This document shows positions 1 to 64,000 of a stretch of 64,000 bases of DNA, piece by piece. The notes beneath the pieces were generated by a model that worked only from the letters and a program-made list of their open reading frames with translations, ran no database searches and had not been told where the DNA came from. Each line of letters begins with the position of its first letter. Within the stretch, counting starts at the first letter, position 1. The DNA is taken from sequence record MN988522.1; one strand, written 5' to 3'. Both the position numbers and the translations under genes were made by a program.

Positions 1-1
1 A

Positions 2-775
2 GTAGTTCCAACATCTACGATCAGTCTTGTTGATATCTTGAATCAGATTCCAGACGAGAATATCGTAAGTGGAGGGTCTGAGATTGTATTCAACTTCATA
101 GATCTTGCTGCATTCCCTGAACGTGATGTCATCTTACAGTCAGGTTCTGTCTCAGTAGGTACACCAGTTTCGACTAATCCTACTGATTATAAGTTCCTAG
201 GCTACTTGAAGGTTCCACTTGAATTTGGGTCTGTTAATCTTGGATCTAAATATGAAAAGGATCAGAGACTTTACATTCGAAATATCATTCCTAACTGCTT
301 CAGAATCATCTGTAATGCTGATGCATTACAAGCGTACTATCGTTATGAGTTTACGATTTCTGATGCATTCTGGAAGATCGACACTATCAAACCTTCGACT
401 AAACGATTTGAATACAATGTCGAATACGTAGCGAAGATTAAAGGTGTCAGCTTCAGAATGAAGATTGATAATATTCGTCATCCTGTAGCTCATAAGGATG
501 GTGATCTGACTAAGCCTCTGACTAAGGATACAATTATCCAACGTGATACGACAGTCTTGTCAGGTATGCTGGCTACACAAGCAGTAGTATCTGACTCTTC
601 TGTTAGTAACTTGACTAAGAATCTATCAGACGTTCTGACGGATGATGATATCACAATCATCAAAAGTACAGTGATGAAGAAGAAGGCAGATACTGCCAAG
701 ATGTCACTCACTAATGACTATATGCAACTCATCCTTGTCGGATGGCGTAAAGTCGAGCCTAAGTTCTCATTCTAA
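2..775 (+). CDS. hypothetical protein, 5'-truncated by window edge
   Basis: Frame of ORF 38..775 is open back to position 2 (VVPTSTISLVDILNQ...), so the true start lies upstream; no family recognised. Confidence 0.75.
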   Translation, partial: VVPTSTISLVDILNQIPDENIVSGGSEIVFNFIDLAAFPERDVILQSGSVSVGTPVSTNPTDYKFLGYLKVPLEFGSVNLGSKYEKDQRLYIRNIIPNCFRIICNADALQAYYRYEFTISDAFWKIDTIKPSTKRFEYNVEYVAKIKGVSFRMKIDNIRHPVAHKDGDLTKPLTKDTIIQRDTTVLSGMLATQAVVSDSSVSNLTKNLSDVLTDDDITIIKSTVMKKKADTAKMSLTNDYMQLILVGWRKVEPKFSF

Positions 776-784
776 GGTGCAACC

Positions 785-1486
785 ATGCTTGTTTATTCTT
801 ACATCTTATACGGATGGGCACAATCCACTATCACAGGTGGAGATGGCAGTAGTGCTAAGCGTCTGACTCTGATCAGAAAGCTTAATCAGGAGTTCAATCT
901 GCTACCCGACTCTCTCAGAGGGAAGGGTGGCAAGAATGACTTTGATACAGCTAGAGCATTGACGACATATCTATGTCAAATGTTGAAGGTACCTCCTATC
1001 AAGTTTCCTGATCCTGCTAGTTCTATCAAGTCTATGGATCAGGCTGTACTTGTTTCTGATAAACTCAGTATCGATGTCATCAACAAAGGTAGTCCTGTCT
1101 ACTTTACGATGAGTAAAGTAATGCAGACGATTCAGAGTTCAGGTACAGATGCTCACAGAGCATATTTCTTGTCAGCTATCATCAATATGATGTTGGCAGG
1201 TAGTAGAATGTTCTTCACACTTGCAGCATCTCAAGGTAGTTATAACTACGATGAGTCGACTGCAATAACGTCGTATATCAATCGATTTACGAAGATGAAG
1301 ATCAGTACTTTTGGTAAGTCAATGACGTTCATGGAATTGAATTTCACTTCTATGACTGAACAGTTCAATAACTGCTACAGAGCTCTTGTCAGAGACTATC
1401 CGAATCTTCAAATAAGCGATCCTAATGCGTTGATTGCATCAATTCGTCAGAATATCATTCTGTACCGTATGCAGGAGATCAAATGA
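785..1486 (+). CDS. hypothetical protein
   Basis: 233 aa ORF, tightly packed, overlaps next gene (ATGA). Confidence 0.75.
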   Translation: MLVYSYILYGWAQSTITGGDGSSAKRLTLIRKLNQEFNLLPDSLRGKGGKNDFDTARALTTYLCQMLKVPPIKFPDPASSIKSMDQAVLVSDKLSIDVINKGSPVYFTMSKVMQTIQSSGTDAHRAYFLSAIINMMLAGSRMFFTLAASQGSYNYDESTAITSYINRFTKMKISTFGKSMTFMELNFTSMTEQFNNCYRALVRDYPNLQISDPNALIASIRQNIILYRMQEIK

Positions 1487-2898
1487 CTGAAACTATTTCA
1501 TTGAATGAAGTAGATCACTGGGTCGAGACTAATCTTGAGGTCGAGAGCATCGTTGATGCTCTCGGTCTTAGATACAAAGAGCCTGTTGAGAAGGACTATG
1601 GATACAGCTCAAAAGTTGAATTCACAGTAAATATCTCTCTGAACTCTGAAGGTCAAGATCTCATGATCATTGACGGTGGGTATTCATACAATAAACTCAA
1701 AATCCATGATCTACCTGACAATGCTCCTGTTCAACTACAAGGTGCTACGAGAGCAGTATCAACAGATACTGACTTCAGACTGAAGACTCAGATTCCTATC
1801 CAGAATTATATTGAAGGAATCCTTGATAAACTACCTAATTTGATCATCACTAAAGAAGACATTATCTTCTCGTCAATTTATGTATCCAATGTGACTGGAT
1901 TCAAGACATTTGCTAACGATATGAATCGATTCGAGACAATCGAAATCGACTCCAATCCTCAGGTGACATTATATGTTACTAAGGATCCTCTCGATCGTTA
2001 CGTTTTAAGGTATAATCCTACGTTCATTTTGAAGACGATTATTCATGATTGGATCTTCAAGGCTACTGGATTCAAACTGATGGCCAAGTATGGTGGAGCA
2101 ATGTCGACCTTTGCATATATGCTAGGTCATGAGATTCTTCACTATCGATTTGACCACTTCAATCCTGTTGTATCTGCAGCAATCGACTCCAAGTGTGTTG
2201 ATGTAATTGCTCTTAAGAAAGCTGTCAATCCTAAAATGGCTAAATCGATCGTAAGATCGATGAGAACTGTTGCTGAAGAAATCATGGTTAATTCCTTGAT
2301 GAGTCAGCTTATGGATATGCCAGCAGTCGATAGTGGTCTAACGACAGGATCTAATGGATCAGAAGACTTTAGTTACAAGAATAAATATTATCTTGTGATT
2401 GAAGGTCGAAAGATGTATTCTCAGGATCGCAAAGGTCGTACGACTTCTCATCTTCAGCCTTTAGATATTAATTCTGAAAAATTTAGTCGTAGAATAGCGT
2501 ATAGTCTTAGTCTGACTAAGTATCAGGATGATGAACAGTACCCATATGGTAAAGTAATACTTAAACCAGGACATACTCATGTAGCTATACCTGTTGCAGG
2601 TAACTATGTGACATACCCTGATATTGTCTATCTGATGAATCTGTATGCTTCATTGACTACAGACGATTACTTCGGTAAGAAATATAAACCTAAGCCTCCG
2701 AAGATTGAGTATAAGATCGGTGATATTGTATCGACCTTCAATCATGAGATTTGCATCGTCTGTAATATAGTCAAAGCTAAAGGTGATGAACCTGACAACT
2801 TGACTCTTTCTAGACTGAGTGAACAACAGCTCGACGATCTACGTAATCGTAGAGTAACAATTGAACAACTCGTTGAGATAGGGAAGAAAGATGGCTAG
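1483..2898 (+). CDS. putative zincin metallopeptidase (VWA-associated type)
   Basis: HExxH motif in LGHEILHYRF plus downstream AEEIMVN; adjacent to a VWA gene. Confidence 0.6.
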   Translation: MTETISLNEVDHWVETNLEVESIVDALGLRYKEPVEKDYGYSSKVEFTVNISLNSEGQDLMIIDGGYSYNKLKIHDLPDNAPVQLQGATRAVSTDTDFRLKTQIPIQNYIEGILDKLPNLIITKEDIIFSSIYVSNVTGFKTFANDMNRFETIEIDSNPQVTLYVTKDPLDRYVLRYNPTFILKTIIHDWIFKATGFKLMAKYGGAMSTFAYMLGHEILHYRFDHFNPVVSAAIDSKCVDVIALKKAVNPKMAKSIVRSMRTVAEEIMVNSLMSQLMDMPAVDSGLTTGSNGSEDFSYKNKYYLVIEGRKMYSQDRKGRTTSHLQPLDINSEKFSRRIAYSLSLTKYQDDEQYPYGKVILKPGHTHVAIPVAGNYVTYPDIVYLMNLYASLTTDDYFGKKYKPKPPKIEYKIGDIVSTFNHEICIVCNIVKAKGDEPDNLTLSRLSEQQLDDLRNRRVTIEQLVEIGKKDG

Positions 2899-4417
2899 AT
2901 TCGTTGTAAGTTCTGACGTTGTTAATCCGTACAAGGTTATCTATCACGATGAGATGCCTACAGACGATGGTAGTGGAGATAAAGATCAGGAGTATAAGGA
3001 CGCTACTGATGAGTATAGTGGTGACGTAATTAAATCTAAATCACCTAAACTGAAACCTCCTGAAGAAGCTCCTATTCCTGGTATGGAGAATAAAAGACCT
3101 CAGACTCAAACTATTCTAGGGTCTAATAATCCTCCAGAAGAAGATCCTCCTCCACCTCCTCCTGGTCCAACTATGGAAGAGCCTGACGATACTCCTGATC
3201 CATCTCAACCTCCTCCACCTGATGCTCAATCATCTGATGATAAGACCACTAAGGATCCGTTGAATCAAAATCCTCCTACTCCTTCAGATGACTCTGATAG
3301 TGAATATGATGACGATGATTTCGAAGATGGAGGAGACATTGAAGGAGATGATCCAGATGCTCTACCTGATCCTTCACGACCGTCTAATCGTAAGTCAGGT
3401 GATTCGTCTATAGATAGTAATCCTGATGATACTGGATTTACTTATCCGACTTCTTTCGATGATCTTGAAGATACTGACAGTGAAACAGGTGAGACTGGAG
3501 ATATAGAATCTGAAGATGCTGAACCTGATCCATTCGATGGTATGTCTGACGAAGAAATTCGTAAGGCTATTGAGAATGCTCAGGATGACATGTCAGATGA
3601 TGTCAAAGATACTCAACAGCAGATCGATCAATCTAAAGAAGATCTAGCTTCTATGAAACGTGTCGGCAATGGTATGAGTGGAGGAGGTGCCTCTGGTATC
3701 AGTCTTCTATCTCGTGCTAGTGCTGAGAAATTCACTAATCTTATGAAGCCATTCGATCAGTGGATCCGAGATCTGAAAGGTAAAGCTGGTCAGAATCTTG
3801 TTTACAGTACTGATACTGTTTCAAGACGTGTCAAAGGACTATTCGGACGTGAGATCGACTCTGATAGTCACAAGGGTAAGGAACTGGACAAGGTTCTAGC
3901 TATTGTGTATGATACCTCAGGCTCGATGAACGCTAAGTTGATGACCAAAATCAGTAGTAGTCTGTTCTACAAATTGACTCGTGAAAAGATTGTCAAGTAT
4001 ATCTTGCCAATTCACTTCGACGGTAGACTACCTACAAAATTCTATCGTGCTACTGAAGCTACTCCTGAGATCGAGAAGATGCTCAAGAATGGCTCGGGAT
4101 CATATATCCAACCTGCTTATCGTCAGTTGGAGAAATTGATCCGTGAGAATAAAAGCAAGATGAAGGTATCAGGTATTGTTATCATCTCAGACTATGATAT
4201 CTTCGATGCTGTAAAGCTACCAGACGATTTGTACAAAGAGTTGAAGGATATTCCGATCTTCTGCTTGCTAGTGGCAGACAGGAAACTGACTCCAACTAAT
4301 ACGTCATTAGCTACTAAGTATAAGAATCAGTCTGGTCTAGATAGCAAGATGACTTTTGCTCTATTCGATGGATTGAACGTGAAAATGTTCATGAGAAACG
4401 GAAAAGTTTTGTCATGA
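2891..4417 (+). CDS. VWA-domain protein with long acidic/Pro-rich N-terminal linker
   Basis: MIDAS motif IVYDTSGSM; IVISDY; ~250 aa D/E/P low-complexity region. Confidence 0.7.
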   Translation: MARFVVSSDVVNPYKVIYHDEMPTDDGSGDKDQEYKDATDEYSGDVIKSKSPKLKPPEEAPIPGMENKRPQTQTILGSNNPPEEDPPPPPPGPTMEEPDDTPDPSQPPPPDAQSSDDKTTKDPLNQNPPTPSDDSDSEYDDDDFEDGGDIEGDDPDALPDPSRPSNRKSGDSSIDSNPDDTGFTYPTSFDDLEDTDSETGETGDIESEDAEPDPFDGMSDEEIRKAIENAQDDMSDDVKDTQQQIDQSKEDLASMKRVGNGMSGGGASGISLLSRASAEKFTNLMKPFDQWIRDLKGKAGQNLVYSTDTVSRRVKGLFGREIDSDSHKGKELDKVLAIVYDTSGSMNAKLMTKISSSLFYKLTREKIVKYILPIHFDGRLPTKFYRATEATPEIEKMLKNGSGSYIQPAYRQLEKLIRENKSKMKVSGIVIISDYDIFDAVKLPDDLYKELKDIPIFCLLVADRKLTPTNTSLATKYKNQSGLDSKMTFALFDGLNVKMFMRNGKVLS

Positions 4418-4419
4418 GA

Positions 4420-4447
4420 AGCGAAGAGGAGGGTGCATAGCCTTCCT
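4420..4447 (+). promoter_or_regulatory. conserved motif AGCGAA-N13-AGCCTTCCT, copy 1
   Basis: agcgaa gaggagggtgcat agccttcct, 9 nt before tRNA-Ser; also folds as a hairpin. Confidence 0.7.
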
Positions 4448-4456
4448 CTCTTGTCA

Positions 4457-4546
4457 GGAGAGGTGGCCGAGTGGTTGAAGGCACCTGACTACTAATCAGG
4501 CATACGAGCAATCGTATCGTGGGTTCGAAACCCACCCTCTCCGCCA
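4457..4546 (+). tRNA. tRNA-Ser(ACU), type II, unusual A34
   Basis: Stem CCTGA/TCAGG, loop CT-ACT-AA, long variable arm, G73, encoded CCA. Confidence 0.85.
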
Positions 4547-4568
4547 ATTATTAAGAATTGACTTACAT

Positions 4569-4991
4569 ATGTCTATTAGTTTGTATAACTACAAGATCAA
4601 CGTCATTCGAGTTATCGATGGCGATACGATTTATGCAGAAATTGATCTAGGATTCAATATTCGCATCAAAGATTACATTCGATTTGATGGAGTTGATACT
4701 CCTGAGACTCGAGGATCGACAGCTACTGATTTAGGTCAGTGGGCTAAGATGTATACTAGTCTTTGGCTCAGAGGTCTTGAGGGACAATTTGATGAGTTGA
4801 AGACTCTGAATCTGGATGAGGCTTGGTCTAAAGTACCTCGTTCGGATACAGGTCCATGGCTTACTAATCTTTATCTGGATAGTAAATCATACAATGACCG
4901 TGAGAAATACGGTAGGATCCTCGGATATATCTATCGTAATGAAGCTCTATCTTTGAATACCAGACTGATTCAAGAAGGTCTCAAGAAGTAG
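4569..4991 (+). CDS. thermonuclease/SNase-like nuclease
   Basis: VIRVIDGDT, IRFDGVDTPE, DKYGR-like EKYGRILG motifs. Confidence 0.85.
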   Translation: MSISLYNYKINVIRVIDGDTIYAEIDLGFNIRIKDYIRFDGVDTPETRGSTATDLGQWAKMYTSLWLRGLEGQFDELKTLNLDEAWSKVPRSDTGPWLTNLYLDSKSYNDREKYGRILGYIYRNEALSLNTRLIQEGLKK

Positions 4992-5084
4992 GAGAATTCT
5001 AATGGGTGACGATTCTAGCATCATACTTTAACCTGTAGGTTCATACAGAAGAGGATCTCCTCTTTACCTACAGGTAAGGAGAGT

Positions 5085-5369
5085 ATGATGGATAAGTTCA
5101 ATAGAGCAGTACGTAGACATCATCGTAAACGTCTACGTGAAAATAGAAAGATTTACCATGGAGGACTCCAATGGGTGATCGATCGTGAGAAAGCTAAATC
5201 TTTCAGAGTAAATACTCCTACGCCATGTTCATGTCATATGTGTGGCAATCCTCGTAAGTTCTTTAAAGAACTCACAATTCAGGAGCGTAAATTCGCCTTA
5301 GATTACGCGAAGTCGAGCTCCATTAACCTTCCTTATTGTCAGGAGGAATTGTCCTCCGATGATTTCTGA
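5085..5369 (+). CDS. small basic phage protein with CSCxxCGNPR Zn-binding-like motif
   Basis: PCSCHMCGNPRK motif; RBS AAGGAGAG. Confidence 0.7.
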   Translation: MMDKFNRAVRRHHRKRLRENRKIYHGGLQWVIDREKAKSFRVNTPTPCSCHMCGNPRKFFKELTIQERKFALDYAKSSSINLPYCQEELSSDDF

Positions 5370-5397
5370 ACCACTGAAAACTTATTCGGTTGGATTC

Positions 5398-5425
5398 AGC
5401 GAAGTCAGGGTTGGTTAGCCTTCCT
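5398..5425 (+). promoter_or_regulatory. conserved motif copy 2
   Basis: agcgaa gtcagggttggtt agccttcct upstream of tRNA-Lys. Confidence 0.7.
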
Positions 5426-5500
5426 TGTTACGAGGTCGAGGTTTTCGATCTTGAAGAATTCGATTTTTAGAGTACAAGTTTATAAAGAATCTCGTAATAT

Positions 5501-5577
5501 GTACGCTTAACTCAGCTGGATAGAGTAGCGACCTTTTAAGTCGTTGGTCATCGGTTCAAGTCCGATAGCGTACACCA
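5501..5577 (+). tRNA. tRNA-Lys(UUU)
   Basis: Acceptor GTACGCT/AGCGTAC, loop CT-TTT-AA, CCA. Confidence 0.95.
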
Positions 5578-5704
5578 TATTGCATACATTAGAAGACATA
5601 GTTTTTAGAGTAAATTTTGAGTGGTGTGCCTGTACCTATGGTACAGAGTGCTCGGAGATCCTCAGGTAGTTGGCGACTTGAGGATCTCTGCTACACTTTA
5701 TGAC

Positions 5705-5782
5705 GGTCCTGTACGTTCAATTGGATAGACGGCTGGATTTCTACTCCGGAGGTTGGGTGTTCGAGTCACTCCAGGATCGCCA
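5705..5782 (+). tRNA. tRNA-Arg(UCU)
   Basis: Acceptor GGTCCTG/CAGGATC, loop TT-TCT-AC, CCA. Confidence 0.9.
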
Positions 5783-5800
5783 TAAATTGTAGGTTATATT

Positions 5801-6439
5801 ATGGAATGCCCTTATTGTTCTAAGCTCTTTAAGAGTGAGAGATCAATGTCTGGACATAAGGGATTCTGTAAATCAGGACCCTATCGTGCAGATACGATTG
5901 ATCGTAATGCAAAAGCTAAGTTTAAATTAAGAAAAGTCAGACAACCTAGAGGTGTCGACAAGAGGACTCTTCCTGCGTCTTGTAAATTCTGTGACCGAGA
6001 ATTTGAAAATCTATTTCAGAAGAATGGTCATCAAGTTAGATGTGAGAAGAATCCTAATCCAGCTGAATCGTCAGGTCCAATAGGATATAAACACACTGAA
6101 AGTACTCGAAAGAAGCTCTCTGACGCTCGAAGAGCCTTCCTTATTGAGAACCCAGATAAGCAATTCTTCAATTATCGTGATTCTAAAGCAGAGCACGATC
6201 TTGCTAAGAAATTTGATGAAGTAGGTATCCTCTACGTAAGACAGTATCGAGGATCTGACTGGAAGAGAGCTTACAAGGCAGACTTCTATCTTCCAGAGTT
6301 TAATTACATCATTGAAGTTAATGGTGAGTTCAAGTATGAGAACGGTAAGCTGCATCAGTATTACCTAAACCGACAGAGATATATTGAATCATTTGGATAT
6401 AAAGTGATTCAAGTACACGCGTATGAAGTGTACGAGTAG
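5801..6439 (+). CDS. putative homing endonuclease (Zn fingers + NUMOD3-like + DUF559/Vsr-like nuclease)
   Basis: CPYC..H..C and CKFC..H..C fingers; HTESTRKKLS; ADFYLPEFNYIIEVNGEF. Confidence 0.75.
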   Translation: MECPYCSKLFKSERSMSGHKGFCKSGPYRADTIDRNAKAKFKLRKVRQPRGVDKRTLPASCKFCDREFENLFQKNGHQVRCEKNPNPAESSGPIGYKHTESTRKKLSDARRAFLIENPDKQFFNYRDSKAEHDLAKKFDEVGILYVRQYRGSDWKRAYKADFYLPEFNYIIEVNGEFKYENGKLHQYYLNRQRYIESFGYKVIQVHAYEVYE

Positions 6440-6876
6440 TTAAAGTACATCTTGGACATAGCTAGTGAGTTGGTTCTTCGTGAGTCATATCGTTTCTCCT
6501 TTCGGTATGAGTGTATGACAAGCTATGAGTTCTGGCATTCTATCTACCTTTAATCCTTTTCTGTAGATAGAATAACGCACGCGTCAAGATGTTATCCTCG
6601 AAAGTCAGACAGAGGATCTCAGTTTTATAATCTAGATAACGATATGCCCGATCGTTATGTTCCAGTAAGATCAAGTCTTCCTCCCAGACGTCACTCATTC
6701 CCCTCTTGAGTTTATCTTAACGCACGCGCTAGATTATAGGTCTCTGAAAACTGGACAGGAGACCATCAGTTCACTAGGGAGTCAGAAGTATGTAATTCCT
6801 TGTCTTACCTGGAGGTCACATGCGGGTGATCTCGGTTACTTTGAGGTTTACTACTTCTGACTCCTGCCGGATTTAT

Positions 6877-6952
6877 TCTAGGTTAGCCAAGTTGGTAAGG
6901 CACGAGTTTTTGGTGCTCGCATACCTAGGTTCGAACCCTAGACCTAGAACCA
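6877..6952 (+). tRNA. tRNA-Gln(UUG)
   Basis: Acceptor TCTAGGT/ACCTAGA, loop TT-TTG-GT, CCA. Confidence 0.92.
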
Positions 6953-6997
6953 CTTTTTAGATGTTGATTAAGTTCCGTCTAACAATGAGAGAATACA

Positions 6998-7255
6998 ATG
7001 AGTAAAGCATCTGAAGTTATCAAGAAGCTGAATGAGACTAAACCTTCAGAAGATCTTCTGAAGAGCGAGGTCCAGGAAATTAAGCAGAAGATGATTAATC
7101 AAGGCATCGTCAGACCTGACTATGCTGTTGAAAGATTTAGTCTGGTTAGTGATAGATTCAGAAATGTCTTGATACACGGTATTGTTCATGGAACAAATAC
7201 TGCAGGATGGAGAGATCAGATTAAAGATTTGAGATCTCAGAATTTGATTAGTTAG
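6998..7255 (+). CDS. hypothetical protein with MSKA...LNE N-terminal motif
   Basis: 85 aa ORF; stop codon overlaps G1 of tRNA-Gly. Confidence 0.7.
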   Translation: MSKASEVIKKLNETKPSEDLLKSEVQEIKQKMINQGIVRPDYAVERFSLVSDRFRNVLIHGIVHGTNTAGWRDQIKDLRSQNLIS

Positions 7256-7329
7256 CGGACGTAACTCAGAGGTAGAGTGCAATCCTTCCAAGTTTGAAGT
7301 CGTGGGTTCGATTCCCATCGTCCGCTCCA
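7255..7329 (+). tRNA. tRNA-Gly(UCC)
   Basis: Acceptor GCGGACG/CGTCCGC, loop CT-TCC-AA, U73, CCA. Confidence 0.93.
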
Positions 7330-7330
7330 T

Positions 7331-7407
7331 GCATCCTTAGCTCAGTTGGTTAGAGCATCAGTTTTACATACTGAGGGTCACTAGTTCGAGCCTAGTAGGA
7401 TGTACCA
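7331..7407 (+). tRNA. tRNA-Val(UAC)
   Basis: Acceptor GCATCCT/AGGATGT, loop TT-TAC-AT, CCA. Confidence 0.95.
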
Positions 7408-7426
7408 GTTATATTAAACTATTCGT

Positions 7427-7502
7427 GGGAGATTAGTTCAGTGGTTAGAACCGTCAGCTCATAACTGATTAAACAGAGGTTCGAATCCTCTATCTCCTAC
7501 CA
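7427..7502 (+). tRNA. tRNA(CAU), elongator Met or Ile2
   Basis: Acceptor GGGAGAT/ATCTCCT, loop CT-CAT-AA, CCA. Confidence 0.88.
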
Positions 7503-7505
7503 AGT

Positions 7506-7582
7506 ACCACCTTAACTCAGATGGATAGAGTACTCGACCGATAATCGAGTTGTCATTGGTTCAAGTCCAATAGGTGGTACCA
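7506..7582 (+). tRNA. tRNA-Ile(GAU), C at position 33
   Basis: Stem CTCGA/TCGAG, loop CC-GAT-AA, CCA. Confidence 0.88.
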
Positions 7583-7600
7583 ACTTTTATTGAGTAGATA

Positions 7601-8188
7601 ATGAAGTGCAGTTATTGTGAAACTGAGTTTAGACATCTGAGTCGACATGTTAGATATTGTCCTCAGAATCCTGACAGAATTGTCAAGTTAAATCAGTTCT
7701 CTAAGGCTGAGTCATTAGGCTTACCTAAGCCGCCATTGTCTGAGAAATCTCGGAGAATGACTACTGAAAGAAATGCATCTCGAGTATGGACTCCAGAGAT
7801 CAGATCTAAATTATCTAAGAGTATGATTAAGTACTTTAAAGATAATCCTGAAGCTCATCCGTACTTAAAGTATCATTCAAGTGGTGAATCATATGCTGAA
7901 GGATTCTTTCGAGAATTCTTTTTAAGTCATGATTTATCATTCAAACAAGAGTTGCAGGTTGGTCTCTATACACTTGACTTCGCATTTGAGGACAAGATGA
8001 TTGATGTAGAGATCAACGGTAACTTTCACTATAATAATCCTGGAATTGTTGAGAAAGATCAACGACGAAGACTCTTCTTGGAAGAGCGTGGATGGACTAT
8101 TATAGAAGTTCGATGGTCTGAGTATAAGAAGATGAATGAGTCAGAGCGATCTGATTATCTGAATTCCTTATTATCTCAACTATCCTGA
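7601..8188 (+). CDS. putative homing endonuclease (Zn finger + DUF559/Vsr-like nuclease)
   Basis: CSYC..H..C; LDFAFEDKMIDVEINGNFHY; GWTIIEVRW. Confidence 0.75.
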   Translation: MKCSYCETEFRHLSRHVRYCPQNPDRIVKLNQFSKAESLGLPKPPLSEKSRRMTTERNASRVWTPEIRSKLSKSMIKYFKDNPEAHPYLKYHSSGESYAEGFFREFFLSHDLSFKQELQVGLYTLDFAFEDKMIDVEINGNFHYNNPGIVEKDQRRRLFLEERGWTIIEVRWSEYKKMNESERSDYLNSLLSQLS

Positions 8189-8264
8189 CGCGGGATGGCG
8201 CAGTCGGTAGCGCGCAAGAGTCATAATCTTGAGGTCGAGGATTCGAGTTCCTCTCCCGCAACCA
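8189..8264 (+). tRNA. initiator-like tRNA-Met(CAU)
   Basis: C1:A72 mismatch (CGCGGGA/TCCCGCA), anticodon CAT, CCA; lacks the three G-C anticodon-stem pairs. Confidence 0.85.
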
Positions 8265-8525
8265 GTTTCAGTTAACGAGGCCACCGTATCTAGATTAATC
8301 TACCTCACAGGTATCTAGATCGTAGTGAGTTTGAGCGGAGCAGTCTTAACTGCATCGTTGTGGTCCCATCGATAATGCGGTCCCGAGATGGGATAGGACT
8401 CTATCTGAGTGCACAAGGATAGATGCACCTAAGCGGTCTCTGCGATGAGATCCACCGCTCCATAATCTGTAATCTTGATGTGAACAGTGTCGTAGATATC
8501 TCATCAGTAATATCGAGTTAATGAG

Positions 8526-9026
8526 ATGATGTATATCCGATACGCTTTATACTTACCAGTTAATCTACTACTTGTACTGTCAGCATATGTGTTCTCACCT
8601 ATTCTAGCAGCACTTTCTCTAATTACAGGTCCGACGCTCCCTGGAGTACTTCAATGGTTCTCTACTACGGATGACAATCTAGACGGTGGAATTCATCAGA
8701 ATGTCTCAGGCTATAAGTCTGGACTGAAAGGATTCTCACTATGGTGGCAACGTACATGTTGGATCTGCAGAAATCCTGCTCATGGATGGCAGTCTAACTT
8801 ACTAGGTATGTCTGTTGATGGATTCGAATTTATCGAGAAGATCGATATTTCTACTCCTAAATGGTATCTGATGAAGAATAATAAGCATACGTTCTTCATG
8901 TGGAAGAAGGATCAACCACTCTTCTCCAAGTATTATCTGAAACTATGGTTCGGATGGCTGAATACTGCATATGATGGTAAGAATCATCATTATGAATTTC
9001 AGATCGGACTGAAGAGTAAAAATTAA
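8526..9026 (+). CDS. phage membrane-anchored hypothetical protein
   Basis: N-terminal hydrophobic segment; WFSTTDDNLDG...W..RNPA motif. Confidence 0.7.
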   Translation: MMYIRYALYLPVNLLLVLSAYVFSPILAALSLITGPTLPGVLQWFSTTDDNLDGGIHQNVSGYKSGLKGFSLWWQRTCWICRNPAHGWQSNLLGMSVDGFEFIEKIDISTPKWYLMKNNKHTFFMWKKDQPLFSKYYLKLWFGWLNTAYDGKNHHYEFQIGLKSKN

Positions 9027-9036
9027 TATAGGTTAA

Positions 9037-9114
9037 GTCGCTATGACGGAGTGGTCCAACGTAATGGTCTGCAAAACCATATAACCGCTGGTTCGAATCC
9101 AGCTAGCGACTCCA
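9037..9114 (+). tRNA. tRNA-Cys(GCA)
   Basis: Acceptor GTCGCTA/TAGCGAC, loop CT-GCA-AA, U73, CCA. Confidence 0.93.
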
Positions 9115-9124
9115 AGGTTAAACT

Positions 9125-9235
9125 ATGAAGTATGTAATCATTCTAGCACTTCTTCTAGCAGGATGTCAATCTGCTGAAGAGCGTTACTATTCAGATTTGT
9201 CTACAGGTGTAGGCATGGTTCTAAAGGATAAATAA
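9125..9235 (+). CDS. small putative lipoprotein (36 aa, not in ORF track)
   Basis: MKYVIILALLLAGCQS: signal peptide with lipobox LAGC; upstream AAGGT. Confidence 0.6.
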   Translation: MKYVIILALLLAGCQSAEERYYSDLSTGVGMVLKDK

Positions 9236-9352
9236 ATGTCAACTATTATTGTTGCAGTTGTAGCATTCATTGCAGGTGGATACGCTAGTAAGAATTTTGG
9301 ATTCGATCTAGTTGAGTATGCCAAGGCTGCTTATAACAAGTTTAAGGCATAA
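9236..9352 (+). CDS. small membrane peptide (38 aa, not in ORF track)
   Basis: [18 protein letters not shown]..., abuts previous stop. Confidence 0.5.
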
Positions 9353-9361
9353 TGCCTTTGT

Positions 9362-9438
9362 CGGAGCGTAGCGCAGCCAGGTAGCGCAATAGTTTTGGGT
9401 ACTATGGGTCGTCTGTTCGAATCAGACCGTTCCGACCA
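9362..9438 (+). tRNA. tRNA-Pro(UGG)
   Basis: Acceptor CGGAGCG/CGTTCCG, loop TT-TGG-GT, CCA. Confidence 0.95.
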
Positions 9439-9440
9439 AT

Positions 9441-9517
9441 ATTCCCTTGGACAAGCGGTTTAAGTCATCTCACTTTCACTGAGAAGATCACGGGTTCAAA
9501 TCCCGTAGGGAATACCA
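9441..9517 (+). tRNA. tRNA-Glu(UUC)
   Basis: Acceptor ATTCCCT/AGGGAAT, loop CT-TTC-AC, CCA. Confidence 0.93.
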
Positions 9518-9522
9518 ATTTC

Positions 9523-9550
9523 AGCGAAGTTAGGCTCTTGTAGCCTTCCT
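9523..9550 (+). promoter_or_regulatory. conserved motif copy 3
   Basis: agcgaa gttaggctcttgt agccttcct. Confidence 0.7.
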
Positions 9551-9615
9551 TCTTGTATCGGTTAGTAGTGTCAATCCGAGCTATTAATGTGAGTATTAAG
9601 TATCGGATTCTATGA

Positions 9616-9712
9616 TCGAGAGTGGTGGAACGGTAGACACATCCAGATAAAAGAGCAGTTTCTGGACGCTACTTAAATATGCGTGCTAGTTCAAGTCTAG
9701 CCTCTCGAACCA
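9616..9712 (+). tRNA. Leu-type (class II) tRNA-like gene with aberrant 13-nt anticodon loop
   Basis: Acceptor TCGAGAG/CTCTCGA, A73, CCA, Leu-type D arm, T arm; TCCAGA/TCTGGA stem closes TAAAAGAGCAGTT. Confidence 0.75.
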
Positions 9713-9746
9713 ATATTATATGCTCATTCTTAGATAGGGATTACCA

Positions 9747-10508
9747 ATGGGTAAATTACATGAAATCCTCGCGGTTGAAGGTGACCTCGTAGGTGTAGCC
9801 AAGAAAGTTACTGAAGAAGCTATCGCTACGTTCAGCAAGCGTGCAGATCACTTCAGTGAGACTACTACTGAACAGAAATACTTTGCAGACGATGAGCAGC
9901 ATCTCAATACGTCTGAATCTAAGGCAATGGTGACCACTGTACCTGACAAGCTCAAGTACATCGTTGATCCTATTGCTAAGTTCTTCGATGCGTACTATTC
10001 GAAGGAAGCTACCAATCAGATCGCTAAGGCTGACGTAGAAGTCAAGGGTACAACGATCTTTGCAGATGTTCCAGCAACGGTTCTCCTAGGTATGGAGACT
10101 AAGCTTCGTGAACTCCGTAAGGTCTATGAATCGATTCCGACTCTCGCTCCTGGTGTATTCTGGGAGAAGGATGTTAATCGTCCGGCAGGTGTATACCGTG
10201 CTCGTGAACCTGAAGTCCGATTCGTTACGAAGAAGACTGTACGTCCGATCACTCTTTCACCTGCTACTGACAAGCATCCTGCTCAGATTGAGAAGGTCAA
10301 TGAAGATCTTCCTGTCGCTAAGAAGACGATTACTACCTGGAGTAGTATGATGTCGTCAGCTGACAAGAGCAAGGTCCTCGAACGTATCGATACTCTGATC
10401 CGTGCAGTTAAGACTGCTCGTCAGCGTGCAAACGGTACTGAGGCAGTATCTGCTTCATCCTTCGGTGATAAGATTTTCGACTTTATCCATCAAGGTATCG
10501 TCGACTAA
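9747..10508 (+). CDS. conserved uncharacterised protein (KLxxxLAVE / ATDKHPAQ family)
   Basis: 253 aa; motifs MGKLHEILAVE, VPATVLLGME, ATDKHPAQIE, AVKTARQRAN recalled from an uncharacterised family. Confidence 0.75.
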   Translation: MGKLHEILAVEGDLVGVAKKVTEEAIATFSKRADHFSETTTEQKYFADDEQHLNTSESKAMVTTVPDKLKYIVDPIAKFFDAYYSKEATNQIAKADVEVKGTTIFADVPATVLLGMETKLRELRKVYESIPTLAPGVFWEKDVNRPAGVYRAREPEVRFVTKKTVRPITLSPATDKHPAQIEKVNEDLPVAKKTITTWSSMMSSADKSKVLERIDTLIRAVKTARQRANGTEAVSASSFGDKIFDFIHQGIVD

Positions 10509-10691
10509 GAATTGAATGTTGAGGCTACCAGCATAGCCTCCATTCTCCGACTCCCATAGGGACAAACTCAGCCTTAAACTTATTGTGAGTATCAAGAATT
10601 TATCTTCTGCTCAAGATAAACAAACTAGCTTTGTATCCCTAAAACTTAGACAAGATTTACCAGATCTAGTCGTAGCATATCTCTATTTTCC

Positions 10692-10777
10692 CGGAAGGTC
10701 GTGAGTTCGAGTCTCATCACCGCACCCAATTACCTACAATTGGACTGATGCGGTGTAGCTCAGTGGTAGAGCGTTCG
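10692..10777 (+). ncRNA. circularly permuted tRNA-like domain within a ~420 nt non-coding region
   Basis: T arm GTGAG-TTCGAGT-CTCAT, then CACCGCA-C-CCA...TGCGGTG acceptor-like stem, then D arm TA-GCTC-AGTGGTA-GAGC. Confidence 0.8.
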
Positions 10778-10962
10778 TTTTATCTTGAAGATATCCTATC
10801 GATGATGACTGTATGAATCTATCGTAACGATTAAATATGCTCCGCGATAGGAGTGTATGTTACATTAACAAGAACAGGGTGGTTCCATGCGGAATGTGGT
10901 TCCACCCACCTCTTCTTATATAAGATCATTCGGATTTTATATAATAAGAATTTGAGGTTTAC

Positions 10963-11250
10963 ATGAGTAAGGCATCAAGATTACTTAGCAAGATCAATGA
11001 ATTGGACGGTGGATCTAAGGACCCACTGGTTCAATCAGGTTGTGCTAAGATTGTAGCTTATTGTCAGAAGAAGAGTCTTAGTGCTACTGAGATTGAGCAG
11101 ATTAAGGATCAGATTCTTGACGACGAGCCTCTTCACAATCATACTGCAGATACACTAGCTGCAATCGGTCTTGATATGAATATCAAGTCTGAGCTTGTAG
11201 CGATTGGTCTCAGTAGTGATGAAGCTGATGCGATTATGAATGTAACCTAA
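10963..11250 (+). CDS. hypothetical protein with MSKA...INE N-terminal motif
   Basis: 95 aa, RBS GAGGT. Confidence 0.75.
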   Translation: MSKASRLLSKINELDGGSKDPLVQSGCAKIVAYCQKKSLSATEIEQIKDQILDDEPLHNHTADTLAAIGLDMNIKSELVAIGLSSDEADAIMNVT

Positions 11251-11257
11251 CAGACAT

Positions 11258-11331
11258 GCTCCTATAGTTAAGTGGTATAACTCCTGTTTTGTAATCAGGG
11301 TTCCTCAGTTCGATTCTGGGTGGGAGCACCA
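11258..11331 (+). tRNA. tRNA-Thr(UGU)
   Basis: Acceptor GCTCCTA/TGGGAGC, loop TT-TGT-AA, CCA. Confidence 0.92.
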
Positions 11332-11383
11332 TGATTTCTTGAATCCTAACTCATAGTGAGTTAGAGATAACAAGGAAGATAAA

Positions 11384-11680
11384 ATGAGTGATGAAGTTAA
11401 TAAGACTGTCGTAACTAGAGAAGAACATCGAGGTACTGCTTGTAAGTACTATGATACTCGTGGTAAAGCATACGATGCTATTATCACTGAAGTATGGGGA
11501 CCTCAATGCGTCAACCTTGTCTATGTCAATGATGTAGAAGGTCAGAAAGATTCTTATGGTCAGAAATTGATCAGATCATGTTCTGTGATGCATGGTAGTG
11601 TTCAGCAAGCTCATGGCAACTATTGGATGTTACCAGGAGAGACTCGAGTTTCTAAATATGTTCATGATTCAGCTATTTAA
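11384..11680 (+). CDS. hypothetical protein
   Basis: 98 aa, RBS AAGGA. Confidence 0.7.
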   Translation: MSDEVNKTVVTREEHRGTACKYYDTRGKAYDAIITEVWGPQCVNLVYVNDVEGQKDSYGQKLIRSCSVMHGSVQQAHGNYWMLPGETRVSKYVHDSAI

Positions 11681-11745
11681 TTAACTTCTGTGATCTTCCG
11701 ACCTTGACGCGACGAAGTAGCAGATAACTTATAAACTTTCTTGTT

Positions 11746-12333
11746 ATGTTTTATACTATCTATCGAATAACCAACAATGTTAACAGTAAGATATATGTTG
11801 GTATGCACCAGACTACTAATTTAGATGACGGTTATATGGGATCGAGCAGATTATTGTTCAATGCTATGAAGAAGCACGGTCCTGATAACTTCTCTAAAGA
11901 GATTCTACATGTCTTTGATAATAAAGAAGACATGTTTAGTATGGAAGCACAGATAGTAGACGAACAATTTGTTAAAAGATCTGATACATACAACCTAAAG
12001 ACAGGTGGAGTAGGATCTTTTAGCTACATTAATTCATCTCCTGAATTTCGACAAAGGTCAATTTCAAGAATTCGTGAATTATGTAAGTCTGATACACCGT
12101 ATCGTAGAATTCAATCTAATAAATTGAAAGATGTTCGATACGATTTCACTGGTCATAAGCATACTGAAGAATCGATCTCTAAGATGAAAATATCTAAGGT
12201 CGGTCACGGAGAGGGTTCTTCGAATTCTCAGTATGGGACGATCTGGATTAATAATGGAGTGAAGAACTCTAAACTTAAATCTAATCTACCTATTCCAGAT
12301 GGTTGGAGTAGAGGTAGAAAGATGGGCTTGTAG
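11746..12333 (+). CDS. GIY-YIG homing endonuclease (Seg-like) with NUMOD3
   Basis: TIYRITN..KIYVGMH..DGYMGS; GHKHTEESISKMK; WINNG..GWSRGR. Confidence 0.9.
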   Translation: MFYTIYRITNNVNSKIYVGMHQTTNLDDGYMGSSRLLFNAMKKHGPDNFSKEILHVFDNKEDMFSMEAQIVDEQFVKRSDTYNLKTGGVGSFSYINSSPEFRQRSISRIRELCKSDTPYRRIQSNKLKDVRYDFTGHKHTEESISKMKISKVGHGEGSSNSQYGTIWINNGVKNSKLKSNLPIPDGWSRGRKMGL

Positions 12334-12398
12334 TGATAACGGGAGCACGATGCCTTTGCACGGCATAGGACAGGGTTCGATTCCCTGCTAGTCCACCA
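12324..12398 (+). tRNA. tRNA-Ala(UGC)
   Basis: G3.U70 pair, loop TT-TGC-AC, CCA; first 10 nt overlap the GIY-YIG gene. Confidence 0.92.
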
Positions 12399-12450
12399 CA
12401 TTAGGTCGTATCAACCTGAGGTTAACCGTAGTTACTCAAACTGATACAAT

Positions 12451-12537
12451 GGGATTTCAGACGTGTTGGAGTGCGATCGGCAGACTGTAAATCTGTCCTC
12501 TTAGAGCTACTAGGTTCGAATCCTAGAAGTCCCACCA
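12451..12537 (+). tRNA. tRNA-Tyr(GUA)
   Basis: Stem GCAGA/TCTGT, loop CT-GTA-AA, variable arm, CCA; atypical D arm. Confidence 0.85.
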
Positions 12538-12542
12538 TATTT

Positions 12543-12584
12543 ATAGCCTCATATCGGAGCAATCTGGTATGAGGCTATTTCTTT
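12543..12584 (+). terminator. intrinsic terminator
   Basis: ATAGCCTCATA...TATGAGGCTAT hairpin followed by TTCTTT. Confidence 0.75.
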
Positions 12585-12658
12585 CATGTTAAAGAGAGGG
12601 GCGATGTATTATGATCGTTACGACATCTTCTAGGTAAAACAACCTAGGAGTATAAAGC

Positions 12659-12961
12659 ATGAAGTCGCATTATATTAAGTCTGAGAAGTTTCGTTGGAAT
12701 CGAGACGATAAGATCGAATATATTTACAAGCTCAGAGCTGGTAATTATTACCGTGATCTTAAGACCTTTCAGGAGATCTCTGCGAATGAGTTCGTTAAGT
12801 TTGATCCTGACTGTATCGAGTATAAGATTCCTCCTCGTTATGGACGACTTAATCATTACTTGAACAAGTGGAATCTTGAGAGATTTCCTTCTAAGTCTTA
12901 TAAGAAGTCTTGGAAGTTTGCTCACAGATGCCGTAAGCAATGGATGATCAATCTTGAATAA
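12659..12961 (+). CDS. hypothetical protein
   Basis: 100 aa, RBS AGGAG. Confidence 0.65.
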   Translation: MKSHYIKSEKFRWNRDDKIEYIYKLRAGNYYRDLKTFQEISANEFVKFDPDCIEYKIPPRYGRLNHYLNKWNLERFPSKSYKKSWKFAHRCRKQWMINLE

Positions 12962-13139
12962 GATGACATTCGATGATTGGTGTGATCAGGTCGATACTGT
13001 AGCGAGTAAAGCTATGGGAGGACCTGAATCATACACTAAGGCCACTGGCAGAGAATGCTGGATGGATATGTATAACGATGGATTCACTCCTGAAGATGCA
13101 TGGACTGAAGAGTCTTTATGTATTCAGGAGTCCCTTTAA
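12954..13139 (+). CDS. hypothetical protein
   Basis: 61 aa acidic ORF overlapping previous gene. Confidence 0.6.
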   Translation: MNKMTFDDWCDQVDTVASKAMGGPESYTKATGRECWMDMYNDGFTPEDAWTEESLCIQESL

Positions 13140-13157
13140 TTCTAGATGGATAAGTTA

Positions 13158-13301
13158 ATGAATTTTCTCGGTAAAATCTTTTCTGCAGATTCTAAGAAGC
13201 TGGATGACGCGAAGGCTCTTCTTGCAGAAGTAACTGCATCGAAGAATCGTATCATCAATAATGATCTTAAGGGTCGTATTGAGACTTTCTTGAGTGCATG
13301 A
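13158..13301 (+). CDS. small hypothetical protein (47 aa, not in ORF track)
   Basis: MNFLGKIFSADSKKLDDAKALLAEV...; alternative in-frame ATG at 13146. Confidence 0.5.
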   Translation: MNFLGKIFSADSKKLDDAKALLAEVTASKNRIINNDLKGRIETFLSA

Positions 13302-13340
13302 GATAGAAGGCTAAAAGACGCGAATTATTCGCCTAGATTG

Positions 13341-13368
13341 AGCGAACTTAGCGTCTGATAGCCTTCCT
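13341..13368 (+). promoter_or_regulatory. conserved motif copy 4
   Basis: agcgaa cttagcgtctgat agccttcct, 17 nt before tRNA-Asn. Confidence 0.7.
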
Positions 13369-13385
13369 TCTTTGTCAGACGGTGA

Positions 13386-13461
13386 TGGCTAGTAGCTCAG
13401 TTGGTAGAGCATTGCACTGTTAATGCGACGGTCGTAGGTTCGAGCCCTACCTAGTCAGCCA
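13386..13461 (+). tRNA. tRNA-Asn(GUU)
   Basis: Acceptor TGGCTAG/CTAGTCA, loop CT-GTT-AA, G73, CCA. Confidence 0.95.
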
Positions 13462-13484
13462 GTCTGCTTATAAAGGATTCTTAG

Positions 13485-13691
13485 ATGGAACGTGTATATA
13501 GTTTAGTTTATGTTGCTATCATTACAGCAGGTGTAGTCGCAGGTATCACAGCACTCACTCTACCTTTGTACTATGGTACGATTGATAGTAATCGTAAACA
13601 ATCTGAGTTGTCAAGTAAGTGTGTTGACTCAGGAGGGTCCTGGATCGTAGGTCCTAATGGATACTACCAGTGTATTGCTGGTCGTAAGTAA
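13485..13691 (+). CDS. small membrane protein
   Basis: N-terminal TM helix; C-terminal CVDSGGSW...C. Confidence 0.65.
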   Translation: MERVYSLVYVAIITAGVVAGITALTLPLYYGTIDSNRKQSELSSKCVDSGGSWIVGPNGYYQCIAGRK

Positions 13692-13700
13692 TGTGAATAA

Positions 13701-13792
13701 GGATAGTTGGCTGAGTCTGGTCTAAGGCGCTCGACTTGAAATCGAGAGGACGTGAGAGCGTTCCGTGGGTTCGAATCCTACACTATCCGCCA
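13701..13792 (+). tRNA. tRNA-Ser(UGA)
   Basis: Acceptor GGATAGT/ACTATCC, loop CT-TGA-AA, long variable arm, CCA. Confidence 0.95.
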
Positions 13793-13810
13793 TATTTATT
13801 ATTGAGTATA

Positions 13811-14197
13811 ATGGATCAAATAGTAAAGAAAAAGAGGACTAGACGTCCTGTTTCTTTAGAGACTAGAATGAAATTATCTGCTGCTCTTAAGGGTAAACCT
13901 CAGAGTAAAGTTTCTAATGAAGAGATTTTTGCAGATAATACTACTCATCCTAGACATCGTATTAAAGAAAGAATAATTCGAGATAATCTTATTCCATACG
14001 AGTGTGCAATCTGTGAAAATGATGGTACATGGAATGGTGAACCTTTATCTTTACATCTAGACCATGAAAATGGTAAGAATAATGATAATCGTCTTGAGAA
14101 TCTTAGATTCTTATGTCCTAACTGTCATAGTCAAACAGATACTTATGCAGGTAAGAATAAGAAACGTAAGAGAATCAAGAGAGAAGAGCGTGTTTAG
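13811..14197 (+). CDS. HNH homing endonuclease
   Basis: CAIC..LHLDHENG..NDNRLENLRFLCPNCH; start moved from 13736 (inside tRNA-Ser) to ATG 13811. Confidence 0.9.
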   Translation: MDQIVKKKRTRRPVSLETRMKLSAALKGKPQSKVSNEEIFADNTTHPRHRIKERIIRDNLIPYECAICENDGTWNGEPLSLHLDHENGKNNDNRLENLRFLCPNCHSQTDTYAGKNKKRKRIKREERV

Positions 14198-14261
14198 TTC
14201 AATGGTAGAATGCGAGTCTCCAAAACTTGATATGAGAGTTCGATTCTCTCAGCACGTGCCA
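14188..14261 (+). tRNA. tRNA-Trp(CCA)
   Basis: Loop CT-CCA-AA, G73, CCA; first 10 nt overlap the HNH gene. Confidence 0.9.
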
Positions 14262-14297
14262 ATTCTAGATATTAAATAAACACTTGGATAAGAAGAA

Positions 14298-14942
14298 ATG
14301 TCAAAAGCAAGAGATTTACTTAATACCTTGAATGAAGCTGATGATTGGAATATTCACAAGAAAGAGTTGAAGAAGGCTGGATTTGATCTCCATCCTAATC
14401 ATCACGCTAATGTGAATATCAATCGTAACAACTATCCTCAGAATCGTGATATCTATACGGGTAAAATGAGTAATGGTCATACGATGGTTATTACTCAATT
14501 AACTCCGATTGATATGGATCGATACGCATCTGTTAAGGATGCTTCTGGTAAATTTATCAAGCACTACTATGTAGCTCCTGTTAAACCTACACTGAGTAAA
14601 AGTCCTGTATTAAAGTCTACAGCGATCGGTAATGATCCTAAGACAGTACTTGAAGAAATCAAAGCAGCTATGAGAATGGTTCCAGAAGGACGTCAGGCTA
14701 CCTTTAGATCTGTTGAACAGAATGGTAAGTACTATGAGTTCGATGTCAGATACTGGGGAAGCTGGGAAGTTCCTGATGGTGAAGACGATGATGGAGACTA
14801 CGACTTTGAAGTCTTGACATCTAAATCGTCTAAGTCACTTCAGAACATTGTTGAGCCTATCATTAAGAAATATCCAAGTCTAGATATCTACTATCAAACT
14901 GGAGAGAAGAATTATATTACTGTTCATGCTACTGTAAAGTAG
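14298..14942 (+). CDS. hypothetical protein with MSKA...LNE N-terminal motif
   Basis: 214 aa. Confidence 0.75.
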   Translation: MSKARDLLNTLNEADDWNIHKKELKKAGFDLHPNHHANVNINRNNYPQNRDIYTGKMSNGHTMVITQLTPIDMDRYASVKDASGKFIKHYYVAPVKPTLSKSPVLKSTAIGNDPKTVLEEIKAAMRMVPEGRQATFRSVEQNGKYYEFDVRYWGSWEVPDGEDDDGDYDFEVLTSKSSKSLQNIVEPIIKKYPSLDIYYQTGEKNYITVHATVK

Positions 14943-14952
14943 TTGACAGTAT

Positions 14953-15037
14953 GTCGGTATGGCGGAATTGGTAGACGCCCTGGTTTTAGGTACCAGTGTC
15001 GAAAGACGTGTAGGTTCGAGTCCTATTACCGACACCA
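14953..15037 (+). tRNA. tRNA-Leu(UAG)
   Basis: Acceptor GTCGGTA/TACCGAC, loop TT-TAG-GT, variable arm, A73, CCA. Confidence 0.95.
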
Positions 15038-15043
15038 AATTAT

Positions 15044-15178
15044 GACTTGATGTTGCGAAAGAAATGGTTACTTCGTATTCCAAACGAGAAATGTAGGTAT
15101 CGAATCCTGCTATCCTAATAGGATATCGTCTAAGATAGGACGCTAAAATTTCCATTTCTGACACTATCTCATCAAGTC
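15044..15178 (+). ncRNA. Y RNA-like element Y1 (permuted tRNA module)
   Basis: GACTTGATG-TTGCGA ... ATCT-CATCAAGTC; inner GAAATGG/CCATTTC; T arm, closed acceptor, D arm. Confidence 0.75.
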
Positions 15179-15186
15179 TCATATTC

Positions 15187-15269
15187 AGATCTTGACGTTG
15201 CGACTAGTATCGGATACTTCGCTTTGGTTGCTAAAAACTCCGATGCAATATACTATCTCGTCAAGATCT
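15187..15269 (+). ncRNA. Y RNA-like element Y2 (short, no tRNA module)
   Basis: AGATCTTGACG-TTGCGA ... ATCT-CGTCAAGATCT. Confidence 0.7.
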
Positions 15270-15279
15270 TTCAGTTTAT

Positions 15280-15424
15280 CCTAACGTTGCGAATTAAACA
15301 GTTACTTCGATATCAAGCAGAAGGTCAATGGTTCGAATCCATTCATGCGACACGCGTTGCATGTAGCTCAGTTGGTTAGAGCGTCCGCCACCACAAGATC
15401 TGTTTAAGTCATTATCTCGTTAGG
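15280..15424 (+). ncRNA. Y RNA-like element Y3 (YrlA-like)
   Basis: CCTAACG-TTGCGA ... ATCT-CGTTAGG; TTAAACAG/CTGTTTAA; T arm AATGG-TTCGAAT-CCATT, closed acceptor, D arm GCTC/GAGC. Confidence 0.82.
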
Positions 15425-15433
15425 TCCTTATAA

Positions 15434-15578
15434 CCTAGTGTTGCGATCGGTACAACTTCATCGCATTGTAAGCCCTGTGTCATTGGTTCAAATCCAATTC
15501 CTCCGTCCATCTATCGGAGGATAGCTCAGTCTGGTAGAGCAAGGAAAGTATGTTGTATCAATATACCATCTCACTAGG
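15434..15578 (+). ncRNA. Y RNA-like element Y4 (YrlA-like)
   Basis: CCTAGTG-TTGCGA ... ATCT-CACTAGG; T arm, TCCTCCG-T-CCA...CGGAGGA, D arm. Confidence 0.82.
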
Positions 15579-15716
15579 ATCCTTATCTCATCCACCAACC
15601 TCGGTGTAAGAGTGGAAAGAGTTACGTGATCGTATGAGAATACGATCACAGTCATTTAGGTCATGTACCATGTGTACAAGGATCATTCGAAGGTGCTCGT
15701 CATCTTCAGCAAATAA

Positions 15717-15860
15717 TGTAGAGTTGCGAATATATCAAGTTCATCGCTTACCATATACCAAGCGGGTAGCTCAGTGGTTAGAGCACTAGGATGTAACAGT
15801 CGTAGAGGTCGTCGGTTCGAATCCGACTCTAACTTCTTGATATAGACTTATCTCTCTACA
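15717..15860 (+). ncRNA. Y RNA-like element Y5 (tRNA arms in normal D-then-T order)
   Basis: TGTAGAG-TTGCGA ... ATCT-CTCTACA; TATATCAAG/CTTGATATA; D arm 15767-15784, T arm 15811-15827. Confidence 0.78.
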
Positions 15861-15869
15861 ACTTTTATA

Positions 15870-16004
15870 TGTACTGTTGCGACTAATACGGTTACTTCGT
15901 TGCAAATGAAACATAGGTTCGAATCCTATCCAGAGGATTGTCGTAAGATGACATCTGGCTGAGCATTGGTGAGCTCATCTCCGTATTAACTACATCTCAG
16001 TACA
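15870..16004 (+). ncRNA. Y RNA-like element Y6
   Basis: TGTACTG-TTGCGA ... ATCT-CAGTACA; TAATACGG/CCGTATTA; T arm ATAGG-TTCGAAT-CCTAT. Confidence 0.78.
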
Positions 16005-16014
16005 ATTACAATTC

Positions 16015-16171
16015 GTACCGTTGCGAATGATATGAATACATCGCTGTAGAACCGACGTCGTAAGACATGCTAGTTCAAGTCTAGCTCTCCGTCCCAATAC
16101 TATGACGGAGATGGTGAAATTGGTAGACACATCGGTAGATAAATCTTCATATCGGCTTACAATCTCGGTAT
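16015..16171 (+). ncRNA. Y RNA-like element Y7 (permuted class II/Leu-type module)
   Basis: GTACCG-TTGCGA ... ATCT-CGGTAT; variable-arm hairpin, T arm, TCTCCGT-C-CCA...ACGGAGA, Leu-type D arm. Confidence 0.8.
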
Positions 16172-16180
16172 ATCTTAGAC

Positions 16181-16205
16181 GCTATGTTGCGATAGTCCTC
16201 ATAGC
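16181..16205 (+). promoter_or_regulatory. minimal Y-motif hairpin (Y8) in Ro60 leader
   Basis: GCTATG-TTGCGA-TAGTCCT-CATAGC, 20 nt before the Ro60 ATG. Confidence 0.55.
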
Positions 16206-16225
16206 ATTATCATAGGGAAAATGTC

Positions 16226-17794
16226 ATGGCTTCGATCAATAATAAGTCAGTTGCTAATCTTGCACGTACGGTTGCTCCTAAGGCAGTTGTAGCACCTCGT
16301 ACATTCACTGGTTTATCTCATAACATTCGTAACAATAATGGTGCGATGGCGTATGATATCACTCCTATCGAGCAATTGAGACGTACTGTTCTCTCTTGCA
16401 TGCTCTGGGAGGATTCTGCATATGAGTCTGGTGAACAGATTGCTAATCGTATTGAAAGATTGATCGGAGAGTGTGATCCCTCTGATGTAGCACATCTTGC
16501 TCGTGAAGCAAGACATATCATGAAGCTACGTCATGTTCCTCTCTTTATGTGCATCACGATGCTGAAGTATCCCGAACATAAGAAATATGTTCGTAAGACA
16601 CTCGCATCAGTTATTGAGCGTCCTGATGAGCTTGGTCAAGCTCTCGCTCTCTACTGGAAGGATGCTCTTTCTCCTGCTCGTACTACTGAAGATACTGAAA
16701 TCGGACCTCGAGTTACTTACGTTTCTCAGAGAAAGTCTGATCTGAATCTTCCTCTCCAACTACGTAGAGGTCTTGAAGATGCTCTACAGAAGTTTGACTC
16801 TTATCAGTTGAAGAAGTACCTTATGAAGGACAAGCCTGTCTCTATGGCTGACATTCTTCGTATCGTCCACCCTAAGGGTAAGACTGATGAGATCAAAGCT
16901 ACCTATGGCGAAATCGTCAAGGGTACTGCTACTGCACCTGATACATGGGAGTCTCGTCTCTCATCTTCTGGTAGATCTGAGAAAGCTACAATCTTCACAG
17001 ATATGCTCGAACGTAACAAATTAGGTGCAATGGCTCTACTGAAGAATCTGCGTGGTATGACTGAGGCTGGTGTTGATACCAATCTTATTAATACTGCGAT
17101 TCAGAAGATGAATACTGAACGTGTTCTTCCTTTCAGATTCCTCACAGCTGCTCGTCATGCTCCTCAGTTCAAGTCTAGTCTCGGTGAGGCTATGCTAAAA
17201 TCTCTGAAGGACATTCAGAATCTGCCTGGTCATACAGTACTACTGATTGACATCTCAGGTAGTATGGGTGGACGTATTTCAGGTAAGTCTGATCTGAGAC
17301 GTATTGATGCTGCAGCTGCTATTGCTATCATGTTGAAGGAAATTTGTCAGTCTTCTGATATGTTTGTCTTCAATTATGGTACGTATCAAGTACGTAACGA
17401 TAACGTCTTCTGCGTGAATCAACCTACTGCTAACAATCACGGATACTCCAGGATTGTTGAGAGTACGAGGATCTACAATTACGAAGAAGATGCTGTAGTG
17501 AAGAGAGGATTTGATCTATCAGATCTTATCGTCAATTCAGTAGTTGGTGGAACTGATCTCCAGCAAGCTGTCAGTTACATCAATAATACTGTAGAGTATG
17601 ATCGTATGATTATCTTTACAGATGACGAATCATCTACTGTTCCGCCAGCTCCTAGAGGTCTTTCCTATTCGATCAATGTATCGACTGGAAACTATGGAGT
17701 GACGTACGGTGATTATGTCCACATCAACGGATTCTCTGAAGGTGTGATCGGCTATGTCACTGAGTACGACAAGTACGTGAAGAGTCAGAATTAA
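16226..17794 (+). CDS. rsr: Ro60/TROVE-domain RNA-binding protein (TROVE + VWA)
   Basis: EQLRRTVLSCMLWED, LRHVPL, ERPDEL, LQKFDSYQLKKY, TWESRLS, LGAMALLKNLR, RVLPFRF, VWA LIDISGSM, GGTD. Confidence 0.92.
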   Translation: MASINNKSVANLARTVAPKAVVAPRTFTGLSHNIRNNNGAMAYDITPIEQLRRTVLSCMLWEDSAYESGEQIANRIERLIGECDPSDVAHLAREARHIMKLRHVPLFMCITMLKYPEHKKYVRKTLASVIERPDELGQALALYWKDALSPARTTEDTEIGPRVTYVSQRKSDLNLPLQLRRGLEDALQKFDSYQLKKYLMKDKPVSMADILRIVHPKGKTDEIKATYGEIVKGTATAPDTWESRLSSSGRSEKATIFTDMLERNKLGAMALLKNLRGMTEAGVDTNLINTAIQKMNTERVLPFRFLTAARHAPQFKSSLGEAMLKSLKDIQNLPGHTVLLIDISGSMGGRISGKSDLRRIDAAAAIAIMLKEICQSSDMFVFNYGTYQVRNDNVFCVNQPTANNHGYSRIVESTRIYNYEEDAVVKRGFDLSDLIVNSVVGGTDLQQAVSYINNTVEYDRMIIFTDDESSTVPPAPRGLSYSINVSTGNYGVTYGDYVHINGFSEGVIGYVTEYDKYVKSQN

Positions 17795-17801
17795 GTAGTG
17801 A

Positions 17802-17829
17802 GAATTGGGAGTGAAATACCTCCCAATTC
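17802..17829 (+). terminator. hairpin after Ro60
   Basis: GAATTGGGAG/CTCCCAATTC stem; weak U tail. Confidence 0.5.
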
Positions 17830-17842
17830 CATTTATCTAAAT

Positions 17843-17926
17843 GCCCACTTGATGGAATTGGTAGACATAAGGCACTTAAAATGCCTAGCTTAATGCGTAC
17901 CGGTTCGAGTCCGGTAGTGGGTACCA
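17843..17926 (+). tRNA. tRNA-Leu(UAA)
   Basis: Acceptor GCCCACT/AGTGGGT, loop CT-TAA-AA, A73, CCA. Confidence 0.95.
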
Positions 17927-18190
17927 TCAAACTCAACCCCAAAATCACCTAGCCAAACTCATTATAAATCATAGGCTTCATGAAGAGACCGATGTATCAG
18001 ATAAGCTGACAAGCTATCTTGATTTCGTAGAAGGGATTCTCAACATGCCTAGTCTTGACTTTGCACAGATAGTACCTGTTGAAGCGACTATTCTGAAAAT
18101 TGTAGTCATGCCAAAGGATGGGACTTGTTCAGTCTGGTATAGTATTCGCAACACTGTACATAAGACTGATCTAATCAGAGAAGAAGACAA

Positions 18191-18442
18191 ATGGACGAGA
18201 GTAGTAACAGTACATTAGATGAGTTAGATATCCGTATCTGGATTGCCCTATCTAACTTAAAAAGTGCTGTTAATGCTAAAATGAAAGATAGAGGTATATC
18301 AAACTATCTTGTTGATCTGAACCTTAAGATCAGCGAACGAGATATTTTGACAGACGGAAAATTTCACTCTGAATTTCCCATACCTGACTACAAAGATATT
18401 GATCCTCAAATCCTGAGCGTTTACATGAGCGAGGATCGTTAG
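18191..18442 (+). CDS. hypothetical protein
   Basis: 83 aa ORF. Confidence 0.55.
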   Translation: MDESSNSTLDELDIRIWIALSNLKSAVNAKMKDRGISNYLVDLNLKISERDILTDGKFHSEFPIPDYKDIDPQILSVYMSEDR

Positions 18443-18470
18443 TCAATTAGTCAATGTATTGTAATGAATT

Positions 18471-18520
18471 AGCCTAGTTAATATTGATTCTTCGAATTAG
18501 TATTAACTAGGCTTTCTTTT
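18471..18520 (+). terminator. strong intrinsic terminator ending the RNA island
   Basis: 20-bp stem AGCCTAGTTAATATTGATTC/GAATTAGTATTAACTAGGCT then TTCTTTTT. Confidence 0.8.
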
Positions 18521-18590
18521 TGTCCGATAGGTTCAGTTACGCATTATAAGGGATTCTTTCTTGAAGAAGGTTCCCTCTTGGAGAAGTTAG

Positions 18591-20489
18591 ATGCTAGAAT
18601 TTGCAGGTAAGTATGAAGATCTGAAGGGTATCGTACCCTCGTCTGTTCATACGATTGAGGATCTGGAGAATCAGGTCATCGCATGGGCTAAGGCCTATTA
18701 CGAGAAAGAATCAGAGTTGATTTCTGATGAAGAATTCAATCTCGTTACAGAATATATTGCAGAATTCTATCCTAATAGTCTCGTCTTGAAGACTGGATGG
18801 GGCTATAGACCTGAAGCTACCGACCATCTTCAGGAGTATCCTCACAAGATTCACGCTGGATCTCTTGCTAAGATCAAGTATGCGGACGTTAAGTCTGGTA
18901 ATACGACTTATGATCCTCTATTACGATTCTCTTTGATGCCTAAGGGTGATGGAGGTAGTGTCGTTGCATACTACCACGAAGGCCTCCTGGAAAGAGCTTT
19001 GTCTCGAGGAGATGGAAATGTAGGTCTCGACATCACGAAGAATCTGGTAGCATCTGGATCTCTTCCTACCAAGATCGAGAACAAGAATATCGAATGGGTA
19101 CGAGCAGAGTTGATGCTTACCTGGACTGACTATGAAGCTATCGGAGGTAAGCATCCTCGTAACAAGGCAGTAGGACTTAGTCAGTCTGAGAATGCTGATC
19201 CTGAAGAACTAGCATGCTTGAAGTTCGTAGCTTATCAGTCTAATCTAGACTTCGACTTCGGTATGGAATTGACTCTTCTCAGGAATCTTGGATTCACAAC
19301 TGTCAATCATGTCGAGATGAACTGGTCTGAATTCCTTCAGAAGATTGACGATCAAGTATTCCTAAAGTTATTGAATGAAGATTATCCAACGGATGGTCTT
19401 GTCCTTCGATTCAGTGACGATGCTGCAATCGCATTCAAGTTTCCTGATGAACGAGTTAAGACTAAGATCAAAGACATTGAATGGAATCTGTCGAGAACTG
19501 GTCGTATGGTTCCTAAGGCAATCCTGGAACCTGTCAATCTAGCAGGAGCTACGATTTCCAGAGCGACCTTGAACAACTATGAGTACTTGACTGAACTAGG
19601 ATGCGGTCCAGGATCTGAAGTTGAGATCATTCGATCTAATCTGATTATCCCTAAGATTGTGAAGGTTCTGAATAAGGAACCTGCGAGACGACCACTTGTA
19701 TGCAATAGATGCTATGAGGTATTGGAGGTCGTAAAGACTGATTTGATGTGCGTCAATGAAATGTGCGCATGTCGAGTTATGTCGTCAGTCAATCGTCTCT
19801 TTTCATTGACGAAACCTGACGGTATCGGTGGTAGTGCTTGTACGACTCTCGTTAATGGTCTTGCAATCGATAGTTGGGAGACTGCTAAGTCAAGACTCAT
19901 AGATCAAGACGTAACTGGTTTGGATAAGATCTTCGGTACAAAGACTGAGACTAAGATTCAGGAAATGATCTCGAAGATCAAGAGTCTGAATCAGATAATC
20001 ACTGTCAAAGGTGTACTTTATCTCGCGAATATTCCTAAGCTTGGTAATTCGAGTACAGGACCTATCGCTGAGAATGTCTCAGTGGATGAATTCTTGACTG
20101 CTATTCGTGAAGATGAGATTCCTGTTTCATGGAAGCAGTACTGTGCATCTGAACCTGCATTCAACAATCTTCGTAAGTCGATTCAACGAATTCGACTGAT
20201 ATTAGACTTCCTTAATTGGAAGGTCAATGCTGTAGTGAAAGTTGAGAAAGTAGAAACTCGTCTGAAGTACTGCATGACAGGAACATTTAGTAAGAAGAGA
20301 TCTGAGCTACAAACTGAGTTCTCTAAGTTAGGTCTTGAATTCGTCGATGTCAAGAAAGCTCAAGTCTTGATGTGGGATGGAGAAGATCAGAAGAATAAGT
20401 ATCATACTGCCAAGAAGCTCGGGATTGAGATTATCTCCGAGAAGGAATTCAGAAGTCGATATGTCCAATCAGAAGAAGCCATCGTATAA
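18591..20489 (+). CDS. ligA: NAD-dependent DNA ligase
   Basis: KxDG (PKGDG), LSRGDGNVG, TDGLV, AFKF, SRTGRMVP, RATLNN, C4 Zn finger, BRCT-like C-terminus. Confidence 0.93.
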   Translation: MLEFAGKYEDLKGIVPSSVHTIEDLENQVIAWAKAYYEKESELISDEEFNLVTEYIAEFYPNSLVLKTGWGYRPEATDHLQEYPHKIHAGSLAKIKYADVKSGNTTYDPLLRFSLMPKGDGGSVVAYYHEGLLERALSRGDGNVGLDITKNLVASGSLPTKIENKNIEWVRAELMLTWTDYEAIGGKHPRNKAVGLSQSENADPEELACLKFVAYQSNLDFDFGMELTLLRNLGFTTVNHVEMNWSEFLQKIDDQVFLKLLNEDYPTDGLVLRFSDDAAIAFKFPDERVKTKIKDIEWNLSRTGRMVPKAILEPVNLAGATISRATLNNYEYLTELGCGPGSEVEIIRSNLIIPKIVKVLNKEPARRPLVCNRCYEVLEVVKTDLMCVNEMCACRVMSSVNRLFSLTKPDGIGGSACTTLVNGLAIDSWETAKSRLIDQDVTGLDKIFGTKTETKIQEMISKIKSLNQIITVKGVLYLANIPKLGNSSTGPIAENVSVDEFLTAIREDEIPVSWKQYCASEPAFNNLRKSIQRIRLILDFLNWKVNAVVKVEKVETRLKYCMTGTFSKKRSELQTEFSKLGLEFVDVKKAQVLMWDGEDQKNKYHTAKKLGIEIISEKEFRSRYVQSEEAIV

Positions 20490-21405
20490 AAAGACTTATG
20501 AGATTCTAGATCCTAATGATCCTCCTACTCTAGCTAAAGAGACGGAGGATCATTATGTATTCTATTGTCCTAATTGTGTTGAGAAAAGAGGAAAGCCTGA
20601 CAAAGATGGTAGGCTTTATTGGAGTAAGCCTAAGCAGGTAGGCTACTGCTTCAAATGCGTCACTTCATTCTTTCCTGCAGCAGATGAAAATCTGACTCCT
20701 GAGGAGAATGAGCTCTTCCATATGATTGGACGAACTCTTTCAAAGATGGATAAAGACGAGTCAATCGTTGATCCTCCACCTATGGACTTCTCATTCGATG
20801 CCCTGGATTACGATCTTCTTACTTATTTGAAGAATCGTAATCCATTTTTGCCGTCTCTAGTGAAATTGCTCGGATGTAGAGCGTGGTATGGCAAGATTAA
20901 TGGCGTAGCATTTCCATTTATCTACAAAGATTACGTAGGTAAATTCCAGGTCCGATTTGATACCAAGATCAAGGATAAGAGATATTATACATCTCCTGGC
21001 AAGGACAAGCTACCGTACTCTCCTACAGGTCTGTTCACTGACTTCAAGTTGAGAGATGAACCTACAATCACAATCTGTGAAGGTGTATTCGATGCTATTG
21101 CATTGATGATTCTTGGCTATCCTAATCCAATAGCTGTTCTAGGTAAGACATTGACAGCATTCCAAATCAGACTGTTGAGAACTATGATGCCTTCTAATGC
21201 ATTCGTAGTAATGGATGATTGGGAGATCTCAAAGGCTATTAAAGGTCAGTTGATGAGCAATGTAATCTCAATGGAAGATGTTCGAATCGTTTCATACGGT
21301 GACGACGTTGATCCTGAAGAGTACCTAGTTGAAGAGATTAAGGATCCTGAGAAATTCAAAGTATACGCTAGTAATGTCGCAGAGATTATCAAAACGTATT
21401 CATAA
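20461..21405 (+). CDS. DNA primase (Zn finger + TOPRIM)
   Basis: CPNC..CFKC; ICEGVFDA; MDD..GDDVDP; start moved to MSNQ (20461) to limit the overlap with ligase. Confidence 0.85.
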   Translation: MSNQKKPSYKKTYEILDPNDPPTLAKETEDHYVFYCPNCVEKRGKPDKDGRLYWSKPKQVGYCFKCVTSFFPAADENLTPEENELFHMIGRTLSKMDKDESIVDPPPMDFSFDALDYDLLTYLKNRNPFLPSLVKLLGCRAWYGKINGVAFPFIYKDYVGKFQVRFDTKIKDKRYYTSPGKDKLPYSPTGLFTDFKLRDEPTITICEGVFDAIALMILGYPNPIAVLGKTLTAFQIRLLRTMMPSNAFVVMDDWEISKAIKGQLMSNVISMEDVRIVSYGDDVDPEEYLVEEIKDPEKFKVYASNVAEIIKTYS

Positions 21406-22109
21406 TGAAATTCAATATTGTTGAAATGCAAATTGATGGATATCTTCGGAAAGGCTCACTTCTTCTGACTAAAGAAGATCTGAAGATCCATATTCCTCGT
21501 AAGAAACGAGATCATTATATCGGTATCTCGACTATCACAGGATGTGGTAGAATGCTATGGATGAATTATTTTCATCCAGAGCTCATTAAGTGGCCTGATA
21601 ATTCCAATAATGATCATAAGAGTGCAAGAATATTTGATTACGGTCATATCGTTGAAGACATTGTCGTTCAATGTCTTCTTCTAGGTGGAGCTGAGATCAC
21701 AGGAACTCAAGATCGATACTCAGACTTTGGTGGAGTATTCAAAGGTCACTCAGATGGTATTATCAACGGGAAGCTCGTTGGTGAAATCAAGTCAATGAAC
21801 GAAGACTCATTTAATGACTGGATAGAACGAGGTACTCGTAAGTCTAAGTGGGGATATTATGTTCAGACTTTGATGTACGAATACTACTCCAAAACGTATG
21901 ATGGAGTACTCATCTCGGCTAACAAGAATCGTGCCATCATGAAGTGCGAACACATTCCCTATGACGAAGAAGTAGTCAATTTTCATCTAGAGAAAGCTAA
22001 GAATATCGCTGAAGCTAAAAGCATGTGGCATATCGAGAAAGAATTCATTGAACAAGATATCGATAAGTGCACATTCTGTCCTCTGAGGAAAGCTTGTCAT
22101 GGTTACTAA
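21405..22109 (+). CDS. Cas4/RecB-like PD-(D/E)XK exonuclease
   Basis: GHSDG..GEIKS, YYVQ..MY, N-terminal Cys plus CTFCPLRKAC cluster. Confidence 0.8.
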   Translation: MKFNIVEMQIDGYLRKGSLLLTKEDLKIHIPRKKRDHYIGISTITGCGRMLWMNYFHPELIKWPDNSNNDHKSARIFDYGHIVEDIVVQCLLLGGAEITGTQDRYSDFGGVFKGHSDGIINGKLVGEIKSMNEDSFNDWIERGTRKSKWGYYVQTLMYEYYSKTYDGVLISANKNRAIMKCEHIPYDEEVVNFHLEKAKNIAEAKSMWHIEKEFIEQDIDKCTFCPLRKACHGY

Positions 22110-22404
22110 AGTAGTCAATATGCACAAAGATCGTCATTTTGATATCGATATCACACGCAATGGAATGTATGGCAACCCATTTATTCTTGGTAAAGATGGT
22201 GATCGAGTAAATGTAATTAACAAATTTAGAGACTGGATCAAAGGTATTAGTTGTCAAGAAGTGGAGCCAATTCGACGTAGAAGCATAGTTGAAAGCCTTC
22301 CTTCTATGAAGGATAAGGTACTAGGATGTGTATGTGCTCCTAATCCTTGTCATGGTGATGTTTATGTGGATTTCATTGAAGGAGTTGAAGAGATAATATG
22401 TTGA
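22099..22404 (+). CDS. DUF4326-like protein
   Basis: VVN..DIDITR..YGNPF..GDR..LGCVCAPNPCHGDV. Confidence 0.8.
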   Translation: MVTKVVNMHKDRHFDIDITRNGMYGNPFILGKDGDRVNVINKFRDWIKGISCQEVEPIRRRSIVESLPSMKDKVLGCVCAPNPCHGDVYVDFIEGVEEIIC

Positions 22405-22901
22405 AATGGCGTAAGAGATTTCTTAGGTTGGCTAGAGAGGTCGCATCCTGGAGTAAAGATCCTTCGACAAAAGTTGGATGTGTAGTAGTCGACCCTAAGA
22501 CTAAGAAGATTATCTCACTCTCATACAATGGATTTCCTCGCAATCATCCTGACGATGAAGAGTTGTACAAAGACCGACAGTATAAGCTTGATAATATTAT
22601 CCATGCAGAGATGAATTCGGTCATCGGTAATGATGTCAACGGGATGGATTTATATGTCTGGCCATTCTTCTGTTGTTCAAATTGTGCTAAACATGTAGTT
22701 CAATCAGGTATTAAGATGGTATGTTCATCTAATCTTACACCTGAAAGATGGATAGATGATCTTAACAAATCTAAGAGTATATTTGAAACTAGTGAAGTTG
22801 AATATATTATCTTCAAAGATAAATTCCTAGATATGTCCGAAGATGAAATAGAAATCGAAGTCATAGTAGATGAAGGTTATATTAAACCTGCAAGTTGGTA
22901 A
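22398..22901 (+). CDS. dCMP deaminase
   Basis: SKDPSTKVGC, YNGFPR, HAEMN, CxxC (CSNC). Confidence 0.9.
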   Translation: MLKWRKRFLRLAREVASWSKDPSTKVGCVVVDPKTKKIISLSYNGFPRNHPDDEELYKDRQYKLDNIIHAEMNSVIGNDVNGMDLYVWPFFCCSNCAKHVVQSGIKMVCSSNLTPERWIDDLNKSKSIFETSEVEYIIFKDKFLDMSEDEIEIEVIVDEGYIKPASW

Positions 22902-24616
22902 TAATGGCATCTCGTAGAATTTACAGTCAGCAAGAAATTGATAAGATTACTCCAATGGTCTGGAGGGAGATTGATAAACAATTTCCTTTCGATAGTGCTC
23001 GTTCAGGTCAGAAAGATCTGATTTTCAGAATTGTTAAAGCTTATATGGAAGGCAAGAAGTACTTCATTCTTGAAGCTCCTACTGGTACAGGTAAGTCAGT
23101 TATTGGTACAACTGCTGCAAAAGTGATTTCAGCACTATTCACTCTAGAAGCAGAAGACGATAAGAAGGCTCCTCCTAGCAATAGTTGTGTATGTACTAAG
23201 ACGAAAGCACTTCAGAAACAGTACTCTGACTCCTTTCCAGATATCGTTACACTCTGGTCAAAGACAGGATATCCTTGTAACCTAGAACCGTACAATCCGG
23301 ATGCTTATTACGGATCGTATACATGTTCCAAGAAGTACTGCAAGCTATTCAATGAATGTAATTTCAGAGTAGCTCGTGAGAAGTTTAACAGTGCTAGTAC
23401 TGGTACACTCAACTATGCGTACTACTTGAATTTTCGTCATTATCGATCAAAAGTACTAGTGCTTGACGAATGCCATACACTAGAGCAAGTTCTATGCAAT
23501 CACCTGAGTGTTAAGTTCAATGTAGAATTCACTCATCGTACTCTACAAGTTATGCTTAAGTACGATTTGATATCCTCTGAACTAGCTTCTAAACTTTATG
23601 CACTGCTGACTAATGCGATTTCTATCAAGGATACAATGCCGAGATGGTTTCTTGTTATGAAGTCGATCATTCAAGCTATGAAGCCTATTGTATCCCTGAT
23701 GGTATCGAATTTTAATAGTCTTCAGGATGAAATTGATATGGGTAACTATACAATTGATCCTACGGCTAAGAAGAATCTGTACCATCATGCTGGTTTAGTG
23801 AATACTCTAGAAGGTAAGTTACAGAAGCTACTTCATTCTTCTGTTGAATGGGTTATTTCTGAACGTAAGGACAATGACTTCATTGAATTGAAGCCTGTGG
23901 AATTGCATGAAGAGGCACATATTCTATTCAATAGATGTGAGTTCGCAATCTTAATGTCTGCTACGATCTGTGGTATTCAAGTCTTCGCAGAGAATCTTGG
24001 CATCAAGTTACATGAGTATTCATCAACTCAGTTGAATTCTACTGTACCTATTGAGAATCGTCGAGTATATTCTGTTGGACTACCTTCATTCTCTCGTGAA
24101 ACTAAAGAAGAAGTATTTCCACTTTATGTCCATGTTATGGACGAGTTGATTAGTCAATTTGCACCTAATGATCGAGGAATCATTCATAGTGTATCTTACG
24201 ATAATGCGAGATTTATCGTTGATAATTCTAAGCATTCTCACCGTATGAAGATTCCTGAATCTTACGAATTGATGCATATCAAAGACTATATGTCAATGGA
24301 AGATGATCGTATTATCGTGACTCCTGCAGCAATCGAAGGTCTTGATCTTGAAGGTGATCTATCCAGATTTCAAGCATTCTTGAAAGTACCTTATCCATAT
24401 CTTGGAGACAAGTGGGTAGCTCGTAAGAAAGAAATCAGTAATGATTGGTACCTGCGAGAGACTATCTCAGCTATCGTACAAGGTGCTGGACGAAGCGTTC
24501 GTGGTGGTGATGATTATGCTACCACTTTTATTATGGATAGTAATTTTGATCGCTTAACTTATCGAGGAGATTTGATTCCTCAATGGTTCAGTGAAGCTAT
24601 TGTTAAATTAGGTTAA
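22895..24616 (+). CDS. DinG/XPD-family helicase
   Basis: EAPTGTGKS, Fe-S Cys cluster, LDECH, MSAT, EGLDL, KVPYP, QGAGRSVR. Confidence 0.9.
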   Translation: MVIMASRRIYSQQEIDKITPMVWREIDKQFPFDSARSGQKDLIFRIVKAYMEGKKYFILEAPTGTGKSVIGTTAAKVISALFTLEAEDDKKAPPSNSCVCTKTKALQKQYSDSFPDIVTLWSKTGYPCNLEPYNPDAYYGSYTCSKKYCKLFNECNFRVAREKFNSASTGTLNYAYYLNFRHYRSKVLVLDECHTLEQVLCNHLSVKFNVEFTHRTLQVMLKYDLISSELASKLYALLTNAISIKDTMPRWFLVMKSIIQAMKPIVSLMVSNFNSLQDEIDMGNYTIDPTAKKNLYHHAGLVNTLEGKLQKLLHSSVEWVISERKDNDFIELKPVELHEEAHILFNRCEFAILMSATICGIQVFAENLGIKLHEYSSTQLNSTVPIENRRVYSVGLPSFSRETKEEVFPLYVHVMDELISQFAPNDRGIIHSVSYDNARFIVDNSKHSHRMKIPESYELMHIKDYMSMEDDRIIVTPAAIEGLDLEGDLSRFQAFLKVPYPYLGDKWVARKKEISNDWYLRETISAIVQGAGRSVRGGDDYATTFIMDSNFDRLTYRGDLIPQWFSEAIVKLG

Positions 24617-24618
24617 TT

Positions 24619-24927
24619 ATGAGCAAATATCGTACAGTACATACTCTCAAAACGCTTGCACCATTCTACTATGCTGTAATGGGTGGTGAGAAGACATTTG
24701 AGATTCGTAAGAATGACCGACAATTTCAGAAGGGTGATCTTCTAGTCCTTGATCTTTACGAACCAGATGCTCAAACAAAGAATAGTGTGATTAGACCAGT
24801 ATCTATTTACTGTGAAGTAACTTGGGTACTCGCTGGAGGTCAATTTGGTATTGAGCCAGGATATGCAGGACTAGCTATTCGTAATCTTGTTTTGCAGGAA
24901 TTCAACGAATTAAGAGGTCCTTTCTGA
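24619..24927 (+). CDS. ASCH/DUF3850-like protein
   Basis: HTLKT..GEKTFEIRKNDRQFQKGD. Confidence 0.8.
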   Translation: MSKYRTVHTLKTLAPFYYAVMGGEKTFEIRKNDRQFQKGDLLVLDLYEPDAQTKNSVIRPVSIYCEVTWVLAGGQFGIEPGYAGLAIRNLVLQEFNELRGPF

Positions 24928-24935
24928 TATTATTC

Positions 24936-24963
24936 AGCGAATCTGACGTCTAAAAGCCTTCCT
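24936..24963 (+). promoter_or_regulatory. conserved motif copy 5
   Basis: agcgaa tctgacgtctaaa agccttcct, upstream of the HD and DNA polymerase genes. Confidence 0.7.
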
Positions 24964-24995
24964 TTCTACGACCCCTTAGATGAGATCGATACTTT

Positions 24996-25667
24996 ATGAA
25001 AGACATTGTCTTTAATCCTCTCCTTAAGATCTCTAGTGTGAACCGGTATTCCGGAGTTTATCTGACCAAGAATGAGTCAGTTTCAGATCACACTACTCAA
25101 ACTGGATTACTATGTATTCTAGTTGGCAACGAGATCAATAAACGTCTTGCGAAATTGAAATCCTCTGTTAGAGTGAATCTCGAGAAATTAGCCTACAAGG
25201 CTTTAATCCACGATCTCGAGGAATCCAAGACTTGTGACACTCCTAGAAATGTTAAATACTTCAATGACTTGATTTATCAAGAATTTGAGAGAATGGGTGA
25301 TCAGGTTGTTCTTGAACTATCTGAACTCTATGAATTTCCTGAGCTCTATGAGCAATGGAAAAATGCTAAGGATAAGACTCTAGAAGGGTATATTCTTAAA
25401 ATCTGCGATATGATTCATGTCGTACGTAAACTAGTTGATGAAGTTGTACTTCTTGGAAATCTTAACATGCTTCAGGTAGCACTGGAGTTGAAGGATCATC
25501 TGAAGAAGACTCACGATTATATTAATAAGATTACAGATCTACCTGCTGAAGCGATTGACGTCTTTAATGAATTGACGATTTTCTCATTGGATACCGTTAA
25601 CTATATTCTTAAGAAACATCAATCGGAGATTACAGATTATAACTTTACATCTCTGAAGAGCGCATAA
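24996..25667 (+). CDS. HD-domain 5'-deoxynucleotidase (YfbR-like)
   Basis: VNRYS..ESVSDHT..ALIHDLEE..KICD. Confidence 0.82.
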   Translation: MKDIVFNPLLKISSVNRYSGVYLTKNESVSDHTTQTGLLCILVGNEINKRLAKLKSSVRVNLEKLAYKALIHDLEESKTCDTPRNVKYFNDLIYQEFERMGDQVVLELSELYEFPELYEQWKNAKDKTLEGYILKICDMIHVVRKLVDEVVLLGNLNMLQVALELKDHLKKTHDYINKITDLPAEAIDVFNELTIFSLDTVNYILKKHQSEITDYNFTSLKSA

Positions 25668-28600
25668 TGTCCTTAGAAATTGAATCCATTATTAACAAAG
25701 TTGATCTGACTAGTGATGTTCGTGTATGTCACATGTGCCCACTAGCTGAGAAGTTTGGTGGATGTGATAATCTTGGACGAGTATCTTTTGAGATTGTAGG
25801 TCAGAATCCTAAGGTTCTACTTGTAGGTGAAGCACCTGCAGCTGAGGATCTGAAATCTGAACGACCATTCAGTAGTCAGTCTGGTTCATTCTTGAGAATG
25901 GCGATGGCTGAAATTGGCATTAATGATTACGCTCTAGCGAATGTGATCATGTGTCAACCTAAGAGTGTAAATATCTACACTCCGACTCCTGAAGAGTCCG
26001 CTCACTGTAAAGCACATATTCAAAGATTTGTTGAAAAGTACAAACCTGAGACAGTCATCTTGCTCGGACGAGGAGCATATGAAGTCATTCTACCAGAGAG
26101 TTACTTCGCAGGTCAGTCAGTTACGAATGTAACCAAGAAGAAGGCTATCGAAATTGATGGTGTACGTTATGGAGCAGCATTTCATCCATCGTATATCTTC
26201 CGTAATGGTGGTAAAGAATCACCACAGTACATCGACTTCTTGAATCGATTGAGACGACTGACTCAGAATAGTGTTGATGCAGAATTCATCGTACCGTTTA
26301 AGATCGTTAATCTCGATCAACTAGATGAGACTCTCGAAGAGTTTGATGTCTACAAAGAACTAGGCTTCGACTATGAAGGTACCTCGCTTGATCCGTATGA
26401 CGTCAATTATCAGGTTCTCGGACTTGGTATGTCATCGATGGACAAGGCAGTTTATATCGACTTTCATCGAGAGCCTACTCAAGAAGAAAAGAATAAGATA
26501 TCTGACTTCATTCGTAAGAAGCAGATGTGGGTTTATAACGTCAACTATGAAACCAAAGTTACATGGTCTAAGTTGAGTAATGATCTTATTCGATTCCACG
26601 ATGCGATGACTCTTGTAAAGATCGACTGTTCTCCTGGATCACTGAAGGACAATGCTCGTAAATATCTGAATGCAGAAATCTGGGAAGAGATCGTAGGTAA
26701 CTTGACTACCTTGTTCTACGATATCTTCCAATTTATGAAGAAGATTGAGGAGAAATCTCCTAAACTATATAATGCTTGTAGACAAGCTAATATGGAGGCG
26801 ATCTATCTTCTTAAGGAAGATACTGCTGAGAAAATCACTGGTGGTAAGAAGAATCCTAAGGTTACGAGATATCGTACCAAGCAGGCAGATCATGCAGACT
26901 ACATATCTGCTAAGATCTCTGCACTTAGAGAATTCTGCTCTGATGAAGATATCCAACGTGGATTTACTAAGTTTCCTTACGAGTGGGCAGCTGTTCCTCC
27001 GAAGATTCTAGGTGAATACTGCTGCTACGACTCTTATTACACACTAGGTCTTAAGAATCATCTGTGGGATAAGTATAAGAGCGTTTACCAGTATTATATC
27101 ACCCAAGGGTGGCTAGGCTCTACGATGGAGAGCTATGGTCTGAATTGGGATGATGATAAAGCTTCTGAGCATGAACGATTCTATCTCGTTGAAGCTACGA
27201 CATGCTTGAATCAGATCATTCAGAAATTGGATTTTGGTGAGAAAACTCTTGATATTCATACAAGAGCAAGCATGATTTTCAATGACTCTAGTCTTCCTGA
27301 TGCTAGGAAACTCATTGATCTGAAAGGTATCTTTAATCCAGGTACTCCAGATAAACTTAAACAGAAACCCTTCTGGGATAAGTACGTAACTGACTTTACG
27401 ACTGCAATATCCATCTATCTTGTTCTCAGTGAACAGATTCTAATGTCTCCAATCATTCCTGACCAAGCGATTGAGTTAGTCGATCGTCAAGATCTCAATA
27501 AAGCTATTGAGAATTTGATGTCAGTAGATTGGACTAAGTACGATGGAGTTGATCTTAAGACTGCCAAGTCAATTCAGAAATTGATGATGGATCTTATTGG
27601 TACACTCGATGAGAAGATCGGATGGAAGCTATATGCATTCAGAAGTGATGTTCTAGAGTGGCAATATAAAGCTCACGAAACGTACGGTGGACTAGATATC
27701 GACAATCGTGAGACTTGGACTCCTGAGTTCGAGTTGTTATATCTTCTGAGAAGATATAAAAAGGTTGAGAAGAGTAAGAATACGTACATCAATGGTAAGG
27801 TAGGTAGAGCACGAGTATGGTTGTCGACAGTCGATGATTACCAGAAGCCTCCTGTTCGACTGAAGCGTTACTTTGATGTTATGGAAGAGAGACAGTGGAA
27901 GAAGTATGAACTTCAGCATAACGAGAGATGGATTCTTGATACAGAATTCAATGTTGCTGGTGCAAATACTAAACGATGGAAAGCAGCTATTCATACTGTT
28001 CCATGGGGATCAGAACTCCGAGAGATCTATGCATCTCGTTGGTGGGATGGTCTGTTTATGCATTACGACTACTCTCAGGCAGAAGTTCGAATTCTAGCAG
28101 CTATCTCTCAGGATAGAGCACTACTGGAAGCATTCGCTGATCCTGATACTGACATTCACATGTTCGTTGCATCTCGAATCTGGAAGAAAGATCCTAAGGA
28201 TGTGACTCCAGCTGAGCGTCGATATGCTAAGGTCTGCTCGTTCTCGATTTTGTACGGTAAGTCTATCGAAGGATTTGCTACTGAACATACCAAGGGTGAT
28301 GTTGCAGCAGCTAAGCGTATCTTTGATGACTTCTATGCAGCATTCCCTCAAGTTAAGGAGTGGATTGAGAAACAGCATAGAGATGCGAAAGTATCTGGTA
28401 AGGTCTTTACCTTATTCGGAGATCCTCTGTATCTTGATATGTCGGACCCTAATGGTGCTATGCGTGATGCTCAAAACTGGCCAATTCAGTCCTCGAGCAG
28501 CTGTGTAGCAGGATGGGCTATCTGGATGAACTACGAGTTTTCTAGAAATAGAAACATTCCGATTCTTCCAATGGTCTTTACTCACGACTCTCACGATATG

Positions 28601-28996
28601 GAATTCAGATGTCAACATCTATTCGAGACGATTGATACTGTTCTCGAAACTGCAGTTGATCTACCTAAGCGTAGATTTAATCTTCCGATGAAGATCGACT
28701 GGGAAATCGGTGTTAATCAGTCTGATGCAATTGAGTTCAAAGAAACATCTCGATTTGATGAAGGTCGAGGTCGTACGTATCACTTTGAATGCAATGAAAA
28801 TGCAATGATGCCTGTATTCGATCGTCTAAAGAACTACTTTGACATCGAATATGAAGTCACTTCTAGAGAGACTGAGAGAGCATCGCTGAAAGAAATGTTC
28901 GTTGCAAGACGAGCATTCTCTAAGTATCTTGGTACAGATGTAACCGTCGTAGGTGGTAACCTCAAACTAGTGAAGAAAAATGGGATAAAAATATGA
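25667..28996 (+). CDS. family A DNA polymerase with N-terminal UDG-like domain
   Basis: UDG-like CHMC, VGEAP, HPSY; exonuclease DYEGT, YCCYD; motifs DYSQAEVRILA, RRYAK..SILYG, THDS. Confidence 0.92.
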   Translation: MSLEIESIINKVDLTSDVRVCHMCPLAEKFGGCDNLGRVSFEIVGQNPKVLLVGEAPAAEDLKSERPFSSQSGSFLRMAMAEIGINDYALANVIMCQPKSVNIYTPTPEESAHCKAHIQRFVEKYKPETVILLGRGAYEVILPESYFAGQSVTNVTKKKAIEIDGVRYGAAFHPSYIFRNGGKESPQYIDFLNRLRRLTQNSVDAEFIVPFKIVNLDQLDETLEEFDVYKELGFDYEGTSLDPYDVNYQVLGLGMSSMDKAVYIDFHREPTQEEKNKISDFIRKKQMWVYNVNYETKVTWSKLSNDLIRFHDAMTLVKIDCSPGSLKDNARKYLNAEIWEEIVGNLTTLFYDIFQFMKKIEEKSPKLYNACRQANMEAIYLLKEDTAEKITGGKKNPKVTRYRTKQADHADYISAKISALREFCSDEDIQRGFTKFPYEWAAVPPKILGEYCCYDSYYTLGLKNHLWDKYKSVYQYYITQGWLGSTMESYGLNWDDDKASEHERFYLVEATTCLNQIIQKLDFGEKTLDIHTRASMIFNDSSLPDARKLIDLKGIFNPGTPDKLKQKPFWDKYVTDFTTAISIYLVLSEQILMSPIIPDQAIELVDRQDLNKAIENLMSVDWTKYDGVDLKTAKSIQKLMMDLIGTLDEKIGWKLYAFRSDVLEWQYKAHETYGGLDIDNRETWTPEFELLYLLRRYKKVEKSKNTYINGKVGRARVWLSTVDDYQKPPVRLKRYFDVMEERQWKKYELQHNERWILDTEFNVAGANTKRWKAAIHTVPWGSELREIYASRWWDGLFMHYDYSQAEVRILAAISQDRALLEAFADPDTDIHMFVASRIWKKDPKDVTPAERRYAKVCSFSILYGKSIEGFATEHTKGDVAAAKRIFDDFYAAFPQVKEWIEKQHRDAKVSGKVFTLFGDPLYLDMSDPNGAMRDAQNWPIQSSSSCVAGWAIWMNYEFSRNRNIPILPMVFTHDSHDMEFRCQHLFETIDTVLETAVDLPKRRFNLPMKIDWEIGVNQSDAIEFKETSRFDEGRGRTYHFECNENAMMPVFDRLKNYFDIEYEVTSRETERASLKEMFVARRAFSKYLGTDVTVVGGNLKLVKKNGIKI

Positions 28997-29724
28997 GTCG
29001 AGCAAAATCACTGATCGACATGATTAAAGGAACCAAGAACGAGTCTGGTGACGATGACGACGAAATCTCAAATCGTCGTCGTGGTGGTACTTGGATTGAT
29101 CCTCATCATGTTGACGCAGCATCCAAGAATCTGAAGCGTACTCAGTCATTCTACAAGAAGGCTAGTAATGCTAGCTCAGTTGAAGATCAAGAGTATTGGT
29201 TAGCTCGAGTCTTTAACAAGAATGCTGTTGCTAAGAGAATCTCCTCTGGATTCTATAACAAGGAAGCTAAGGCAGGAGTCGTAGGCGTCGATGACGTTGA
29301 AGATCTGTCAGCATCTCTTGTTACAGGTAATCCAAGAGCATCGGGTCGTGTTACGACTAAGGATCACACACGTAATCCTGAAGAGATCTTTGCTGCTAAC
29401 CAGATCGTTAAAGCTCTCTACGATACGATTGACAAGAAGTGGCCTGGACGTCCTCAGAACAAGATGGTTCTGACATACTTCCTCAAGGTCAATAAAGCTG
29501 ATCATCTTATTAACTTTAAGCTTCCATACGATGATCGTGTGGAAGAAATCATCTCTTCTATTGAGAAATATGCTAAAGACAATAACTCCAAGATTACTTG
29601 GACTACTCCTAAGCAGTTTCAGAATTTTTCAGGTATTGAAGACAGAATGTATGCAAAGGTCATGCAGTTCCTAGCAGATAATGCTGTAGAATTGGGTGCT
29701 CTTATCATTCGAGGTAAGAAATAA
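28993..29724 (+). CDS. hypothetical protein with MSRA N-terminal motif
   Basis: 243 aa. Confidence 0.75.
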   Translation: MSRAKSLIDMIKGTKNESGDDDDEISNRRRGGTWIDPHHVDAASKNLKRTQSFYKKASNASSVEDQEYWLARVFNKNAVAKRISSGFYNKEAKAGVVGVDDVEDLSASLVTGNPRASGRVTTKDHTRNPEEIFAANQIVKALYDTIDKKWPGRPQNKMVLTYFLKVNKADHLINFKLPYDDRVEEIISSIEKYAKDNNSKITWTTPKQFQNFSGIEDRMYAKVMQFLADNAVELGALIIRGKK

Positions 29725-30071
29725 TGGACCAGAGAGTACTTGACGTTCTAGCTCAAGGATATATTAATCGTGAGCTTACACTACCAGCCGCTGATCTATC
29801 TAAGGCTGTTATTTATATTGTTAATTATCATGTTAGACATAAGACAAGTGGACTGGCAGATCTAAAGACTGCTTATGGTAGTCCTGAGTCTTCTAATCTG
29901 GCAGTTAGGTTCTACTCTACAGGTCTATTTAATGGTGTTGTAGATAATGATTCTAAGAGCTCAGATCTATTCTGGTCTCTATTCAATTCGATGACTACAT
30001 CTCTGATGATTGAGTCCATCAATGAATCGTTAGCTGAATCCTCGAAAGAAGTTGAAGTGATCGCCGAATAA
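29724..30071 (+). CDS. hypothetical protein
   Basis: 115 aa, coupled to previous gene. Confidence 0.7.
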   Translation: MDQRVLDVLAQGYINRELTLPAADLSKAVIYIVNYHVRHKTSGLADLKTAYGSPESSNLAVRFYSTGLFNGVVDNDSKSSDLFWSLFNSMTTSLMIESINESLAESSKEVEVIAE

Positions 30072-30166
30072 AGGCGCTTACTTGTTGGGTAAATGGGTGC
30101 AGTTAGGCTCTTGGAGGGATTCTTATTCGGTGAGCCCTCCAAGGCTTCCAGAAAGAGGGTAATGTA

Positions 30167-30823
30167 ATGGCTAGCGATAGACAGATGAAAGGTTACATCT
30201 GGGGAGAGCAAATCCTGGATCATGCTCACATTGAGCATTATGCAAGGGCGATGAGATCCGATGATGTACGTACCGAGGAGTACTGGTACCAGGCAGTATT
30301 TCATGGGAAGAACCACTCTAAGGTTCTTCAGTCGGAAGTCTTTCATAAGAAAATCCGCAACAACGTTACAAATAAAGTAGAAGTTGAGACTCTGGTTTCT
30401 ACTTCTAACTCTGACGTCGTTAATGATGTTCTAGCAGAGGAGAGAAAGAATGAAGTAAAATATTCTCGAGTTATCGAGGATGATAAGGTCGGTAATATGT
30501 CCGACTATCTTCCCGATGCAACTGTTGGGTTCTCAGTTATTATCAGAGAAATAGCTGACAAATGCAACGATGATGAAATCAAGGTCCTGAGCTACTTTGT
30601 ATGTCAGGAACATCTGGATAATATCCTATTCGAGGGGAATTCGATTCATTCATCAAACGATCGCTTCAATCGTACGATCCTAGGTATCTGGGAAAAGAAT
30701 GTGAAGAGCATCAATGATCTGAATCGATTTGTAGGTACTCGTGCTCGTGCTGATAAAGCTAGGTGGAGACTCTGCAATCTCTTGAAGAAGGAGTATCCTG
30801 AACTCTTGTCAGGAAAACGATGA
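30167..30823 (+). CDS. hypothetical protein
   Basis: 218 aa; preceded by CTTGGAGGG/CCCTCCAAG hairpin. Confidence 0.7.
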   Translation: MASDRQMKGYIWGEQILDHAHIEHYARAMRSDDVRTEEYWYQAVFHGKNHSKVLQSEVFHKKIRNNVTNKVEVETLVSTSNSDVVNDVLAEERKNEVKYSRVIEDDKVGNMSDYLPDATVGFSVIIREIADKCNDDEIKVLSYFVCQEHLDNILFEGNSIHSSNDRFNRTILGIWEKNVKSINDLNRFVGTRARADKARWRLCNLLKKEYPELLSGKR

Positions 30824-31059
30824 GTCCATCTAACAAGCCCTATGACCCAAAGTTAGACACAATCATCTACGAAAATAGACATCCTGAAACGGGTTTGTGC
30901 ATCTCGGTGCATAAATACGGAAGCAGTGAACCGAAGATCAAGTTAGGTCCAAGAATCGTCGGTGACGACTCCAAACCTGTCTACTTGAAATTAGGTAGAA
31001 TATCTATAAACGAGTTTTTGTGGATATCCGAGGTCCTAAAACCCTACGTTAAATCTTAG
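30820..31059 (+). CDS. small protein, possibly PC4-like nucleic-acid binder
   Basis: ISVHKYGSSEPKIKL..KLGRISINE pattern; weak recognition. Confidence 0.45.
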   Translation: MSPSNKPYDPKLDTIIYENRHPETGLCISVHKYGSSEPKIKLGPRIVGDDSKPVYLKLGRISINEFLWISEVLKPYVKS

Positions 31060-31071
31060 AGGATCTAAAAC

Positions 31072-34000
31072 ATGCAACTTTCTCTGAAGCCAGTCTCTCC
31101 AGAATCTGTACTCTTGACTTCACAAGGAGAGGTCAAGTCGTATGAGACTCTGAACTTCAAGACAGGTCTACCTGTTCGAGACGGTCTCTTGTGCCAGAAG
31201 GTATTCGGACCGATTAGAGACTACGTATGTGAATGCGGCAAGTACGATGGTAAGAAATACCAGGGACATACTTGTGAGAAGTGCGGTGTTACGGTAGCGA
31301 GTTCACGTGCTCGTACTGTGAGAATGGGTCATATTGATCTTCAAGTTCCCATTCTTAATCCGTTGATGATCGAGTCGATCGAATCGATTATAGGTCTCCC
31401 ATCCAGAAAGATGGAGGACTTTATGAAGAACAAGATCTGCCTGAAATTTTCAGCATCTGGTACAGGTAATCTTGTTCGTAAGGACGGTACACGAGGTATC
31501 GCGTATTTTGTAGATCCTAAGGAATCTGATCCTCGATCTCCTACTCTGCAGCATACGAAGTCGTCTCTGGTTCTTTATGAACTCTTGACGGATCTCGATA
31601 TTGAAGAGACGCTCAAAGTCAATGGATCCAAGATCCTGAAGACCTATGTGCAGAAGAACTTCCCTCTTTCTAATCTCTTCATTCGTTATCTACCGGTATC
31701 TCCAGCAGGATACCGTCCAGTCACTCGTATGAGAAACTACTATTCTCAGCATCCCAAGAATGACCTTTATCAGAAGATCATTCGACGTACTCTGCGAGTG
31801 AAGGAACTGGTTAATATCAATGCAGACTCAATGATTCTTCAGGAAGAGGCAGGCATTCTGTATAAGTCTGTCGATCAACTCTTCACTGGAGGAGCTCGAG
31901 ATGGCGATGGGAACCCTCTTCCTGGAACCATTGAGAAGATGATGGGTAAGAGAGGTATTCTCCGAGGAAATCTTCTCGGTAAGCGTACCGACTACTCTGG
32001 ACGTTCAGTTATCACTTCAGCAGGTGATCGTGTAGAAGTGGACCAGATTGGTCTACCTCGTAAGATGGCATACATCTTGTTTCGTCCTTTCATTCTCCGT
32101 TATCTGATGACGGAGTATCTGGATCATTATACTGAAGCACTGAAGCACTACGAGAAGAAGACTGTTATCGCACTGAAGTCTCTCGAGATGGTAGCTAAGG
32201 ATTATCCGATCATCATGAATCGTGCTCCTACGCTTCATAGATACGGTGTAATGTCTTTCCGTACCAAGTTGGTAAATGGTAAGGCTATCCTCGTTCATCC
32301 GATTGTATGTTCTCCATTCAATGCAGACTTCGACGGAGATACTGTAGCTATCCACTTGCCTCTTTCAGCTAAGTCTGTTCAGGAGTGCAAAGATTATCTC
32401 ATGCCTCAGAACAATCTCCTGTCTTCACTTGATGGTGATCCGATCATCAATATGTCGCACGAGATGGTTATCGGTCTTGCTATCATGTCTCGTATTAAGG
32501 ATCATGATAAGGGATTCGGTACATTCCGACGTATGGATGAGCTCGAGTATCTTCATACTGTCACCAATCCTCAGACTAGCCGTCCTACACTTGAGATCTA
32601 CGATAGAATCAAGTGGAAAGATGAACGAGGAGTGACAGAGACGTGCTATGGTCGACTTCTTCTCGAGCAGACATTCAAGACCAAGAATCTTCCGAAGGAC
32701 TTCTCTAAGAAGACTATTCGTCGGATGATCAGTGATGCGTACGACAAGCTTGGACCTGATGAACTGATTAAGGTACTGGATGTAGCTACTCAGCTTTCAT
32801 TCAAGTATGCTACGAACTCTGGTTTCTCAGTTTCGATTGATGATTGTAAGGTACCTTCTACGAAACCTGCTAAGATTGCGAAAGCTAGAGAGCAGGAAGC
32901 TGAGAATTATCGTCAATTCGATAACAATGAAATCAATCTTGCAGAGCGTCGAGAGAACAATATTCGTCTCTGGAACGATGTCTTTGAAGATCTTCATCAC
33001 GATTGGATGAAAGAAGCAGGTGAGGACAATCCGGTAGTTCTTATGTATACTACTGGTGCTCGTGTTAGTAAGTCTCAGGTCAATCAGATCGGAGTCGCTA
33101 AGGGTCTTGTATCCAATGCACTCAATCAGATCATCGAGAAGCCTATGGTTAACTCCTTCCGTGAAGGATTGTCGACGTTTGAGTACTTTGCATCTTGCTC
33201 TGGATCTCGTAAGTCCATGGCAGACAAGAAGAATCTGACTCCCAAGTCTGGTTATCTTACACGTCGAATGATTACTGCTAGCCGAGATTTCTTCATTAAT
33301 TCAGATGATTGTGGTACCGATAAGGGTATCATGCGTACGATGAAGTCCTCGTATGGACGTTATCGTTGCGACAATGGTGAGATGATTGGTACGAACAATA
33401 GTGAAGAACTCGTTAAGGTTCGTAGTCCGATTCATTGTGAGTCGCATGGTGGTATCTGCGTTAAGTGCTACGGTATTGATCCTGCTAAGCGTAAGATCGT
33501 CACGAAGGGGTCCAACGTAGGAGCTATTGCAGCTCACTCGTTGACTGAATCTACAACTCAGATGACGATGCGTACCTTCCATACATCTGGTGCAGTCGTT
33601 CTGAAGGATAGTCCGATGGTCATTACTGCCCAGAAGGATGGTAAGATCAGCTGGGATACTCTTCATCCTGTCTACAGCAAGATTCATGTTGTTGCAGATA
33701 TGGAAGATTGGGATACACCTCTCAATGATCGATTGACGTATACAGTTCATAACAAGATGTCTCGCATTCTTGTTAAGGATGGTCAGTCTGTCAAGAAGGG
33801 TGATCCTCTAGCGATCTACGTTGATGAAGATCTTGAGAGCGACGACGTCAGTGGATCGCTCCCTAAGATTGAATCTCTGTATGAAGGTCGAGTACCTCCG
33901 AAAGCGTACAAGTCAGTTATCTCGAAGGTAGCTGGTAAGATTGGTATTAACATCGGAGATGAAGGTCTTAAGATCTTCGTTGATGGTGAATACCAAGGTA

Positions 34001-34455
34001 CTGCTCATCCTAAGACTCCGGTATTCGTTGCTCAAGGTCAGTATGTTGAAGCTGGTCAGACTCTCTCGTTTGGTTCTCCAGACGTAGTAGGTTTGTTCAA
34101 GGAGACAAAGGATCTTGATCTCGCTTACAAGGTCTTTGAGAAGACTCTGATGGATATCTACAATAAGGAAGGTCTCCAGCCAGTACCAACTCATTCGGAG
34201 ATGATCTTCAGAGCGATGTCTAATCTGGTATACACCGAGAGTGGTCCTTATGGTCTTCGATCCCATGGAGACAAGGGTAGCATTATGCTGAAGGGTATTA
34301 CTCAGATTGGTGCGAATCATCCGTCCTGGTTGAAGTCAATCGGATTCGGATGGGTAGCTCAGACGATCAGAACTTCTGCTGTGAATCTTGCTACCACGTA
34401 CGATCTTCCTACCGAACGTCTGATGTCTGGTGAATTGATTTACGAGGATAAATAA
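31072..34455 (+). CDS. rpoC: multisubunit RNA polymerase beta' subunit
   Basis: CECGKY..CEKC Zn site, RMGHI, GKRTDYSGR, NRAPTLHR, catalytic NADFDGD, SGYLTRR, TQMTMRTFH. Confidence 0.95.
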   Translation: MQLSLKPVSPESVLLTSQGEVKSYETLNFKTGLPVRDGLLCQKVFGPIRDYVCECGKYDGKKYQGHTCEKCGVTVASSRARTVRMGHIDLQVPILNPLMIESIESIIGLPSRKMEDFMKNKICLKFSASGTGNLVRKDGTRGIAYFVDPKESDPRSPTLQHTKSSLVLYELLTDLDIEETLKVNGSKILKTYVQKNFPLSNLFIRYLPVSPAGYRPVTRMRNYYSQHPKNDLYQKIIRRTLRVKELVNINADSMILQEEAGILYKSVDQLFTGGARDGDGNPLPGTIEKMMGKRGILRGNLLGKRTDYSGRSVITSAGDRVEVDQIGLPRKMAYILFRPFILRYLMTEYLDHYTEALKHYEKKTVIALKSLEMVAKDYPIIMNRAPTLHRYGVMSFRTKLVNGKAILVHPIVCSPFNADFDGDTVAIHLPLSAKSVQECKDYLMPQNNLLSSLDGDPIINMSHEMVIGLAIMSRIKDHDKGFGTFRRMDELEYLHTVTNPQTSRPTLEIYDRIKWKDERGVTETCYGRLLLEQTFKTKNLPKDFSKKTIRRMISDAYDKLGPDELIKVLDVATQLSFKYATNSGFSVSIDDCKVPSTKPAKIAKAREQEAENYRQFDNNEINLAERRENNIRLWNDVFEDLHHDWMKEAGEDNPVVLMYTTGARVSKSQVNQIGVAKGLVSNALNQIIEKPMVNSFREGLSTFEYFASCSGSRKSMADKKNLTPKSGYLTRRMITASRDFFINSDDCGTDKGIMRTMKSSYGRYRCDNGEMIGTNNSEELVKVRSPIHCESHGGICVKCYGIDPAKRKIVTKGSNVGAIAAHSLTESTTQMTMRTFHTSGAVVLKDSPMVITAQKDGKISWDTLHPVYSKIHVVADMEDWDTPLNDRLTYTVHNKMSRILVKDGQSVKKGDPLAIYVDEDLESDDVSGSLPKIESLYEGRVPPKAYKSVISKVAGKIGINIGDEGLKIFVDGEYQGTAHPKTPVFVAQGQYVEAGQTLSFGSPDVVGLFKETKDLDLAYKVFEKTLMDIYNKEGLQPVPTHSEMIFRAMSNLVYTESGPYGLRSHGDKGSIMLKGITQIGANHPSWLKSIGFGWVAQTIRTSAVNLATTYDLPTERLMSGELIYEDK

Positions 34456-34458
34456 AGG

Positions 34459-34656
34459 ATGCAAGACCTATCTCAACTATGTGAAGTTGAGATGGAGAAG
34501 TTAGTTGAAATACTAATGAGATCGACTCACTTGACACTCGACGGTGTTGAGCTGAGTCGATCTCATGAATATCATAATAGCCCATCTGTCTCTACAATTA
34601 AAACTCATAAAGTCCTTGATGACTCATACATTACAGTTAGACTGAAATATGTATAA
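34459..34656 (+). CDS. hypothetical protein
   Basis: 65 aa. Confidence 0.5.
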   Translation: MQDLSQLCEVEMEKLVEILMRSTHLTLDGVELSRSHEYHNSPSVSTIKTHKVLDDSYITVRLKYV

Positions 34657-35362
34657 CTTGCAATACGATGATGGAATTCTTAAATCAAATAGGGAGTCTC
34701 TCGTAAACATACGAGCTCCATTCTTCAAACGGATTGATCGACGATCTCGCAAGTCGTCCATCGAGAGATTAATGATCTCACCTGATACAACAAGAAATTG
34801 TAGTCAGATTAAGAGATTTCTCGTTCCGTTCAACGATAAGTACTTGTACAGCATGCATGTGACTTATCGTGACGACTTAAAGTGTCAATCTATTTATGAC
34901 ACTAACAAGTCTCTCAAGCGAATCCTCCGATCTAAAATGTTAATGTCAGCTGTGAACAGGATAAATGAGTATCCTCAACTCAAAGCAGACATATTGTCTG
35001 TAATCAAGCTTGTAGTTAATTCTTGGGAGTTTGATGGTCTTATCACAGACATTGAATGGCTCCAGGATGAAAATCTACTGGATACTGTGATATCTAAGTG
35101 GAAACTGAAGAAGTACGAATCCTCTACAGAGCGAGGGTCAGTGATCAATCTCTTAATAAAGAGTTTTGATGGAGTTCCACTTAATCTTCTATCTCATCTA
35201 GAGATGAAGAAAATCAGTATTGAGGATACTGACATTGAGGACGTTAAGTTTAAATGTCCTCTGATATTAATGCGATCGAATTCATCTTGTGCAGGATTCA
35301 TATCTAAGTCCTTGGATAAAGGACTACCTGTGAGTCTGTTCAAGATTGATATAAAAGAGTAA
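34649..35362 (+). CDS. hypothetical protein
   Basis: 237 aa, last + strand gene before convergence. Confidence 0.7.
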   Translation: MYNLQYDDGILKSNRESLVNIRAPFFKRIDRRSRKSSIERLMISPDTTRNCSQIKRFLVPFNDKYLYSMHVTYRDDLKCQSIYDTNKSLKRILRSKMLMSAVNRINEYPQLKADILSVIKLVVNSWEFDGLITDIEWLQDENLLDTVISKWKLKKYESSTERGSVINLLIKSFDGVPLNLLSHLEMKKISIEDTDIEDVKFKCPLILMRSNSSCAGFISKSLDKGLPVSLFKIDIKE

Positions 35363-35419
35363 AAATAAAGGCCACTAGGCGGGACCCTTCTCGGAGGATT
35401 CACCTAGTGGCCTATTTTT
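35361..35419. terminator. bidirectional terminator at strand switch
   Basis: AAAAAT-AA-AGGCCACTAGG...CCTAGTGGCCT-ATTTTT between convergent genes. Confidence 0.85.
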
Positions 35420-35424
35420 GTGTC

Positions 35425-35679
35425 TTATGGAAGAAGTGGTACGAAACTCTTCAGCTTATTGTACACATCATCCTGCTTACCCATTTCAGTCGAATACTTA
35501 TCAAGAATCGTCTGATTATCTGGGAATTCATTACCTTGATTAGCTACCCAGTCGACATAATCATGCCAATCCTGGTCATCGTGAAGATCACGATGCTGCT
35601 TAATCAGATTTGCATATTCAGCATCTGTGAATTCATGCAATGATGAAAGCTTCTCAAGAATGTCTTTAGCTCTACTCAT
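35425..35679 (-). CDS. hypothetical protein with MSRA...LHE motif
   Basis: Likely start MSRAK at 35679 (track start 35694). Confidence 0.7.
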   Translation of the reverse strand: MSRAKDILEKLSSLHEFTDAEYANLIKQHRDLHDDQDWHDYVDWVANQGNEFPDNQTILDKYSTEMGKQDDVYNKLKSFVPLLP

Positions 35680-35690
35680 ATTAATCTCCG

Positions 35691-36146
35691 TCAAGCTACT
35701 ACAGCGAGTTCATTACTTGGTACTTCATGAACGTCACCATCGACTTCGATCATGCAGATTTCACCGTTCACTTTAAGAACAGTGCCTGTACCGTGAACTG
35801 ATTCAACAGTGTTATTAAGAAGGATCTCACGACCATTCTTATCTTCGCATTCGATGAATGCTCTCTGACCATTGTCAGGAGTGTAATCAGGAGCTTTACC
35901 TGTTACGCCATCTGCATTCACATTGTTCCAGTGACCGTATGCGTCAAAGTATAGTACGTCGAGATCCGAACTATCTTGGAACTTGTCACGTTCAGCCATA
36001 GCATCCTTGAAAGGCATTGCTAGAGGACCTAGGATAACTTTATTGTTGGTACGATTAACAATGTACGTACCAATGCGTTTACTGGTATCTTCGTCGATAC
36101 CTGTGATCTTTGACAGATCACTAATCAGACCTGATGCTCTGCTCAT
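35691..36146 (-). CDS. hypothetical protein with MSRA...IDE motif
   Basis: 151 aa, RBS AAGGA. Confidence 0.75.
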   Translation of the reverse strand: MSRASGLISDLSKITGIDEDTSKRIGTYIVNRTNNKVILGPLAMPFKDAMAERDKFQDSSDLDVLYFDAYGHWNNVNADGVTGKAPDYTPDNGQRAFIECEDKNGREILLNNTVESVHGTGTVLKVNGEICMIEVDGDVHEVPSNELAVVA

Positions 36147-36174
36147 ATTAAATATCCTTGTTAGCGTTTATGAC

Positions 36175-36474
36175 TTAGAGACCAGCAGCCTTGCGCTTTC
36201 TCATAGTCATTTGACGCTTACGAGAGATAGCAGCTTGCTGTCCTCTCTTCTTACGAGCACCCATCTTCGCAGCCTTACGCTTAGCGATGATCTCACCGGC
36301 ACTCATCTTGACGCAAGTCTTACCATCAATCTTGTAACCTGGAGGGCAATCAAGAATAACACTCTTGGCTCCACCTCTGAATGTTACTTTCTTCTTAGGA
36401 GCAGCTTCACTAGCTGGAATAGAAGACTCATAGTAAGCATCAATTTTAGTGATCAAATCTGCAGATTTAGACAT
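36175..36474 (-). CDS. basic protein, possibly prohead-core type
   Basis: MSKSADLI..YYE; CPPGYK..TCVK then K/R-rich tail resembling T4-like prohead core proteins. Confidence 0.5.
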   Translation of the reverse strand: MSKSADLITKIDAYYESSIPASEAAPKKKVTFRGGAKSVILDCPPGYKIDGKTCVKMSAGEIIAKRKAAKMGARKKRGQQAAISRKRQMTMRKRKAAGL

Positions 36475-36542
36475 AATGTACATCCATTTTAGTTTATTTA
36501 ATGAGGATTATCACTTTACACAATTATAAAGTGTGCACAAAG

Positions 36543-36570
36543 AGGAAGGCTTATGTCGCCTTCCTTCGCT
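36543..36570 (-). promoter_or_regulatory. conserved motif copy 6
   Basis: Reverse complement agcgaa ggaaggcgacata agccttcct, co-oriented with the downstream - strand genes. Confidence 0.7.
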
Positions 36571-36586
36571 GAATCCTTAGCTTTAT

Positions 36587-38431
36587 TTACGTTATTAACT
36601 TATTCTTCTCACTAGCAGGTATCCCATTAGCGATTCGATCCATCATTATAGGATACGGATGAACACCATCTTGTGTAACACTAGGTCGTACAATAGATCC
36701 TACAGGTAAAATTGCAGCACGTGGAATTGAGAGTATAAGAGTATTTCCACTAACACTTAGAATAGTAGTCGTAGATAGTCTAGCAATTCCATCAGGCGCT
36801 GCATAAGTATTGATTTCTTGTTCTCCTCTAAACAAGTTAGCATTAGCAACTTGAATAGATGAATAAGTTTCTACTCCATCAGTACCAGCTTGGACAGTGA
36901 CAGTTGTGCTAGGTAGTTCTAACGTACCTGGCCATGCACCACCCTTTACACTTGATACCCATGCGTAATAAGTATCAATAGAATCATCGCAACATGATGA
37001 TGTCTTTGCTAAGATATCATTTCTCAGGCGCCATTTACCACTATTGTCTGTTCCATCAGCAGGCCATGAATTCTGAGATGAGTATGTCTGGAATTCTGCC
37101 TGAAGATATAGATTACTAGCAGTGATCGACCCTGTAGCAGGAGTCGTAGCAGACCCTGCAAAGTTATAAGTGAAACTATTTGGACCTGTGACTGTTATAA
37201 TCACATTACCATTGTACTCAGTTTGAGTAGCTCCACCAATCGTAACTGTTTGACCTGTTACAAGTCCGTTAGTACCAGAAGCGATAGCCGCAGTTACAAC
37301 AGTTCCTACAGATGTCAATGTGACAGTACGTGTAGTCACTGTACGACCGAGAGGGGTCGTCGCAACGATCTTAACACCTGGATAACGTGCACGTAGTCTG
37401 GTAACCAAGCTGCGGTAATTGGTATTGAAGAATGTCGTATAAACTGTACTAGTATCATTCTGACCCATCTGATTCAAGATAACAGTAAAAGGTTTCTTAT
37501 TGTTATTGAATGCAGTGATTTCATCAAGAATTGCCCATCGACGAGTAGCAATCGTACTACCACTACCTGTAAGTTCGAGTACAGAGTGTGATCCTGGCAT
37601 ACCAATCATAAAGTGAGGAAGACGTCCAATACCGTCTGCTTTATCTAGCCATCTACGTAACCATCCTAAGTTACCTCGAGCATCAGCACCTGCACTATAT
37701 TCTTGACGAGCTTCACCGATACTATCAACGACTGCTAGTACTACAGGTCGACCATCCCAGTCACCTTTAGCAACCATAAAATCAGGACCGTAGTATGCTG
37801 GTTGAGTTACTAGAATGTAATTTATATCGAGTGATGCAGTGCAGTCTGCAAGTGGTGTATCTTTATAAGCTAGAAGTGTATTGAGATCACTAGCGCCCCA
37901 TATTCTTTCACCACGATGTTTCTGAATACGATATACTGGCCAGACTTTCTCACCTACTGCAGTATGATAGAAAGTCCAAATTTCCATCTCACTTTCAGGA
38001 GCAACATCGCGTAGAACTAATTCATCCGTCCATGCACCATTACTCTGGTCAGCAATTGTTATAGTATCTAGACCTGAGAACTTGCACTGATAGAATACGC
38101 CAGCAACTTTGATAAACAAAGCATCGACTACTACAGAGTTACCAGGAGTACCAATTGTACCAGTTACAACTGTTTCTTGAGGTGAATTTCCACCTTCTGT
38201 TGCAGCGAATCCAGATAGATGGAATTTGAATGAACGTGTTGCATATGAAGGAGTATTTACAATAATCTTACTGCAAAGATAGTTCGTGCCAGATGCTGCT
38301 GTAACTAAGTTACCAGATGGTACACGATTTCTAGTTGCAAAGAACATATAGCGACTAGGATCAACTGGACGAGCTCTTCGTCCATTAAATGCAGTATTAA
38401 CAATTTTTAATGATTTTTTGGATATAGCCAT
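36587..38431 (-). CDS. virion-associated SGNH/GDSL esterase-like protein
   Basis: Blocks VVDSIG, MGQND, DGVHP; Thr-rich beta insertion. Confidence 0.65.
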   Translation of the reverse strand: MAISKKSLKIVNTAFNGRRARPVDPSRYMFFATRNRVPSGNLVTAASGTNYLCSKIIVNTPSYATRSFKFHLSGFAATEGGNSPQETVVTGTIGTPGNSVVVDALFIKVAGVFYQCKFSGLDTITIADQSNGAWTDELVLRDVAPESEMEIWTFYHTAVGEKVWPVYRIQKHRGERIWGASDLNTLLAYKDTPLADCTASLDINYILVTQPAYYGPDFMVAKGDWDGRPVVLAVVDSIGEARQEYSAGADARGNLGWLRRWLDKADGIGRLPHFMIGMPGSHSVLELTGSGSTIATRRWAILDEITAFNNNKKPFTVILNQMGQNDTSTVYTTFFNTNYRSLVTRLRARYPGVKIVATTPLGRTVTTRTVTLTSVGTVVTAAIASGTNGLVTGQTVTIGGATQTEYNGNVIITVTGPNSFTYNFAGSATTPATGSITASNLYLQAEFQTYSSQNSWPADGTDNSGKWRLRNDILAKTSSCCDDSIDTYYAWVSSVKGGAWPGTLELPSTTVTVQAGTDGVETYSSIQVANANLFRGEQEINTYAAPDGIARLSTTTILSVSGNTLILSIPRAAILPVGSIVRPSVTQDGVHPYPIMMDRIANGIPASEKNKLIT

Positions 38432-38462
38432 AACATCAACTCTCAGATTTATCCATGATTAC

Positions 38463-39740
38463 TTATAGAGGAGCAAGTCTCACGTAGTTAGGTGGGACCC
38501 AATAAGGATCTAGCATAGGAGCCATAGCTGCAGCGAAGTATGGTGCCATGTTAGCATGATCTGTTTGCCCAGGGTGAATTGTATCTGACGGATACGAATT
38601 AGGATCTCCCTGATATGGTCTCATATCGATCGCAACATCACAATATCCATCAGCTCCTGATAGAATCCAATTGTTGTAATCATTCTTTACAGTATTCTGA
38701 GCACCTGTGAACGTTCCACGATTCAAGCAGCAGACTGCTACCATAAGTAGCGGGAGTCCATAAGGTCCGATTGTATTCTTAACTGCAGTAGCAATTGAGA
38801 TGAAGTCAGCTTTGATCGCTGCTAATGTTCTATTTGCTGCAATATCGTTAGTAATACATTGTAGAATTACACAAGTTAGCAGGTCAAGATTGACCCATTG
38901 AAGAGGAGCGAGTGCAGGAGTCTGAAGTTGCATTTTATTAGCATCAACAGCAGCAAACTGCCATACAAACGTCTCTCCATTAATATTATTTAATCCACGT
39001 TTGATGTAACCACCAGTCGTTCCTGTATTGGTATCATTGAGATACTGAGCAATACTGTCACCGATGACTCTACAAGCAGCCATAGGAACATCAGGAATTC
39101 CTGTAATCATCCATGGCCATACAGCGTTACCTCCACCAGATCCAGATGCATTCATAGCACCTACGCTATTAACCTGAGCACCACCTACTGTACGAAATCC
39201 TTGTGATGATGGGCCAACCATGTTGACACCATTAATATTGTCAAGCGCTGGATCGAATACTCCAGTCGTAGCATTCTTTACAGTTCTAGTACCTCTGGTG
39301 AAGATCTGACTATTAGCAAGAGCAAATGCTCCAACAATATTGTCAGTTTCAATCAATCCACCACTGACTAGATCTTTAGATATCGCACCACTATAGGTTG
39401 CAGGATACGTAGTTGATCCAATTTCAATTGCACGCCTCCAGATACTTGTAGCAGCAGGAGATGCAACTTCTGCTCCAGATCCAGGTGTCAGTCTTGCTTG
39501 TATATCCTGAATTCTAAGATCTTTAATATTAGCTCGCCCGATTTTATGAGCATTTCTAACTTGGTTAGCAGTATACGATCCACCTGAAGCCATTAATGAT
39601 GGAGCTAGGTTAGGAGTTGCGCACCAACTAGCTACAAGTTGTCTTTTAGTAGGTGTAGGTCGAACTAAAGGTCGATTATTGTTGCGAGGATTTATTAAGA
39701 TTAATTTTGACTTCAATAATCTGGTTTTAGAGATTGCCAT
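38463..39740 (-). CDS. virion-associated SGNH/GDSL esterase-like protein
   Basis: Blocks IGDSI, ITND, DTIHP. Confidence 0.7.
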   Translation of the reverse strand: MAISKTRLLKSKLILINPRNNNRPLVRPTPTKRQLVASWCATPNLAPSLMASGGSYTANQVRNAHKIGRANIKDLRIQDIQARLTPGSGAEVASPAATSIWRRAIEIGSTTYPATYSGAISKDLVSGGLIETDNIVGAFALANSQIFTRGTRTVKNATTGVFDPALDNINGVNMVGPSSQGFRTVGGAQVNSVGAMNASGSGGGNAVWPWMITGIPDVPMAACRVIGDSIAQYLNDTNTGTTGGYIKRGLNNINGETFVWQFAAVDANKMQLQTPALAPLQWVNLDLLTCVILQCITNDIAANRTLAAIKADFISIATAVKNTIGPYGLPLLMVAVCCLNRGTFTGAQNTVKNDYNNWILSGADGYCDVAIDMRPYQGDPNSYPSDTIHPGQTDHANMAPYFAAAMAPMLDPYWVPPNYVRLAPL

Positions 39741-39811
39741 AATGCTATCCTTAATGAGATATAAATGTTAGTAGGTGAAATTTTCCACCTACTAACAGAT
39801 TTGAGAGTCTA

Positions 39812-42172
39812 TTAACTCTGTATGTATCTCCAGCAATATCCGTCATCATAACGAGCAGGTACAGCTACTGTTGCTCCATTTGAGAGCGTATAAACTACAG
39901 CACATGATACAGTTGGTGTGTTACGATATGTTGGCATATTCGGATTAACAACTTGTCCAGCAGGAATAATGAACGTCAATCCTGTTTCATTAAGGACTTT
40001 CTGGTCATTAATTAGCCATTGAACAACAGATGTTGCTCCAGCAATTTCAGGAACAGTCACTGTCAGAGTAGATCCTGCAGTCATCGTACCAGAGATTGTA
40101 GGTTTAACTACAGGATCAGTAGTCGTTACTGAATTAACGAAATTAGGACCCTTCGTGAATGCAGGGTAGTCTGGTGTGACGAATGTACCACTAGCGTTTG
40201 TATAACCGGTAGCTGCTCCACCACTTCCTGAGAATCCATTATTGTTATTCTGTTCAGCGATATTGTCTGTAACGAACCCTGTTGCAGGACGGTCTTGCTT
40301 GAAGAATGCTTTATTCTTACGCGTATGGTTATAAAGGATTTCATAGTCCATACGCTGCCATCCACCGTCTGGGTCATCATATCCAGATAGTGCCATAGCA
40401 AACCAGTTACCTTCGATACGATTGAAAATCCATCGTTGATCACGAGTATGAATGATTGCACCAGTACCGATACCGAATGAGTTATCATTCAATATAGCAC
40501 CACGAAGATAGTTATCACGTACGGTAACGAGACTTGATAGTGATGACAAGCAGAAGTAGTTACCTTCACAGTCGTTACGTTCGAATAGAACTCTACTTGC
40601 ACCTTCAATAACGCAGTTACCTTTAAGAGCATTCGAAAGTACTGAGTGTCTGAAGATATTGTCTGAGACTTCTACGTCAGCAGGTTCCATACCAGACTTG
40701 CGTTCGGAGGTGATCTGAAGATTATCTGCTCCAGTACCTGTAGGAATACCAAACTTACACCAACGAACTCGACCTTGTCTCCATTTACGGAGATACATTC
40801 CGTCACCGTCAATACCATCAACAAGTGTACAATGATAGATATTACTATTAACGAATCCATGTAAGTAGATACCGTTACCGTACTGACTATTCTTCTCAAT
40901 CTGGAGTCGCAAGAATGTACTTCCTGTACCATCCGTAAGACTGATCGCTCGTTGTGTGCCAGTAATCTTCAGATCTTTAAGAATAACGTTAGTTAATGTA
41001 CCAGATACTGATGCACCAATTGCAAATCCACTTGGAACTGTGGTTATAAAGTGAGGAGGTGGTTGTGAAGGGTCACCATAAGCTTGAATTGTTGTATAAT
41101 TGCGAAGTGCGTGACCTGTTGTAGTCGTAGGAGTATCGTAAACAGTACCACGCTTATACATCGTGATATATGTACTGAAAACGTCTGCTCCTCGAATACC
41201 ATTAGCCTTACCAAAGGTCTTGAATGGAGTAGCAGGAGTCTTACCATTGTTAAGACTATCGTCACCATTGACACTATCAACGAAGTAGGTTCTTGTTAGT
41301 CCAGCAGTCGGTACAAGAGTAATAGGAACAATTGTGCTCTGACTTCCAGCAATATTAGATGCTGTGATCGTTACATAATAAGTTCCTGCAGCTTTTGCTG
41401 AATTGACAAGAGTGATCATACCTGTACTTGCATCAATAGCAAAATCAACATCATCAATTGAATAAGTGACTGCAGGTTTAGGTGAATTCAATGCAAGGAC
41501 ACGTCCTACACTCGTACCAGATGCAGCACCTTGAGTTATATACATATAACCTAGGTATCCATACTTACCATTCTTCTCACTATCAACCCATGTCGTATAA
41601 GAAGGAGGCATCTGAGGAGCTTCATTAGGCTTATCTGTAGTAACACTAATCGTATTACTGATGATTTCGATGAATCCACTAGCTACCGTACCAGCAGTTA
41701 CACGGAATTGATAAGTACCATCTTCTAACACGTCTTGGAATACGTGAGTAGAATTACCAGAAATATCTGACAATTCTGAACCGTCAACGATCCATTCTGT
41801 ATTACCGAAAACTCTATATTCATAAACTATGATTCTATCATTGACAGGAGCGCCATTCTCTAGATATAGATTAGAACTAAGAGTAGGGTGGATAGTATTT
41901 TGCGGACTAGTACCTGTAATTTTTAGACGTGCCAAGGAGATCTCCATATCTGTAACTTTAGGAATATTGATTTTGTCGTATTCACGAGCTTTAATCTCAA
42001 CACTTCCTGGTGGTAAATTTGAGAACGATACAGACCAGTCCCCATTCTCGTCTGCTACGATAGAATAAGTATTTGATCCTATCGTACCCTTAACGCGCTT
42101 CCCAGGAGTAGCTTTACCATGGACTGTTGCAGTATTACCTGAAGCATTTTTAGATGTAATTGATATAGCCAT
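39812..42172 (-). CDS. tailspike/depolymerase-like protein (Ig-like, cadherin-like, beta-helix)
   Basis: ADENGDWSV Ig-like; FAIDASTGMI cadherin-like; YFVDSVNGDD..PFKT; parallel beta-helix repeats. Confidence 0.72.
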   Translation of the reverse strand: MAISITSKNASGNTATVHGKATPGKRVKGTIGSNTYSIVADENGDWSVSFSNLPPGSVEIKAREYDKINIPKVTDMEISLARLKITGTSPQNTIHPTLSSNLYLENGAPVNDRIIVYEYRVFGNTEWIVDGSELSDISGNSTHVFQDVLEDGTYQFRVTAGTVASGFIEIISNTISVTTDKPNEAPQMPPSYTTWVDSEKNGKYGYLGYMYITQGAASGTSVGRVLALNSPKPAVTYSIDDVDFAIDASTGMITLVNSAKAAGTYYVTITASNIAGSQSTIVPITLVPTAGLTRTYFVDSVNGDDSLNNGKTPATPFKTFGKANGIRGADVFSTYITMYKRGTVYDTPTTTTGHALRNYTTIQAYGDPSQPPPHFITTVPSGFAIGASVSGTLTNVILKDLKITGTQRAISLTDGTGSTFLRLQIEKNSQYGNGIYLHGFVNSNIYHCTLVDGIDGDGMYLRKWRQGRVRWCKFGIPTGTGADNLQITSERKSGMEPADVEVSDNIFRHSVLSNALKGNCVIEGASRVLFERNDCEGNYFCLSSLSSLVTVRDNYLRGAILNDNSFGIGTGAIIHTRDQRWIFNRIEGNWFAMALSGYDDPDGGWQRMDYEILYNHTRKNKAFFKQDRPATGFVTDNIAEQNNNNGFSGSGGAATGYTNASGTFVTPDYPAFTKGPNFVNSVTTTDPVVKPTISGTMTAGSTLTVTVPEIAGATSVVQWLINDQKVLNETGLTFIIPAGQVVNPNMPTYRNTPTVSCAVVYTLSNGATVAVPARYDDGYCWRYIQS

Positions 42173-42178
42173 CTTATG

Positions 42179-43654
42179 TTATCCATGACTCTTAAGTTCA
42201 ACTGTAATAAGCATACTATCTGTACCGCTATTAGTGAATGCTGACTGCGGATCTGTATTAACAGGTCCATTAGTATCATAAACTGCTAGTCTTGATGTAG
42301 ACGATGAGTTAGTATGGTCTTGTCTGACTGTCCATGAAGCTCCTATACTACCTAACGTGGTACTACGGATAGCAGCCATACAAATCAACCATGAGGTACT
42401 ATCAGTATTCTGAAGTGCCATAACATCAGCATTCTTACGCGTAGTTCCTGAAGCTGCGAATACAGTATTAATTGCACCTATTGGTGCAGCATTGTTTGCA
42501 CCTCTATACACCATTACTACAGTATCTGTAGCACTTGTTGAAACGATAGAAGGTTCTGAGCTAGTAGCAGCCACCTTCCAGAAGACTCTACCTAGATAAC
42601 CACCAGCACTTAAGAAAGCACTAGTAGCAGTCCAACCTGAAGGTAGTGTGAATGTTCCTCCATCACGGAATACACATGCTACAAATAGGTCACCCGCTTG
42701 GTGAGTAGGCATAGCTACAGTAGAAACACCCATTGCAGATGATACGAACGTAATTGCATCATCGATCGTAATAGAGTCGAGTGCTTCTTCACCTACTGGA
42801 AAGTCAGTAACCATCAAGTCAGCTAGATTGTAGCTACCTGCTGGTAGATCTTCTGTGTATGTATAAGTCCAATCACCTTCTGCATCTGTAACTGCTGTGC
42901 CATTTTCTGTACCACTAGGCATAAGGAAGTGAATCGTAAGACCTGATACACCTGTATTTGATCGAACGTAACCTGTTAATGTAGGTCTAGTATTCGTTGT
43001 GATATTACCTGAAGAAACCGGTACACCGTCAATCGCAGATAGGTACAGACCTTCTACTTCAGTAGCTGTAATCAAAATTGTCAATGTTCTACCTGCTGTC
43101 GTAGTAACAAGTAGTTCAGTCGACCCTACTGTTACTGGACTCTCTCCTTTAAGAATTCTATTAGTAGTATCACTGAATGTGAATCGGCCATCATCTGGAG
43201 AGATGCTAAAGATCTTCTCATCAGCACCTATATCAAGACCTGTCAAGGTAGCGATAGTTGTTCCTTCGAGATCGTCAATGGTAAGAGTACCAGTAGTAGG
43301 TCCTAATACACCTTCGATCGTATTAACAACGTTAATTGTAAAGGTACGGATAACAGGAAAATCTATTCCGTTATCAGCTTGAATCGTGACTGTGTGTGAA
43401 CTATTAGTTTCAAAATCTAATGAGCCACTAAGTCGTAGAGTTTTATTAACTAGAGAGAATTTGTTGTCTGGATCATCAATTTTAGTAAAGATATAATTAG
43501 CTTGTCCACCTGTAATTGACAGATGTCCAATGACTGAATTATTCAAAGAATTCTCGAATATTGTAGCATTAGAAAGATAAATTGTACCAGGCAGTCTCGT
43601 AGATTTAACGATACTGTTACCGAGAATTCTAATAAATTTCTTGGATATAGTCAT
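42179..43654 (-). CDS. cadherin/Ig-repeat virion protein
   Basis: LDFETNSSHTVTIQA cadherin motif; TDAEGDWTY Ig-like; start MTISKK with upstream GGAGG. Confidence 0.68.
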   Translation of the reverse strand: MTISKKFIRILGNSIVKSTRLPGTIYLSNATIFENSLNNSVIGHLSITGGQANYIFTKIDDPDNKFSLVNKTLRLSGSLDFETNSSHTVTIQADNGIDFPVIRTFTINVVNTIEGVLGPTTGTLTIDDLEGTTIATLTGLDIGADEKIFSISPDDGRFTFSDTTNRILKGESPVTVGSTELLVTTTAGRTLTILITATEVEGLYLSAIDGVPVSSGNITTNTRPTLTGYVRSNTGVSGLTIHFLMPSGTENGTAVTDAEGDWTYTYTEDLPAGSYNLADLMVTDFPVGEEALDSITIDDAITFVSSAMGVSTVAMPTHQAGDLFVACVFRDGGTFTLPSGWTATSAFLSAGGYLGRVFWKVAATSSEPSIVSTSATDTVVMVYRGANNAAPIGAINTVFAASGTTRKNADVMALQNTDSTSWLICMAAIRSTTLGSIGASWTVRQDHTNSSSTSRLAVYDTNGPVNTDPQSAFTNSGTDSMLITVELKSHG

Positions 43655-43722
43655 TTCAGGTATCTTACCTCCGAACATAGAATAGTGACGCTACTTACAT
43701 CGTGTAAGTAGCGTCATATTAC

Positions 43723-44388
43723 TTACACTTCGATGGTATGAAGAGTTACCTTATAAACTTCGCTATTAGCTGCAGGTGTATAAGCTCCAGCAGTAACAAG
43801 ATAAGCGAATAGATCTGTACCTGTGGTACGAATCTGCTTACCAATGTTATTAACTTCGACGTATAGAGTTGAACCGATCAGAACAGGCGTACCTAGATCG
43901 ACGTATCCAAGGAATGATGGACGATCAGTTGCATCGAATACGAATGCTCCATTATCTGCAACAGCAGATCCTGGTGTTGCACTGTAAAGATATAGTCTGA
44001 AAGAAGTCATACCTGCTGGAACAGATGCAATATCGAGTTCCAGCTGTGTACCTGTAACAAGGAGAGCTCCTGCAGCAGATCTTACAGCAGCAAATGTAAG
44101 AGGTCCACCTACAACGTCGTTAGCAGCATATGCGTTCATATCTGCAGGACGTGTAATAGTTAGAGCAACATCCTTAGCAGATGATGTCTGGTTGACAGGT
44201 AGAGTATCCTGGTTACTTGCGAGAACTACAGGTAGAGATGCAGTCTTAGTCTGTTGACCAAACGTCAGATCTGCTGCTGCACCATCAGCTCCAATAGCTA
44301 CCTTAATTCTTTGATAGAGTACGCCACCAACATCGTCAGCAGCGATTGTTGCACCATTACCTGGTGTTACACTCATATTATCAGCCAT
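43723..44388 (-). CDS. putative virion structural protein
   Basis: MADNMSVTPGNGATIAADDVGGVLYQRIK; late-operon context. Confidence 0.6.
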   Translation of the reverse strand: MADNMSVTPGNGATIAADDVGGVLYQRIKVAIGADGAAADLTFGQQTKTASLPVVLASNQDTLPVNQTSSAKDVALTITRPADMNAYAANDVVGGPLTFAAVRSAAGALLVTGTQLELDIASVPAGMTSFRLYLYSATPGSAVADNGAFVFDATDRPSFLGYVDLGTPVLIGSTLYVEVNNIGKQIRTTGTDLFAYLVTAGAYTPAANSEVYKVTLHTIEV

Positions 44389-44402
44389 TTTCGTATCCTA
44401 AT

Positions 44403-44714
44403 TTAGCTGTTTAACAATAGAAGACCACGGTATGTGCTACCTGAGGTCGGTGGTGAAGTATTTTGACCTGCATAGGTCATGAGTAGTGTTAGTCCCATAG
44501 GACGTCCTACTCTATCATCTACAGGAGGCGTGTCACCTGCTGTATAAGTCAATAACAATAGAAGTCCTAGAGACTTACCTGTTAAACTCGGATCTGGCGG
44601 ATCAGGAGGATCTACAGGCGTTCCAGGACTATCAATTGTAGTCGAAGAGTATTGGTAGCCGTAACTGAACACTCCTTTGACTCCTTGGAATTCGTTAAAT
44701 ATAACGCCAACCAT
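44403..44714 (-). CDS. hypothetical protein
   Basis: 103 aa with internal repeat G(K/R)xxGLxLLxTYxxG. Confidence 0.6.
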   Translation of the reverse strand: MVGVIFNEFQGVKGVFSYGYQYSSTTIDSPGTPVDPPDPPDPSLTGKSLGLLLLLTYTAGDTPPVDDRVGRPMGLTLLMTYAGQNTSPPTSGSTYRGLLLLNS

Positions 44715-44754
44715 CTTATGTCCTACTCAGAGATTTGAATCTCTATAAGATTCA

Positions 44755-45096
44755 TTAGTCGTGTTCTACGTGAATTTCGACACCAGTACCTACAACTGAT
44801 ACAATTCTTCTAACAAATTTTGGTAGAATCCATGCTCCTTGTGGACGTTTATATGTCTGAGGCTCACTATCTTCATTACTGATTGGGACTACAGTGATTT
44901 CAGCTACGATACCCGATGGAACATAGATATCCAATGCCTTACCATAAATTGGTAATTCTTTATTACCTATCATTTCCGATGTAAGTAGATATGATTTTGT
45001 AGACTGATGAGTTCTTCTCTTCTCACCAAGGTTGTAGAGATTAGACTCTCTATCGCTATACCAACCAGATGGATCTTTTTCTATGTCGTAAGGCAT
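44755..45096 (-). CDS. hypothetical protein
   Basis: 113 aa. Confidence 0.65.
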   Translation of the reverse strand: MPYDIEKDPSGWYSDRESNLYNLGEKRRTHQSTKSYLLTSEMIGNKELPIYGKALDIYVPSGIVAEITVVPISNEDSEPQTYKRPQGAWILPKFVRRIVSVVGTGVEIHVEHD

Positions 45097-45111
45097 CGAA
45101 TCTATTCCGTA

Positions 45112-45696
45112 TCACTGATTAAAATATTTTATGACACCATCGTAGATTGCATCTGCAACAAAGTCATGTTTATCATTAGCAATATACTTATCACAGTCTT
45201 TAATTGAAGAGATGTAATAAGGTTCAATAATTGCACTAGGCGCATTAATCTTACTCAAGAAGAGATCGATCTTAGGTTTAAAGTCAACTTTAAATTTGTT
45301 GCTTTCTACCATAGATGGAGACATCTTCTTAAACCATCCTACCCATGCCCCTCTATTGTGAGATCCTAGCATTCTCACACATGACTCTAATAGATTTTCA
45401 GCGAGCTTTTTAGATGAATCTTTGTGCATCATAAAGAAAGCTCGACTGCCATCAGTCTTGGTATTGTTAGTATTACCAAGATGAACTTCGATAGCTAGAT
45501 CCGGATTGATTTCGTTGATGCGAGTAACCTTGTCTAAAAGCTTACCTTCAACAACGTGAATCTGGTAAATCGACGGATCGAACTTAAGTTTTAATTGATC
45601 TACAATTTTGACTACTTCGTCGTATTCGACGTAGCCATTTTTAGATACTCCACGATAATTCTCATAATGACCAGGACTGATGGCAATAACCTTCAT
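45112..45696 (-). CDS. N-acetylmuramoyl-L-alanine amidase (Amidase_3)
   Basis: ISPGH, catalytic E, AIEVH, AIIEPYY. Confidence 0.8.
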   Translation of the reverse strand: MKVIAISPGHYENYRGVSKNGYVEYDEVVKIVDQLKLKFDPSIYQIHVVEGKLLDKVTRINEINPDLAIEVHLGNTNNTKTDGSRAFFMMHKDSSKKLAENLLESCVRMLGSHNRGAWVGWFKKMSPSMVESNKFKVDFKPKIDLFLSKINAPSAIIEPYYISSIKDCDKYIANDKHDFVADAIYDGVIKYFNQ

Positions 45697-45705
45697 TTTA
45701 TATCT

Positions 45706-46023
45706 CTACTTTTTCTTCTTGTGACGGTATGCGTCTAATTGTGTTTCTAATCTACCAGCGTAGTTAGAAAGAATTTCTATAGACATTAATGCAGCTTTAG
45801 CTACACTAGGTGAACTTGTATCGAAGTCTTCAGTACTTAAACTTGTGATAGGTAGCTTAGGTCTGACATTCTTAGGTGGCTCAGGCCAGTCTTGTACAAC
45901 GACTTTCTCGATGACCTTGACTGGAGGCGGGAGAGGCGTCCGTGACTTGCTCGTACTTACACAAGAACTCAGAAGAATTACAGGAATCATTGCATATACG
46001 TACTTCATTGTCCTGATTCCCAC
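45706..46023 (-). CDS. o-spanin-like lipoprotein
   Basis: Lipobox LLSSC, Pro-rich, overlaps the i-spanin candidate. Confidence 0.65.
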   Translation of the reverse strand: MGIRTMKYVYAMIPVILLSSCVSTSKSRTPLPPPVKVIEKVVVQDWPEPPKNVRPKLPITSLSTEDFDTSSPSVAKAALMSIEILSNYAGRLETQLDAYRHKKKK

Positions 46024-46436
46024 TTATTACCTAGCTTATTACCCTCTTCTTTGAGCCATTTCATAGATTCTTGACAAGAATTGCCAATAACTGCTGAAGA
46101 TAGTTCACTTAGAAGGTGATTATGCTCGATATCTTTCTTATTAATGACCGTTTCAGAGTCTTCGAGATTCTTCATAAGATCTCTCTTATTCGCCTCAAGA
46201 GCGCTGATTTTCTCGTTATTAAGAGTGACAACTTCTGACATTTGATTGTAAGAATTCTGCCACTGTTTGATAGCTTCATCTTTGATTTCAATCGTCATAG
46301 CAGAATTAACTAATTGAGTCTTAAGACTCTTAATTTCGATATGACAGTAATAAAGATAAAGTCCAAGAATTGCTACGACGAACAGTCCAATAATTTTAGT
46401 TAGATTGTTTGTCAGAAGGGTTGCTAGTATACTCAT
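46005..46436 (-). CDS. i-spanin-like protein
   Basis: N-terminal TM followed by coiled coil. Confidence 0.65.
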   Translation of the reverse strand: MSILATLLTNNLTKIIGLFVVAILGLYLYYCHIEIKSLKTQLVNSAMTIEIKDEAIKQWQNSYNQMSEVVTLNNEKISALEANKRDLMKNLEDSETVINKKDIEHNHLLSELSSAVIGNSCQESMKWLKEEGNKLGNKWESGQ

Positions 46437-46785
46437 CTGTTGGAGAACCTCTAAAATCTAAATATTTCTTCCCGAGTACTTCTACCATGAAGATTGACAT
46501 ATAAATTGTCATAAACCATTCTGTGAGTTTATCATTTAAGACAAGAAATATGAAAGCCCATGTAGATACTACTGTTGCCAGAAGCATACGAATCTTCGAA
46601 CCACTTAATTTGTTATCCTGAGGATCAACAATTAAATCTGTAAGATCGATGTTAGGATACTTTCTGGATGAATGCAATTTGAGGATAACCATGATAGCTA
46701 CCACAAGAACTACAACGAGACTGAATGCTCGCTCTGACATCCACCCAGAGATGTCATGAATTAAATTGAATAGTGCGTCATCCAT
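46396..46785 (-). CDS. holin candidate
   Basis: Three hydrophobic segments, lysis context. Confidence 0.5.
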   Translation of the reverse strand: MDDALFNLIHDISGWMSERAFSLVVVLVVAIMVILKLHSSRKYPNIDLTDLIVDPQDNKLSGSKIRMLLATVVSTWAFIFLVLNDKLTEWFMTIYMSIFMVEVLGKKYLDFRGSPTDEYTSNPSDKQSN

Positions 46786-46793
46786 AATAGTTC

Positions 46794-47573
46794 CTATGAA
46801 TATTTCTCCTTGAGAGTTTTCATGGAGATCATTTGATGGTCGATGATCTTACCTTCACCAACTCGTAATCTACAAATTCCGTATGTCCAACCAGTAGCAC
46901 TTAGTCCAGCGTAGTGTTCAACTTCTCCATCAGGTAGAGAGGTGCCGACATTGAACACTTGAACAGATTGATTAGAACCAATCTTAGCTTCATGGTGAAT
47001 ACGGTGACGATGAGTGTGTCCTAGAACGACTGAGAAGAGAGTATCTCTTGCGATCGCTGCTTCGACATTCTTACCTTTATAAGGTACACCCATCGTATTG
47101 AATGGAACATGAGTAAATCCTACTCCACCTAAGAATAGAAATTTACCGTATGCGGATACATTAAAATTGTATCTGGCGTATAATTGCTCGATGAGAAGAC
47201 CGAAATGACCACACTCCTTTGGTCTAGCTTTAGCTTCTCGATGAGCTCTGTCCTCGTGATTTCCTAGTGTAATATGGCGTTCGACTTCTGTATGAGATGG
47301 AGCTTCTTTATCAAACATATAAAGAGCTTCTTCACCAGCACTAATATCGTCCATAAAAGTTGGACGTTCAAGATCCTCTTTGGATCCAGGCAATTGATGC
47401 CTAGACAAACTATCGAGAGATAGAAAGTCACCTATGCTAACAACACAGTCAGATGGATTGGCAGATAGATAACGACCGATCCAAGTCATTCTTTCATTGG
47501 ATCTTTTGGGACTGACGTGAGCATCAGCGATGACCACCACGTCTTGAGATTTGTCGTCAGTAGATTTAATCAC
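46794..47573 (-). CDS. calcineurin-like metallophosphoesterase
   Basis: DAH, GD..D, GNHE, H, GHTH motifs. Confidence 0.85.
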   Translation of the reverse strand: MIKSTDDKSQDVVVIADAHVSPKRSNERMTWIGRYLSANPSDCVVSIGDFLSLDSLSRHQLPGSKEDLERPTFMDDISAGEEALYMFDKEAPSHTEVERHITLGNHEDRAHREAKARPKECGHFGLLIEQLYARYNFNVSAYGKFLFLGGVGFTHVPFNTMGVPYKGKNVEAAIARDTLFSVVLGHTHRHRIHHEAKIGSNQSVQVFNVGTSLPDGEVEHYAGLSATGWTYGICRLRVGEGKIIDHQMISMKTLKEKYS

Positions 47574-47637
47574 GGAATAATCCTTAAGGAGACATTAGAG
47601 AGGTCACAAGAATGTGACCTCTCCCTCGTCAATTCAA

Positions 47638-48243
47638 CTACGCAAGTACTGAATTAAACTTCTGAGCGTAAGTTGCTACATCTTTGGCTCGATCGAGACC
47701 ATTGATGATTCTTCTTGCATTTACCCAGTCAGTTGTATTAGAGTTAAAGTAATTCTCTAGAGATACTCCTGTGAAGTCACCTCTAGTGCTCTGCCCCTTA
47801 GTCATTCCTTCAATCATGATTCTAGCAGCGATCTTAGGATCCATTGCTAGTTCAGGATTGCCTACCAGATCAACTCCTAGGAGTTTACCCATATTTAAAT
47901 AGTTATTGTACCATGTAAGTTGTACATATCCTCGTCCACAGTACTTAGCTCCATCGCCTGGATTTTTATTACCCATTTGAAGAGCTAACTTAGGACGAGT
48001 CCCCTTGATGTCGTACATCTTGGTATAATAAGCATTGCCACCATACTCCTTAACAGGGAGCATAGTCTTAGCAGTTTCATGATAAGCAGTTGCTAACATG
48101 TAAGCTGCCCATCTTGTATCTTCTACTTCAGCCTCGATTTCTCCAAGAATGAAGTTTAATCCATTAACTTGAGATTGAGTCAATGAAGTGAAGAGACCAT
48201 TCTTCTTAATGCCATCGTAAAATTTTTCACGATTGATTAACAT
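47638..48243 (-). CDS. endolysin, GH19-like
   Basis: AYMLATAYHET, YCGRGYVQLTWYNNY, NARRIING. Confidence 0.85.
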   Translation of the reverse strand: MLINREKFYDGIKKNGLFTSLTQSQVNGLNFILGEIEAEVEDTRWAAYMLATAYHETAKTMLPVKEYGGNAYYTKMYDIKGTRPKLALQMGNKNPGDGAKYCGRGYVQLTWYNNYLNMGKLLGVDLVGNPELAMDPKIAARIMIEGMTKGQSTRGDFTGVSLENYFNSNTTDWVNARRIINGLDRAKDVATYAQKFNSVLA

Positions 48244-48256
48244 ATTGCACCTATCG

Positions 48257-48610
48257 CTAAGGGTTAATCTTACTGTTCAAGGTCTGGATCTGTACCTTCA
48301 GATTATCATTCTCTAATTTAAGATCACTGATTTCATCTAGAAGAAACTTAACTTGCATCTCTAATTTGGCACTATCTGCAATAGCCTTGTTACGCTCTTC
48401 ATTCAGCTTGTCAGTTCTAGCTTCAAGTTCTAGTACTCTTTTAACGAGACTATCTCTGTAACTATCAAATGACTCCGTGGCACGATCATCTCTCAGATCT
48501 CGCTTAACCATACGGAATGCTTTGTAAGAACCTCCAATTATTAGAGCAGCACACGATCCGACTGCAGCCCAGAATCCTCCTGAAGCATCGGTCGGTAAAA
48601 AGTCCACCAT
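48257..48610 (-). CDS. TM + coiled-coil protein (lysis accessory candidate)
   Basis: Hydrophobic N-terminus, heptad C-terminus. Confidence 0.6.
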   Translation of the reverse strand: MVDFLPTDASGGFWAAVGSCAALIIGGSYKAFRMVKRDLRDDRATESFDSYRDSLVKRVLELEARTDKLNEERNKAIADSAKLEMQVKFLLDEISDLKLENDNLKVQIQTLNSKINP

Positions 48611-48612
48611 GG

Positions 48613-49074
48613 CTATTCTCCAACAGATTTATCGATTTTATTTTTATCAAATCTTAAGAAGTCCCACCAAGCAGCAACCATAACAATTGCAGTATCCATT
48701 ACTGCAGCAGCTGGAGGATATTTAGAGCTGATACAGGATAGAGATACAAATGTCCATACTGCACATGAAAAGAATTTGATGAGGAGTTCAAATTTGAATG
48801 TCTTCTTACTCGATACACGATAAAATCTCCACAATTGAATCGATGCGAGAAAGAAGAATAGCAATACCCATTGAATCTCAGACAGGATAGAACTCATTAA
48901 TCCGTAGACAGGTCTGTCAGGACTCATTGTCTGTCCAGGTAAAGCTAATGAAATTGCCCAGAGATATCCTGACATAATCGAACAGATTATGGCAGGACTT
49001 GTGTCAGCATTTTTAACTGTTGATGAGAATGCATAATATATCTCAAATATATTATTTTTAAAATGGCTTAACAT
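48613..49074 (-). CDS. multi-pass membrane protein
   Basis: About four TM segments; start moved to MLSHF (49074), which overlaps the upstream stop. Confidence 0.65.
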   Translation of the reverse strand: MLSHFKNNIFEIYYAFSSTVKNADTSPAIICSIMSGYLWAISLALPGQTMSPDRPVYGLMSSILSEIQWVLLFFFLASIQLWRFYRVSSKKTFKFELLIKFFSCAVWTFVSLSCISSKYPPAAAVMDTAIVMVAAWWDFLRFDKNKIDKSVGE

Positions 49075-49995
49075 CACAACTCCGCATCTAAGCTGAATGC
49101 AAACGTATTTGTAACCGAATGAGTAAAGTACATCCCAGTCGCGAATACTTGTGTATTTCCATTTGCAGCCGTACCAATCCATGAAATCGATGGAACTGTT
49201 CTCATTGGAGTTGGCGTGATATGGACTGTATAGTTTCCAGAATTACCAACAGTTACAGGATATTTTATATAGTATCTGTAGCAGAGCAAAGTTTCAGTTA
49301 TAAGTGGACGCTCATAGAATGGATCCGACTCACTTGTGGCATCACCTTCAACTAGAGATACTCTAGCGATATCGAATGTCCCTGACTGTTGACCTAAGCT
49401 GACAGTATTCGCGTTCCAATTTGATCCTGCATCGAACCAAAATCTTAACCCTAAATAATTATCAGGATTCGATCCTAAAGTTTTACCGCTGATCGACGGG
49501 ATATTAACAGTATACGAGAATTTCTGCCAGCTAGTACTCAGAAGAACTTTCTTAGGAGCAAAATCAACATTCGATGAGGGAGATCCACCAGTACCGAATA
49601 CTTGAACTAGATCTACAGCAATATTTTTAGCTGAGTCAGCCTTAGCATAAAATGTAATAGTAGCTCTCTTTCCGACGAGCGTTCGTACATTTTCAATCTT
49701 TTGATGCTTTAATACATAATTTCCTGCACCTGCAACTGATGTTACTACTGTTCTTGAGAAGTAAATCGGTTCGCCAGGTACTTCAGTCTGACCTACTGTA
49801 AATGGTTGCTGCGAATGAGTCTTTGTTGATCCTACATGAGTATTAGCCCATCTATCGTCAGATCCATAGTCTGCAGTTGTCTGAGAAGTAGCACGTTGCC
49901 AGATTCTAAAAATCACCATTAATAATTTTATTTCTTGATGGATCTGAGATCGGTATACTAGCTCGACCTGCTAATAATGTATTTTTACTAGTCAT
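49074..49995 (-). CDS. tail-fibre-type protein interrupted by a +1 frameshift
   Basis: ATG 49995 with GAGG RBS gives MTSK...RNKIINGDF then TAG; +1 frame continues FRIWQR; paralog 51862..52914 reads RNKIINGDFDIWQR. Confidence 0.8.
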
Positions 49996-50015
49996 TTAAT
50001 TATCCTCAGGTCCGA

Positions 50016-51323
50016 TCAGAATTCCCACATCACATTAGCATTACCTGTCATCGTAGGAGTACCACTAACAGTAGTTAATCTTAGTGATGCTAACTCACCT
50101 GGTAGTGTGACTTGAGCATTACCTCGAGAGTTACCACTACCTTGATAAGTTCCATCCACTGTCATCATCCAAGTACTAGCACCTGCCGATCCAGTTACTC
50201 TGTTAATGACTACAGTTACTGATGCATAAGCATTGACTGTAGTTCCACTAACAAAATTTAATCCTAGTGTATTCATAACAGCACTACTCATACTACTAGC
50301 ACCTAAATTAGTAATAACTCCAGTGTAGCCTGTAGTAACAATGCCAGTTGAAATTCCTAGTTGAAGAATTGGTGTCTGATTAGCACTTAATGTTAATGTA
50401 GGAATTAGAACAGTGACTCTATTAATTGCAGGTGGTAAATTAGGCCAATCTATAAATGTACCGGATAGAGTGGTTACTGCATTTCTCTTTAGACCTTTAG
50501 TAGTCTGGAGATTTACAACATCATTAGTAAGATTAGTTAGATTGATTGTTGCAATATCGACGGGAGCATTATATGCTTTGATCCAGTAAGTAACTGTAAT
50601 GTTAGTAGGACGAGTTTCAGATGCAGTACGAGGAGTACCATTAACACCGTCGGTGACAGGATCACCTGTACTTCTTGATCCGCTACCATATGAGTTAGGA
50701 TCATTTGAACCTGCTTGGACAATACCTGTAGTTGTCGATACGTTACTAACTACAAATCTATGACCTTGGAATGCATCTTGTTGAGTTGATCCAAATACGC
50801 GGCCTGAGTCCACAGTCTGACCAGGAGTCCATCCACGCATGAAGTAACCGCCCATATCAGGTAGGAGTGGATCTCCGTTTCCATTCAATGGTCGACCAAT
50901 CGTGATTAAGTGAGCTCTGAGTTCAGGATATGTACTCGTAACTGCTGCACCATTCATCAGTAGGCATCCAGGAGGAGGCGTCGTGTCACTACCAAACATA
51001 GTAACAATCTCACCTACTCTACGTCCAACAGATGCCTGAAGATCAGATACTGACTTAGTTATAGCAGTCGATCCATATGATCTAATGACAACATTGTCAT
51101 TAGCATTTCGACCATCAATTAAAGTAACAGTTGATGGAGTAGCGAATACAATATCTGACTGGAGAATTAAGATACCATTGATAAAGATATCGTAATTGTA
51201 AGGATCTATACTTAAAATTCTGCCGTCATTTGAGACGCCACTGAATACAGTTTGACCCTCGGTCGCAGTAAATGAATAGTCAGATCGAGCTACTAAATTT
51301 GGTCTATTTCCGAGATAGGTCAT
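50016..51323 (-). CDS. tail fibre protein with tail-collar domain
   Basis: VGEIV..PPPGCLLMNG..YPEL..PDMGGYFMRGW..GRVFGSTQQDAFQGH. Confidence 0.85.
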   Translation of the reverse strand: MTYLGNRPNLVARSDYSFTATEGQTVFSGVSNDGRILSIDPYNYDIFINGILILQSDIVFATPSTVTLIDGRNANDNVVIRSYGSTAITKSVSDLQASVGRRVGEIVTMFGSDTTPPPGCLLMNGAAVTSTYPELRAHLITIGRPLNGNGDPLLPDMGGYFMRGWTPGQTVDSGRVFGSTQQDAFQGHRFVVSNVSTTTGIVQAGSNDPNSYGSGSRSTGDPVTDGVNGTPRTASETRPTNITVTYWIKAYNAPVDIATINLTNLTNDVVNLQTTKGLKRNAVTTLSGTFIDWPNLPPAINRVTVLIPTLTLSANQTPILQLGISTGIVTTGYTGVITNLGASSMSSAVMNTLGLNFVSGTTVNAYASVTVVINRVTGSAGASTWMMTVDGTYQGSGNSRGNAQVTLPGELASLRLTTVSGTPTMTGNANVMWEF

Positions 51324-51340
51324 TGATCAAAATCCAATTA

Positions 51341-51847
51341 TTAATCAGTCCAGTATTCATCGTCTGCAAAATTATAAGGAATAGGATCCATTGCTTTAAT
51401 CGTCCAGGATTTGTCGTAAAGATACGATACATATGCAGTGGACTTTAAGAATAATTCAACGATTTGACCAGGAGTAAGATTCTGGGTTGCATTATTGGCG
51501 TCTCTAAAAGGTGTAATTGTTGTTGTGTCACCTGTAGAGATCCTACTTGTAGCTACTGAGAATAGTGATTGAAGATTTCTGGTATCTTGTGTTGTACCTG
51601 TAATAGGTATAGATCCTACTCCAGTTACTTCAATCGAGATTCCTTTAGAAATACGTCTCTCACGTTCTGCATTAATTTGATCTGAGGTAGGTCTAGGTGG
51701 AATGTAAGGAGAAATCTCATTACCTTGACTCTCCCACTCAAGAACCATTTGACGATAACGATTTCCCATATCGTCTGGAATAATTACAGTCTGACCGTCA
51801 ATATCCGCTTGGATCGACCCATTTTCTAAGTATTTTACATTTTCCAT
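51341..51847 (-). CDS. tail fibre assembly chaperone (DUF4376-like)
   Basis: INAERERRI..FRDANN..LTPGQI..FADDEYW. Confidence 0.75.
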   Translation of the reverse strand: MENVKYLENGSIQADIDGQTVIIPDDMGNRYRQMVLEWESQGNEISPYIPPRPTSDQINAERERRISKGISIEVTGVGSIPITGTTQDTRNLQSLFSVATSRISTGDTTTITPFRDANNATQNLTPGQIVELFLKSTAYVSYLYDKSWTIKAMDPIPYNFADDEYWTD

Positions 51848-51861
51848 CTGATTCTCTTTAA

Positions 51862-52914
51862 TTATAATTCAGCGTCAGCTGTAAATTGGAACTGATAAAA
51901 TCCACTTTGATTTGTTGCATTAGCAGTTAGATATACTCTGCATCTATCGGCATTCAAGTCATCAGTAGTTGGCGTACTACTAGGAAAACTATTAACACTG
52001 ATTATAGTAAGTCCAAGTGTAGGAGCAGTTCTCATTGTTACAGGAAAATATAACATCGTAGTATATGTAGCACCTGAAATCGTATCACCTTGCCATGTAA
52101 CTGCATTTAATGATTTTGTGTAGTACCGATAGCACAGTCTGATTTCATCACCTAGATGTCTTTTTGAAAAAGGGTCAGTTTCATATTGAGCGTCACCCTC
52201 TACTACAGATACATGAGATAGATCAAATGTTCCAGACTGTTGACCTAAGTTACTTGCTCGACTCGCAAGAGTCGATCCAGCATCAAACCAGAAGTTGAGT
52301 ATTAGTGTATGATTGCTATCACTTCCTAGAATTTTTCCTGAAATCGATGGGAGAGTTACAAGTATAGAGTATCTCTTCCATGATGATGTAAGAGATACTA
52401 GACCTAGTGGGATCGAAACTGAAGTTGATGGTGATCCACCACTACCAAAACTTTGGTAAAATTCTAGAGCAATATTACGATTAGTATCAGCTTTAGCGTA
52501 AAATGTAACTGTAACTGTTTTGTTAGCTAGAAAATGAACACCTTCTATAGCTTGTGATTTTACAGCATAATTTCCAGAACCTGCTACAGAGGCTACAACT
52601 GTACGACTGAAGTAAGACGGATTATTTGGAACTTCAGTATGACCCAATGTGAATGACTGCCTGGATGCAGTTTTAGTAGTTCCGATATTCAGATTCATCC
52701 ATCGATCATCAGATCCGTAACCAGAAGATGTCTGAGAAGTGCCTCGTTGCCATATATCAAAGTCACCGTTGATAATCTTATTTCTGAAACCTGGCAGATT
52801 ATCAACTAGTAGATTAGCACGTGATTTAGGTAGTGAAATTAAGTCGCTTAGATTATTAGAACTGTCTAATTTACCATAAGCAACTTCAGGAGTTTCTGCT
52901 CCAATATATGACAT
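51862..52914 (-). CDS. tail-fibre-type protein
   Basis: NNLSDL..SRANL; FRNKIINGDFDIWQRG; EIRLCYRYY. Confidence 0.75.
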   Translation of the reverse strand: MSYIGAETPEVAYGKLDSSNNLSDLISLPKSRANLLVDNLPGFRNKIINGDFDIWQRGTSQTSSGYGSDDRWMNLNIGTTKTASRQSFTLGHTEVPNNPSYFSRTVVASVAGSGNYAVKSQAIEGVHFLANKTVTVTFYAKADTNRNIALEFYQSFGSGGSPSTSVSIPLGLVSLTSSWKRYSILVTLPSISGKILGSDSNHTLILNFWFDAGSTLASRASNLGQQSGTFDLSHVSVVEGDAQYETDPFSKRHLGDEIRLCYRYYTKSLNAVTWQGDTISGATYTTMLYFPVTMRTAPTLGLTIISVNSFPSSTPTTDDLNADRCRVYLTANATNQSGFYQFQFTADAEL

Positions 52915-53246
52915 TAACTACTCTCCATCAAAGATACATAAGCATCAATCGATGCAGCTGTACTGGATACAATATATAAAGAATATCCTGGCATCAATAC
53001 AAGTTTCTGATCTCCACCTACAAGTACAAGAGATGACCCTTGAATAATCGGAGCATTCTTAACAATATAAATATTGTTAGTTCCATCGTTGACATACACG
53101 TCGACATTTACAGATGCGATCAGTAGGTTAGCGACTGAAAATCCGATAACTGTAGCTGTAGTACTAGCAGGTACGTTGTAATTAGAAATCTTAACAGGAG
53201 TCGTACCGATTACTCTACTGTTAATAGATTTAAATACAGTAGCCAT
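52914..53246 (-). CDS. putative structural protein
   Basis: 110 aa beta-rich, late operon. Confidence 0.65.
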   Translation of the reverse strand: MATVFKSINSRVIGTTPVKISNYNVPASTTATVIGFSVANLLIASVNVDVYVNDGTNNIYIVKNAPIIQGSSLVLVGGDQKLVLMPGYSLYIVSSTAASIDAYVSLMESS

Positions 53247-53250
53247 TTTA

Positions 53251-53481
53251 TTATCCTAACGCAATAGCCATAGCAATTGCAGTTGAAGTATCCGATACAG
53301 AATTTGCATCAATTGCAGTAGATAGTTCTGCAAGTGTATCACGACTAGCAGGTGCACTACCTTTGATTGTATTGATCTTATCTGTTACAACAGTATTAAC
53401 AAATTCTGTCGTAGCTACTCGGCTGGAACTATTATTATTCTCAGCAGTTATTCCGACGAATGGTGGAACTGATAGTGGCAT
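53251..53481 (-). CDS. short tail-fibre-related protein
   Basis: VATTEFV, APASRDTLAEL, AIAMAIALG motifs. Confidence 0.65.
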   Translation of the reverse strand: MPLSVPPFVGITAENNNSSSRVATTEFVNTVVTDKINTIKGSAPASRDTLAELSTAIDANSVSDTSTAIAMAIALG

Positions 53482-53485
53482 TGTA

Positions 53486-54268
53486 TTATCCTCTAATCCC
53501 TTCTAGAACAATATTTCCAGTGATGTTACCTGCAGATGCAATAAATCTAATAGCATTTTGACTACCTGTTAAAGTAGCTGACTTAGACGCTAGTGTAACT
53601 CCTGCATGCAAGCTACTTGTAACTAGTCCTGTAAAGTGGGTAATCATATACTTGATAGTTGATGCTTTATTAAGATTAGTCAACGTTGCAGTAATCAGAG
53701 AAGGATCATTAGCCAATGTAGTAACTGTCATTTGATAACCAACTGCAGTACTTGAGGTACCATTTACAACTGCTGTACTATATCCATAATAAGCCAAAGA
53801 GTGATTTCCACTCGTTGTGAATGTCGATCCGTTATCTGAACTTAATTGAATAAATCCTAAACCACCTGAAGTCAGTGCCAAGTCACCAGTAATTCTCAGA
53901 GTTTTAAATGCTACTAGATTAGTAATAGGAAAGTTTGCAACGTTAGTAAATGAGTAGGATCCAATAAGTTCCCAGGCATTAGGTCTAAATACTTTCGTAC
54001 CAGTCCCATCACCTACTGCTATAGAGTTATCGTCGGTATCCCACTCCATCACACCTTCTTCGGTTGGAAGTGATGATGTGCTTTGAGTGAGAATAATCTT
54101 AGGACTCGATAAAGTTTTATTAGTAAGTGTTTCAGATCCAGTCAAGGATGCTTTGGCATCTAAACTTGACTGAACAGTTGATGCGACTGCCTTTGTAGCT
54201 AGTGCGTCTTTAATCGAGGAGTTAGATCCTCGTAATGCTTCAATTGAGTCTCTAACTTTGCTCGACAT
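53486..54268 (-). CDS. tail-fibre-related protein
   Basis: ETLTNKTLSSPKI repeat, GDG, beta-rich C-terminus. Confidence 0.65.
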   Translation of the reverse strand: MSSKVRDSIEALRGSNSSIKDALATKAVASTVQSSLDAKASLTGSETLTNKTLSSPKIILTQSTSSLPTEEGVMEWDTDDNSIAVGDGTGTKVFRPNAWELIGSYSFTNVANFPITNLVAFKTLRITGDLALTSGGLGFIQLSSDNGSTFTTSGNHSLAYYGYSTAVVNGTSSTAVGYQMTVTTLANDPSLITATLTNLNKASTIKYMITHFTGLVTSSLHAGVTLASKSATLTGSQNAIRFIASAGNITGNIVLEGIRG

Positions 54269-54269
54269 A

Positions 54270-54962
54270 TTAAGTACTTTCTGAGAATACTACAACATCC
54301 ACTACGTCACCTAGAGTTAAAGCAGGTGTGAATGTTATAAGAGTAGCTTCTATAACATAATCAGTACCAGCTACAATCTTCATACCGTTGACCCATACCA
54401 TAACGATTTTATTTAGGAATGAACCATTGAATGTCGATTGACCTGCTACTGCTGTGAATGATGATGAACCGTCAAAACTGAGAGATGTTGGAGTATAAAG
54501 AATCGTTAGATTTGATTCTTTACATGTAAACTGATCACCTGTGGTACCGTAAACATACATCTTACCAGGGTTAATCATATAGGATGGCATTTCGTAAAGT
54601 GCATAAGGAGGTAATATAATACTACCAGCACCTAATGTGGCAGGTGAGTCAAAATTGATCGCCATCACATTTTGTTGACTCAAATTCTGAAATGTAAGTC
54701 CTGATCGATTAAAGTTCGTATCAACAACCATCGAGTTGGTAGTGTTAATAGCTCTACTGTAATCTATCCAACTAGTTAGATTAGCCTTTGTACGGATCAG
54801 CTCATTTTCACCGATCGTAACATTCAAAGGATTAGTTTCACTAACTGGTACTCCATCAGGAGTCGAAGGAACGTGCTGATGGACATGAATCCCACCCGTT
54901 TCAATCGAACGGAATGTCTTCATATTACCAGAAGCGTCTACAACATTATAATTATTGCTCAC
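54270..54962 (-). CDS. putative structural protein
   Basis: 230 aa; C-terminal VWVNG..GTDY..ITF module. Confidence 0.65.
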   Translation of the reverse strand: MSNNYNVVDASGNMKTFRSIETGGIHVHQHVPSTPDGVPVSETNPLNVTIGENELIRTKANLTSWIDYSRAINTTNSMVVDTNFNRSGLTFQNLSQQNVMAINFDSPATLGAGSIILPPYALYEMPSYMINPGKMYVYGTTGDQFTCKESNLTILYTPTSLSFDGSSSFTAVAGQSTFNGSFLNKIVMVWVNGMKIVAGTDYVIEATLITFTPALTLGDVVDVVVFSEST

Positions 54963-55016
54963 TTTAATACTCCTGAAGAGAAGGAGATAGGATCTAAGAT
55001 CCTATCTCCTTATGTC

Positions 55017-55244
55017 TTAGACTTCGTCCCAGGTAAACTCACCCTTGTATCTAAATCTCTTACCAGTATCGTTTTCGACAACAATTGTACCACGTACAGG
55101 ATTCATTGTCTTACGATCTTCAGAAGATCTGTACAGAAGAGAAGGTTCACTTGCAGATACCTCTACGAATGTATGAGTGTACTCAATAACTCGCGTAGGA
55201 TCTTCTTGTCCAAGTTCTGGTTTGACTTCAGTTTTCTTAGCCAT
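55017..55244 (-). CDS. hypothetical protein
   Basis: 75 aa, RBS AAGGT. Confidence 0.55.
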   Translation of the reverse strand: MAKKTEVKPELGQEDPTRVIEYTHTFVEVSASEPSLLYRSSEDRKTMNPVRGTIVVENDTGKRFRYKGEFTWDEV

Positions 55245-55253
55245 ATTTACACC

Positions 55254-58200
55254 TTAAGAGATTGTAAGTCTGATATTACGAATTGCAGGAGCAGTTGTAA
55301 AGTCAGTCTTGTCTAGAGTTAATCTCAGTCGACTTGCGTTAGCAGCCAGACCTGTATACGTGTAGACTGAAGTCGTCCACTCGTTACCGATTTGAGTACT
55401 AGATACGAAAGTCATTGAGGCAAACGATGAGTTAGCCAACTGGACTGATGGTTGGAAGGTTGACCCTGTAGGAACATACTGATCGATAACGAGCTTGAGA
55501 GTCGCTGGCGTAGTAGATCCATTAGGAATGTCAAACTGACGAGAAGTATACGTACCAGGCTTAACAGGTGTTCCACCATATAAGCAGAGACCCTTTCCGA
55601 TAATCGGAGACTTGTTAGTAGATGATGAGATCATATCTACTTTAAGTAGAACCGTACCAGAAAGTGGGACTGTATAGAGAGGAATACCAGGAGTGATATC
55701 GTACTGAGTACCTGCTTGATCCTGAAGATAGAATCTTGCTGTTGTACTCTGAGGAACCGTAATCGTCTCGTCTGATAGAACCCAATCAGAGATTGAGGTC
55801 AATCCTGTTAGAGTTAGAAGTGTAGCTGTCGAAGTTCCACTAGTGTAGACAGCTTTTCTCAGAATCATCGTCAAGTCAGAGTCCTGGAATGCAGTCCATG
55901 TAGACTCGTTAGCCGAGACCTGGAATACACCACCATAAGGCTGCTGAGTGACACGCTTCTGAGTAAGCATATCATTGTAACCGAGTTTAGCAATACCTAC
56001 TGAACCAGCAGGTTGAGATGTAAGTACAACAAGTGCCTTTTCATCACCTCGGGATACAGGAATTGGAGACTCGAATGAAATCTTATTCCAACCTGCTACA
56101 ACACTAGCTTTCTTAATACGACCAGACTCTGACTGCGTAGCAGATAAAGGAATACCGTATTCAGCTTCTGCTACCTTGGTAACGATATCGTCATCTGGCA
56201 GCTCTGTAACATACAGTGAAACTGATGTCAAGTCACCGTCATCTTCATCCAGAACGAATGTTTCAGCGATCGGATCGTAATAAACAACTTCAGTAGTAGC
56301 CGTCGTCATGACACGAAGGACCGCACTGGCAGTCGTATTACTTGACAGTCCTACACCTTTGATCTCGTAGTTGTTAGTAGGCGTACCTGCTGCAACTGAG
56401 AGGTTATAAGTGTAAGCACCGCTACCATCTGCTGTTACGTTCTGACTGATGGAACGATACGTAATATGAATCGTTTCACCTGGAGCAAATCCTAAGAATC
56501 GAGCCTGAACAGTTTCTGTCGTGATCGTACTAGTCTTAGTCTGAGACGTCAACGGAGTTGAGAACAGATCACGAATTGTATTCCAGACGTTCTTCTTCCA
56601 AGATCCTGTAGCAGATGGAATTGTACGATACTGATACCAGATCGTAGTCTGCGTGATATTGGATGGAGTTAACTGGAGCTGACCAATAGGAGGTGCACCT
56701 GCAACTGCATAAGGATTGATCTTCTGACTAGTCGTAACTTGTGTCTGACTAATTACATCAGTTTCCGTGAATGGAAGAGTTGTAGTAGCAGATGTAACAC
56801 CAAGTCTGTTGTATGTTGAATCAAGAATCAGAGATTCAAGATACAGAATCATATTGTTAGTAAGACCTAGGTCTTGCTTAACATTCGACTTCAAGTTATC
56901 AACGAACAGATTTCTCTTGTTAGTTGTCGGATCTGTTGAACGTGCACTATCCATTAGCGATAGAGTTGCAACATTATCTTCAACTGAGAAGAGTCTTGAT
57001 TTCAGACTATTCAATTCTGACTGCGGAATATTAGTAACGGTATCTGCAGTAATTACAGGATTCGAACCATTGATCAATTCGATCGTGAACAGTGAAAGAG
57101 CATTGCTCAGATACTGCGGAGGATTATAAGTTGTATAACCTGGAGTACCTCTACTGATAACGAACTGCTTGTTCTCAGTAATACTGAGACGATCAATACG
57201 TTTCAAGAAGTAGTCGTAGTCAACGTAGAACACACTACCATTAACAAGAACGTTACTTGAATCAAGAACGACTCCTAGACCGTCACCTGAAATCGTAGGT
57301 ACGAACGTCGAGATGTAAGTATAAGTTACAGTGTAGGTTGAACCTGGAGCAGGTTCAGCACCACCTGGAGACCAGTTAATACTATCACCTGATACAATGT
57401 AATCTGTGTTTACAACGTAAGTCGTACCACCTTGTGTAACGGATGATACTGCAAGAACTGGAGTATCTGGCAGTACGTCAATCGCTCCTGAGAAGCTACC
57501 GTGCGTAATCGTACGAGTTACAGACTTAGTACCTTGAATACGAGTTACTGTATTGATCTTATTGTATCGAAGATTGTACGTTGCACTACCTGTGTAGGTA
57601 TATGGTTCACCAGCTACTGCACGATTGTCAACAACAGGGTCGAATAGAACCTTCTGCTGAGTTTCAATGATAACTGGTACACCATTCACACGAGCTTTAC
57701 CAGAACTGATATTAACAATCGCAGAATTACTACCATCGAATGAGTCAAACGATGCACTCATACCATAAAGAACAGTACTACCACGAGTTTCTCTATCGTA
57801 CTGGTTAAGAAGCTTATTCATAACCAAGGATACATCATCAGTCTGACGAGAGATCGTCTGAATGACACCATCAACAATAGTGATAATCGGGAAGAATACT
57901 TCATCACCGGTTAGCTCACCTTGTGCGATCCATCTTGCAGACATCTTCTCGCGCATAGCACCTGGCTGACCTACGTTAGGAGATGCAGGATCTGGCTCGA
58001 GAATGAGAGGATCTTCAAGTTCAGTGATGAGAACAGTCTTAGCAGCAACACCTACAACGTAGGTGCCAGTTGCAGTAATCGGAACTACTCGAGTAGGTAC
58101 TTGAGCGGTTACACCATCAAGATATACCGTAGCATTCTTAAGAGTGATACCTGTAGTTGTAACAGCTTCAACTTCACCACCAGTAAGAATGCTACCGTTA

Positions 58201-58364
58201 GTGACAAGCTGAGTTAGAATGAGCTTTAGATCGTTTCTAATCGACTCCTGAATTTCATTCAATTCAGCTGCTTGTAGACCACTACCTGCAAGGAATAGAA
58301 GACGACTATAATTCTTAGTCGCATCAAATCTATTAAAATATGCGTTAGGAGGCGTATATGTCAT
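55254..58364 (-). CDS. large baseplate/tail protein (DUF4815-like)
   Basis: YFNRFD..YSRLLF..GLQAAELNEIQ; FVDNL; DPIAETF. Confidence 0.78.
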   Translation of the reverse strand: MTYTPPNAYFNRFDATKNYSRLLFLAGSGLQAAELNEIQESIRNDLKLILTQLVTNGSILTGGEVEAVTTTGITLKNATVYLDGVTAQVPTRVVPITATGTYVVGVAAKTVLITELEDPLILEPDPASPNVGQPGAMREKMSARWIAQGELTGDEVFFPIITIVDGVIQTISRQTDDVSLVMNKLLNQYDRETRGSTVLYGMSASFDSFDGSNSAIVNISSGKARVNGVPVIIETQQKVLFDPVVDNRAVAGEPYTYTGSATYNLRYNKINTVTRIQGTKSVTRTITHGSFSGAIDVLPDTPVLAVSSVTQGGTTYVVNTDYIVSGDSINWSPGGAEPAPGSTYTVTYTYISTFVPTISGDGLGVVLDSSNVLVNGSVFYVDYDYFLKRIDRLSITENKQFVISRGTPGYTTYNPPQYLSNALSLFTIELINGSNPVITADTVTNIPQSELNSLKSRLFSVEDNVATLSLMDSARSTDPTTNKRNLFVDNLKSNVKQDLGLTNNMILYLESLILDSTYNRLGVTSATTTLPFTETDVISQTQVTTSQKINPYAVAGAPPIGQLQLTPSNITQTTIWYQYRTIPSATGSWKKNVWNTIRDLFSTPLTSQTKTSTITTETVQARFLGFAPGETIHITYRSISQNVTADGSGAYTYNLSVAAGTPTNNYEIKGVGLSSNTTASAVLRVMTTATTEVVYYDPIAETFVLDEDDGDLTSVSLYVTELPDDDIVTKVAEAEYGIPLSATQSESGRIKKASVVAGWNKISFESPIPVSRGDEKALVVLTSQPAGSVGIAKLGYNDMLTQKRVTQQPYGGVFQVSANESTWTAFQDSDLTMILRKAVYTSGTSTATLLTLTGLTSISDWVLSDETITVPQSTTARFYLQDQAGTQYDITPGIPLYTVPLSGTVLLKVDMISSSTNKSPIIGKGLCLYGGTPVKPGTYTSRQFDIPNGSTTPATLKLVIDQYVPTGSTFQPSVQLANSSFASMTFVSSTQIGNEWTTSVYTYTGLAANASRLRLTLDKTDFTTAPAIRNIRLTIS

Positions 58365-58371
58365 TTTATCC

Positions 58372-59202
58372 TCAGAATGTCATAACTATTTCGTAGAACT
58401 CTCTAGTTGAAGAGTTTCTAATAATAGGAGAAACGTTCTCAATTGAAAGTAGTGAACCCTTATCGGAGACTTCACTTGGTATTAGGTATTGCTTATTCTC
58501 ATTACCTGCTGTAGGTACTGTACCAATAAATATACCGTATTGATAGATAGTATTATTAGGCGCATCTGTGAGATCGTAAGCAATATAAGCGTAGATATAT
58601 TTCGTCGGAGTTAATGACTCAGCCCATCGTCCCTGGTTTGTAACATACGCACCATTCACATCAGGTTTAACATACTTAACACTCATAACTTTTCTACGAC
58701 CAAGTTCTCTATAAAGACCTTCGTAGGTCAATAGAGGACTCGGAGGAGATGTAGTCCAAAGTGCAGAAGAAGTAGTGTTAACAGTCGGTATTGAAACAGT
58801 ACCGACTGTAACTGAACCGTTATCAATCCATTCAGCAGCAGTAACTGTTACAAGATACTTGTAATCATTTGATGCTGTTCTACCATAAACTTTGTAGGAT
58901 TTAGCACCAGATACTGCACTCCAAGTCAACTTGATTGAACTACCAACTGAACTTAGAGTGAATGCAATAGCAGAAGATCCCGTAGTTTCTCCAGCATCTG
59001 TCGTACAAGTAACCTTGTAAGTATAACTTCCCAGAGGAAGCGTTCCTGCAACAGCTGATAGTGTGGCAGCTCCACTTGTCGGAGGGTCCATGTAAGGAGG
59101 GATATCTCCCCATGCAAGGTACAGTTGCTGATCTTTAATCGATTTAGCGATCGCAACGTGACCTGTATTGGTTAGCACCATAAAAGCCATAATTAACTCC
59201 AA
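58372..59202 (-). CDS. baseplate structural protein
   Basis: LTNTGHVAIA..LYLAWG..ELGRRK; wedge-cluster context. Confidence 0.6.
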   Translation of the reverse strand: MELIMAFMVLTNTGHVAIAKSIKDQQLYLAWGDIPPYMDPPTSGAATLSAVAGTLPLGSYTYKVTCTTDAGETTGSSAIAFTLSSVGSSIKLTWSAVSGAKSYKVYGRTASNDYKYLVTVTAAEWIDNGSVTVGTVSIPTVNTTSSALWTTSPPSPLLTYEGLYRELGRRKVMSVKYVKPDVNGAYVTNQGRWAESLTPTKYIYAYIAYDLTDAPNNTIYQYGIFIGTVPTAGNENKQYLIPSEVSDKGSLLSIENVSPIIRNSSTREFYEIVMTF

Positions 59203-60381
59203 TTATAGAACAGTAAGATAGATACTGTTGAACTTCTTACCAAAATTCAAGGTACCTCCACTGCTCTGATCGCCAGCGAGTGTAGGTGTTGTAATCGCAT
59301 CTACATCTGCACTAATACCATGTCGATACATCGCGATGTGATTAGTTCTTAAAGTTTCAGCTCTATCTAGCATCGACTTACCGAGTACGAAGTTATGCGA
59401 AAGTGATTTATCTTGCCATGAATAATTTATGTTACCATCAAGTGGTCTTAGATCCTGGTCAAGCTTACTTTCATCAAGTGTGAAAGCATAGATATTATGA
59501 CGTCTACGTCTGATATCGAATGCGAACGAGTCGTCTATAACAAGATCGTGAGATGTAATACGACCAGTTGTTGTCTGGAACATATAATAATCTTCACGGA
59601 CGAATCTGTCCAGAATAAGATTAACGTCAAGCAGATTAGGTCTGAATCTATCGTAAACAAGATCCGACGATATCTGGTGACCTCTGATGGTCTCAATCTT
59701 GATTTCAGAATAATCGTAAATCAGATCCGAGTCAAAAGTATTACATAGAAGTAGATTAATCGTATTTGAGGTCGAAGTTGATGTTGATCCATAAGGTCTG
59801 CTCAACTTACTCATATCAAGAGTAAAGTCTCTTGACAGACGATGCATACCTAGAGATACAACATTGTTAGAATAATCGACTGATTCATCATAAACTCGAC
59901 AATTCGTAATACCTTGAAGAGTCAAGCATAGAGGAAAGATTTCTCTCGCGAAGTCTTCAAGAGTAAGAATCTGATCAAGTGTGATTCTTACCTCATTCTC
60001 GAATACGAGAGTAACGTCTGTACAACCATTCTCTGACTTAACATAGATTATGTTCTTAGGTTGGAGATTCAATAGTCTCAAGACTAATTGAAATCCTTCT
60101 TCAGTACCTTTGATATTAGCCAAGTCTGACATAATCATCGAAACTGATGTTTCGTCGACATTGCCAGAAAGTAGCTTACCTAGAGTACTGGAACCTAAAA
60201 ACTTAAGAATCTGCTGAGCATCGTAGTGTTCGGATGCTGGATTGTACAGATTCTTGATCTTGTTAATTTCTGGAGATACTGTATCATTGATAACCTTATC
60301 GAGAACGTTCGTTACGTTCTCGTAAAGTGGATACTCTCGCAGATTAGGTGGTAAGTAATTAATACTTTTCATCATATTCAT
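59203..60381 (-). CDS. baseplate wedge protein (gp7-like position)
   Basis: YLPPNLR..KGTEEG..VLRLL; follows gp6-like gene. Confidence 0.55.
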   Translation of the reverse strand: MNMMKSINYLPPNLREYPLYENVTNVLDKVINDTVSPEINKIKNLYNPASEHYDAQQILKFLGSSTLGKLLSGNVDETSVSMIMSDLANIKGTEEGFQLVLRLLNLQPKNIIYVKSENGCTDVTLVFENEVRITLDQILTLEDFAREIFPLCLTLQGITNCRVYDESVDYSNNVVSLGMHRLSRDFTLDMSKLSRPYGSTSTSTSNTINLLLCNTFDSDLIYDYSEIKIETIRGHQISSDLVYDRFRPNLLDVNLILDRFVREDYYMFQTTTGRITSHDLVIDDSFAFDIRRRRHNIYAFTLDESKLDQDLRPLDGNINYSWQDKSLSHNFVLGKSMLDRAETLRTNHIAMYRHGISADVDAITTPTLAGDQSSGGTLNFGKKFNSIYLTVL

Positions 60382-61748
60382 TAGCTATATCCTAAATCAG
60401 GATCAGTACCTGAAACATCCAGTGTATTGATATCAAGAGAATACTGGATATCATAGCTGTTGATTTTAAAGTATTGATTATAGTTTGCACGCTTGTCTGC
60501 GATCGGATACTTAGGATAAACTCTCTTGACTCCAGGTAGATCCATAGCGATCAAACCTGAGACTGAGAAGATTCCACCTAACTTGTATTCCATTGATTGG
60601 AAGTAAGACTTAATAAGAGCATCTACTTCAACACTGTCTGCAATTGTACTGAGTACGACTAGTACCTTGATATTGACACCTAGTTCAACAGGATCTTGAA
60701 GAACAATATTCGTACCTAGAACTTTATGTTTATCTAAGTACGCATAAAATTGATCTTTCTCGTAACTGAGAAGATGTCTTTTCTGGTCTGTAACGTATGC
60801 GAGATCAACAGTACAACACGTATTTTGTCTCTTCACTGCATAACTTGAGATGATACCTGCATAAGATAGCGAGATGCTATTATAGTCCGCTAGTGTAATT
60901 AGACGTCTTTTAGTCGTGAAGTATCCTGGAGCGACTGATTTCAGTTTCTCGAGACTGTCTTCATTAGATCCATAAGAGAGAATTGTACCAGATAAGACTT
61001 CACCAGCATTGAATGTCAACTGAGATAGATCCAAACTCAGATCTTCAGTAGCTGCTCCAGGTTGAATGTATTCAACTTTAACGATATCGCCATTGTTAAG
61101 TTTCATCCCTAGATCGTCATCACCAAAGATGAAGTAGGTACCTGCCGTATAAGTTCTTTCTAGAACATCAGCATCAACTAGCTCTTCAGCATTTCGTACA
61201 ACAGTTACAAGTTCGTCATTTACCATGACGTTGTAGAGATTGTTGTCAATGGTGTCTTCAACAAGAAATCGTTCGAATACTTTCGTACTTGTAGAAGTGA
61301 ATTGTACTGACTTCCAGAGACCAATAACTACATCAACAGTATTCTGACCAGCAACAAATCCTGTATCAGATAGAATCGAAAGAAACTCACCTCGATAGTT
61401 ACCGATCGGAGTCTCTTTGGTCCACTGAACAGGATTAGTTAATGTGAATGTAATTCTGAATCTAGGTGCTGCCATTCTATTGACATTGTAACCTAGAGTC
61501 GTTGACAATCCTACTACTGAAGATCGTAGTCGAGCAGTATCAATGTAGGCCTCTCTACGATTAGCAGATGCCATGTAGCTCAAGAATGATCCAAGACCTG
61601 CAGCGAGTTCGATGGTGGTCATACCAGCACCACCCTCGTAGAAGTCTTTCCATCTTCTCTGGTAGTCGTTCAGTGACTGAACATATGTCTTCAAGTCGTT
61701 TCTGATAGACTCAAAGGAGATTGAAGTAGGATTGATAATATTACTCAT
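60381..61748 (-). CDS. baseplate wedge protein, T4 gp6-like
   Basis: SFESIRNDLKTYVQ..WKDF.EG..IELAA..EAYIDTARLRSSV; RLITLADY. Confidence 0.85.
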   Translation of the reverse strand: MSNIINPTSISFESIRNDLKTYVQSLNDYQRRWKDFYEGGAGMTTIELAAGLGSFLSYMASANRREAYIDTARLRSSVVGLSTTLGYNVNRMAAPRFRITFTLTNPVQWTKETPIGNYRGEFLSILSDTGFVAGQNTVDVVIGLWKSVQFTSTSTKVFERFLVEDTIDNNLYNVMVNDELVTVVRNAEELVDADVLERTYTAGTYFIFGDDDLGMKLNNGDIVKVEYIQPGAATEDLSLDLSQLTFNAGEVLSGTILSYGSNEDSLEKLKSVAPGYFTTKRRLITLADYNSISLSYAGIISSYAVKRQNTCCTVDLAYVTDQKRHLLSYEKDQFYAYLDKHKVLGTNIVLQDPVELGVNIKVLVVLSTIADSVEVDALIKSYFQSMEYKLGGIFSVSGLIAMDLPGVKRVYPKYPIADKRANYNQYFKINSYDIQYSLDINTLDVSGTDPDLGYS

Positions 61749-62113
61749 TTGGACAGTCCTATGACTTGTTCAAATCTATCGTCTCCTAGTCCGACGACCT
61801 CAAATACAAGATATACTCGATAGATATGATTATCGTAATCCGGATCAACACTAGATCTTGATGTGTCCAGAATTACTCTAGGCTCCCATCTGTAGATAGC
61901 TTCGACGATTTCGTTATACATCTGAAACGCGAGAGCTTCAGTCATAGGTTCGAAAAGTAAGTCTTCCAGATTAGATCCGAAGTCTGCTAGGAATAGTCTC
62001 GTATTTTTACTCGTGGTTAGGATCGATATGATTGATTGTTTGATCGAATCAATATCGTAAACGTAATTAGATTTCAACGATTGATTGATATCGGAGTAAA
62101 CATAATACTGCAT
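61745..62113 (-). CDS. baseplate wedge subunit, T4 gp25-like
   Basis: YSDI..DSIKQSI..T..TRLFLADFGS..LLFEP..WEPRV. Confidence 0.88.
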   Translation of the reverse strand: MQYYVYSDINQSLKSNYVYDIDSIKQSIISILTTSKNTRLFLADFGSNLEDLLFEPMTEALAFQMYNEIVEAIYRWEPRVILDTSRSSVDPDYDNHIYRVYLVFEVVGLGDDRFEQVIGLSK

Positions 62114-62114
62114 G

Positions 62115-62720
62115 TCAATTCAGATTAATCTTATCACCAGTAACATTGATTTCTCCATTACTGGTAACATTAATCTCTCCCTCTGCACTAATGTTAATCG
62201 TACCTTTGAGACTGAGACTCAAGGAGCCATCCTTCTCAATTTTCATATTCAACTTAGGCTCGTCAGACGATTGAGTAGAAGACCCTTCATCTTCTTCAGT
62301 AGCCATGTGGATGTACTCTGCAGTACCTTTCTTCTTATTCTGTCGATAGACATTACCAGAAGTATCTCTCCAACCATAGCTCTCAGGATAATCTTCGTCG
62401 AAATCTCCTGTAGACTCTTTCTCACTCTGCCAATGACCTGAGTAGAATGGCTGATAAACATTACCATGAGGAAAGGTAACAGATAGATGTGATCCAATCA
62501 CTGGCACACTAAACTGACTACCTTTTCCAGACCCTCCTTGGAAGGTAGGTTGATTAGGATAAACCCATGGAAGGTCTTCAGTATTACCTTTGTAAATACC
62601 ATCAATCGTGACTTTAACTCGACCTAGCTTCTTAGGGTCTTTGTTGTCAACAACAGTACCCTTCTGAGGCTTATTCAAATTATTAGTCTTGCTCATCCAC
62701 TCTGCTGGTTTTAGAAGCAT
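62115..62720 (-). CDS. baseplate central spike, gp5/VgrG-like OB-fold
   Basis: GTVVDNKDPKKLGRVKV..LPW..VP.IGS.LSVTF. Confidence 0.8.
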   Translation of the reverse strand: MLLKPAEWMSKTNNLNKPQKGTVVDNKDPKKLGRVKVTIDGIYKGNTEDLPWVYPNQPTFQGGSGKGSQFSVPVIGSHLSVTFPHGNVYQPFYSGHWQSEKESTGDFDEDYPESYGWRDTSGNVYRQNKKKGTAEYIHMATEEDEGSSTQSSDEPKLNMKIEKDGSLSLSLKGTINISAEGEINVTSNGEINVTGDKINLN

Positions 62721-63844
62721 TAATTATTTCCTACTGCACCGTTCATAGCTTCACGATTCAATACGAGATTAGTTTTGAATGAATAATCTTCGATGATTCT
62801 AGCTACTTTAGATACAATCCAGTAACCTGAATAGTTCTCTGAACTGTATTCACGAGTGGTAGGACCGTCTGTGAATTTAACTAGATCGAGAGCACGTACT
62901 GGAAAGAATCTATTTGAACAATTGACGGTCAACTTATTGCTACTGAAAGTAGCAAGATTAGCTAGATTGTTAGATTTAGCTTCATGGAATTTCTTATTAG
63001 TATTCTCATTAAGAATCAGATTCTCACCTGTTCTAAGAAGAGCACTAGCCGACTGTTCAAGACTTGATCCCATCGACATTACTTGAGATACGACTGAACT
63101 GAATAGAGAAAGAAGTCCTCCGTCGAGATCAATAACATTGTTAGATCTGGAGTAACCTTGCCAATAGTTCATAAATCCTGTATCTGCTTCAATTACATAA
63201 TTGGTATCGTAATAGATCGTATTCGGACCTTCATTACGATTTGACAGAATGAATTTAGGACTACCTGCCATAACATTTTCGATAGATCGTAATCTGAATC
63301 TTCCATCTGAAGTAATTGCGACCATAGGAAAATTCTTAGATCCTAAGTCGGATCTCGTCCACAATTCATTAACGAATGACTTATCTGTGATACTATGTTG
63401 GATCCAATTTTGGATATCTGAAGATGCTGAGATATCGAAATCTGGAATAAAGTGCTTGCTAACAATTTGACTCATTGTGGCAATAGCTGACTGCTTAGGG
63501 GTGACCATAACATCGGTACCAGTTAGGTATTCGATTCTATCGTACAACCCCTTCACAGTCATAATGTAACTCGAACCTGAACGTCTTGAAAGCTCTTTCT
63601 TCATAGGCTTCAATCTCATGTTCGATAGTTCTAAGGTATCTAATCCCATCGCAGCGTTGATGACAGATTTCTCATTCATATGAGAGATAACTTCGTCACT
63701 ATCAGACTCGAATGTCAACTCGAAAGTTGGTAAAGTATTACCAGCTTCTTCGACAACCATGAATCTCTTTAGATCTGAGTTACCGAGAAAGTTACGTCCA
63801 TTGATATCGAATGATGCGACATACTGACCTTTAACACCTATCAT
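62720..63844 (-). CDS. baseplate hub protein (gp27/VgrG-N-like)
   Basis: 374 aa directly upstream of the gp5-like gene; SGYWIVSKV. Confidence 0.6.
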   Translation of the reverse strand: MIGVKGQYVASFDINGRNFLGNSDLKRFMVVEEAGNTLPTFELTFESDSDEVISHMNEKSVINAAMGLDTLELSNMRLKPMKKELSRRSGSSYIMTVKGLYDRIEYLTGTDVMVTPKQSAIATMSQIVSKHFIPDFDISASSDIQNWIQHSITDKSFVNELWTRSDLGSKNFPMVAITSDGRFRLRSIENVMAGSPKFILSNRNEGPNTIYYDTNYVIEADTGFMNYWQGYSRSNNVIDLDGGLLSLFSSVVSQVMSMGSSLEQSASALLRTGENLILNENTNKKFHEAKSNNLANLATFSSNKLTVNCSNRFFPVRALDLVKFTDGPTTREYSSENYSGYWIVSKVARIIEDYSFKTNLVLNREAMNGAVGNN

Positions 63845-63854
63845 CTTAAGTCCT

Positions 63855-64000
63855 CTACGATGAAACTCCTGGCACTAGCGAGAAGTAGATATTCTCAAGC
63901 GTTGATACACTTGGATAACGGATAACTGTACCTGTAACAATATCCTCAGGATCTACAATATCGTTGTAGAGCATGAGGATCCACCAATACTGAGAATAAC
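63855..64000 (-). CDS. baseplate wedge protein, gp53-like (C-terminal part, truncated by window)
   Basis: Reads YSQYWWILMLYNDIVDPEDIVTGTVIRYP...stop. Confidence 0.7.
   Translation of the reverse strand, partial: YSQYWWILMLYNDIVDPEDIVTGTVIRYPSVSTLENIYFSLVPGVSS

Follow-up and report, generated by a model that had tools for sequence, protein, structure and literature searches.

Rhizobium phage RHph_TM40 (207 kb) carries a rigid two-box DNA signal, AGCGAA-N13-AGCCTTCCT (layout 6+13+9), which on sequence grounds is probably the core of a phage-specific promoter of middle or delayed-early type (class 1), its specificity coming from a putative phage-encoded factor. The existence of the signal, its rigid geometry, orientation and placement, and the evolutionary constraint on it are direct observations of this analysis. 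In the window, i.e. the whole analysed stretch of 64,000 nt from record MN988522.1, six exact copies had been reported by a sequence-only reading, and all were recovered at their positions and on their strands; none is expected by chance (dinucleotide-preserving shuffles gave 0 matches). Three near-copies (5306, 6114 and 20185) accompany them:

4420..4447, plus strand: exact copy; begins 2 nt past the stop of CDS 2891-4417, with the 3' box ending 9 nt 5' of tRNA-Ser (4457-4546)
5306..5333, plus strand: near-copy CGCGAA-N13-AACCTTCCT, 92 nt 5' of copy 5398; within an annotated small CDS (5088-5369)
5398..5425, plus strand: exact copy and top-scoring site, 75 nt before tRNA-Lys (5501)
6114..6141, plus strand: doubtful copy with a perfect 3' box and a poor 5' box (AGCTCT); within a homing-endonuclease CDS
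9523..9550, plus strand: exact copy starting 5 nt past tRNA-Glu; followed by 196 unannotated nt and then a CDS at 9747
13341..13368, plus strand: exact copy, 3' box ending 17 nt 5' of tRNA-Asn (13386)
20185..20212, plus strand: near-copy AACGAA-N13-AGACTTCCT in the 3' part of the ligase gene; the primase gene lies 248 nt downstream
24936..24963, plus strand: exact copy, 32 nt before the start (24996) of the 5'-deoxynucleotidase / UDG-PolA operon
36543..36570, minus strand: exact copy heading the last three genes (36474..35425) of the minus-strand block; the next gene is CDS 36474..36175

As had been claimed, all six exact copies fall outside annotated features and share their direction with the next gene, and the preferences noted in their flanks are real, reading (G)ATT(C) on the 5' side and T-n-T-T(G)T on the 3' side. 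The 196 unannotated nt after copy 9523 contain a cloverleaf-like stretch.

Extending the scan to the whole genome, we found 10 exact bipartite copies in 207 kb, a strong over-representation. The 3' box AGCCTTCCT alone occurs 28 times, as against about 0.5 expected per strand, and a weight-matrix scan retrieved 33 sites, as against 0 in shuffles. Random orientation and mostly intragenic placement, the pattern named beforehand as speaking against a promoter, was absent. All 33 matrix sites are co-oriented with their gene block (32 plus-strand sites in the plus block, one minus-strand site in the minus block; P about 1e-10), and at 24 of them the 3' box lies within the unannotated 6.96% of the genome (P=3e-21), while annotated genes contain 9/33. 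The fixed spacing also holds: with at most one mismatch allowed, AGCGAA precedes 16 of the 28 3' boxes by N13 and none by any other spacing from 7 to 20. At 12 sites the gap from 3' box to start codon is 26-33 nt, and at two tRNAs the corresponding gaps are 9 and 17 nt. The start-codon distance could also fit a translation-linked role, which is disfavoured because tRNA-proximal copies exist. Class-1 sites precede replication, nucleotide-metabolism and tRNA genes and lie mostly at 40-140 kb. Most copies directly follow the upstream gene, and no terminator intervenes. The copy at record position 207166 sits in a divergent region and opens a plus-strand gene block, with no plus-strand gene upstream, and the copy at record position 102831 begins 20 nt after the end of a strong terminator.

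The boxes are under sequence constraint across related genomes. Between RHph_TM40 and phage Y65, which belongs to the same genus, boxes differ at 5/495 positions (1.0%) and spacers at 19/429 (4.4%; P=0.0014); flanks differ at 211/7145 (P=0.007 against the boxes). Two of the five box changes in Y65 go toward the consensus, and the Y65 counterpart of near-copy 5306 reads consensus at both deviant bases (AGCGAA ... AGCCTTCCT). Copy 24936 has intact boxes in Y65, with its spacer changed at 8/13 bases. Outside the genus, in metagenomic relatives whose beta' is 41-55% identical, the 3' box is kept at orthologous spots and the spacers are unrelated. Both boxes and the N13 spacing are retained at orthologous spots in L024, where copy 24936 corresponds to GGCGAA-N13-AGCCTTCCT and the minus-strand copy 36570 to AGCGAA-N13-AGCCTTCTA; the 3' box at the position of copy 24936 is also present in L026 and L029, and L026 has a further ortholog of copy 36570.

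A second element, GGTTCA-N13-AGGGATTCT (class 2), has the identical 6+13+9 layout and is located at the early region and the beta' operon, mostly within 0-60 kb. Neither class is present in the structural block, and both are absent from more distant beta'-bearing phages. The window holds the following related features:

18471..18523, plus strand: intrinsic terminator (20-bp stem and T-run), immediately 5' of the class-2 element at 18527
18527..18566, plus strand: class-2 element ATA-GGTTCA-N13-AGGGATTCT-TTCTTGAAG, before the ligase/primase/helicase operon
30094..30123, plus strand: class-2 variant TG-GGTGCA-N13-AGGGATTCT, before a 218-aa ORF and the beta' operon
31072..34455, plus strand: gene for bacterial-type RNA polymerase beta' (Rpb1 domains 1-5), with no beta partner in the genome
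35363..35424, no strand assigned: bidirectional terminator hairpin GGCCACTAGG...CCTAGTGGCC flanked by A- and T-runs, between convergent plus and minus gene blocks

Analogous elements occupy the beta'-operon position of variant 30094 in four relatives (L024, L026, L031 and L032). Class-2 copies at record positions 58151 and 142530 likewise follow strong terminators. Together with the terminator before the class-1 copy at 102831, these indicate a context of re-initiation, which we count in favour of the promoter reading.

Concerning function, transcription initiation, the position of the start site and the enzyme that reads the motif are the parts that we infer. An RNA polymerase holoenzyme would recognise class 1 in double-stranded DNA, taking its specificity from a phage-encoded factor. 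AGCGAA and AGCCTTCCT would be contacted 19 bp apart (start to start), similarly to sigma-dependent -35 and -10 elements, and C at position 3 would be the most important base of the 5' box. Transcription would start a few nt past the 3' box, in the conserved T-n-T-T-G-T, leaving leaders of about 20-25 nt on mRNAs and very short ones on tRNA-Ser and tRNA-Asn. Class 1 would in this way drive replication, nucleotide-metabolism and tRNA genes, and the sister class would drive the early region and the beta' operon. An enzyme with phage beta' in place of host beta' is one possible reader. The scheme has a point against it: neither class resembles a host sigma70 promoter, so that it does not account for the start of infection. 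The same had been said of the motif by the sequence-only reading, and correctly so, as its boxes contain no TTGACA/TATAAT-like hexamers 16-18 bp apart. A sigma70 promoter was also rejected on the basis of a scan of positions 4000-20000, which hold 39 sigma70-like matches vs 42.1 expected, none of them on a copy.

The earlier proposal had been a promoter for the phage's own RNA polymerase. Its promoter part is well supported, though indirectly, by over-representation, orientation, placement, spacing, start distance and box conservation, and the beta' ORF on which it drew is genuine, intact-looking and unsplit, encoding a protein 33% identical to E. coli RpoC. The part naming a phage polymerase is unproven and has to be recast, as beta' is encoded without beta or a recognisable sigma. 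A tblastn search with RpoB across the 207 kb found no beta subunit, and no Sigma70_r2 or r4 match was detected among 57 hypothetical ORFs of >=125 aa and the beta' neighbours. The phage therefore encodes no self-sufficient RNA polymerase, and a "phage RNAP" could at most be a hybrid of host and phage subunits. Since rifampicin targets beta, which in such a hybrid would be the host's, rifampicin resistance would not work as a test for a phage polymerase. The phage beta' is a candidate component of the enzyme reading the motif. As a tentative scheme, possible rather than probable, both classes may be read by a hybrid in which phage beta' takes the place of host beta' in the host core (beta, alpha, omega), joined by an unrecognised phage specificity factor and acting on phage DNA whose thymidine may be modified, a possibility to which the UDG-fused family-A DNA polymerase points. 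The specificity factor is possibly a conserved ORF flanking beta' in every relative; family searches with the conserved ORFs beside beta' gave no identity. A subunit swap of this kind, if true, would retarget transcription to phage DNA and represent a new viral route to take over a cellular multisubunit polymerase.

The absence of a terminator before most copies implies that the motif would be present in read-through transcripts, so its action in RNA has to be weighed. Polycistronic transcripts might be processed, cleaved or bound by protein in a sequence-specific way at the motif, a phage endoribonuclease or an RNA-binding regulator, for instance, cutting or marking the message 5' of each ribosome-binding site or tRNA. 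The fixed start-codon distance, the resemblance of the pyrimidine-rich 3' box (CCUUCCU) to an anti-Shine-Dalgarno sequence and the good hairpins of a few copies agree with this, and strand specificity suits RNA and promoter alike. However, two rigid boxes around a free 13-nt spacer with no conserved structure would be unusual for recognition of single-stranded RNA. Moreover, the copy at 207166 has no plus-strand gene upstream, and little read-through RNA is expected at the at least one copy that lies 20 nt past a strong terminator. An Rfam search of the motif gave no match, and we consider an RNA-level role unlikely. A structured RNA element was rejected, as class 2 shows no complementarity between spacer and downstream sequence, and that of class 1 is marginal (P about 0.02-0.03). 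Folding bears in the same way on the hairpin alternative that had been offered together with the promoter. As had been noticed, copies 4420, 9523 and 36570 indeed fold well (z < -2), and 13341 forms a stem of 7 bp, but the latter extends past the motif and hairpins are not a property of the class as a whole: z-scores of the sites (-0.8 to -1.1) equal on average those of random windows (-0.7), and only about 6/33 copies form a stable hairpin. A function as intrinsic terminator or attenuator is accordingly extremely improbable, even though copies 4420 and 9523 matched a terminator-like pattern scan and a pyrimidine/T-rich run follows the 3' box. The stems of these two copies are 5 bp long and their tails weak, whereas genuine terminators of this genome have 12-20-bp stems followed by T-runs; besides, it is sequence and not pairing that is conserved in the boxes.

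Two further explanations keep the motif at the DNA level. It could be a site for a phage regulator (operator or activator) or a recombination or module-boundary cassette, not itself a core promoter; both boxes open with AGC, 19 bp apart, copies adjoin small variable ORFs and homing-endonuclease genes, and T4-type phages have repeated regulatory cassettes at module boundaries. Yet the element lacks symmetry, always points in the direction of transcription and keeps the distance of a promoter to start codons and tRNAs; no separate promoter-like element stands alongside it, and sigma70-like matches are not enriched at positions 4000-20000, which leaves this explanation rather improbable. We regard as very unlikely that unmodified host RNA polymerase reads the motif with a host alternative sigma (ECF or heat-shock type) and no phage specificity factor. 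The layout does resemble -35/-10, with a 16-bp spacer when -10 is assigned to the final six bases of the 3' box, some copies read CGAACTT, near the ECF -35 core GGAAC(TT), and a phage sigma was not found among the ORFs scanned. Against this, the 3' box is, to our knowledge, unlike the downstream elements of ECF (CGT-type), RpoH and sigma54 promoters, and the two related classes have different boxes, co-diverge with the phage lineage and disappear in the more distant beta'-bearing phages. Two co-diverging classes suggest phage-encoded specificity.

As a phage-specific promoter, the motif would provide a concrete map of transcription units for the Kleczkowskaviridae, little-studied 200-kb rhizobiophages, and their metagenomic relatives. 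No description of these promoters was found in the searched literature, and the signals appear unlike any host or known phage promoter. Being so unusual, and accompanied by a beta' without beta or sigma, they would offer a natural handle on the role of the orphan phage beta'. The 40-bp element, its boxes and spacing being defined, can go straight into reporters, pull-downs and in vitro transcription. Discovery of a subunit-swap polymerase would reveal a new mechanism by which hosts are taken over; otherwise, the gain would still be a new and clean promoter consensus in two related classes.

Among known systems, every virion-RNAP promoter of N4 requires a hairpin with 5-7 bp in the stem and 3 nt in the loop. 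Inverted repeats similarly occur in or around some RHph_TM40 copies, but these hairpins are sporadic and heterogeneous and the phage has no giant virion polymerase gene; an N4-type hairpin promoter was rejected. ECF promoters share two short boxes, rigid spacing and a higher G+C content than sigma70 promoters, and the 5' box with its next bases can read CGAACTT, near the GGAAC core. An ECF promoter was nonetheless rejected, as the 3' box has no CGT core matching the CGT-type -10 and no ECF sigma was found among the 57 ORFs of >=125 aa and the beta' neighbours. The phages phiKZ and AR9 encode split beta and beta' sets. RHph_TM40 is like them in its size (>200 kb), in having an RNA polymerase large-subunit homologue and in promoters unlike the host's, but differs in its single unsplit beta' and lack of beta. 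Known jumbo-phage promoters are single short elements, namely a roughly 10-nt AT-rich stretch at -10, a start-site TATG, or AACA-N6-TA (PMC7598289). The motif is bipartite and contains G+C, and a phiKZ/AR9-type promoter was rejected.

The promoters of T7, T3 and SP6 are likewise highly conserved over about 25-35 bp, keep a strict orientation and recur many times before gene blocks, with related but distinct versions in related phages, comparable to the two classes on one framework. They form one continuous block, in contrast to two boxes with a free spacer, and no T7-like polymerase gene was found in RHph_TM40 among the scanned ORFs or in the annotation. In T4, middle promoters consist of a MotA box and a -10 element, and the host RNA polymerase reads them after remodelling by MotA and AsiA. 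RHph_TM40 differs in that its downstream box AGCCTTCCT is unlike a sigma70 -10, the scanned ORFs of >=125 aa yielded no MotA- or AsiA-like protein, and the phage carries its own beta'. On the other hand, T4 middle promoters are also bipartite, with the upstream box 12-13 bp from the downstream element, and also occur in many copies in co-directional arrays serving replication, nucleotide-metabolism and tRNA genes. Specificity in T4 comes from phage factors acting on the host enzyme, and by analogy the same may apply to RHph_TM40.

The window matches Rhizobium phage RHph_TM40 (MN988522.1, 207,431 bp) with 100% identity; this phage is assigned to the family Kleczkowskaviridae with its sole genus Cuauhnahuacvirus. 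The whole record, in which position 124001 corresponds to window position 1, was analysed with its 383 annotated features, and the starts and stops of all CDS were validated. A + strand block (0 to 159.4 kb) contains small unknown ORFs, genes of nucleotide metabolism and replication, 20 tRNAs and the gene for the RNA polymerase subunit beta', while structural and lysis genes occupy a - strand block running from 206.7 down to 159.4 kb. The blocks converge at a strong hairpin (window 35363-35424), GGCCACTAGG...CCTAGTGGCC, a bidirectional terminator with A- and T-runs on its sides.

The motif AGCGAA-N13-AGCCTTCCT (class 1, with AGCGAA as 5' box and AGCCTTCCT as 3' box) is a real, conserved, rigidly spaced and strand-specific intergenic element. 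The six exact copies described by the sequence-only reading were recovered in the window with the same coordinates and strands (4420, 5398, 9523, 13341 and 24936 on the + strand, 36570 on the - strand), and dinucleotide-preserving shuffles gave 0. As had been claimed, all of them (6/6) lie between annotated features and face the next gene or tRNA. Three more window sites, at 5306, 6114 and 20185, each on the + strand, appeared when up to 3 mismatches were allowed. Ten exact bipartite copies are present genome-wide, four of them outside the window (record 102831, 107860, 118323 and 207166), and AGCCTTCCT by itself has 28 copies (26 on +, 2 on -), compared with about 0.5 per strand expected from base composition. 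A weight matrix refined from the motif sites found 33 sites genome-wide at a threshold of at least 12 bits, and 0 in shuffled genomes. Co-orientation with transcription extends to 33/33 of these (32 on + in the + block, 1 on - in the - block), and at 24/33 the 3' box falls in unannotated DNA (binomial P=3e-21), which makes up 6.96% of the genome.

Because the matrix itself fixed the spacing by construction, the spacing was tested independently. With at most 1 mismatch, AGCGAA was found upstream of AGCCTTCCT at N13 in 16/28 copies and at other spacings from 7 to 20 in 0; 25/28 have C as the third base of the 5' box. The extended consensus reads (G)ATT(C)-AGCGAA-nTnAG(G/C)GTnnnnn-AGCCTTCCT-TnTT(G)T. 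Usually, the 5' box begins within about 20 nt of the end of the preceding gene. At 12 sites, the next start codon follows the 3' box after 26-33 nt (29 nt at five of these), and the box lies 9 nt ahead of tRNA-Ser and 17 nt ahead of tRNA-Asn. Class-1 sites are distributed mainly over 40-140 kb, before thymidylate synthase, primase-helicase, exonuclease, gyrase, tRNA and PolA genes. The copy at record 207166 belongs to the divergent region heading the + block, with a copy of the second element described below following about 300 nt downstream, and a strong terminator ends 20 nt upstream of the copy at record 102831. The near-copy at 5306 is contained in an annotated 94-aa hypothetical CDS (window 5088-5369), which may be a spurious ORF or may overlap with a tandem promoter.

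Word enrichment in intergenic DNA uncovered a sister element, class 2, with the consensus ATA-GGT(T/G)CA-(C/G)TTAnnGTnnnnn-A(A/G)GGATTCT-TCTTTGAAGG (n=16, all on +). Both classes share one layout: the 6-mer is followed by 13 nt of spacer, in which TTAG.GT occurs, then by a 9-mer and TCTT(T)G. Most class-2 copies (12/16) are situated at 0-60 kb, among the small unknown ORFs. Two precede operons in the window:

Window 18527-18566, + strand: class-2 element preceding the ligase/primase/helicase operon, directly 3' of a terminator with a 20-bp stem.
Window 30094-30123, + strand: class-2 element preceding the operon of a 218-aa ORF and beta'.

Neither class occurs in the structural block at 161-206 kb. 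There, the short word TAAGTAAT is found repeatedly at gene junctions, often overlapping the stop codon of the upstream gene; 7/8 of its co-oriented copies have such a position. The word is a possible, weak candidate for a late-type promoter core, and is reminiscent of TATAAATA of T4. Its occurrences include:

Window 38458-38465, - strand: TAAGTAAT.
Window 43718-43725, - strand: TAAGTAAT.
Window 13685-13692, + strand: TAAGTAAT.
Record 200510, 113025 and 67477: TAAGTAAT.

The conservation of both elements was assessed against RHph_Y65, a phage of the same genus that is about 98% identical, in which 33/33 class-1 sites could be aligned. Differences affected 5/495 box positions (1.0%), compared with 19/429 in the spacers (4.4%; Fisher P=0.0014) and 211/7145 in the 120-nt flanks (3.0%; P=0.007). 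At window copy 24936, 8/13 spacer bases have changed and both boxes are unchanged, while at 5306 the two off-consensus bases of TM40 are consensus in Y65, yielding a perfect site there. For class 2, 0/240 box positions differ, compared with 111/3741 in the flanks (P=0.002). Homing-endonuclease genes are found among the tRNA genes at window 7601-8188 and 5801-6439; the former looks like a presence/absence polymorphism, because Y65 has no annotated counterpart between its tRNA-Ile and tRNA-Met.

Outside the genus, metagenomic relatives of the beta' protein (39-55% identity) were found on syntenic contigs. The closest of these (L024, beta' 55%) contains GGCGAA-N13-AGCCTTCCT in the gap preceding the nucleotidase/PolA operon and, at the site orthologous to window 36570, AGCGAA-N13-AGCCTTCTA in - orientation; a second contig (L026, 53%) retains the 3' box at both of these orthologous positions. 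In L029/L031 (41%), AGCCTTCCT precedes a large replication gene and a ligase, both times intergenic and co-oriented (2/2). Spacers and flanks of the relatives' copies cannot be aligned with those of TM40. Class-2-like elements are discernible ahead of the beta' operon in the relatives' contigs. The motif is absent from contig L033 and from the more distant beta'-bearing phages Va2 and IME392. An exact-motif scan of IMG/VR returned single matches only, at about chance level, and a scan of the same resource with the beta' protein returned none.

The best explanation of class 1 is a phage-specific middle-type promoter, which we regard as probable. The foremost rival is an RNA-level processing site. 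As for RNA structure, complementarity of the spacer to the bases that follow the second box is conspicuous by eye at some copies (CGTCTGA...TCAGACG at 13341, for example); it barely exceeds a partner-permuted control in class 1 (P about 0.02-0.03) and is absent in class 2. Folding z-scores of class-1 copies (mean -0.8 for 38 nt and -1.1 for 60 nt) resemble those of random genome windows (-0.7), a stable hairpin forms in only about 6/33 copies, and no Rfam family matches the motif. The alternative of an RNA hairpin acting in termination or antitermination, which had been raised from the folding of individual copies, was consequently dropped as a feature of the class, being unsupported by permuted complementarity, z-scores and a terminator scan alike. 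The actual terminators of this phage have stems of 12-20 bp followed by T-runs; such structures upstream of class-1 sites are not general, with few convincing cases (6/33 sites vs 8% background). A terminator is the least likely of the rivals.

Between these two extremes, a regulator-binding site comes after RNA-level processing, followed by a promoter for a host alternative sigma factor. A host sigma70 promoter was rejected, as sigma70-type matches show no enrichment (39 vs 42.1 expected in window 4000-20000) and the motif does not resemble them; none of these matches coincides with a copy. After copy 9523, the unannotated stretch 9616-9711 has a cloverleaf-like fold in which ACCA follows an acceptor stem of 7 bp; the T-arm carries the loop GTTCAAG, the variable arm is long and the 'anticodon' loop measures 13 nt. 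It was not called by ARAGORN or Rfam, and the fold is statistically ordinary (z=-1.3).

As for the enzyme that would read the putative promoter, the beta' ORF (31072-34455) proved genuine and bacterial-type. It comprises Rpb1 domains 1-5, aligns with E. coli RpoC at 33% identity across about 1010 residues (E=1e-142) and retains an intact NADFDGD catalytic loop, the zinc-finger cysteines, bridge helix and trigger loop. Searches with E. coli RpoB (tblastn) found no beta subunit in the whole phage genome (best E=3.7) or on any metagenomic relative's contig, and none was found in the 19-22-kb regions around beta' of Vibrio phage Va2 and Escherichia phage IME392. In 57 hypothetical ORFs of the + strand, each 125 aa or longer, Pfam and NCBIfam detected no sigma, beta or T7-like/single-subunit polymerase; for the ORFs around beta', Pfam and PHROGs gave no match at all, to these families or any other. 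In all relatives, beta' is flanked by two ORFs, one of 218 aa and the other of about 237 aa. Profile searches of these against PDB sequences and Foldseek against PDB gave no match, and their AlphaFold models were poor (pLDDT 59 and 44).

The proposed promoter for the phage RNA polymerase is therefore probably a promoter but not literally one for a phage polymerase, since no beta, sigma or single-subunit polymerase was found to complete such an enzyme. If beta' is involved, it must act together with host subunits; one possibility is a hybrid of host and phage polymerase centred on the orphan beta'. Because the phage lacks beta, rifampicin sensitivity would be expected even with phage beta' in use. 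A cascade, with class 1 possibly depending on products of class-2 transcription, would fit the data, since the beta' operon carries class 2 and replication and tRNA genes carry class 1.

The template itself may be unusual. DNA polymerase A (window 25667-28996) has a fused N-terminal uracil-DNA glycosylase domain, an architecture tied to phages with modified thymidine in a 2026 paper (PMC13697223), and by this analogy recognition of the promoters may take place on modified DNA. A dCMP deaminase gene is located at window 22398-22901, and the genome also has dUTPase and ThyX genes. The window further contains a TROVE/Ro60-like gene, and in otherwise unannotated stretches nearby YrlA (Y RNA-like) was matched three times below threshold, besides one additional tRNA-like match, which together suggest a phage Ro60/Y-RNA module:

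Window 16226-17794: TROVE/Ro60-like gene.
Window 10672-10811, 15295-15409, 15474-15548 and 15765-15829: YrlA and tRNA-like matches.

Outside the window, an ORF annotated 'transcription termination factor Rho' (L002:35985-36731) had no support in Pfam or NCBIfam, and a PurA-like adenylosuccinate synthetase gene was noted (L002:10642-11892).

A literature search returned no paper on promoters of Kleczkowskaviridae, on the literal motif or on an orphan phage beta'. Among known systems, the defining features of ECF-type and N4-type promoters are missing from class 1. Where promoters are known for the multisubunit polymerases of jumbo phages, each is a single short element (an AT-rich -10 block, TATG or AACA-N6-TA), and in those phages beta and beta' are both encoded as split sets (PMC7598289); RHph_TM40 has neither feature. 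T7-type promoters are alike in copy number and conservation, whereas class 1 has two boxes and no polymerase of that type was found in the phage. Although the class-1 downstream box, unlike that of T4 middle promoters, is not a sigma70 -10, these promoters come closest in geometry, with 12-13 bp separating the upstream box and the downstream element, and serve the same gene classes.

What the first reader, a model, noticed from the sequence alone, without database searches (positions are those of the whole stretch)
6448..6771. Tandem pair of homologous, unexplained structured RNA units
Seen: two consecutive units have different stem sequences but the same architecture. Unit A (6448-6624) closes with CATCTTG(G)AC/GTCAAGATG; unit B (6626-6771) closes with TATAATCTAG/CTAGATTATA. 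Each encloses two hairpins, then the identical single-stranded AACGCACGC just before the 3' strand (6574-6582, 6719-6727). Each is followed by a hairpin whose loop contains GAAA..GACA (ATCCTC/GAGGAT; GGTCTC/GAGACC) and then TCAGTT. In unit B the loop AACTG could pair with the downstream CAGTT. Conserved loops with compensatory stems are the signature of a functional RNA. I do not recognise it as a known riboswitch or ribozyme.
Basis: seen in the sequence. Interest (0 to 1): 0.72.

Follow-up and report, generated by a model that had tools for sequence, protein, structure and literature searches.

The report
Paired orphan structured RNAs in phage
Two neighbouring, related RNA folds sit among the tRNA, Y-RNA and Ro60 genes of a Rhizobium phage; they look like real small non-coding RNAs of an uncatalogued kind, but nothing outside this phage genus resembles them, so their job is still an informed guess.

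Summary
The window is Rhizobium phage RHph_TM40 (Cuauhnahuacvirus). Units A (6448-6624) and B (6626-6771) lie in a 437-nt non-coding gap between a homing-endonuclease gene and tRNA-Gln, on the strand of all 20 tRNAs. Both have a closing helix of unrelated sequence, an identical TAACGCACGCG junction, a hairpin with a 12-nt GAAA-N4-GACA loop (three compensatory pairs) and a TCAGTT linker. Chance is very unlikely. They match no Rfam family, occur only twice in the 207-kb genome, and have no homologue in the viral, metagenome or genome collections.

New context: 9.5 kb downstream the phage encodes a Ro60 (TROVE) protein preceded by seven unannotated YrlA-like Y RNAs, with another 3.9 kb from A/B. 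[quoted passage not shown] A covariance model of the phage's Y RNAs that finds Y RNAs in four other phages does not find them.

Best reading, at modest confidence: processed, stable scaffold or decoy RNAs with a conserved 3' handle and variable CU-rich, anti-Shine-Dalgarno-like loops. Rivals are base-pairing sRNAs, cis processing or stability elements, and decayed relics. Expression is untested.

The parts
6448..6457 (+). Unit A, 5' strand of closing helix P1 (CATCTTG[G]AC)
   Evidence: Pairs with 6583-6591, 9 bp with one bulge (MFE); chance about 0.009
6461..6536 (+). Unit A, long irregular arm ending in a hairpin with loop UUUCUCCUUU (6493-6502)
   Evidence: MFE and centroid; holds U-G pairs that would be C-A mismatches on the - strand; loop 10/10 pyrimidines
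6537..6573 (+). Unit A, perfect 11-bp hairpin with 15-nt loop CUUUAAUCCUUUUCU
   Evidence: loop 13/15 pyrimidines
6573..6583 (+). Conserved junction motif TAACGCACGCG (copy 1), unpaired, just before the P1 3' strand
   Evidence: Identical to 6718-6728; only two copies in the 207-kb genome
6583..6591 (+). Unit A, 3' strand of P1 (GTCAAGATG)
   Evidence: CGTCAAGAT is also the 3' strand of the closing stem of Y-like unit Y2
6594..6617 (+). Unit A, 3' hairpin: 6 bp, 12-nt loop GAAAGUCAGACA
6619..6624 (+). Linker TCAGTT after unit A; candidate endonuclease (RNase E-type) site
   Evidence: Same hexamer after unit B and after Y2 at 15271; processing role is inferred
6626..6635 (+). Unit B, 5' strand of P1 (TATAATCTAG)
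   Evidence: Pairs with 6729-6738, 10 bp; chance about 0.0005
6636..6658 (+). Unit B, 8-bp hairpin with 7-nt loop AUGCCCG, stacked on P1
6665..6718 (+). Unit B, arm closed by AAGAU/AUCUU with two small hairpins, loops UCCUCCC (6679-6685) and UUCCCCUCU (6698-6706)
   Evidence: loops 7/7 and 9/9 pyrimidines; the only polymorphism in ten genomes (6692 C/T) is unpaired here
6718..6728 (+). Conserved junction motif TAACGCACGCG (copy 2)
   Evidence: unpaired in the centroid structure
6729..6738 (+). Unit B, 3' strand of P1 (CTAGATTATA)
6739..6764 (+). Unit B, 3' hairpin: 7 bp, 12-nt loop GAAAACUGGACA
6766..6771 (+). Linker TCAGTT after unit B
6777..6865 (+). Element C: long, nearly perfect hairpin filling the rest of the gap up to tRNA-Gln; lacks the A/B motifs
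   Evidence: -44.1 kcal/mol, z -5.3; + strand favoured by 9 kcal/mol; its 5' strand holds GUCAGAAG, one base from the vertebrate Y-RNA GUCCGAAG (a lead only)
5801..6439 (+). Context: homing-endonuclease gene immediately upstream
   Evidence: Weak Pfam matches near or below threshold: zinc finger, NUMOD3, DUF559; annotated as homing endonuclease in GenBank
6877..6952 (+). Context: tRNA-Gln(UUG) immediately downstream
10672..10811 (+). Context: solitary YrlA-like RNA (Y0)
   Evidence: Rfam YrlA 35.9 bits, E 3.8e-5, below gathering score
15044..16171 (+). Context: array of seven Y-RNA-like units (5' GTTGCGA, 3' ATCTC, co-varying closing stems)
   Evidence: model R1 scores 54-116 bits here and finds Y RNAs next to Ro60 in other phages
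16226..17794 (+). Context: phage Ro60/Rsr homologue (TROVE + Ro60 vWA)
   Evidence: Pfam TROVE E 2.8e-13; annotated 'TROVE domain-containing protein'; homologues in 86 phage records

Best explanation
A and B are two paralogous small non-coding RNAs, specific to this phage lineage. They belong to the phage's non-coding-RNA island: 20 tRNAs, at least 8 Y-RNA-like RNAs and a Ro60 gene, all on one strand.

Shown: each unit is modular. The conserved 'handle' is the closing helix P1, the unpaired junction AACGCACGC, a 3' hairpin with a 12-nt GAAA-N4-GACA loop, and a UCAGUU tail. The variable body has hairpin loops made almost only of pyrimidines (CUCC, CCUCC).

Inferred: the units are co-transcribed with the neighbouring tRNAs and cut apart in the UCAG|UU linkers, which fit the RNase E-type RN|WUU rule. 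This would leave RNAs of about 145-175 nt capped by the 3' hairpin. The handle would then be the docking site for one common protein partner. The CU-rich loops would hold a second partner: an S1/KH-domain protein such as PNPase or ribosomal protein S1, or purine-rich Shine-Dalgarno-like RNA.

On this reading they work like Y RNAs, as tethers, gates or decoys in an RNP, without being members of the YrlA family.
For: - Real, constrained paralogues: identical 11-nt junction and loop ends around stems of different sequence that still pair. Stems are unlikely by chance.
- Only two copies in the genome.
- Strand: A and C fold about 10 kcal/mol better on the tRNA strand. No ORF over 52 aa lies in the gap.
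- The four inner loops are 39/41 pyrimidines, against 54% in the region. Chen 2014 notes pyrimidine-rich loops in the non-tRNA-like Y RNAs.
- Same island and strand as Ro60 and Y-like RNAs.
- Same plan as Y RNAs: 5' and 3' ends form the basal stem around a variable effector domain.
- Short identities with the Y array at equivalent places: CGTCAAGAT as 3' strand of the closing stem of both A and Y2; the A-to-B linker GATCTCAGTTTTAT against the Y2-to-Y3 linker GATCTTTCAGTTTAT; 15/17 identity of B 6705-6721 with 15270-15286, p about 0.003 for that single test.
Against: - No expression data.
- Only two sequences, so covariation is thin; the shuffle control is reached in 66 of 500 shuffles.
- The Ro60-binding motif (GNCGAA, here GUUGCGA) is absent from the 5' side of A (AUAGCUA) and B (AUAACGA).
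- No T or D arm is present.
- Rfam YrlA, Y_RNA and tRNA models do not hit.
- The Y-array model R1 does not hit A/B, although it finds Y RNAs in four distant phages. An nhmmer profile of the Y 5' ends does not hit either.
- Overall local alignments of A/B to Y units are not significant.
- A/B lie 9.5 kb from Ro60, beyond the 4-kb rule used for Y RNAs.
- No A/B-like module is present in five other Ro60 phage loci.
- The protein partner is unknown.
Confidence: 0.35

Rival explanations
1. A and B are trans-acting base-pairing regulators. Their CU-rich loops (CUCCUU, CCUCC) mimic the anti-Shine-Dalgarno end of 16S rRNA and occlude ribosome-binding sites of host or phage mRNAs. Alternatively the unpaired AACGCACGC acts as a seed. 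The 3' hairpin serves for stability.
For: Four loops of 7-15 nt are nearly pure pyrimidine and contain CUCC, UCCU or CCUCC. Tandem homologous sRNAs with such loops are known in the host's class: the cuckoo/ar14 and CcsR families and AbcR1/2 (own knowledge). Loop A1 pairs at -9.8 kcal/mol with the AAGGAGA site of the ORF at 5085.
Against: The loops differ between A and B, whereas the conserved parts (junction, GAAA/GACA loop) are not anti-SD-like. There is no Rfam ar14 or other sRNA hit at E<=10. No specific target stood out among local start sites. No perfect complement of the junction motif lies on an mRNA-sense strand in the phage. The 3' hairpin lacks a U-tail typical of Hfq-dependent sRNAs.
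Confidence: 0.18
2. They are cis-acting spacer structures of the polycistronic transcript. The folded blocks and UCAGUU linkers guide endonucleolytic processing and protect the upstream homing-endonuclease mRNA and the downstream tRNA-Gln precursor from exonucleases, with no function in trans.
For: They lie between an ORF stop codon (6439) and a tRNA (6877) in a co-oriented gene string. The same UCAGUU-containing linker occurs between Y2 and Y3. Element C is a plain long hairpin 11 nt before the tRNA.
Against: Simple protective hairpins would not need an identical 11-nt unpaired motif and identical loop ends in both copies, nor a 100-nt multi-branched body. Other tRNA spacers in the island are only a few bases long.
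Confidence: 0.15
3. They are decaying relics of duplicated Y-RNA-like or tRNA-like genes, or a DNA-level by-product of homing-endonuclease-driven rearrangement, with no present function.
For: Short identities link them to Y2-Y4 stems and linkers. The Ro60-binding motif is degenerate. There are no homologues outside one nearly clonal genus. The island contains several homing-endonuclease genes.
Against: Relics would lose pairing, yet both P1 helices are perfect and the hairpin keeps pairing through three double changes. A and B share features that the Y units lack, which indicates selection on a new common module.
Confidence: 0.15
4. They are self-cleaving ribozymes or ligand-sensing riboswitch aptamers of an undescribed class.
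For: They combine a conserved junction, a conserved large loop and variable peripheral stems. Their tandem arrangement sits in a transcript that must be processed.
Against: No Rfam ribozyme or riboswitch model matches, even at E<=10. There is no expression platform and no regulated ORF downstream; the next gene is a tRNA. No pseudoknot is conserved between A and B. Undescribed classes normally recur in many genomes, and none was found.
Confidence: 0.05

Closest known systems
Bacterial and phage Y RNAs of the YrlA type (Rfam RF02553; Chen et al. 2014, PMC4201824)
   Same: Both are encoded on the strand of a Ro60 gene in a phage ncRNA/tRNA region. In both, the 5' and 3' ends pair into a basal stem that encloses a variable effector domain. 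Several paralogues per genome are joined by short A/U-rich linkers. A and B share short stretches with Y2-Y4 of the same phage.
   Different: A/B have no GNCGAA/GUUGCGA Ro60-binding motif after the 5' strand and no T-arm, D-arm or acceptor-like domain. They carry an extra 3' hairpin outside the closing stem and their own junction motif AACGCACGC on the 3' side. They are not detected by Rfam YrlA or by a model of this phage's own Y RNAs. They lie 9.5 kb from Ro60.
Second-class Y RNAs without a full tRNA-like domain (Salmonella and M. smegmatis YrlB, D. radiodurans Yrn2; Thermus phage phiLo Yrl1/Yrl2, PMC12135203)
   Same: They are small structured partners encoded beside the tRNA-like Y RNA. 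They are described as hairpins with pyrimidine-rich loops. Phage versions are proposed to recruit host PNPase.
   Different: Those RNAs keep the CGAA-type motif used to identify them. A/B do not, and they are multi-branched rather than single long hairpins. Element C is closer to that shape.
Alphaproteobacterial tandem sRNAs with anti-Shine-Dalgarno loops (cuckoo/ar14, CcsR1-4, AbcR1/2); recalled from memory
   Same: Both are tandem homologous units with hairpin loops rich in C and U containing CCUCC-like strings, in the taxonomic class of the phage's host.
   Different: There is no Rfam hit. Only one loop (UCCUCCC) approaches the CCUCCUCCC signature. The parts conserved between A and B are not the CU loops.
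Stable 'species 1 and 2' RNAs (rnaC, rnaD) of the phage T4 tRNA cluster; recalled from memory
   Same: Both are two small stable non-tRNA RNAs encoded next to a phage tRNA cluster and processed from the tRNA precursor, with function still unknown.
   Different: No sequence or model was available here to compare them. T4 has no Ro60.

Membership tests
YrlA / Y RNA | GNCGAA(N0-1)G-type Ro60-binding motif next to the 5' strand of the basal stem (Chen 2014); GUUGCGA in this phage's own Y units | tested here: not met
   A has AUAGCUA and B has AUAACGA at that place. The nhmmer profile of the Y 5' ends gives no hit at E<=100.
YrlA / Y RNA | tRNA-like domain (T arm, acceptor-like stem-loop, D arm) | tested here: not met
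   Rfam YrlA and tRNA models give no hit in 6300-6876 at E<=10. ARAGORN finds none.
YrlA / Y RNA | Match to a covariance model of the family | tested here: not met
   Model R1, built from seven Y units, scores them at 54-116 bits and finds Y RNAs in CcrColossus, Gurke, Xanthomonas 10KY502B and RsoM2USA. It gives only an E 1.3 fragment inside A.
YrlA / Y RNA | Basal stem formed by the 5' and 3' ends enclosing a variable domain | tested here: met
   P1 of 9 and 10 bp.
YrlA / Y RNA | Encoded within 4 kb of, and on the same strand as, a Ro60 gene | tested here: not met
   Same strand, but 9.45 kb upstream of Ro60 (16226) and 8.3 kb from the Y array. It is 3.9 kb from the solitary YrlA-like unit Y0.
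YrlA / Y RNA | Binds Ro60 and needs it for accumulation | not testable with these tools
   Needs RIP, EMSA or Northern blots.
Known self-cleaving ribozymes (hammerhead, twister, twister-sister, pistol, hatchet, HDV-like) | Match to the family's covariance model and conserved core | tested here: not met
   No Rfam match at gathering score or at E<=10.
Known riboswitch classes | Aptamer model match plus an expression platform before a regulated gene | tested here: not met
   No Rfam match. The 3' hairpin is not terminator-like (12-nt loop, no U run). The next gene is a tRNA.
tRNA / tRNA pseudogene | Cloverleaf with T and D arms | tested here: not met
Cuckoo / ar14-type sRNA | Two or more hairpins with CCUCCUCCC loops and a model match | tested here: not met
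   Only UCCUCCC in one loop. No Rfam hit at E<=10.

The most novel reading that the evidence does not exclude
A and B, perhaps with hairpin C, are a new class of Ro60-system RNA. On this reading the phage diversified a Y-RNA scaffold into a second handle type (AACGCACGC junction plus GAAA-N4-GACA hairpin). That handle recruits a different protein, or binds Ro60 in a different mode, while the CU-rich anti-Shine-Dalgarno-like loops capture S1/KH-domain proteins or ribosome-binding sites. The phage would then carry a whole toolkit of RNP adaptors for taking over host RNA metabolism.
Probability: 0.12. Interest if true: 0.75.

Novelty: new variant of a known kind. Interest (0 to 1): 0.5.

Why it matters
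Phage Ro60/Y-RNA systems are barely understood. Known cases have one or two Y RNAs, and the proposed role is hijacking host PNPase. This phage carries at least eight Y-like RNAs plus the A/B pair in one tRNA island, none of them annotated.

If A/B are stable RNAs with a shared protein-binding handle and different effector loops, they would show that phages evolve families of modular RNA adaptors beyond the canonical Y RNA. They would also give a tractable system, with a lytic Rhizobium phage and a culturable host, to ask what such RNPs do during infection.

If they are only spacers or relics, the finding is an ordinary orphan motif confined to one nearly clonal genus.

Tried and rejected
- Rfam over the whole window at gathering score and over 6300-7000 at E<=10: only tRNA-Gln.
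- blastn 'distant' of the 441-nt gap against 50,697 phage records: only the ten near-identical Cuauhnahuacvirus genomes. They differ at a single unpaired base, so they give no covariation.
- Pattern scans for junction plus loop (plus tail) in viral contigs, metagenome contigs and genome contigs: 16, 11 and 6 stretches, none with a stem around the loop, so all are chance.
- Flanking proteins and Ro60 as single queries in IMG/VR: no relatives.
- Whole-genome scan for further copies: none.
- Descriptor scan of Ro60 loci in CcrColossus, Bambus, Gurke, Xanthomonas 10KY502B and RsoM2USA: no A/B-like module.
- Rhizobium phage RHph_TM16, which shares DUF7873 and tRNA-Thr synteny: a YrlA-like RNA but nothing A/B-like.
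- Membership in the Y family was tested and rejected: nhmmer, covariance model R1 and pairwise alignments.
- Sigma-70 promoter or intrinsic terminator reading of the conserved block: no convincing site.
- Minus-strand RNA: less stable for A and C.
- Group I intron carrying the endonuclease gene: rejected, because both flanking tRNAs are intact and no intron model matches.
- Loop/tail pseudoknot: present only in B.
- A full-unit covariance model of A+B was not built. MAFFT could not put the two P1 5' strands in register, and the model tool searches only sequence already fetched.
- Several further resemblances fall below significance and are reported only as leads: A's hairpin with the acceptor-like hairpin of Y4, UCAGUU with the tRNA D-loop, the junction motif with tRNA-Gln UAAGGCACGAG, and C's GUCAGAAG with vertebrate GUCCGAAG.

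Full report
**Where this is.** The 441-nt stretch around the finding is 100% identical to Rhizobium phages RHph_TM30 and RHph_TM40. A neighbouring 508-aa protein is 100% identical only in TM40. The window is therefore about 124001-188000 of MN988522.1, in the single-genus family Kleczkowskaviridae (Cuauhnahuacvirus).

The finding lies in a 437-nt gap (6440-6876). Upstream is a homing-endonuclease gene (5801-6439; weak zinc-finger, NUMOD3 and DUF559 matches). Downstream is tRNA-Gln (6877-6952). The gap sits inside a string of 20 tRNA genes, all on the + strand. It holds no ORF longer than 52 codons and nothing is annotated there.

**The observation.** Reading the sequence confirms every element at the stated coordinates.
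- Unit A closes with 6448-6457 / 6583-6591: nine Watson-Crick pairs, G6455 bulged.
- Unit B closes with 6626-6635 / 6729-6738: ten pairs.
- The shared unpaired block is 11 nt, TAACGCACGCG (6573-6583 and 6718-6728).
- In register, the two downstream hairpins have loops of exactly 12 nt, GAAAGUCAGACA and GAAAACUGGACA.
- Their stems keep 100% pairing, with three pairs changed on both sides. Slid controls pair at 42-58%.
- By hand, five of the nine comparable P1 pairs are changed on both sides.
- TCAGTT follows each hairpin after one base.

A random 12-mer finds a perfect complement as long as observed within 175 nt in 0.9% (A) and 0.05% (B) of trials. The motif-plus-hairpin module occurs nowhere else in the 207,431-bp genome. 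The whole gap folds with z = -3.6. Unit A gives z = -3.05, unit B -1.9, and a third element, C (6777-6865, a long hairpin), -5.3. A and C are about 10 kcal/mol more stable on the + strand; B is neutral.

The loop/tail pseudoknot exists only in B. The inner architectures of A and B are only loosely alike.

**A new feature inside the units.** The four inner hairpin loops are UUUCUCCUUU, CUUUAAUCCUUUUCU, UCCUCCC and UUCCCCUCU. That is 39 of 41 pyrimidines in a region that is 54% pyrimidine. They contain CUCCUU and CCUCC, the core of the anti-Shine-Dalgarno sequence. The loops of the conserved 3' hairpins are purine-rich instead.

**What it is not.**
- Rfam 15 gives no match at gathering score or at E<=10, and ARAGORN finds no tRNA. 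So it is not a catalogued ribozyme, riboswitch, sRNA, tRNA or Y RNA.
- The conserved block is not a sigma-70 promoter, and the hairpins are not terminator-like.
- It is not a group I intron: the flanking tRNAs are intact.

**Search for relatives.** blastn finds only the ten near-clonal genomes. They differ in the gap by one unpaired base, 6692 C/T. Exact-pattern scans combining the junction motif, the loop ends and the tail returned only chance matches without a stem. This held for IMG/VR, the JGI metagenomes and the GTDB genomes. Flanking proteins have no relatives in IMG/VR. As far as these tools reach, the element is confined to this genus. That limits covariation evidence to one pair of paralogues.

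**The context that changes the reading.** A Pfam scan of the island's ORFs shows that 16226-17794 encodes a Ro60/Rsr homologue: TROVE E 2.8e-13 plus the Ro60 vWA domain. It is annotated 'TROVE domain-containing protein' and has homologues in 86 phage records.

Directly upstream (15044-16171) lie seven tandem units. Each is built as 5'-stem-GTTGCGA ... ATCTC-stem-3'. Two of them hit Rfam YrlA below threshold (36-37 bits, E about 1e-5). Six carry a T-arm. Their closing stems co-vary, with five of seven pairs changed on both sides. An eighth YrlA-like unit lies at 10672-10811.

GUUGCGA corresponds to the GNCGAA / GGUCCGA Ro60-binding motif described by Chen et al. 2014. A covariance model of the seven units (R1) also finds Y RNAs beside Ro60 in CcrColossus, Brevundimonas phage Gurke, Xanthomonas phage 10KY502B and Ralstonia phage RsoM2USA. 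So it is a valid family model. None of these RNAs is annotated.

**Are A and B Y RNAs?** They share the plan:
- The ends form a basal stem around a variable body.
- The loops are pyrimidine-rich, as noted for the non-tRNA-like Y RNAs.
- The linkers are short and A/U-rich.

They also share short stretches at equivalent places:
- CGTCAAGAT is the 3' strand of the closing stem in both A and Y2.
- The A-to-B linker resembles the Y2-to-Y3 linker, including TCAGTT.
- B 6705-6721 matches 15270-15286 at 15/17.
- TTATAATCTAG matches TTATAACCTAG before Y4.

Every formal test of membership nevertheless fails:
- There is no Ro60-binding motif at the 5' side and no tRNA-like domain.
- Rfam YrlA does not hit, R1 does not hit and nhmmer does not hit.
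- Overall pairwise alignments are not significant.
- The distance to Ro60 is 9.5 kb.
- Five other Ro60 phage loci and RHph_TM16 contain no A/B-like module.

I therefore do not file A/B as Y RNAs. A common origin with the Y array is possible but unproven.

**Most likely mechanism (confidence 0.35).** Shown: two constrained, modular paralogues on the tRNA strand, with a conserved 3' handle and variable CU-rich loops, in an island devoted to stable RNAs and Ro60.

Inferred: they are co-transcribed with the tRNAs and released by cleavage in the UCAG|UU linkers. These fit the RNase E RN|WUU preference (Chao et al. 2017, from my own knowledge). The 3' hairpin would then cap the mature RNA. The handle (P1, unpaired AACGCACGC, GAAA-N4-GACA loop) is the natural candidate for a common protein-binding platform. 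The loops would bind a second partner, either S1/KH-domain proteins or purine-rich RNA. This is Y-RNA logic with other parts.

**Rivals.**
- Base-pairing anti-Shine-Dalgarno sRNAs: 0.18.
- Purely cis processing or stability spacers: 0.15.
- Decaying relics of Y-like genes or endonuclease-driven scars: 0.15.
- A new ribozyme or riboswitch: 0.05.

**Verdict.** This is a real and non-random pair of structured elements, probably RNA, uncatalogued and lineage-restricted. Its function is open. Much of its interest comes from the unannotated Ro60/Y-RNA system it sits in.

Noticed in passing
window 16226-17794 and 15044-16171: The phage encodes a Ro60/Rsr (TROVE + vWA) protein preceded by seven tandem, unannotated Y-RNA-like units. 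Each has a 5' GTTGCGA and a 3' ATCTC motif, the closing stems co-vary, and six have a T-arm. This is an unusually large Y-RNA array for one genome.
   Followed up: yes
window 10672-10811; L059 11056-11189: A solitary YrlA-like RNA lies between a DUF7873 gene (9747-10508) and tRNA-Thr. Rhizobium phage RHph_TM16 has the same order, DUF7873 then a YrlA-like RNA then tRNA-Thr, yet was not among the Ro60 hits. DUF7873 may therefore be linked to this RNA.
   Followed up: partly
window 16179-16205: A short hairpin, GCTATG-TTGCGATAGTCCT-CATAGC, carries the GTTGCGA motif about 20 nt before the Ro60 start codon. It could be an autoregulatory Ro60 site or a truncated eighth unit.
   Followed up: no
window 6777-6865: Element C is a long, near-perfect hairpin (z -5.3) just before tRNA-Gln. 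Its 5' strand contains GUCAGAAG, one base from the vertebrate Y-RNA Ro-binding GUCCGAAG. No Rfam Y_RNA hit, so this is only a lead.
   Followed up: partly
window 15765-15829: Rfam calls a tRNA here (33.9 bits) that ARAGORN does not. It is the tRNA-like core of Y-like unit Y5, with D arm before T arm (unpermuted), unlike Y3 and Y4.
   Followed up: partly
L038 4781-4916 (Brevundimonas phage Gurke); L039 4357-4487 (Xanthomonas phage 10KY502B, annotated tRNA-Thr at 4816-4883): In Gurke the Y-RNA model matches just upstream of Ro60 and overlaps the gene annotated tRNA-Ser (4781-4855), so that annotation may be a Y RNA's tRNA-like domain. In 10KY502B the model match (4357-4487) does not overlap the annotated tRNA-Thr (4816-4883); that tRNA lies directly before Ro60 and was not itself tested.
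   Followed up: no
window 5290-5337, 5382-5429, 9520-9554, 13325-13372: A repeat family occurs four times next to tRNA genes: TT.AGCGAAGT.AGG...AGCCTTCCTTCTT, a small hairpin with a pyrimidine tail. It may be a phage promoter, terminator or processing signal.
   Followed up: no
window 6998-7255: An 85-codon ORF between tRNA-Gln and tRNA-Gly is conserved at 100% in all ten genomes but is annotated in none. It has no Pfam match.
   Followed up: no
window 4457-17926: The 20 phage tRNAs cover every amino acid except Asp, His and Phe. One tRNA-Ser has the unusual anticodon ACU.
   Followed up: no
window 5801-6439 and 7601-8188: Two free-standing DUF559/Vsr-type homing-endonuclease genes are wedged directly between tRNA genes. 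An SNase-like nuclease gene (4569-4991) is also in the island.
   Followed up: no

Follow-up and report, generated by a model that had tools for sequence, protein, structure and literature searches.

A recurrent N-terminal peptide on unrelated proteins of Rhizobium phage TM30: a probable capsid-targeting propeptide of a new sequence type

Tagged genes in the window

The window analyzed here is a stretch of 64,000 nucleotides from record MN988522.1, derived from a Rhizobium phage of the RHph_TM30 group (Cuauhnahuacvirus, here referred to as TM30) with a genome of about 207 kb. The near-identical record MN988521.1 served as reference annotation. An earlier note on this DNA had listed seven N-termini that share a peptide, and all of them proved to be ORF starts carrying that peptide at the positions given there. 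A plausible ribosome-binding site precedes each of the seven ORFs, six of which are annotated as CDS in MN988521.1. The exception, at 6998–7255, is 100% conserved in phage Y65.

Three of the tagged genes lie on the plus strand next to tRNA genes, and each has a tag of 13 codons. The unannotated ORF at 6998..7255 (85 aa) is located between tRNA-Gln and tRNA-Gly, its tag ends in L-N-E, and its product matched no Pfam or PHROG family. EVB93_297 (10963..11250, 95 aa) lies directly upstream of tRNA-Thr; its tag ends in I-N-E and differs from that of the Y65 orthologue at the free positions only. EVB93_308 (14298..14942, 214 aa), between tRNA-Trp and tRNA-Leu, has a tag ending in L-N-E and matches phrog_38558, a family of unknown function. 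It shares 80% identity overall with its Y65 orthologue, with residues 1–13 identical, and the putative cargo is fast-evolving. Its AF2 model is of low confidence (pLDDT 51).

The fourth plus-strand gene, EVB93_323 (28993..29724, 243 aa), overlaps the stop codon of the DNA polymerase A gene. Its first Glu is residue 17, followed by an acidic linker, and residues 4–12 are helical in its AF2 model (pLDDT 46). In a word-index search this protein was an orphan except for two metagenomic relatives; the tag is absent from the homologue in locus L012 and kept in that of P0002, so the tag is gained or lost as a module. A sigma-like identity for EVB93_323 could not be confirmed, and a weak paralogy with the ORF at 30167–30823 was all that was seen.

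The remaining three genes are on the minus strand. EVB93_330 (35425..35679, 84 aa) is the third gene of a late block, with a tag ending in L-H-E at residue 16, and EVB93_331 (35691..36146, 151 aa) has a tag ending in I-D-E at residue 19. EVB93_332 (36175..36474, 99 aa) encodes a gp68-like prohead core protein whose mature part is basic, with a pI of about 11. Beyond this core protein and the PHROG of unknown function, searches of the seven cargo proteins against Pfam and PHROGs gave nothing useful; the ESM Atlas yielded no usable match for them, and word-index searches only genus-level relatives.

Distribution and statistics of the tag in the TM30 genome

The genome-wide scan of N-termini that the earlier note had proposed enlarged the set from seven to ten. 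The strict pattern M-S-[KR]-[AS]-x-x-[LIV]-[LI] was present in 10 of the 4698 start-codon ORFs of the whole 207.6 kb genome. All ten matches are on the coding strand, and none was found among approximately 4300 non-gene start-codon ORFs. As computed from position-specific N-terminal residue frequencies, 0.054 matches per 360 genes would be expected by chance (Poisson probability about 5e-20). Three members are additional to those of the window (record positions +75828, +82018 and -198307, outside it), and two looser candidates were found at +75372 and +67784. The tag comprises the N-terminal 13–19 residues and follows a common plan: Met, a small residue, Lys or Arg, Ala, two free positions, a hydrophobic pair, two more free positions, a hydrophobic residue and, a few residues on, Glu. 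It reads as a short amphipathic helix.

The surroundings of five tagged genes, all on the plus strand, are tRNA, replication and early-type genes. Several tagged genes occupy a variable region, remote from the head genes, that also contains tRNAs and homing endonucleases. No clear motif for a common late promoter was found upstream of the tagged and structural genes; one A/T-rich word of 11 nt is common to just two tagged genes. The mature parts are not uniformly basic, with a pI of 4.6 or lower in six.

The earlier description of unrelated proteins with a shared peptide holds at the protein level, because the codons vary and neither the upstream DNA nor the mature parts are related. In fact, the tags draw on both the AGY and TCN families for Ser and on five codons for Lys/Arg, the DNA upstream of one tagged gene is unrelated to that of another, and no pair of mature parts (first 20 residues removed) showed similarity, the best E value being 0.65 in a ten-sequence database. 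Ten genes of one phage are thus united by a short N-terminal leader on otherwise unrelated proteins.

Prohead protease and the Glu context

TM30 encodes a gp21-type prohead protease fused to a scaffold, EVB93_380, located outside the window. This protein matched Peptidase_S77 (PF03420) with 34.7 bits (cut-off 27) and phrog_207 with an E value of 5e-34, and its catalytic His and Ser columns align with those of T4 gp21, whose cleavage rule is L/I-x-E (PMC9026906, PMC3012670). We found [LIVM]-x-E ending at residues 11–20 in 7 of the 10 tagged proteins, compared with 19% of other TM30 proteins (P = 7.5e-4). In the remaining three, the P3 residue of the first Glu is K, Y or T rather than L, I or V. 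The context fits better in relatives, with I/V-N-E in Ralstonia phage RP13 and I-C-E in Vibrio phage 1.031.O. Across TM30 as a whole [LIV]-N-E is not enriched, and the cleavage site of the TM30 capsid protein was sought and could not be fixed. RP13 contains 18 copies of [IV]-N-E-[SA], where 3.4 would be expected. Of these, 13 are in the 45–57 kb head-gene block or in tagged proteins, and they include the capsid protein N-terminus and the protease-scaffold C-terminus.

A tagged prohead core protein

EVB93_332 matched phrog_3503, annotated as head scaffolding protein, with an E value of 3e-12, and has a basic C-terminal tail. In an Ackermannviridae Vibrio phage and a metagenomic T4-like phage (L010, L021/L022), the gene immediately upstream of the S77 protease encodes a homologue. 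When compared with the T4 gp68 C-terminus by hhalign, it gave 74% probability, a weak match over a low-complexity tail; because this direct profile match is weak, we call the protein gp68-like and not an orthologue. The RP13 orthologue of EVB93_332 is also tagged. Among 172 clusters of core-protein homologues, about two dozen start with the TM30-type tag plan and others with a T4-type leader like those of T4 ipI–III. A tblastn search of the phage collection with a core homologue of the T4-leader type gave no match.

The tag in other phages

Different small proteins carry the tag, usually ending in (L/I/V)-x-E, in other phages, nine in RP13 and five to six in the head module of 1.031.O. Among the metagenomic loci, 16 were found in L013, three in L014, two in L016 and at least one in L012; a single fusion protein of L016 combines the tag with an acidic stretch and the core domain. 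In IMG/VR, searched with the TM30 protease, an exact-pattern scan gave no match, and a two-sequence alignment then gave two loci. The plan is conserved among phages whose proteases are just 33–38% identical. Moreover, the tag on the core protein is conserved in distant relatives, while the other carriers change between phages.

Two tagged proteins of RP13 possess anti-defence domains. ORF132 is Acb1 (anti-CBASS; 55 bits, Pfam), with two H-x-T motifs visible, and ORF131 is Tad6 (anti-Thoeris; 75 bits, the match covering the second half of the profile). Both domains are preceded by the tag as an extension. A profile search of the TM30 genome at the curated cut-off found neither Acb1 nor Tad6. 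The literature yielded no published virion proteome or N-terminal sequence for TM30, RP13 or 1.031.O.

Interpretation of the tag

We consider it probable, at roughly three chances in four, that the tag serves as a capsid-targeting propeptide which the prohead protease cuts off, and that it is a variant, with a new sequence, of the T4 capsid-targeting sequence (CTS). The T4-like targeting and cleavage signal proposed in the earlier note gains good comparative support from the S77 protease, the tagged gp68-like core protein, the presence of the tag in distant relatives, the usual Glu context and the Acb1 and Tad6 domains of tagged RP13 proteins, although the T4 sequence itself is not what is found. 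During prohead building, the tag helix would dock the protein onto the protease-scaffold core. The scaffold-fused gp21-type serine protease would then cut after the Glu and free the mature protein inside the head, where it would be retained in the virion. Some cargo may stay with the DNA and enter the next cell, while the core and acidic proteins may share the fate of the scaffold and be degraded.

That last point touches a different reading of the whole set, in which the tag would be an assembly helix of minor scaffold or core proteins that are cut and expelled before DNA entry, with no delivery to the host and no effectors. One carrier is indeed gp68-like, another, outside the window, is very acidic and lies in the head module, the fusion in L016 joins tag, acidic stretch and core domain in a single protein, and in T4 most of the fragmented gp67 and gp68 exits the head. 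It has to be set against RP13, where the tag is followed by Acb1 and Tad6, domains whose place of action is the host cytoplasm, and against the several tagged genes that are distant from head genes in the variable tRNA/homing-endonuclease region, one of them fast-evolving as is typical of arms-race genes. As an account of all carriers this reading is unlikely; it may apply to the basic core protein and to the acidic one encoded outside the window, which could be scaffold components destined for degradation and not for injection.

A target other than the head, such as a phage actin-like filament, or a role as a degradation or chaperone recognition signal would suit a generic amphipathic helix. 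An MreB/ParM-like protein is encoded by TM30, RP13 and L013, and a Peptidase_C14 gene adjoins the tagged-gene array in L013 and L014; we rejected Peptidase_C14 as the general processing enzyme because it is absent from TM30 and RP13. Such a role seems quite improbable to us, given that the tag's most conserved carrier belongs to the prohead core, that many tagged genes are within head modules, and that the terminal Glu context fits the S77 rule and is also seen in the capsid and scaffold proteins of RP13. Least credible of all is that the similarity reflects an RNA or translation-start element, a recent DNA duplication or chance, with no protein signal. The tags do all start with the initiation codon, a site of action of mRNA features, but the mixed Ser and Lys/Arg codons, the unrelated upstream DNA, the chance expectation of 0.05, the lack of a strict match in the non-gene ORFs and the persistence of the peptide plan across such divergent proteases already contradict it.

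A broader proposal can be made, which we put forward tentatively, as somewhat less than an even chance: the tag may be a portable head-loading signal across a wide, uncharacterised clade of large myoviruses (the TM30 group, RP13, 1.031.O and many metagenomic phages), and inhibitors of signalling-based immunity such as Acb1 (CBASS) and Tad6 (Thoeris) would be pre-loaded with it and thereby act ahead of all phage gene expression. The tagged Acb1 and Tad6 of RP13 suggest that inhibitors of cyclic-nucleotide and TIR signalling could be delivered ready-made. In TM30 itself, the searches assigned no function to any cargo protein, and for the seven window proteins they gave no sign of the anti-defence or takeover role suggested earlier. 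We found no description in the literature of ready-made delivery of CBASS- or Thoeris-type inhibitors; the injected anti-defence proteins found there were restriction inhibitors only (T4 Ip1–3, P1 Dar).

Were the tag to load the head, the injected proteins of phages never studied at the bench could be listed from a simple sequence pattern, and about ten TM30-phage orphans and dozens in relatives would become candidates for new counter-defence functions. It could also serve as a tool for packaging foreign proteins in rhizobial, Ralstonia and Vibrio phages, as the T4 sequence has been used. Under the portable signal, every tagged orphan, the seven in the window included, would be a candidate injected counter-defence or takeover protein, and the N-terminus of the gp68-like core protein would reveal the loading signal of each lineage.

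Comparison with known systems

The closest parallel is the T4 CTS on the internal proteins IPI, IPII and IPIII (Mullaney & Black 1996; PMC9026906, PMC3012670); T4 Ip1–3 are GmrSD inhibitors (PMC12373910). Both systems have a leader of 10–19 residues on otherwise unrelated proteins, followed by a Glu that stands in L/I-x-E in T4 and in [LIVM]-x-E in 7 of the 10 TM30 proteins, together with an S77 prohead protease and a cargo set that varies between related phages. The T4 ip genes flank a tRNA cluster, and TM30 tagged genes are in and around a tRNA cluster with homing endonucleases. However, the T4 ipI–III leaders start with M-K-T-[YF]-x-E-F (NC_000866) and bear no resemblance to M-S-[KR]-A-x-x followed by a hydrophobic pair; the TM30 tag is, on these comparisons, a probable functional counterpart of the CTS that belongs to a different sequence family. 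Moreover, in TM30 the leader is also on the gp68-like core protein, scaffold and protease form one fused protein, and mature parts are often acidic, whereas T4 internal proteins are basic.

In phiKZ-like giant phages such as SPN3US, head and ejection propeptides are cut by a gp21-related protease (PMC5694885, PMC10052503). There too, an S77-family enzyme cleaves many proteins of the head interior after Glu, and the propeptides have been proposed to target the head. Unlike the TM30 tag, these propeptides are long and mutually dissimilar, with a short motif as the site and no common N-terminal leader; TM30 has a gp23-type capsid protein and small tagged proteins. The Dar anti-restriction proteins of P1 are packaged in the head (PMC9024508, PMC12810830), loaded via N-terminal targeting regions and delivered with the DNA, which resembles the role proposed here. 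They are, however, large proteins incorporated through an ordered, protein-dependent pathway, and P1 possesses neither a common short leader nor an S77-type Glu cleavage rule.

Occurrence and nature of the N-terminal tag

A 5.3 kb probe from the window was 98.5–100% identical to ten Rhizobium phage records of the genus Cuauhnahuacvirus (Kleczkowskaviridae), including RHph_TM30 (MN988521.1, 207,623 bp; here referred to as TM30), whose base ~124,183 corresponds to window base 1 with a few small indels between the two. We used the full TM30 gene set as the reference for judging the motif. All seven ORF starts and peptides reported in the earlier note were borne out, namely 6998–7255 (85 aa), 10963–11250 (95 aa), 14298–14942 (214 aa) and 28993–29724 (243 aa) on the plus strand, and 35425–35679 (84 aa), 35691–36146 (151 aa) and 36175–36474 (99 aa) on the minus strand; six of the seven frames are annotated genes. 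The genome-wide scan of N-termini which that note proposed as a check, with the strict pattern M-S-[KR]-[AS]-x-x-[LIV]-[LI], gave 10 matches among 4698 start-codon ORFs of TM30, all ten on the coding strand and none in non-gene frames, while 0.054 would be expected by chance from the positional residue frequencies at the N-termini of the other 352 genes. The additional members EVB93_202, EVB93_213 and EVB93_376 (105 aa, very acidic, within the head module) raise the window's seven to ten.

Because the Ser codons of the tags come from differing families, as do the Lys/Arg codons, because the upstream DNA of the tagged genes shows no relatedness, and because the ten proteins have no pairwise resemblance once the first 20 residues are removed, the tag is a protein-level signal and not duplicated DNA. 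The description of these as unrelated proteins with a shared peptide is thus upheld at the protein level. We found no published description of the TM30 tag in the literature.

The 85-aa frame at 6998–7255, between tRNA-Gln and tRNA-Gly, has a ribosome-binding site and is unannotated both in MN988521.1 and in the record of phage Y65; since it carries the tag and its product is 100% identical in Y65, it is probably a missed gene. The 214-aa protein of the tRNA region (14298–14942, plus strand) is only 80% identical between TM30 and Y65, with residues 1–13 unchanged, against at least 99% identity in five of the six other tagged proteins of the window, and its gene evolves fast. In the 95-aa protein (10963–11250), 90 of 95 residues are identical, and the changes within the tag are confined to free positions. 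Upstream of a beta-prime-like RNA polymerase gene, 28993–29724 and 30167–30823 (both plus strand) encode weak paralogues with a common E-E-Y-W...V-F block, and the tag is found on the former only. Among homologues of this 243-aa protein, one in a metagenomic fragment keeps the tag, and the one in the syntenic metagenomic locus L012 is without it, having either lost it or never possessed it.

Head-maturation genes and the core protein

In TM30, a Peptidase_S77 domain (above the Pfam cut-off; phrog_207, E 5e-34) is fused to a coiled-coil scaffold in the 503-aa protein EVB93_380; this protease has the His and Ser columns in common with T4 gp21. The capsid protein, EVB93_379, is of the gp23 type. 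The scaffold half of the fusion, which lies outside the window (MN988521.1 200699–202210; 32699–34210, minus strand, of the extracted piece L002), has about six repeats whose unit is centred on L-G-x-P-E-E-[LI]; as pure speculation, these could be docking sites for the tag.

The PHROG match of the tagged 99-aa protein (36175–36474) is phrog_3503, annotated as "head scaffolding protein". The order of genes in an Ackermannviridae Vibrio phage is portal, two small genes, core-protein homologue, protease, scaffold and capsid protein, and a T4-like metagenomic phage has the homologue immediately upstream of the S77 gene, the same place as T4 gene 68. A profile of 46 homologues matched T4 gp68 with 74% probability over its basic C-terminal tail, a weak match because this tail is of low complexity. 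Taken together, these matches and gene orders mark the 99-aa protein as a gp68-like prohead core protein. An exhaustive HMMER search gave 172 clusters of its homologues; about two dozen start with a peptide built like the TM30 tag, and another group starts with a T4-type leader resembling the N-termini of T4 ipI–III as read from the T4 record. Therefore, the N-terminus of the core protein seems to display the leader in use by each lineage.

Tags in other phages and the putative cleavage site

Outside the genus, whole genomes or loci were scanned, and the set of tagged proteins differs among them. Ralstonia phage RP13 has nine, including the core-protein orthologue and several small head-module genes (protease 33% identical to that of TM30 by tblastn), and Vibrio phage 1.031.O has five or six in adjacent head-module genes (protease 35% identical). 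Among metagenomic loci, L013, with a core-protein homologue, holds 16 tagged genes within 19 kb, and L014, L016, L012 and L017, with core-protein or protease homologues, hold three, two, one and one, respectively. In a set of 42 tags drawn from seven sources, position 4 is Ala in 39, position 3 is basic in 36 and position 7 is hydrophobic in 41.

RP13 ORF75 (L006; record ~51789–52004, minus strand), between the portal and protease genes, has a longer frame that opens with the tag and ends I-N-E-S; its annotation is probably short by ten codons. A caspase-like Peptidase_C14 gene directly precedes the tagged-gene arrays in L013 (7310–9196, with an intein interrupting the gene) and L014 (153–1043); TM30 and RP13 lack one. 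In L016, an IMG/VR relative, the gp23-type capsid gene (1896–4446) is split by inserted ORFs resembling homing endonucleases.

T4 gp21 cleaves after Glu in L/I-x-E, and leaders of 10–19 residues direct T4 internal proteins to the core (T4 literature). Each of the ten TM30 tags contains a Glu within residues 12–20, in the context [LIVM]-x-E in seven of them versus 19% of other proteins. The tags of RP13 finish I/V-N-E and those of Vibrio 1.031.O I-C-E, each followed by Ser or Ala. In RP13 the word I/V-N-E-Ser/Ala occurs 18 times against 3.4 expected; 13 of the 18 fall within tagged proteins or the block of head genes at 45–57 kb, among them two copies close to the capsid protein's N-terminus and one close to the C-terminal end of the protease-scaffold. 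This context fits cleavage by the S77 enzyme. The proposed T4-like capsid-targeting and cleavage signal is favoured by the protease, the core-protein carrier and the Glu context, but in TM30 the site is uncertain for three tags and for the capsid protein. Analogy and the comparative pattern suggest that the tagged proteins would be packaged, cleaved and injected.

Cargo and comparison with T4

Family scans, Atlas and word searches, and AF2 models of two of the proteins gave no functional assignment for the TM30 cargo, the mature part behind the tag. The suggestion that tagged proteins include counter-defence factors finds its strongest support in RP13, where two adjacent tagged proteins belong to families already known to counter defence: ORF132 is an Acb1 protein (PF23474; 55 bits, the domain starting at residue 38), and ORF131 aligns with the latter half of the Tad6 profile (PF25188; 75 bits, the domain starting at residue 32). 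They are the sole copies in RP13, and neither family was found in TM30. Acb1 is a cyclic-nucleotide phosphodiesterase and Tad6 binds ThsB (recent review). In T4 (L019; T4 record 73591–74410), the anti-CBASS gene 57B (Acb1) immediately adjoins ipI, while in RP13 Acb1 is itself tagged.

The TM30 tag follows the same logic as the T4 capsid-targeting sequence. T4 Ip1–3 have only the leader in common, are injected, and each inhibits a type IV restriction enzyme (PMC12373910). In T4, the ip genes lie on either side of the tRNA cluster, and likewise three of the TM30 tagged genes lie among tRNA genes and homing endonucleases. However, the TM30 leader is another sequence and is also present on the core protein, the TM30 protease and scaffold are fused, the cargo is often acidic, and the kinds of cargo in RP13 (Acb1, Tad6) differ from those of T4.
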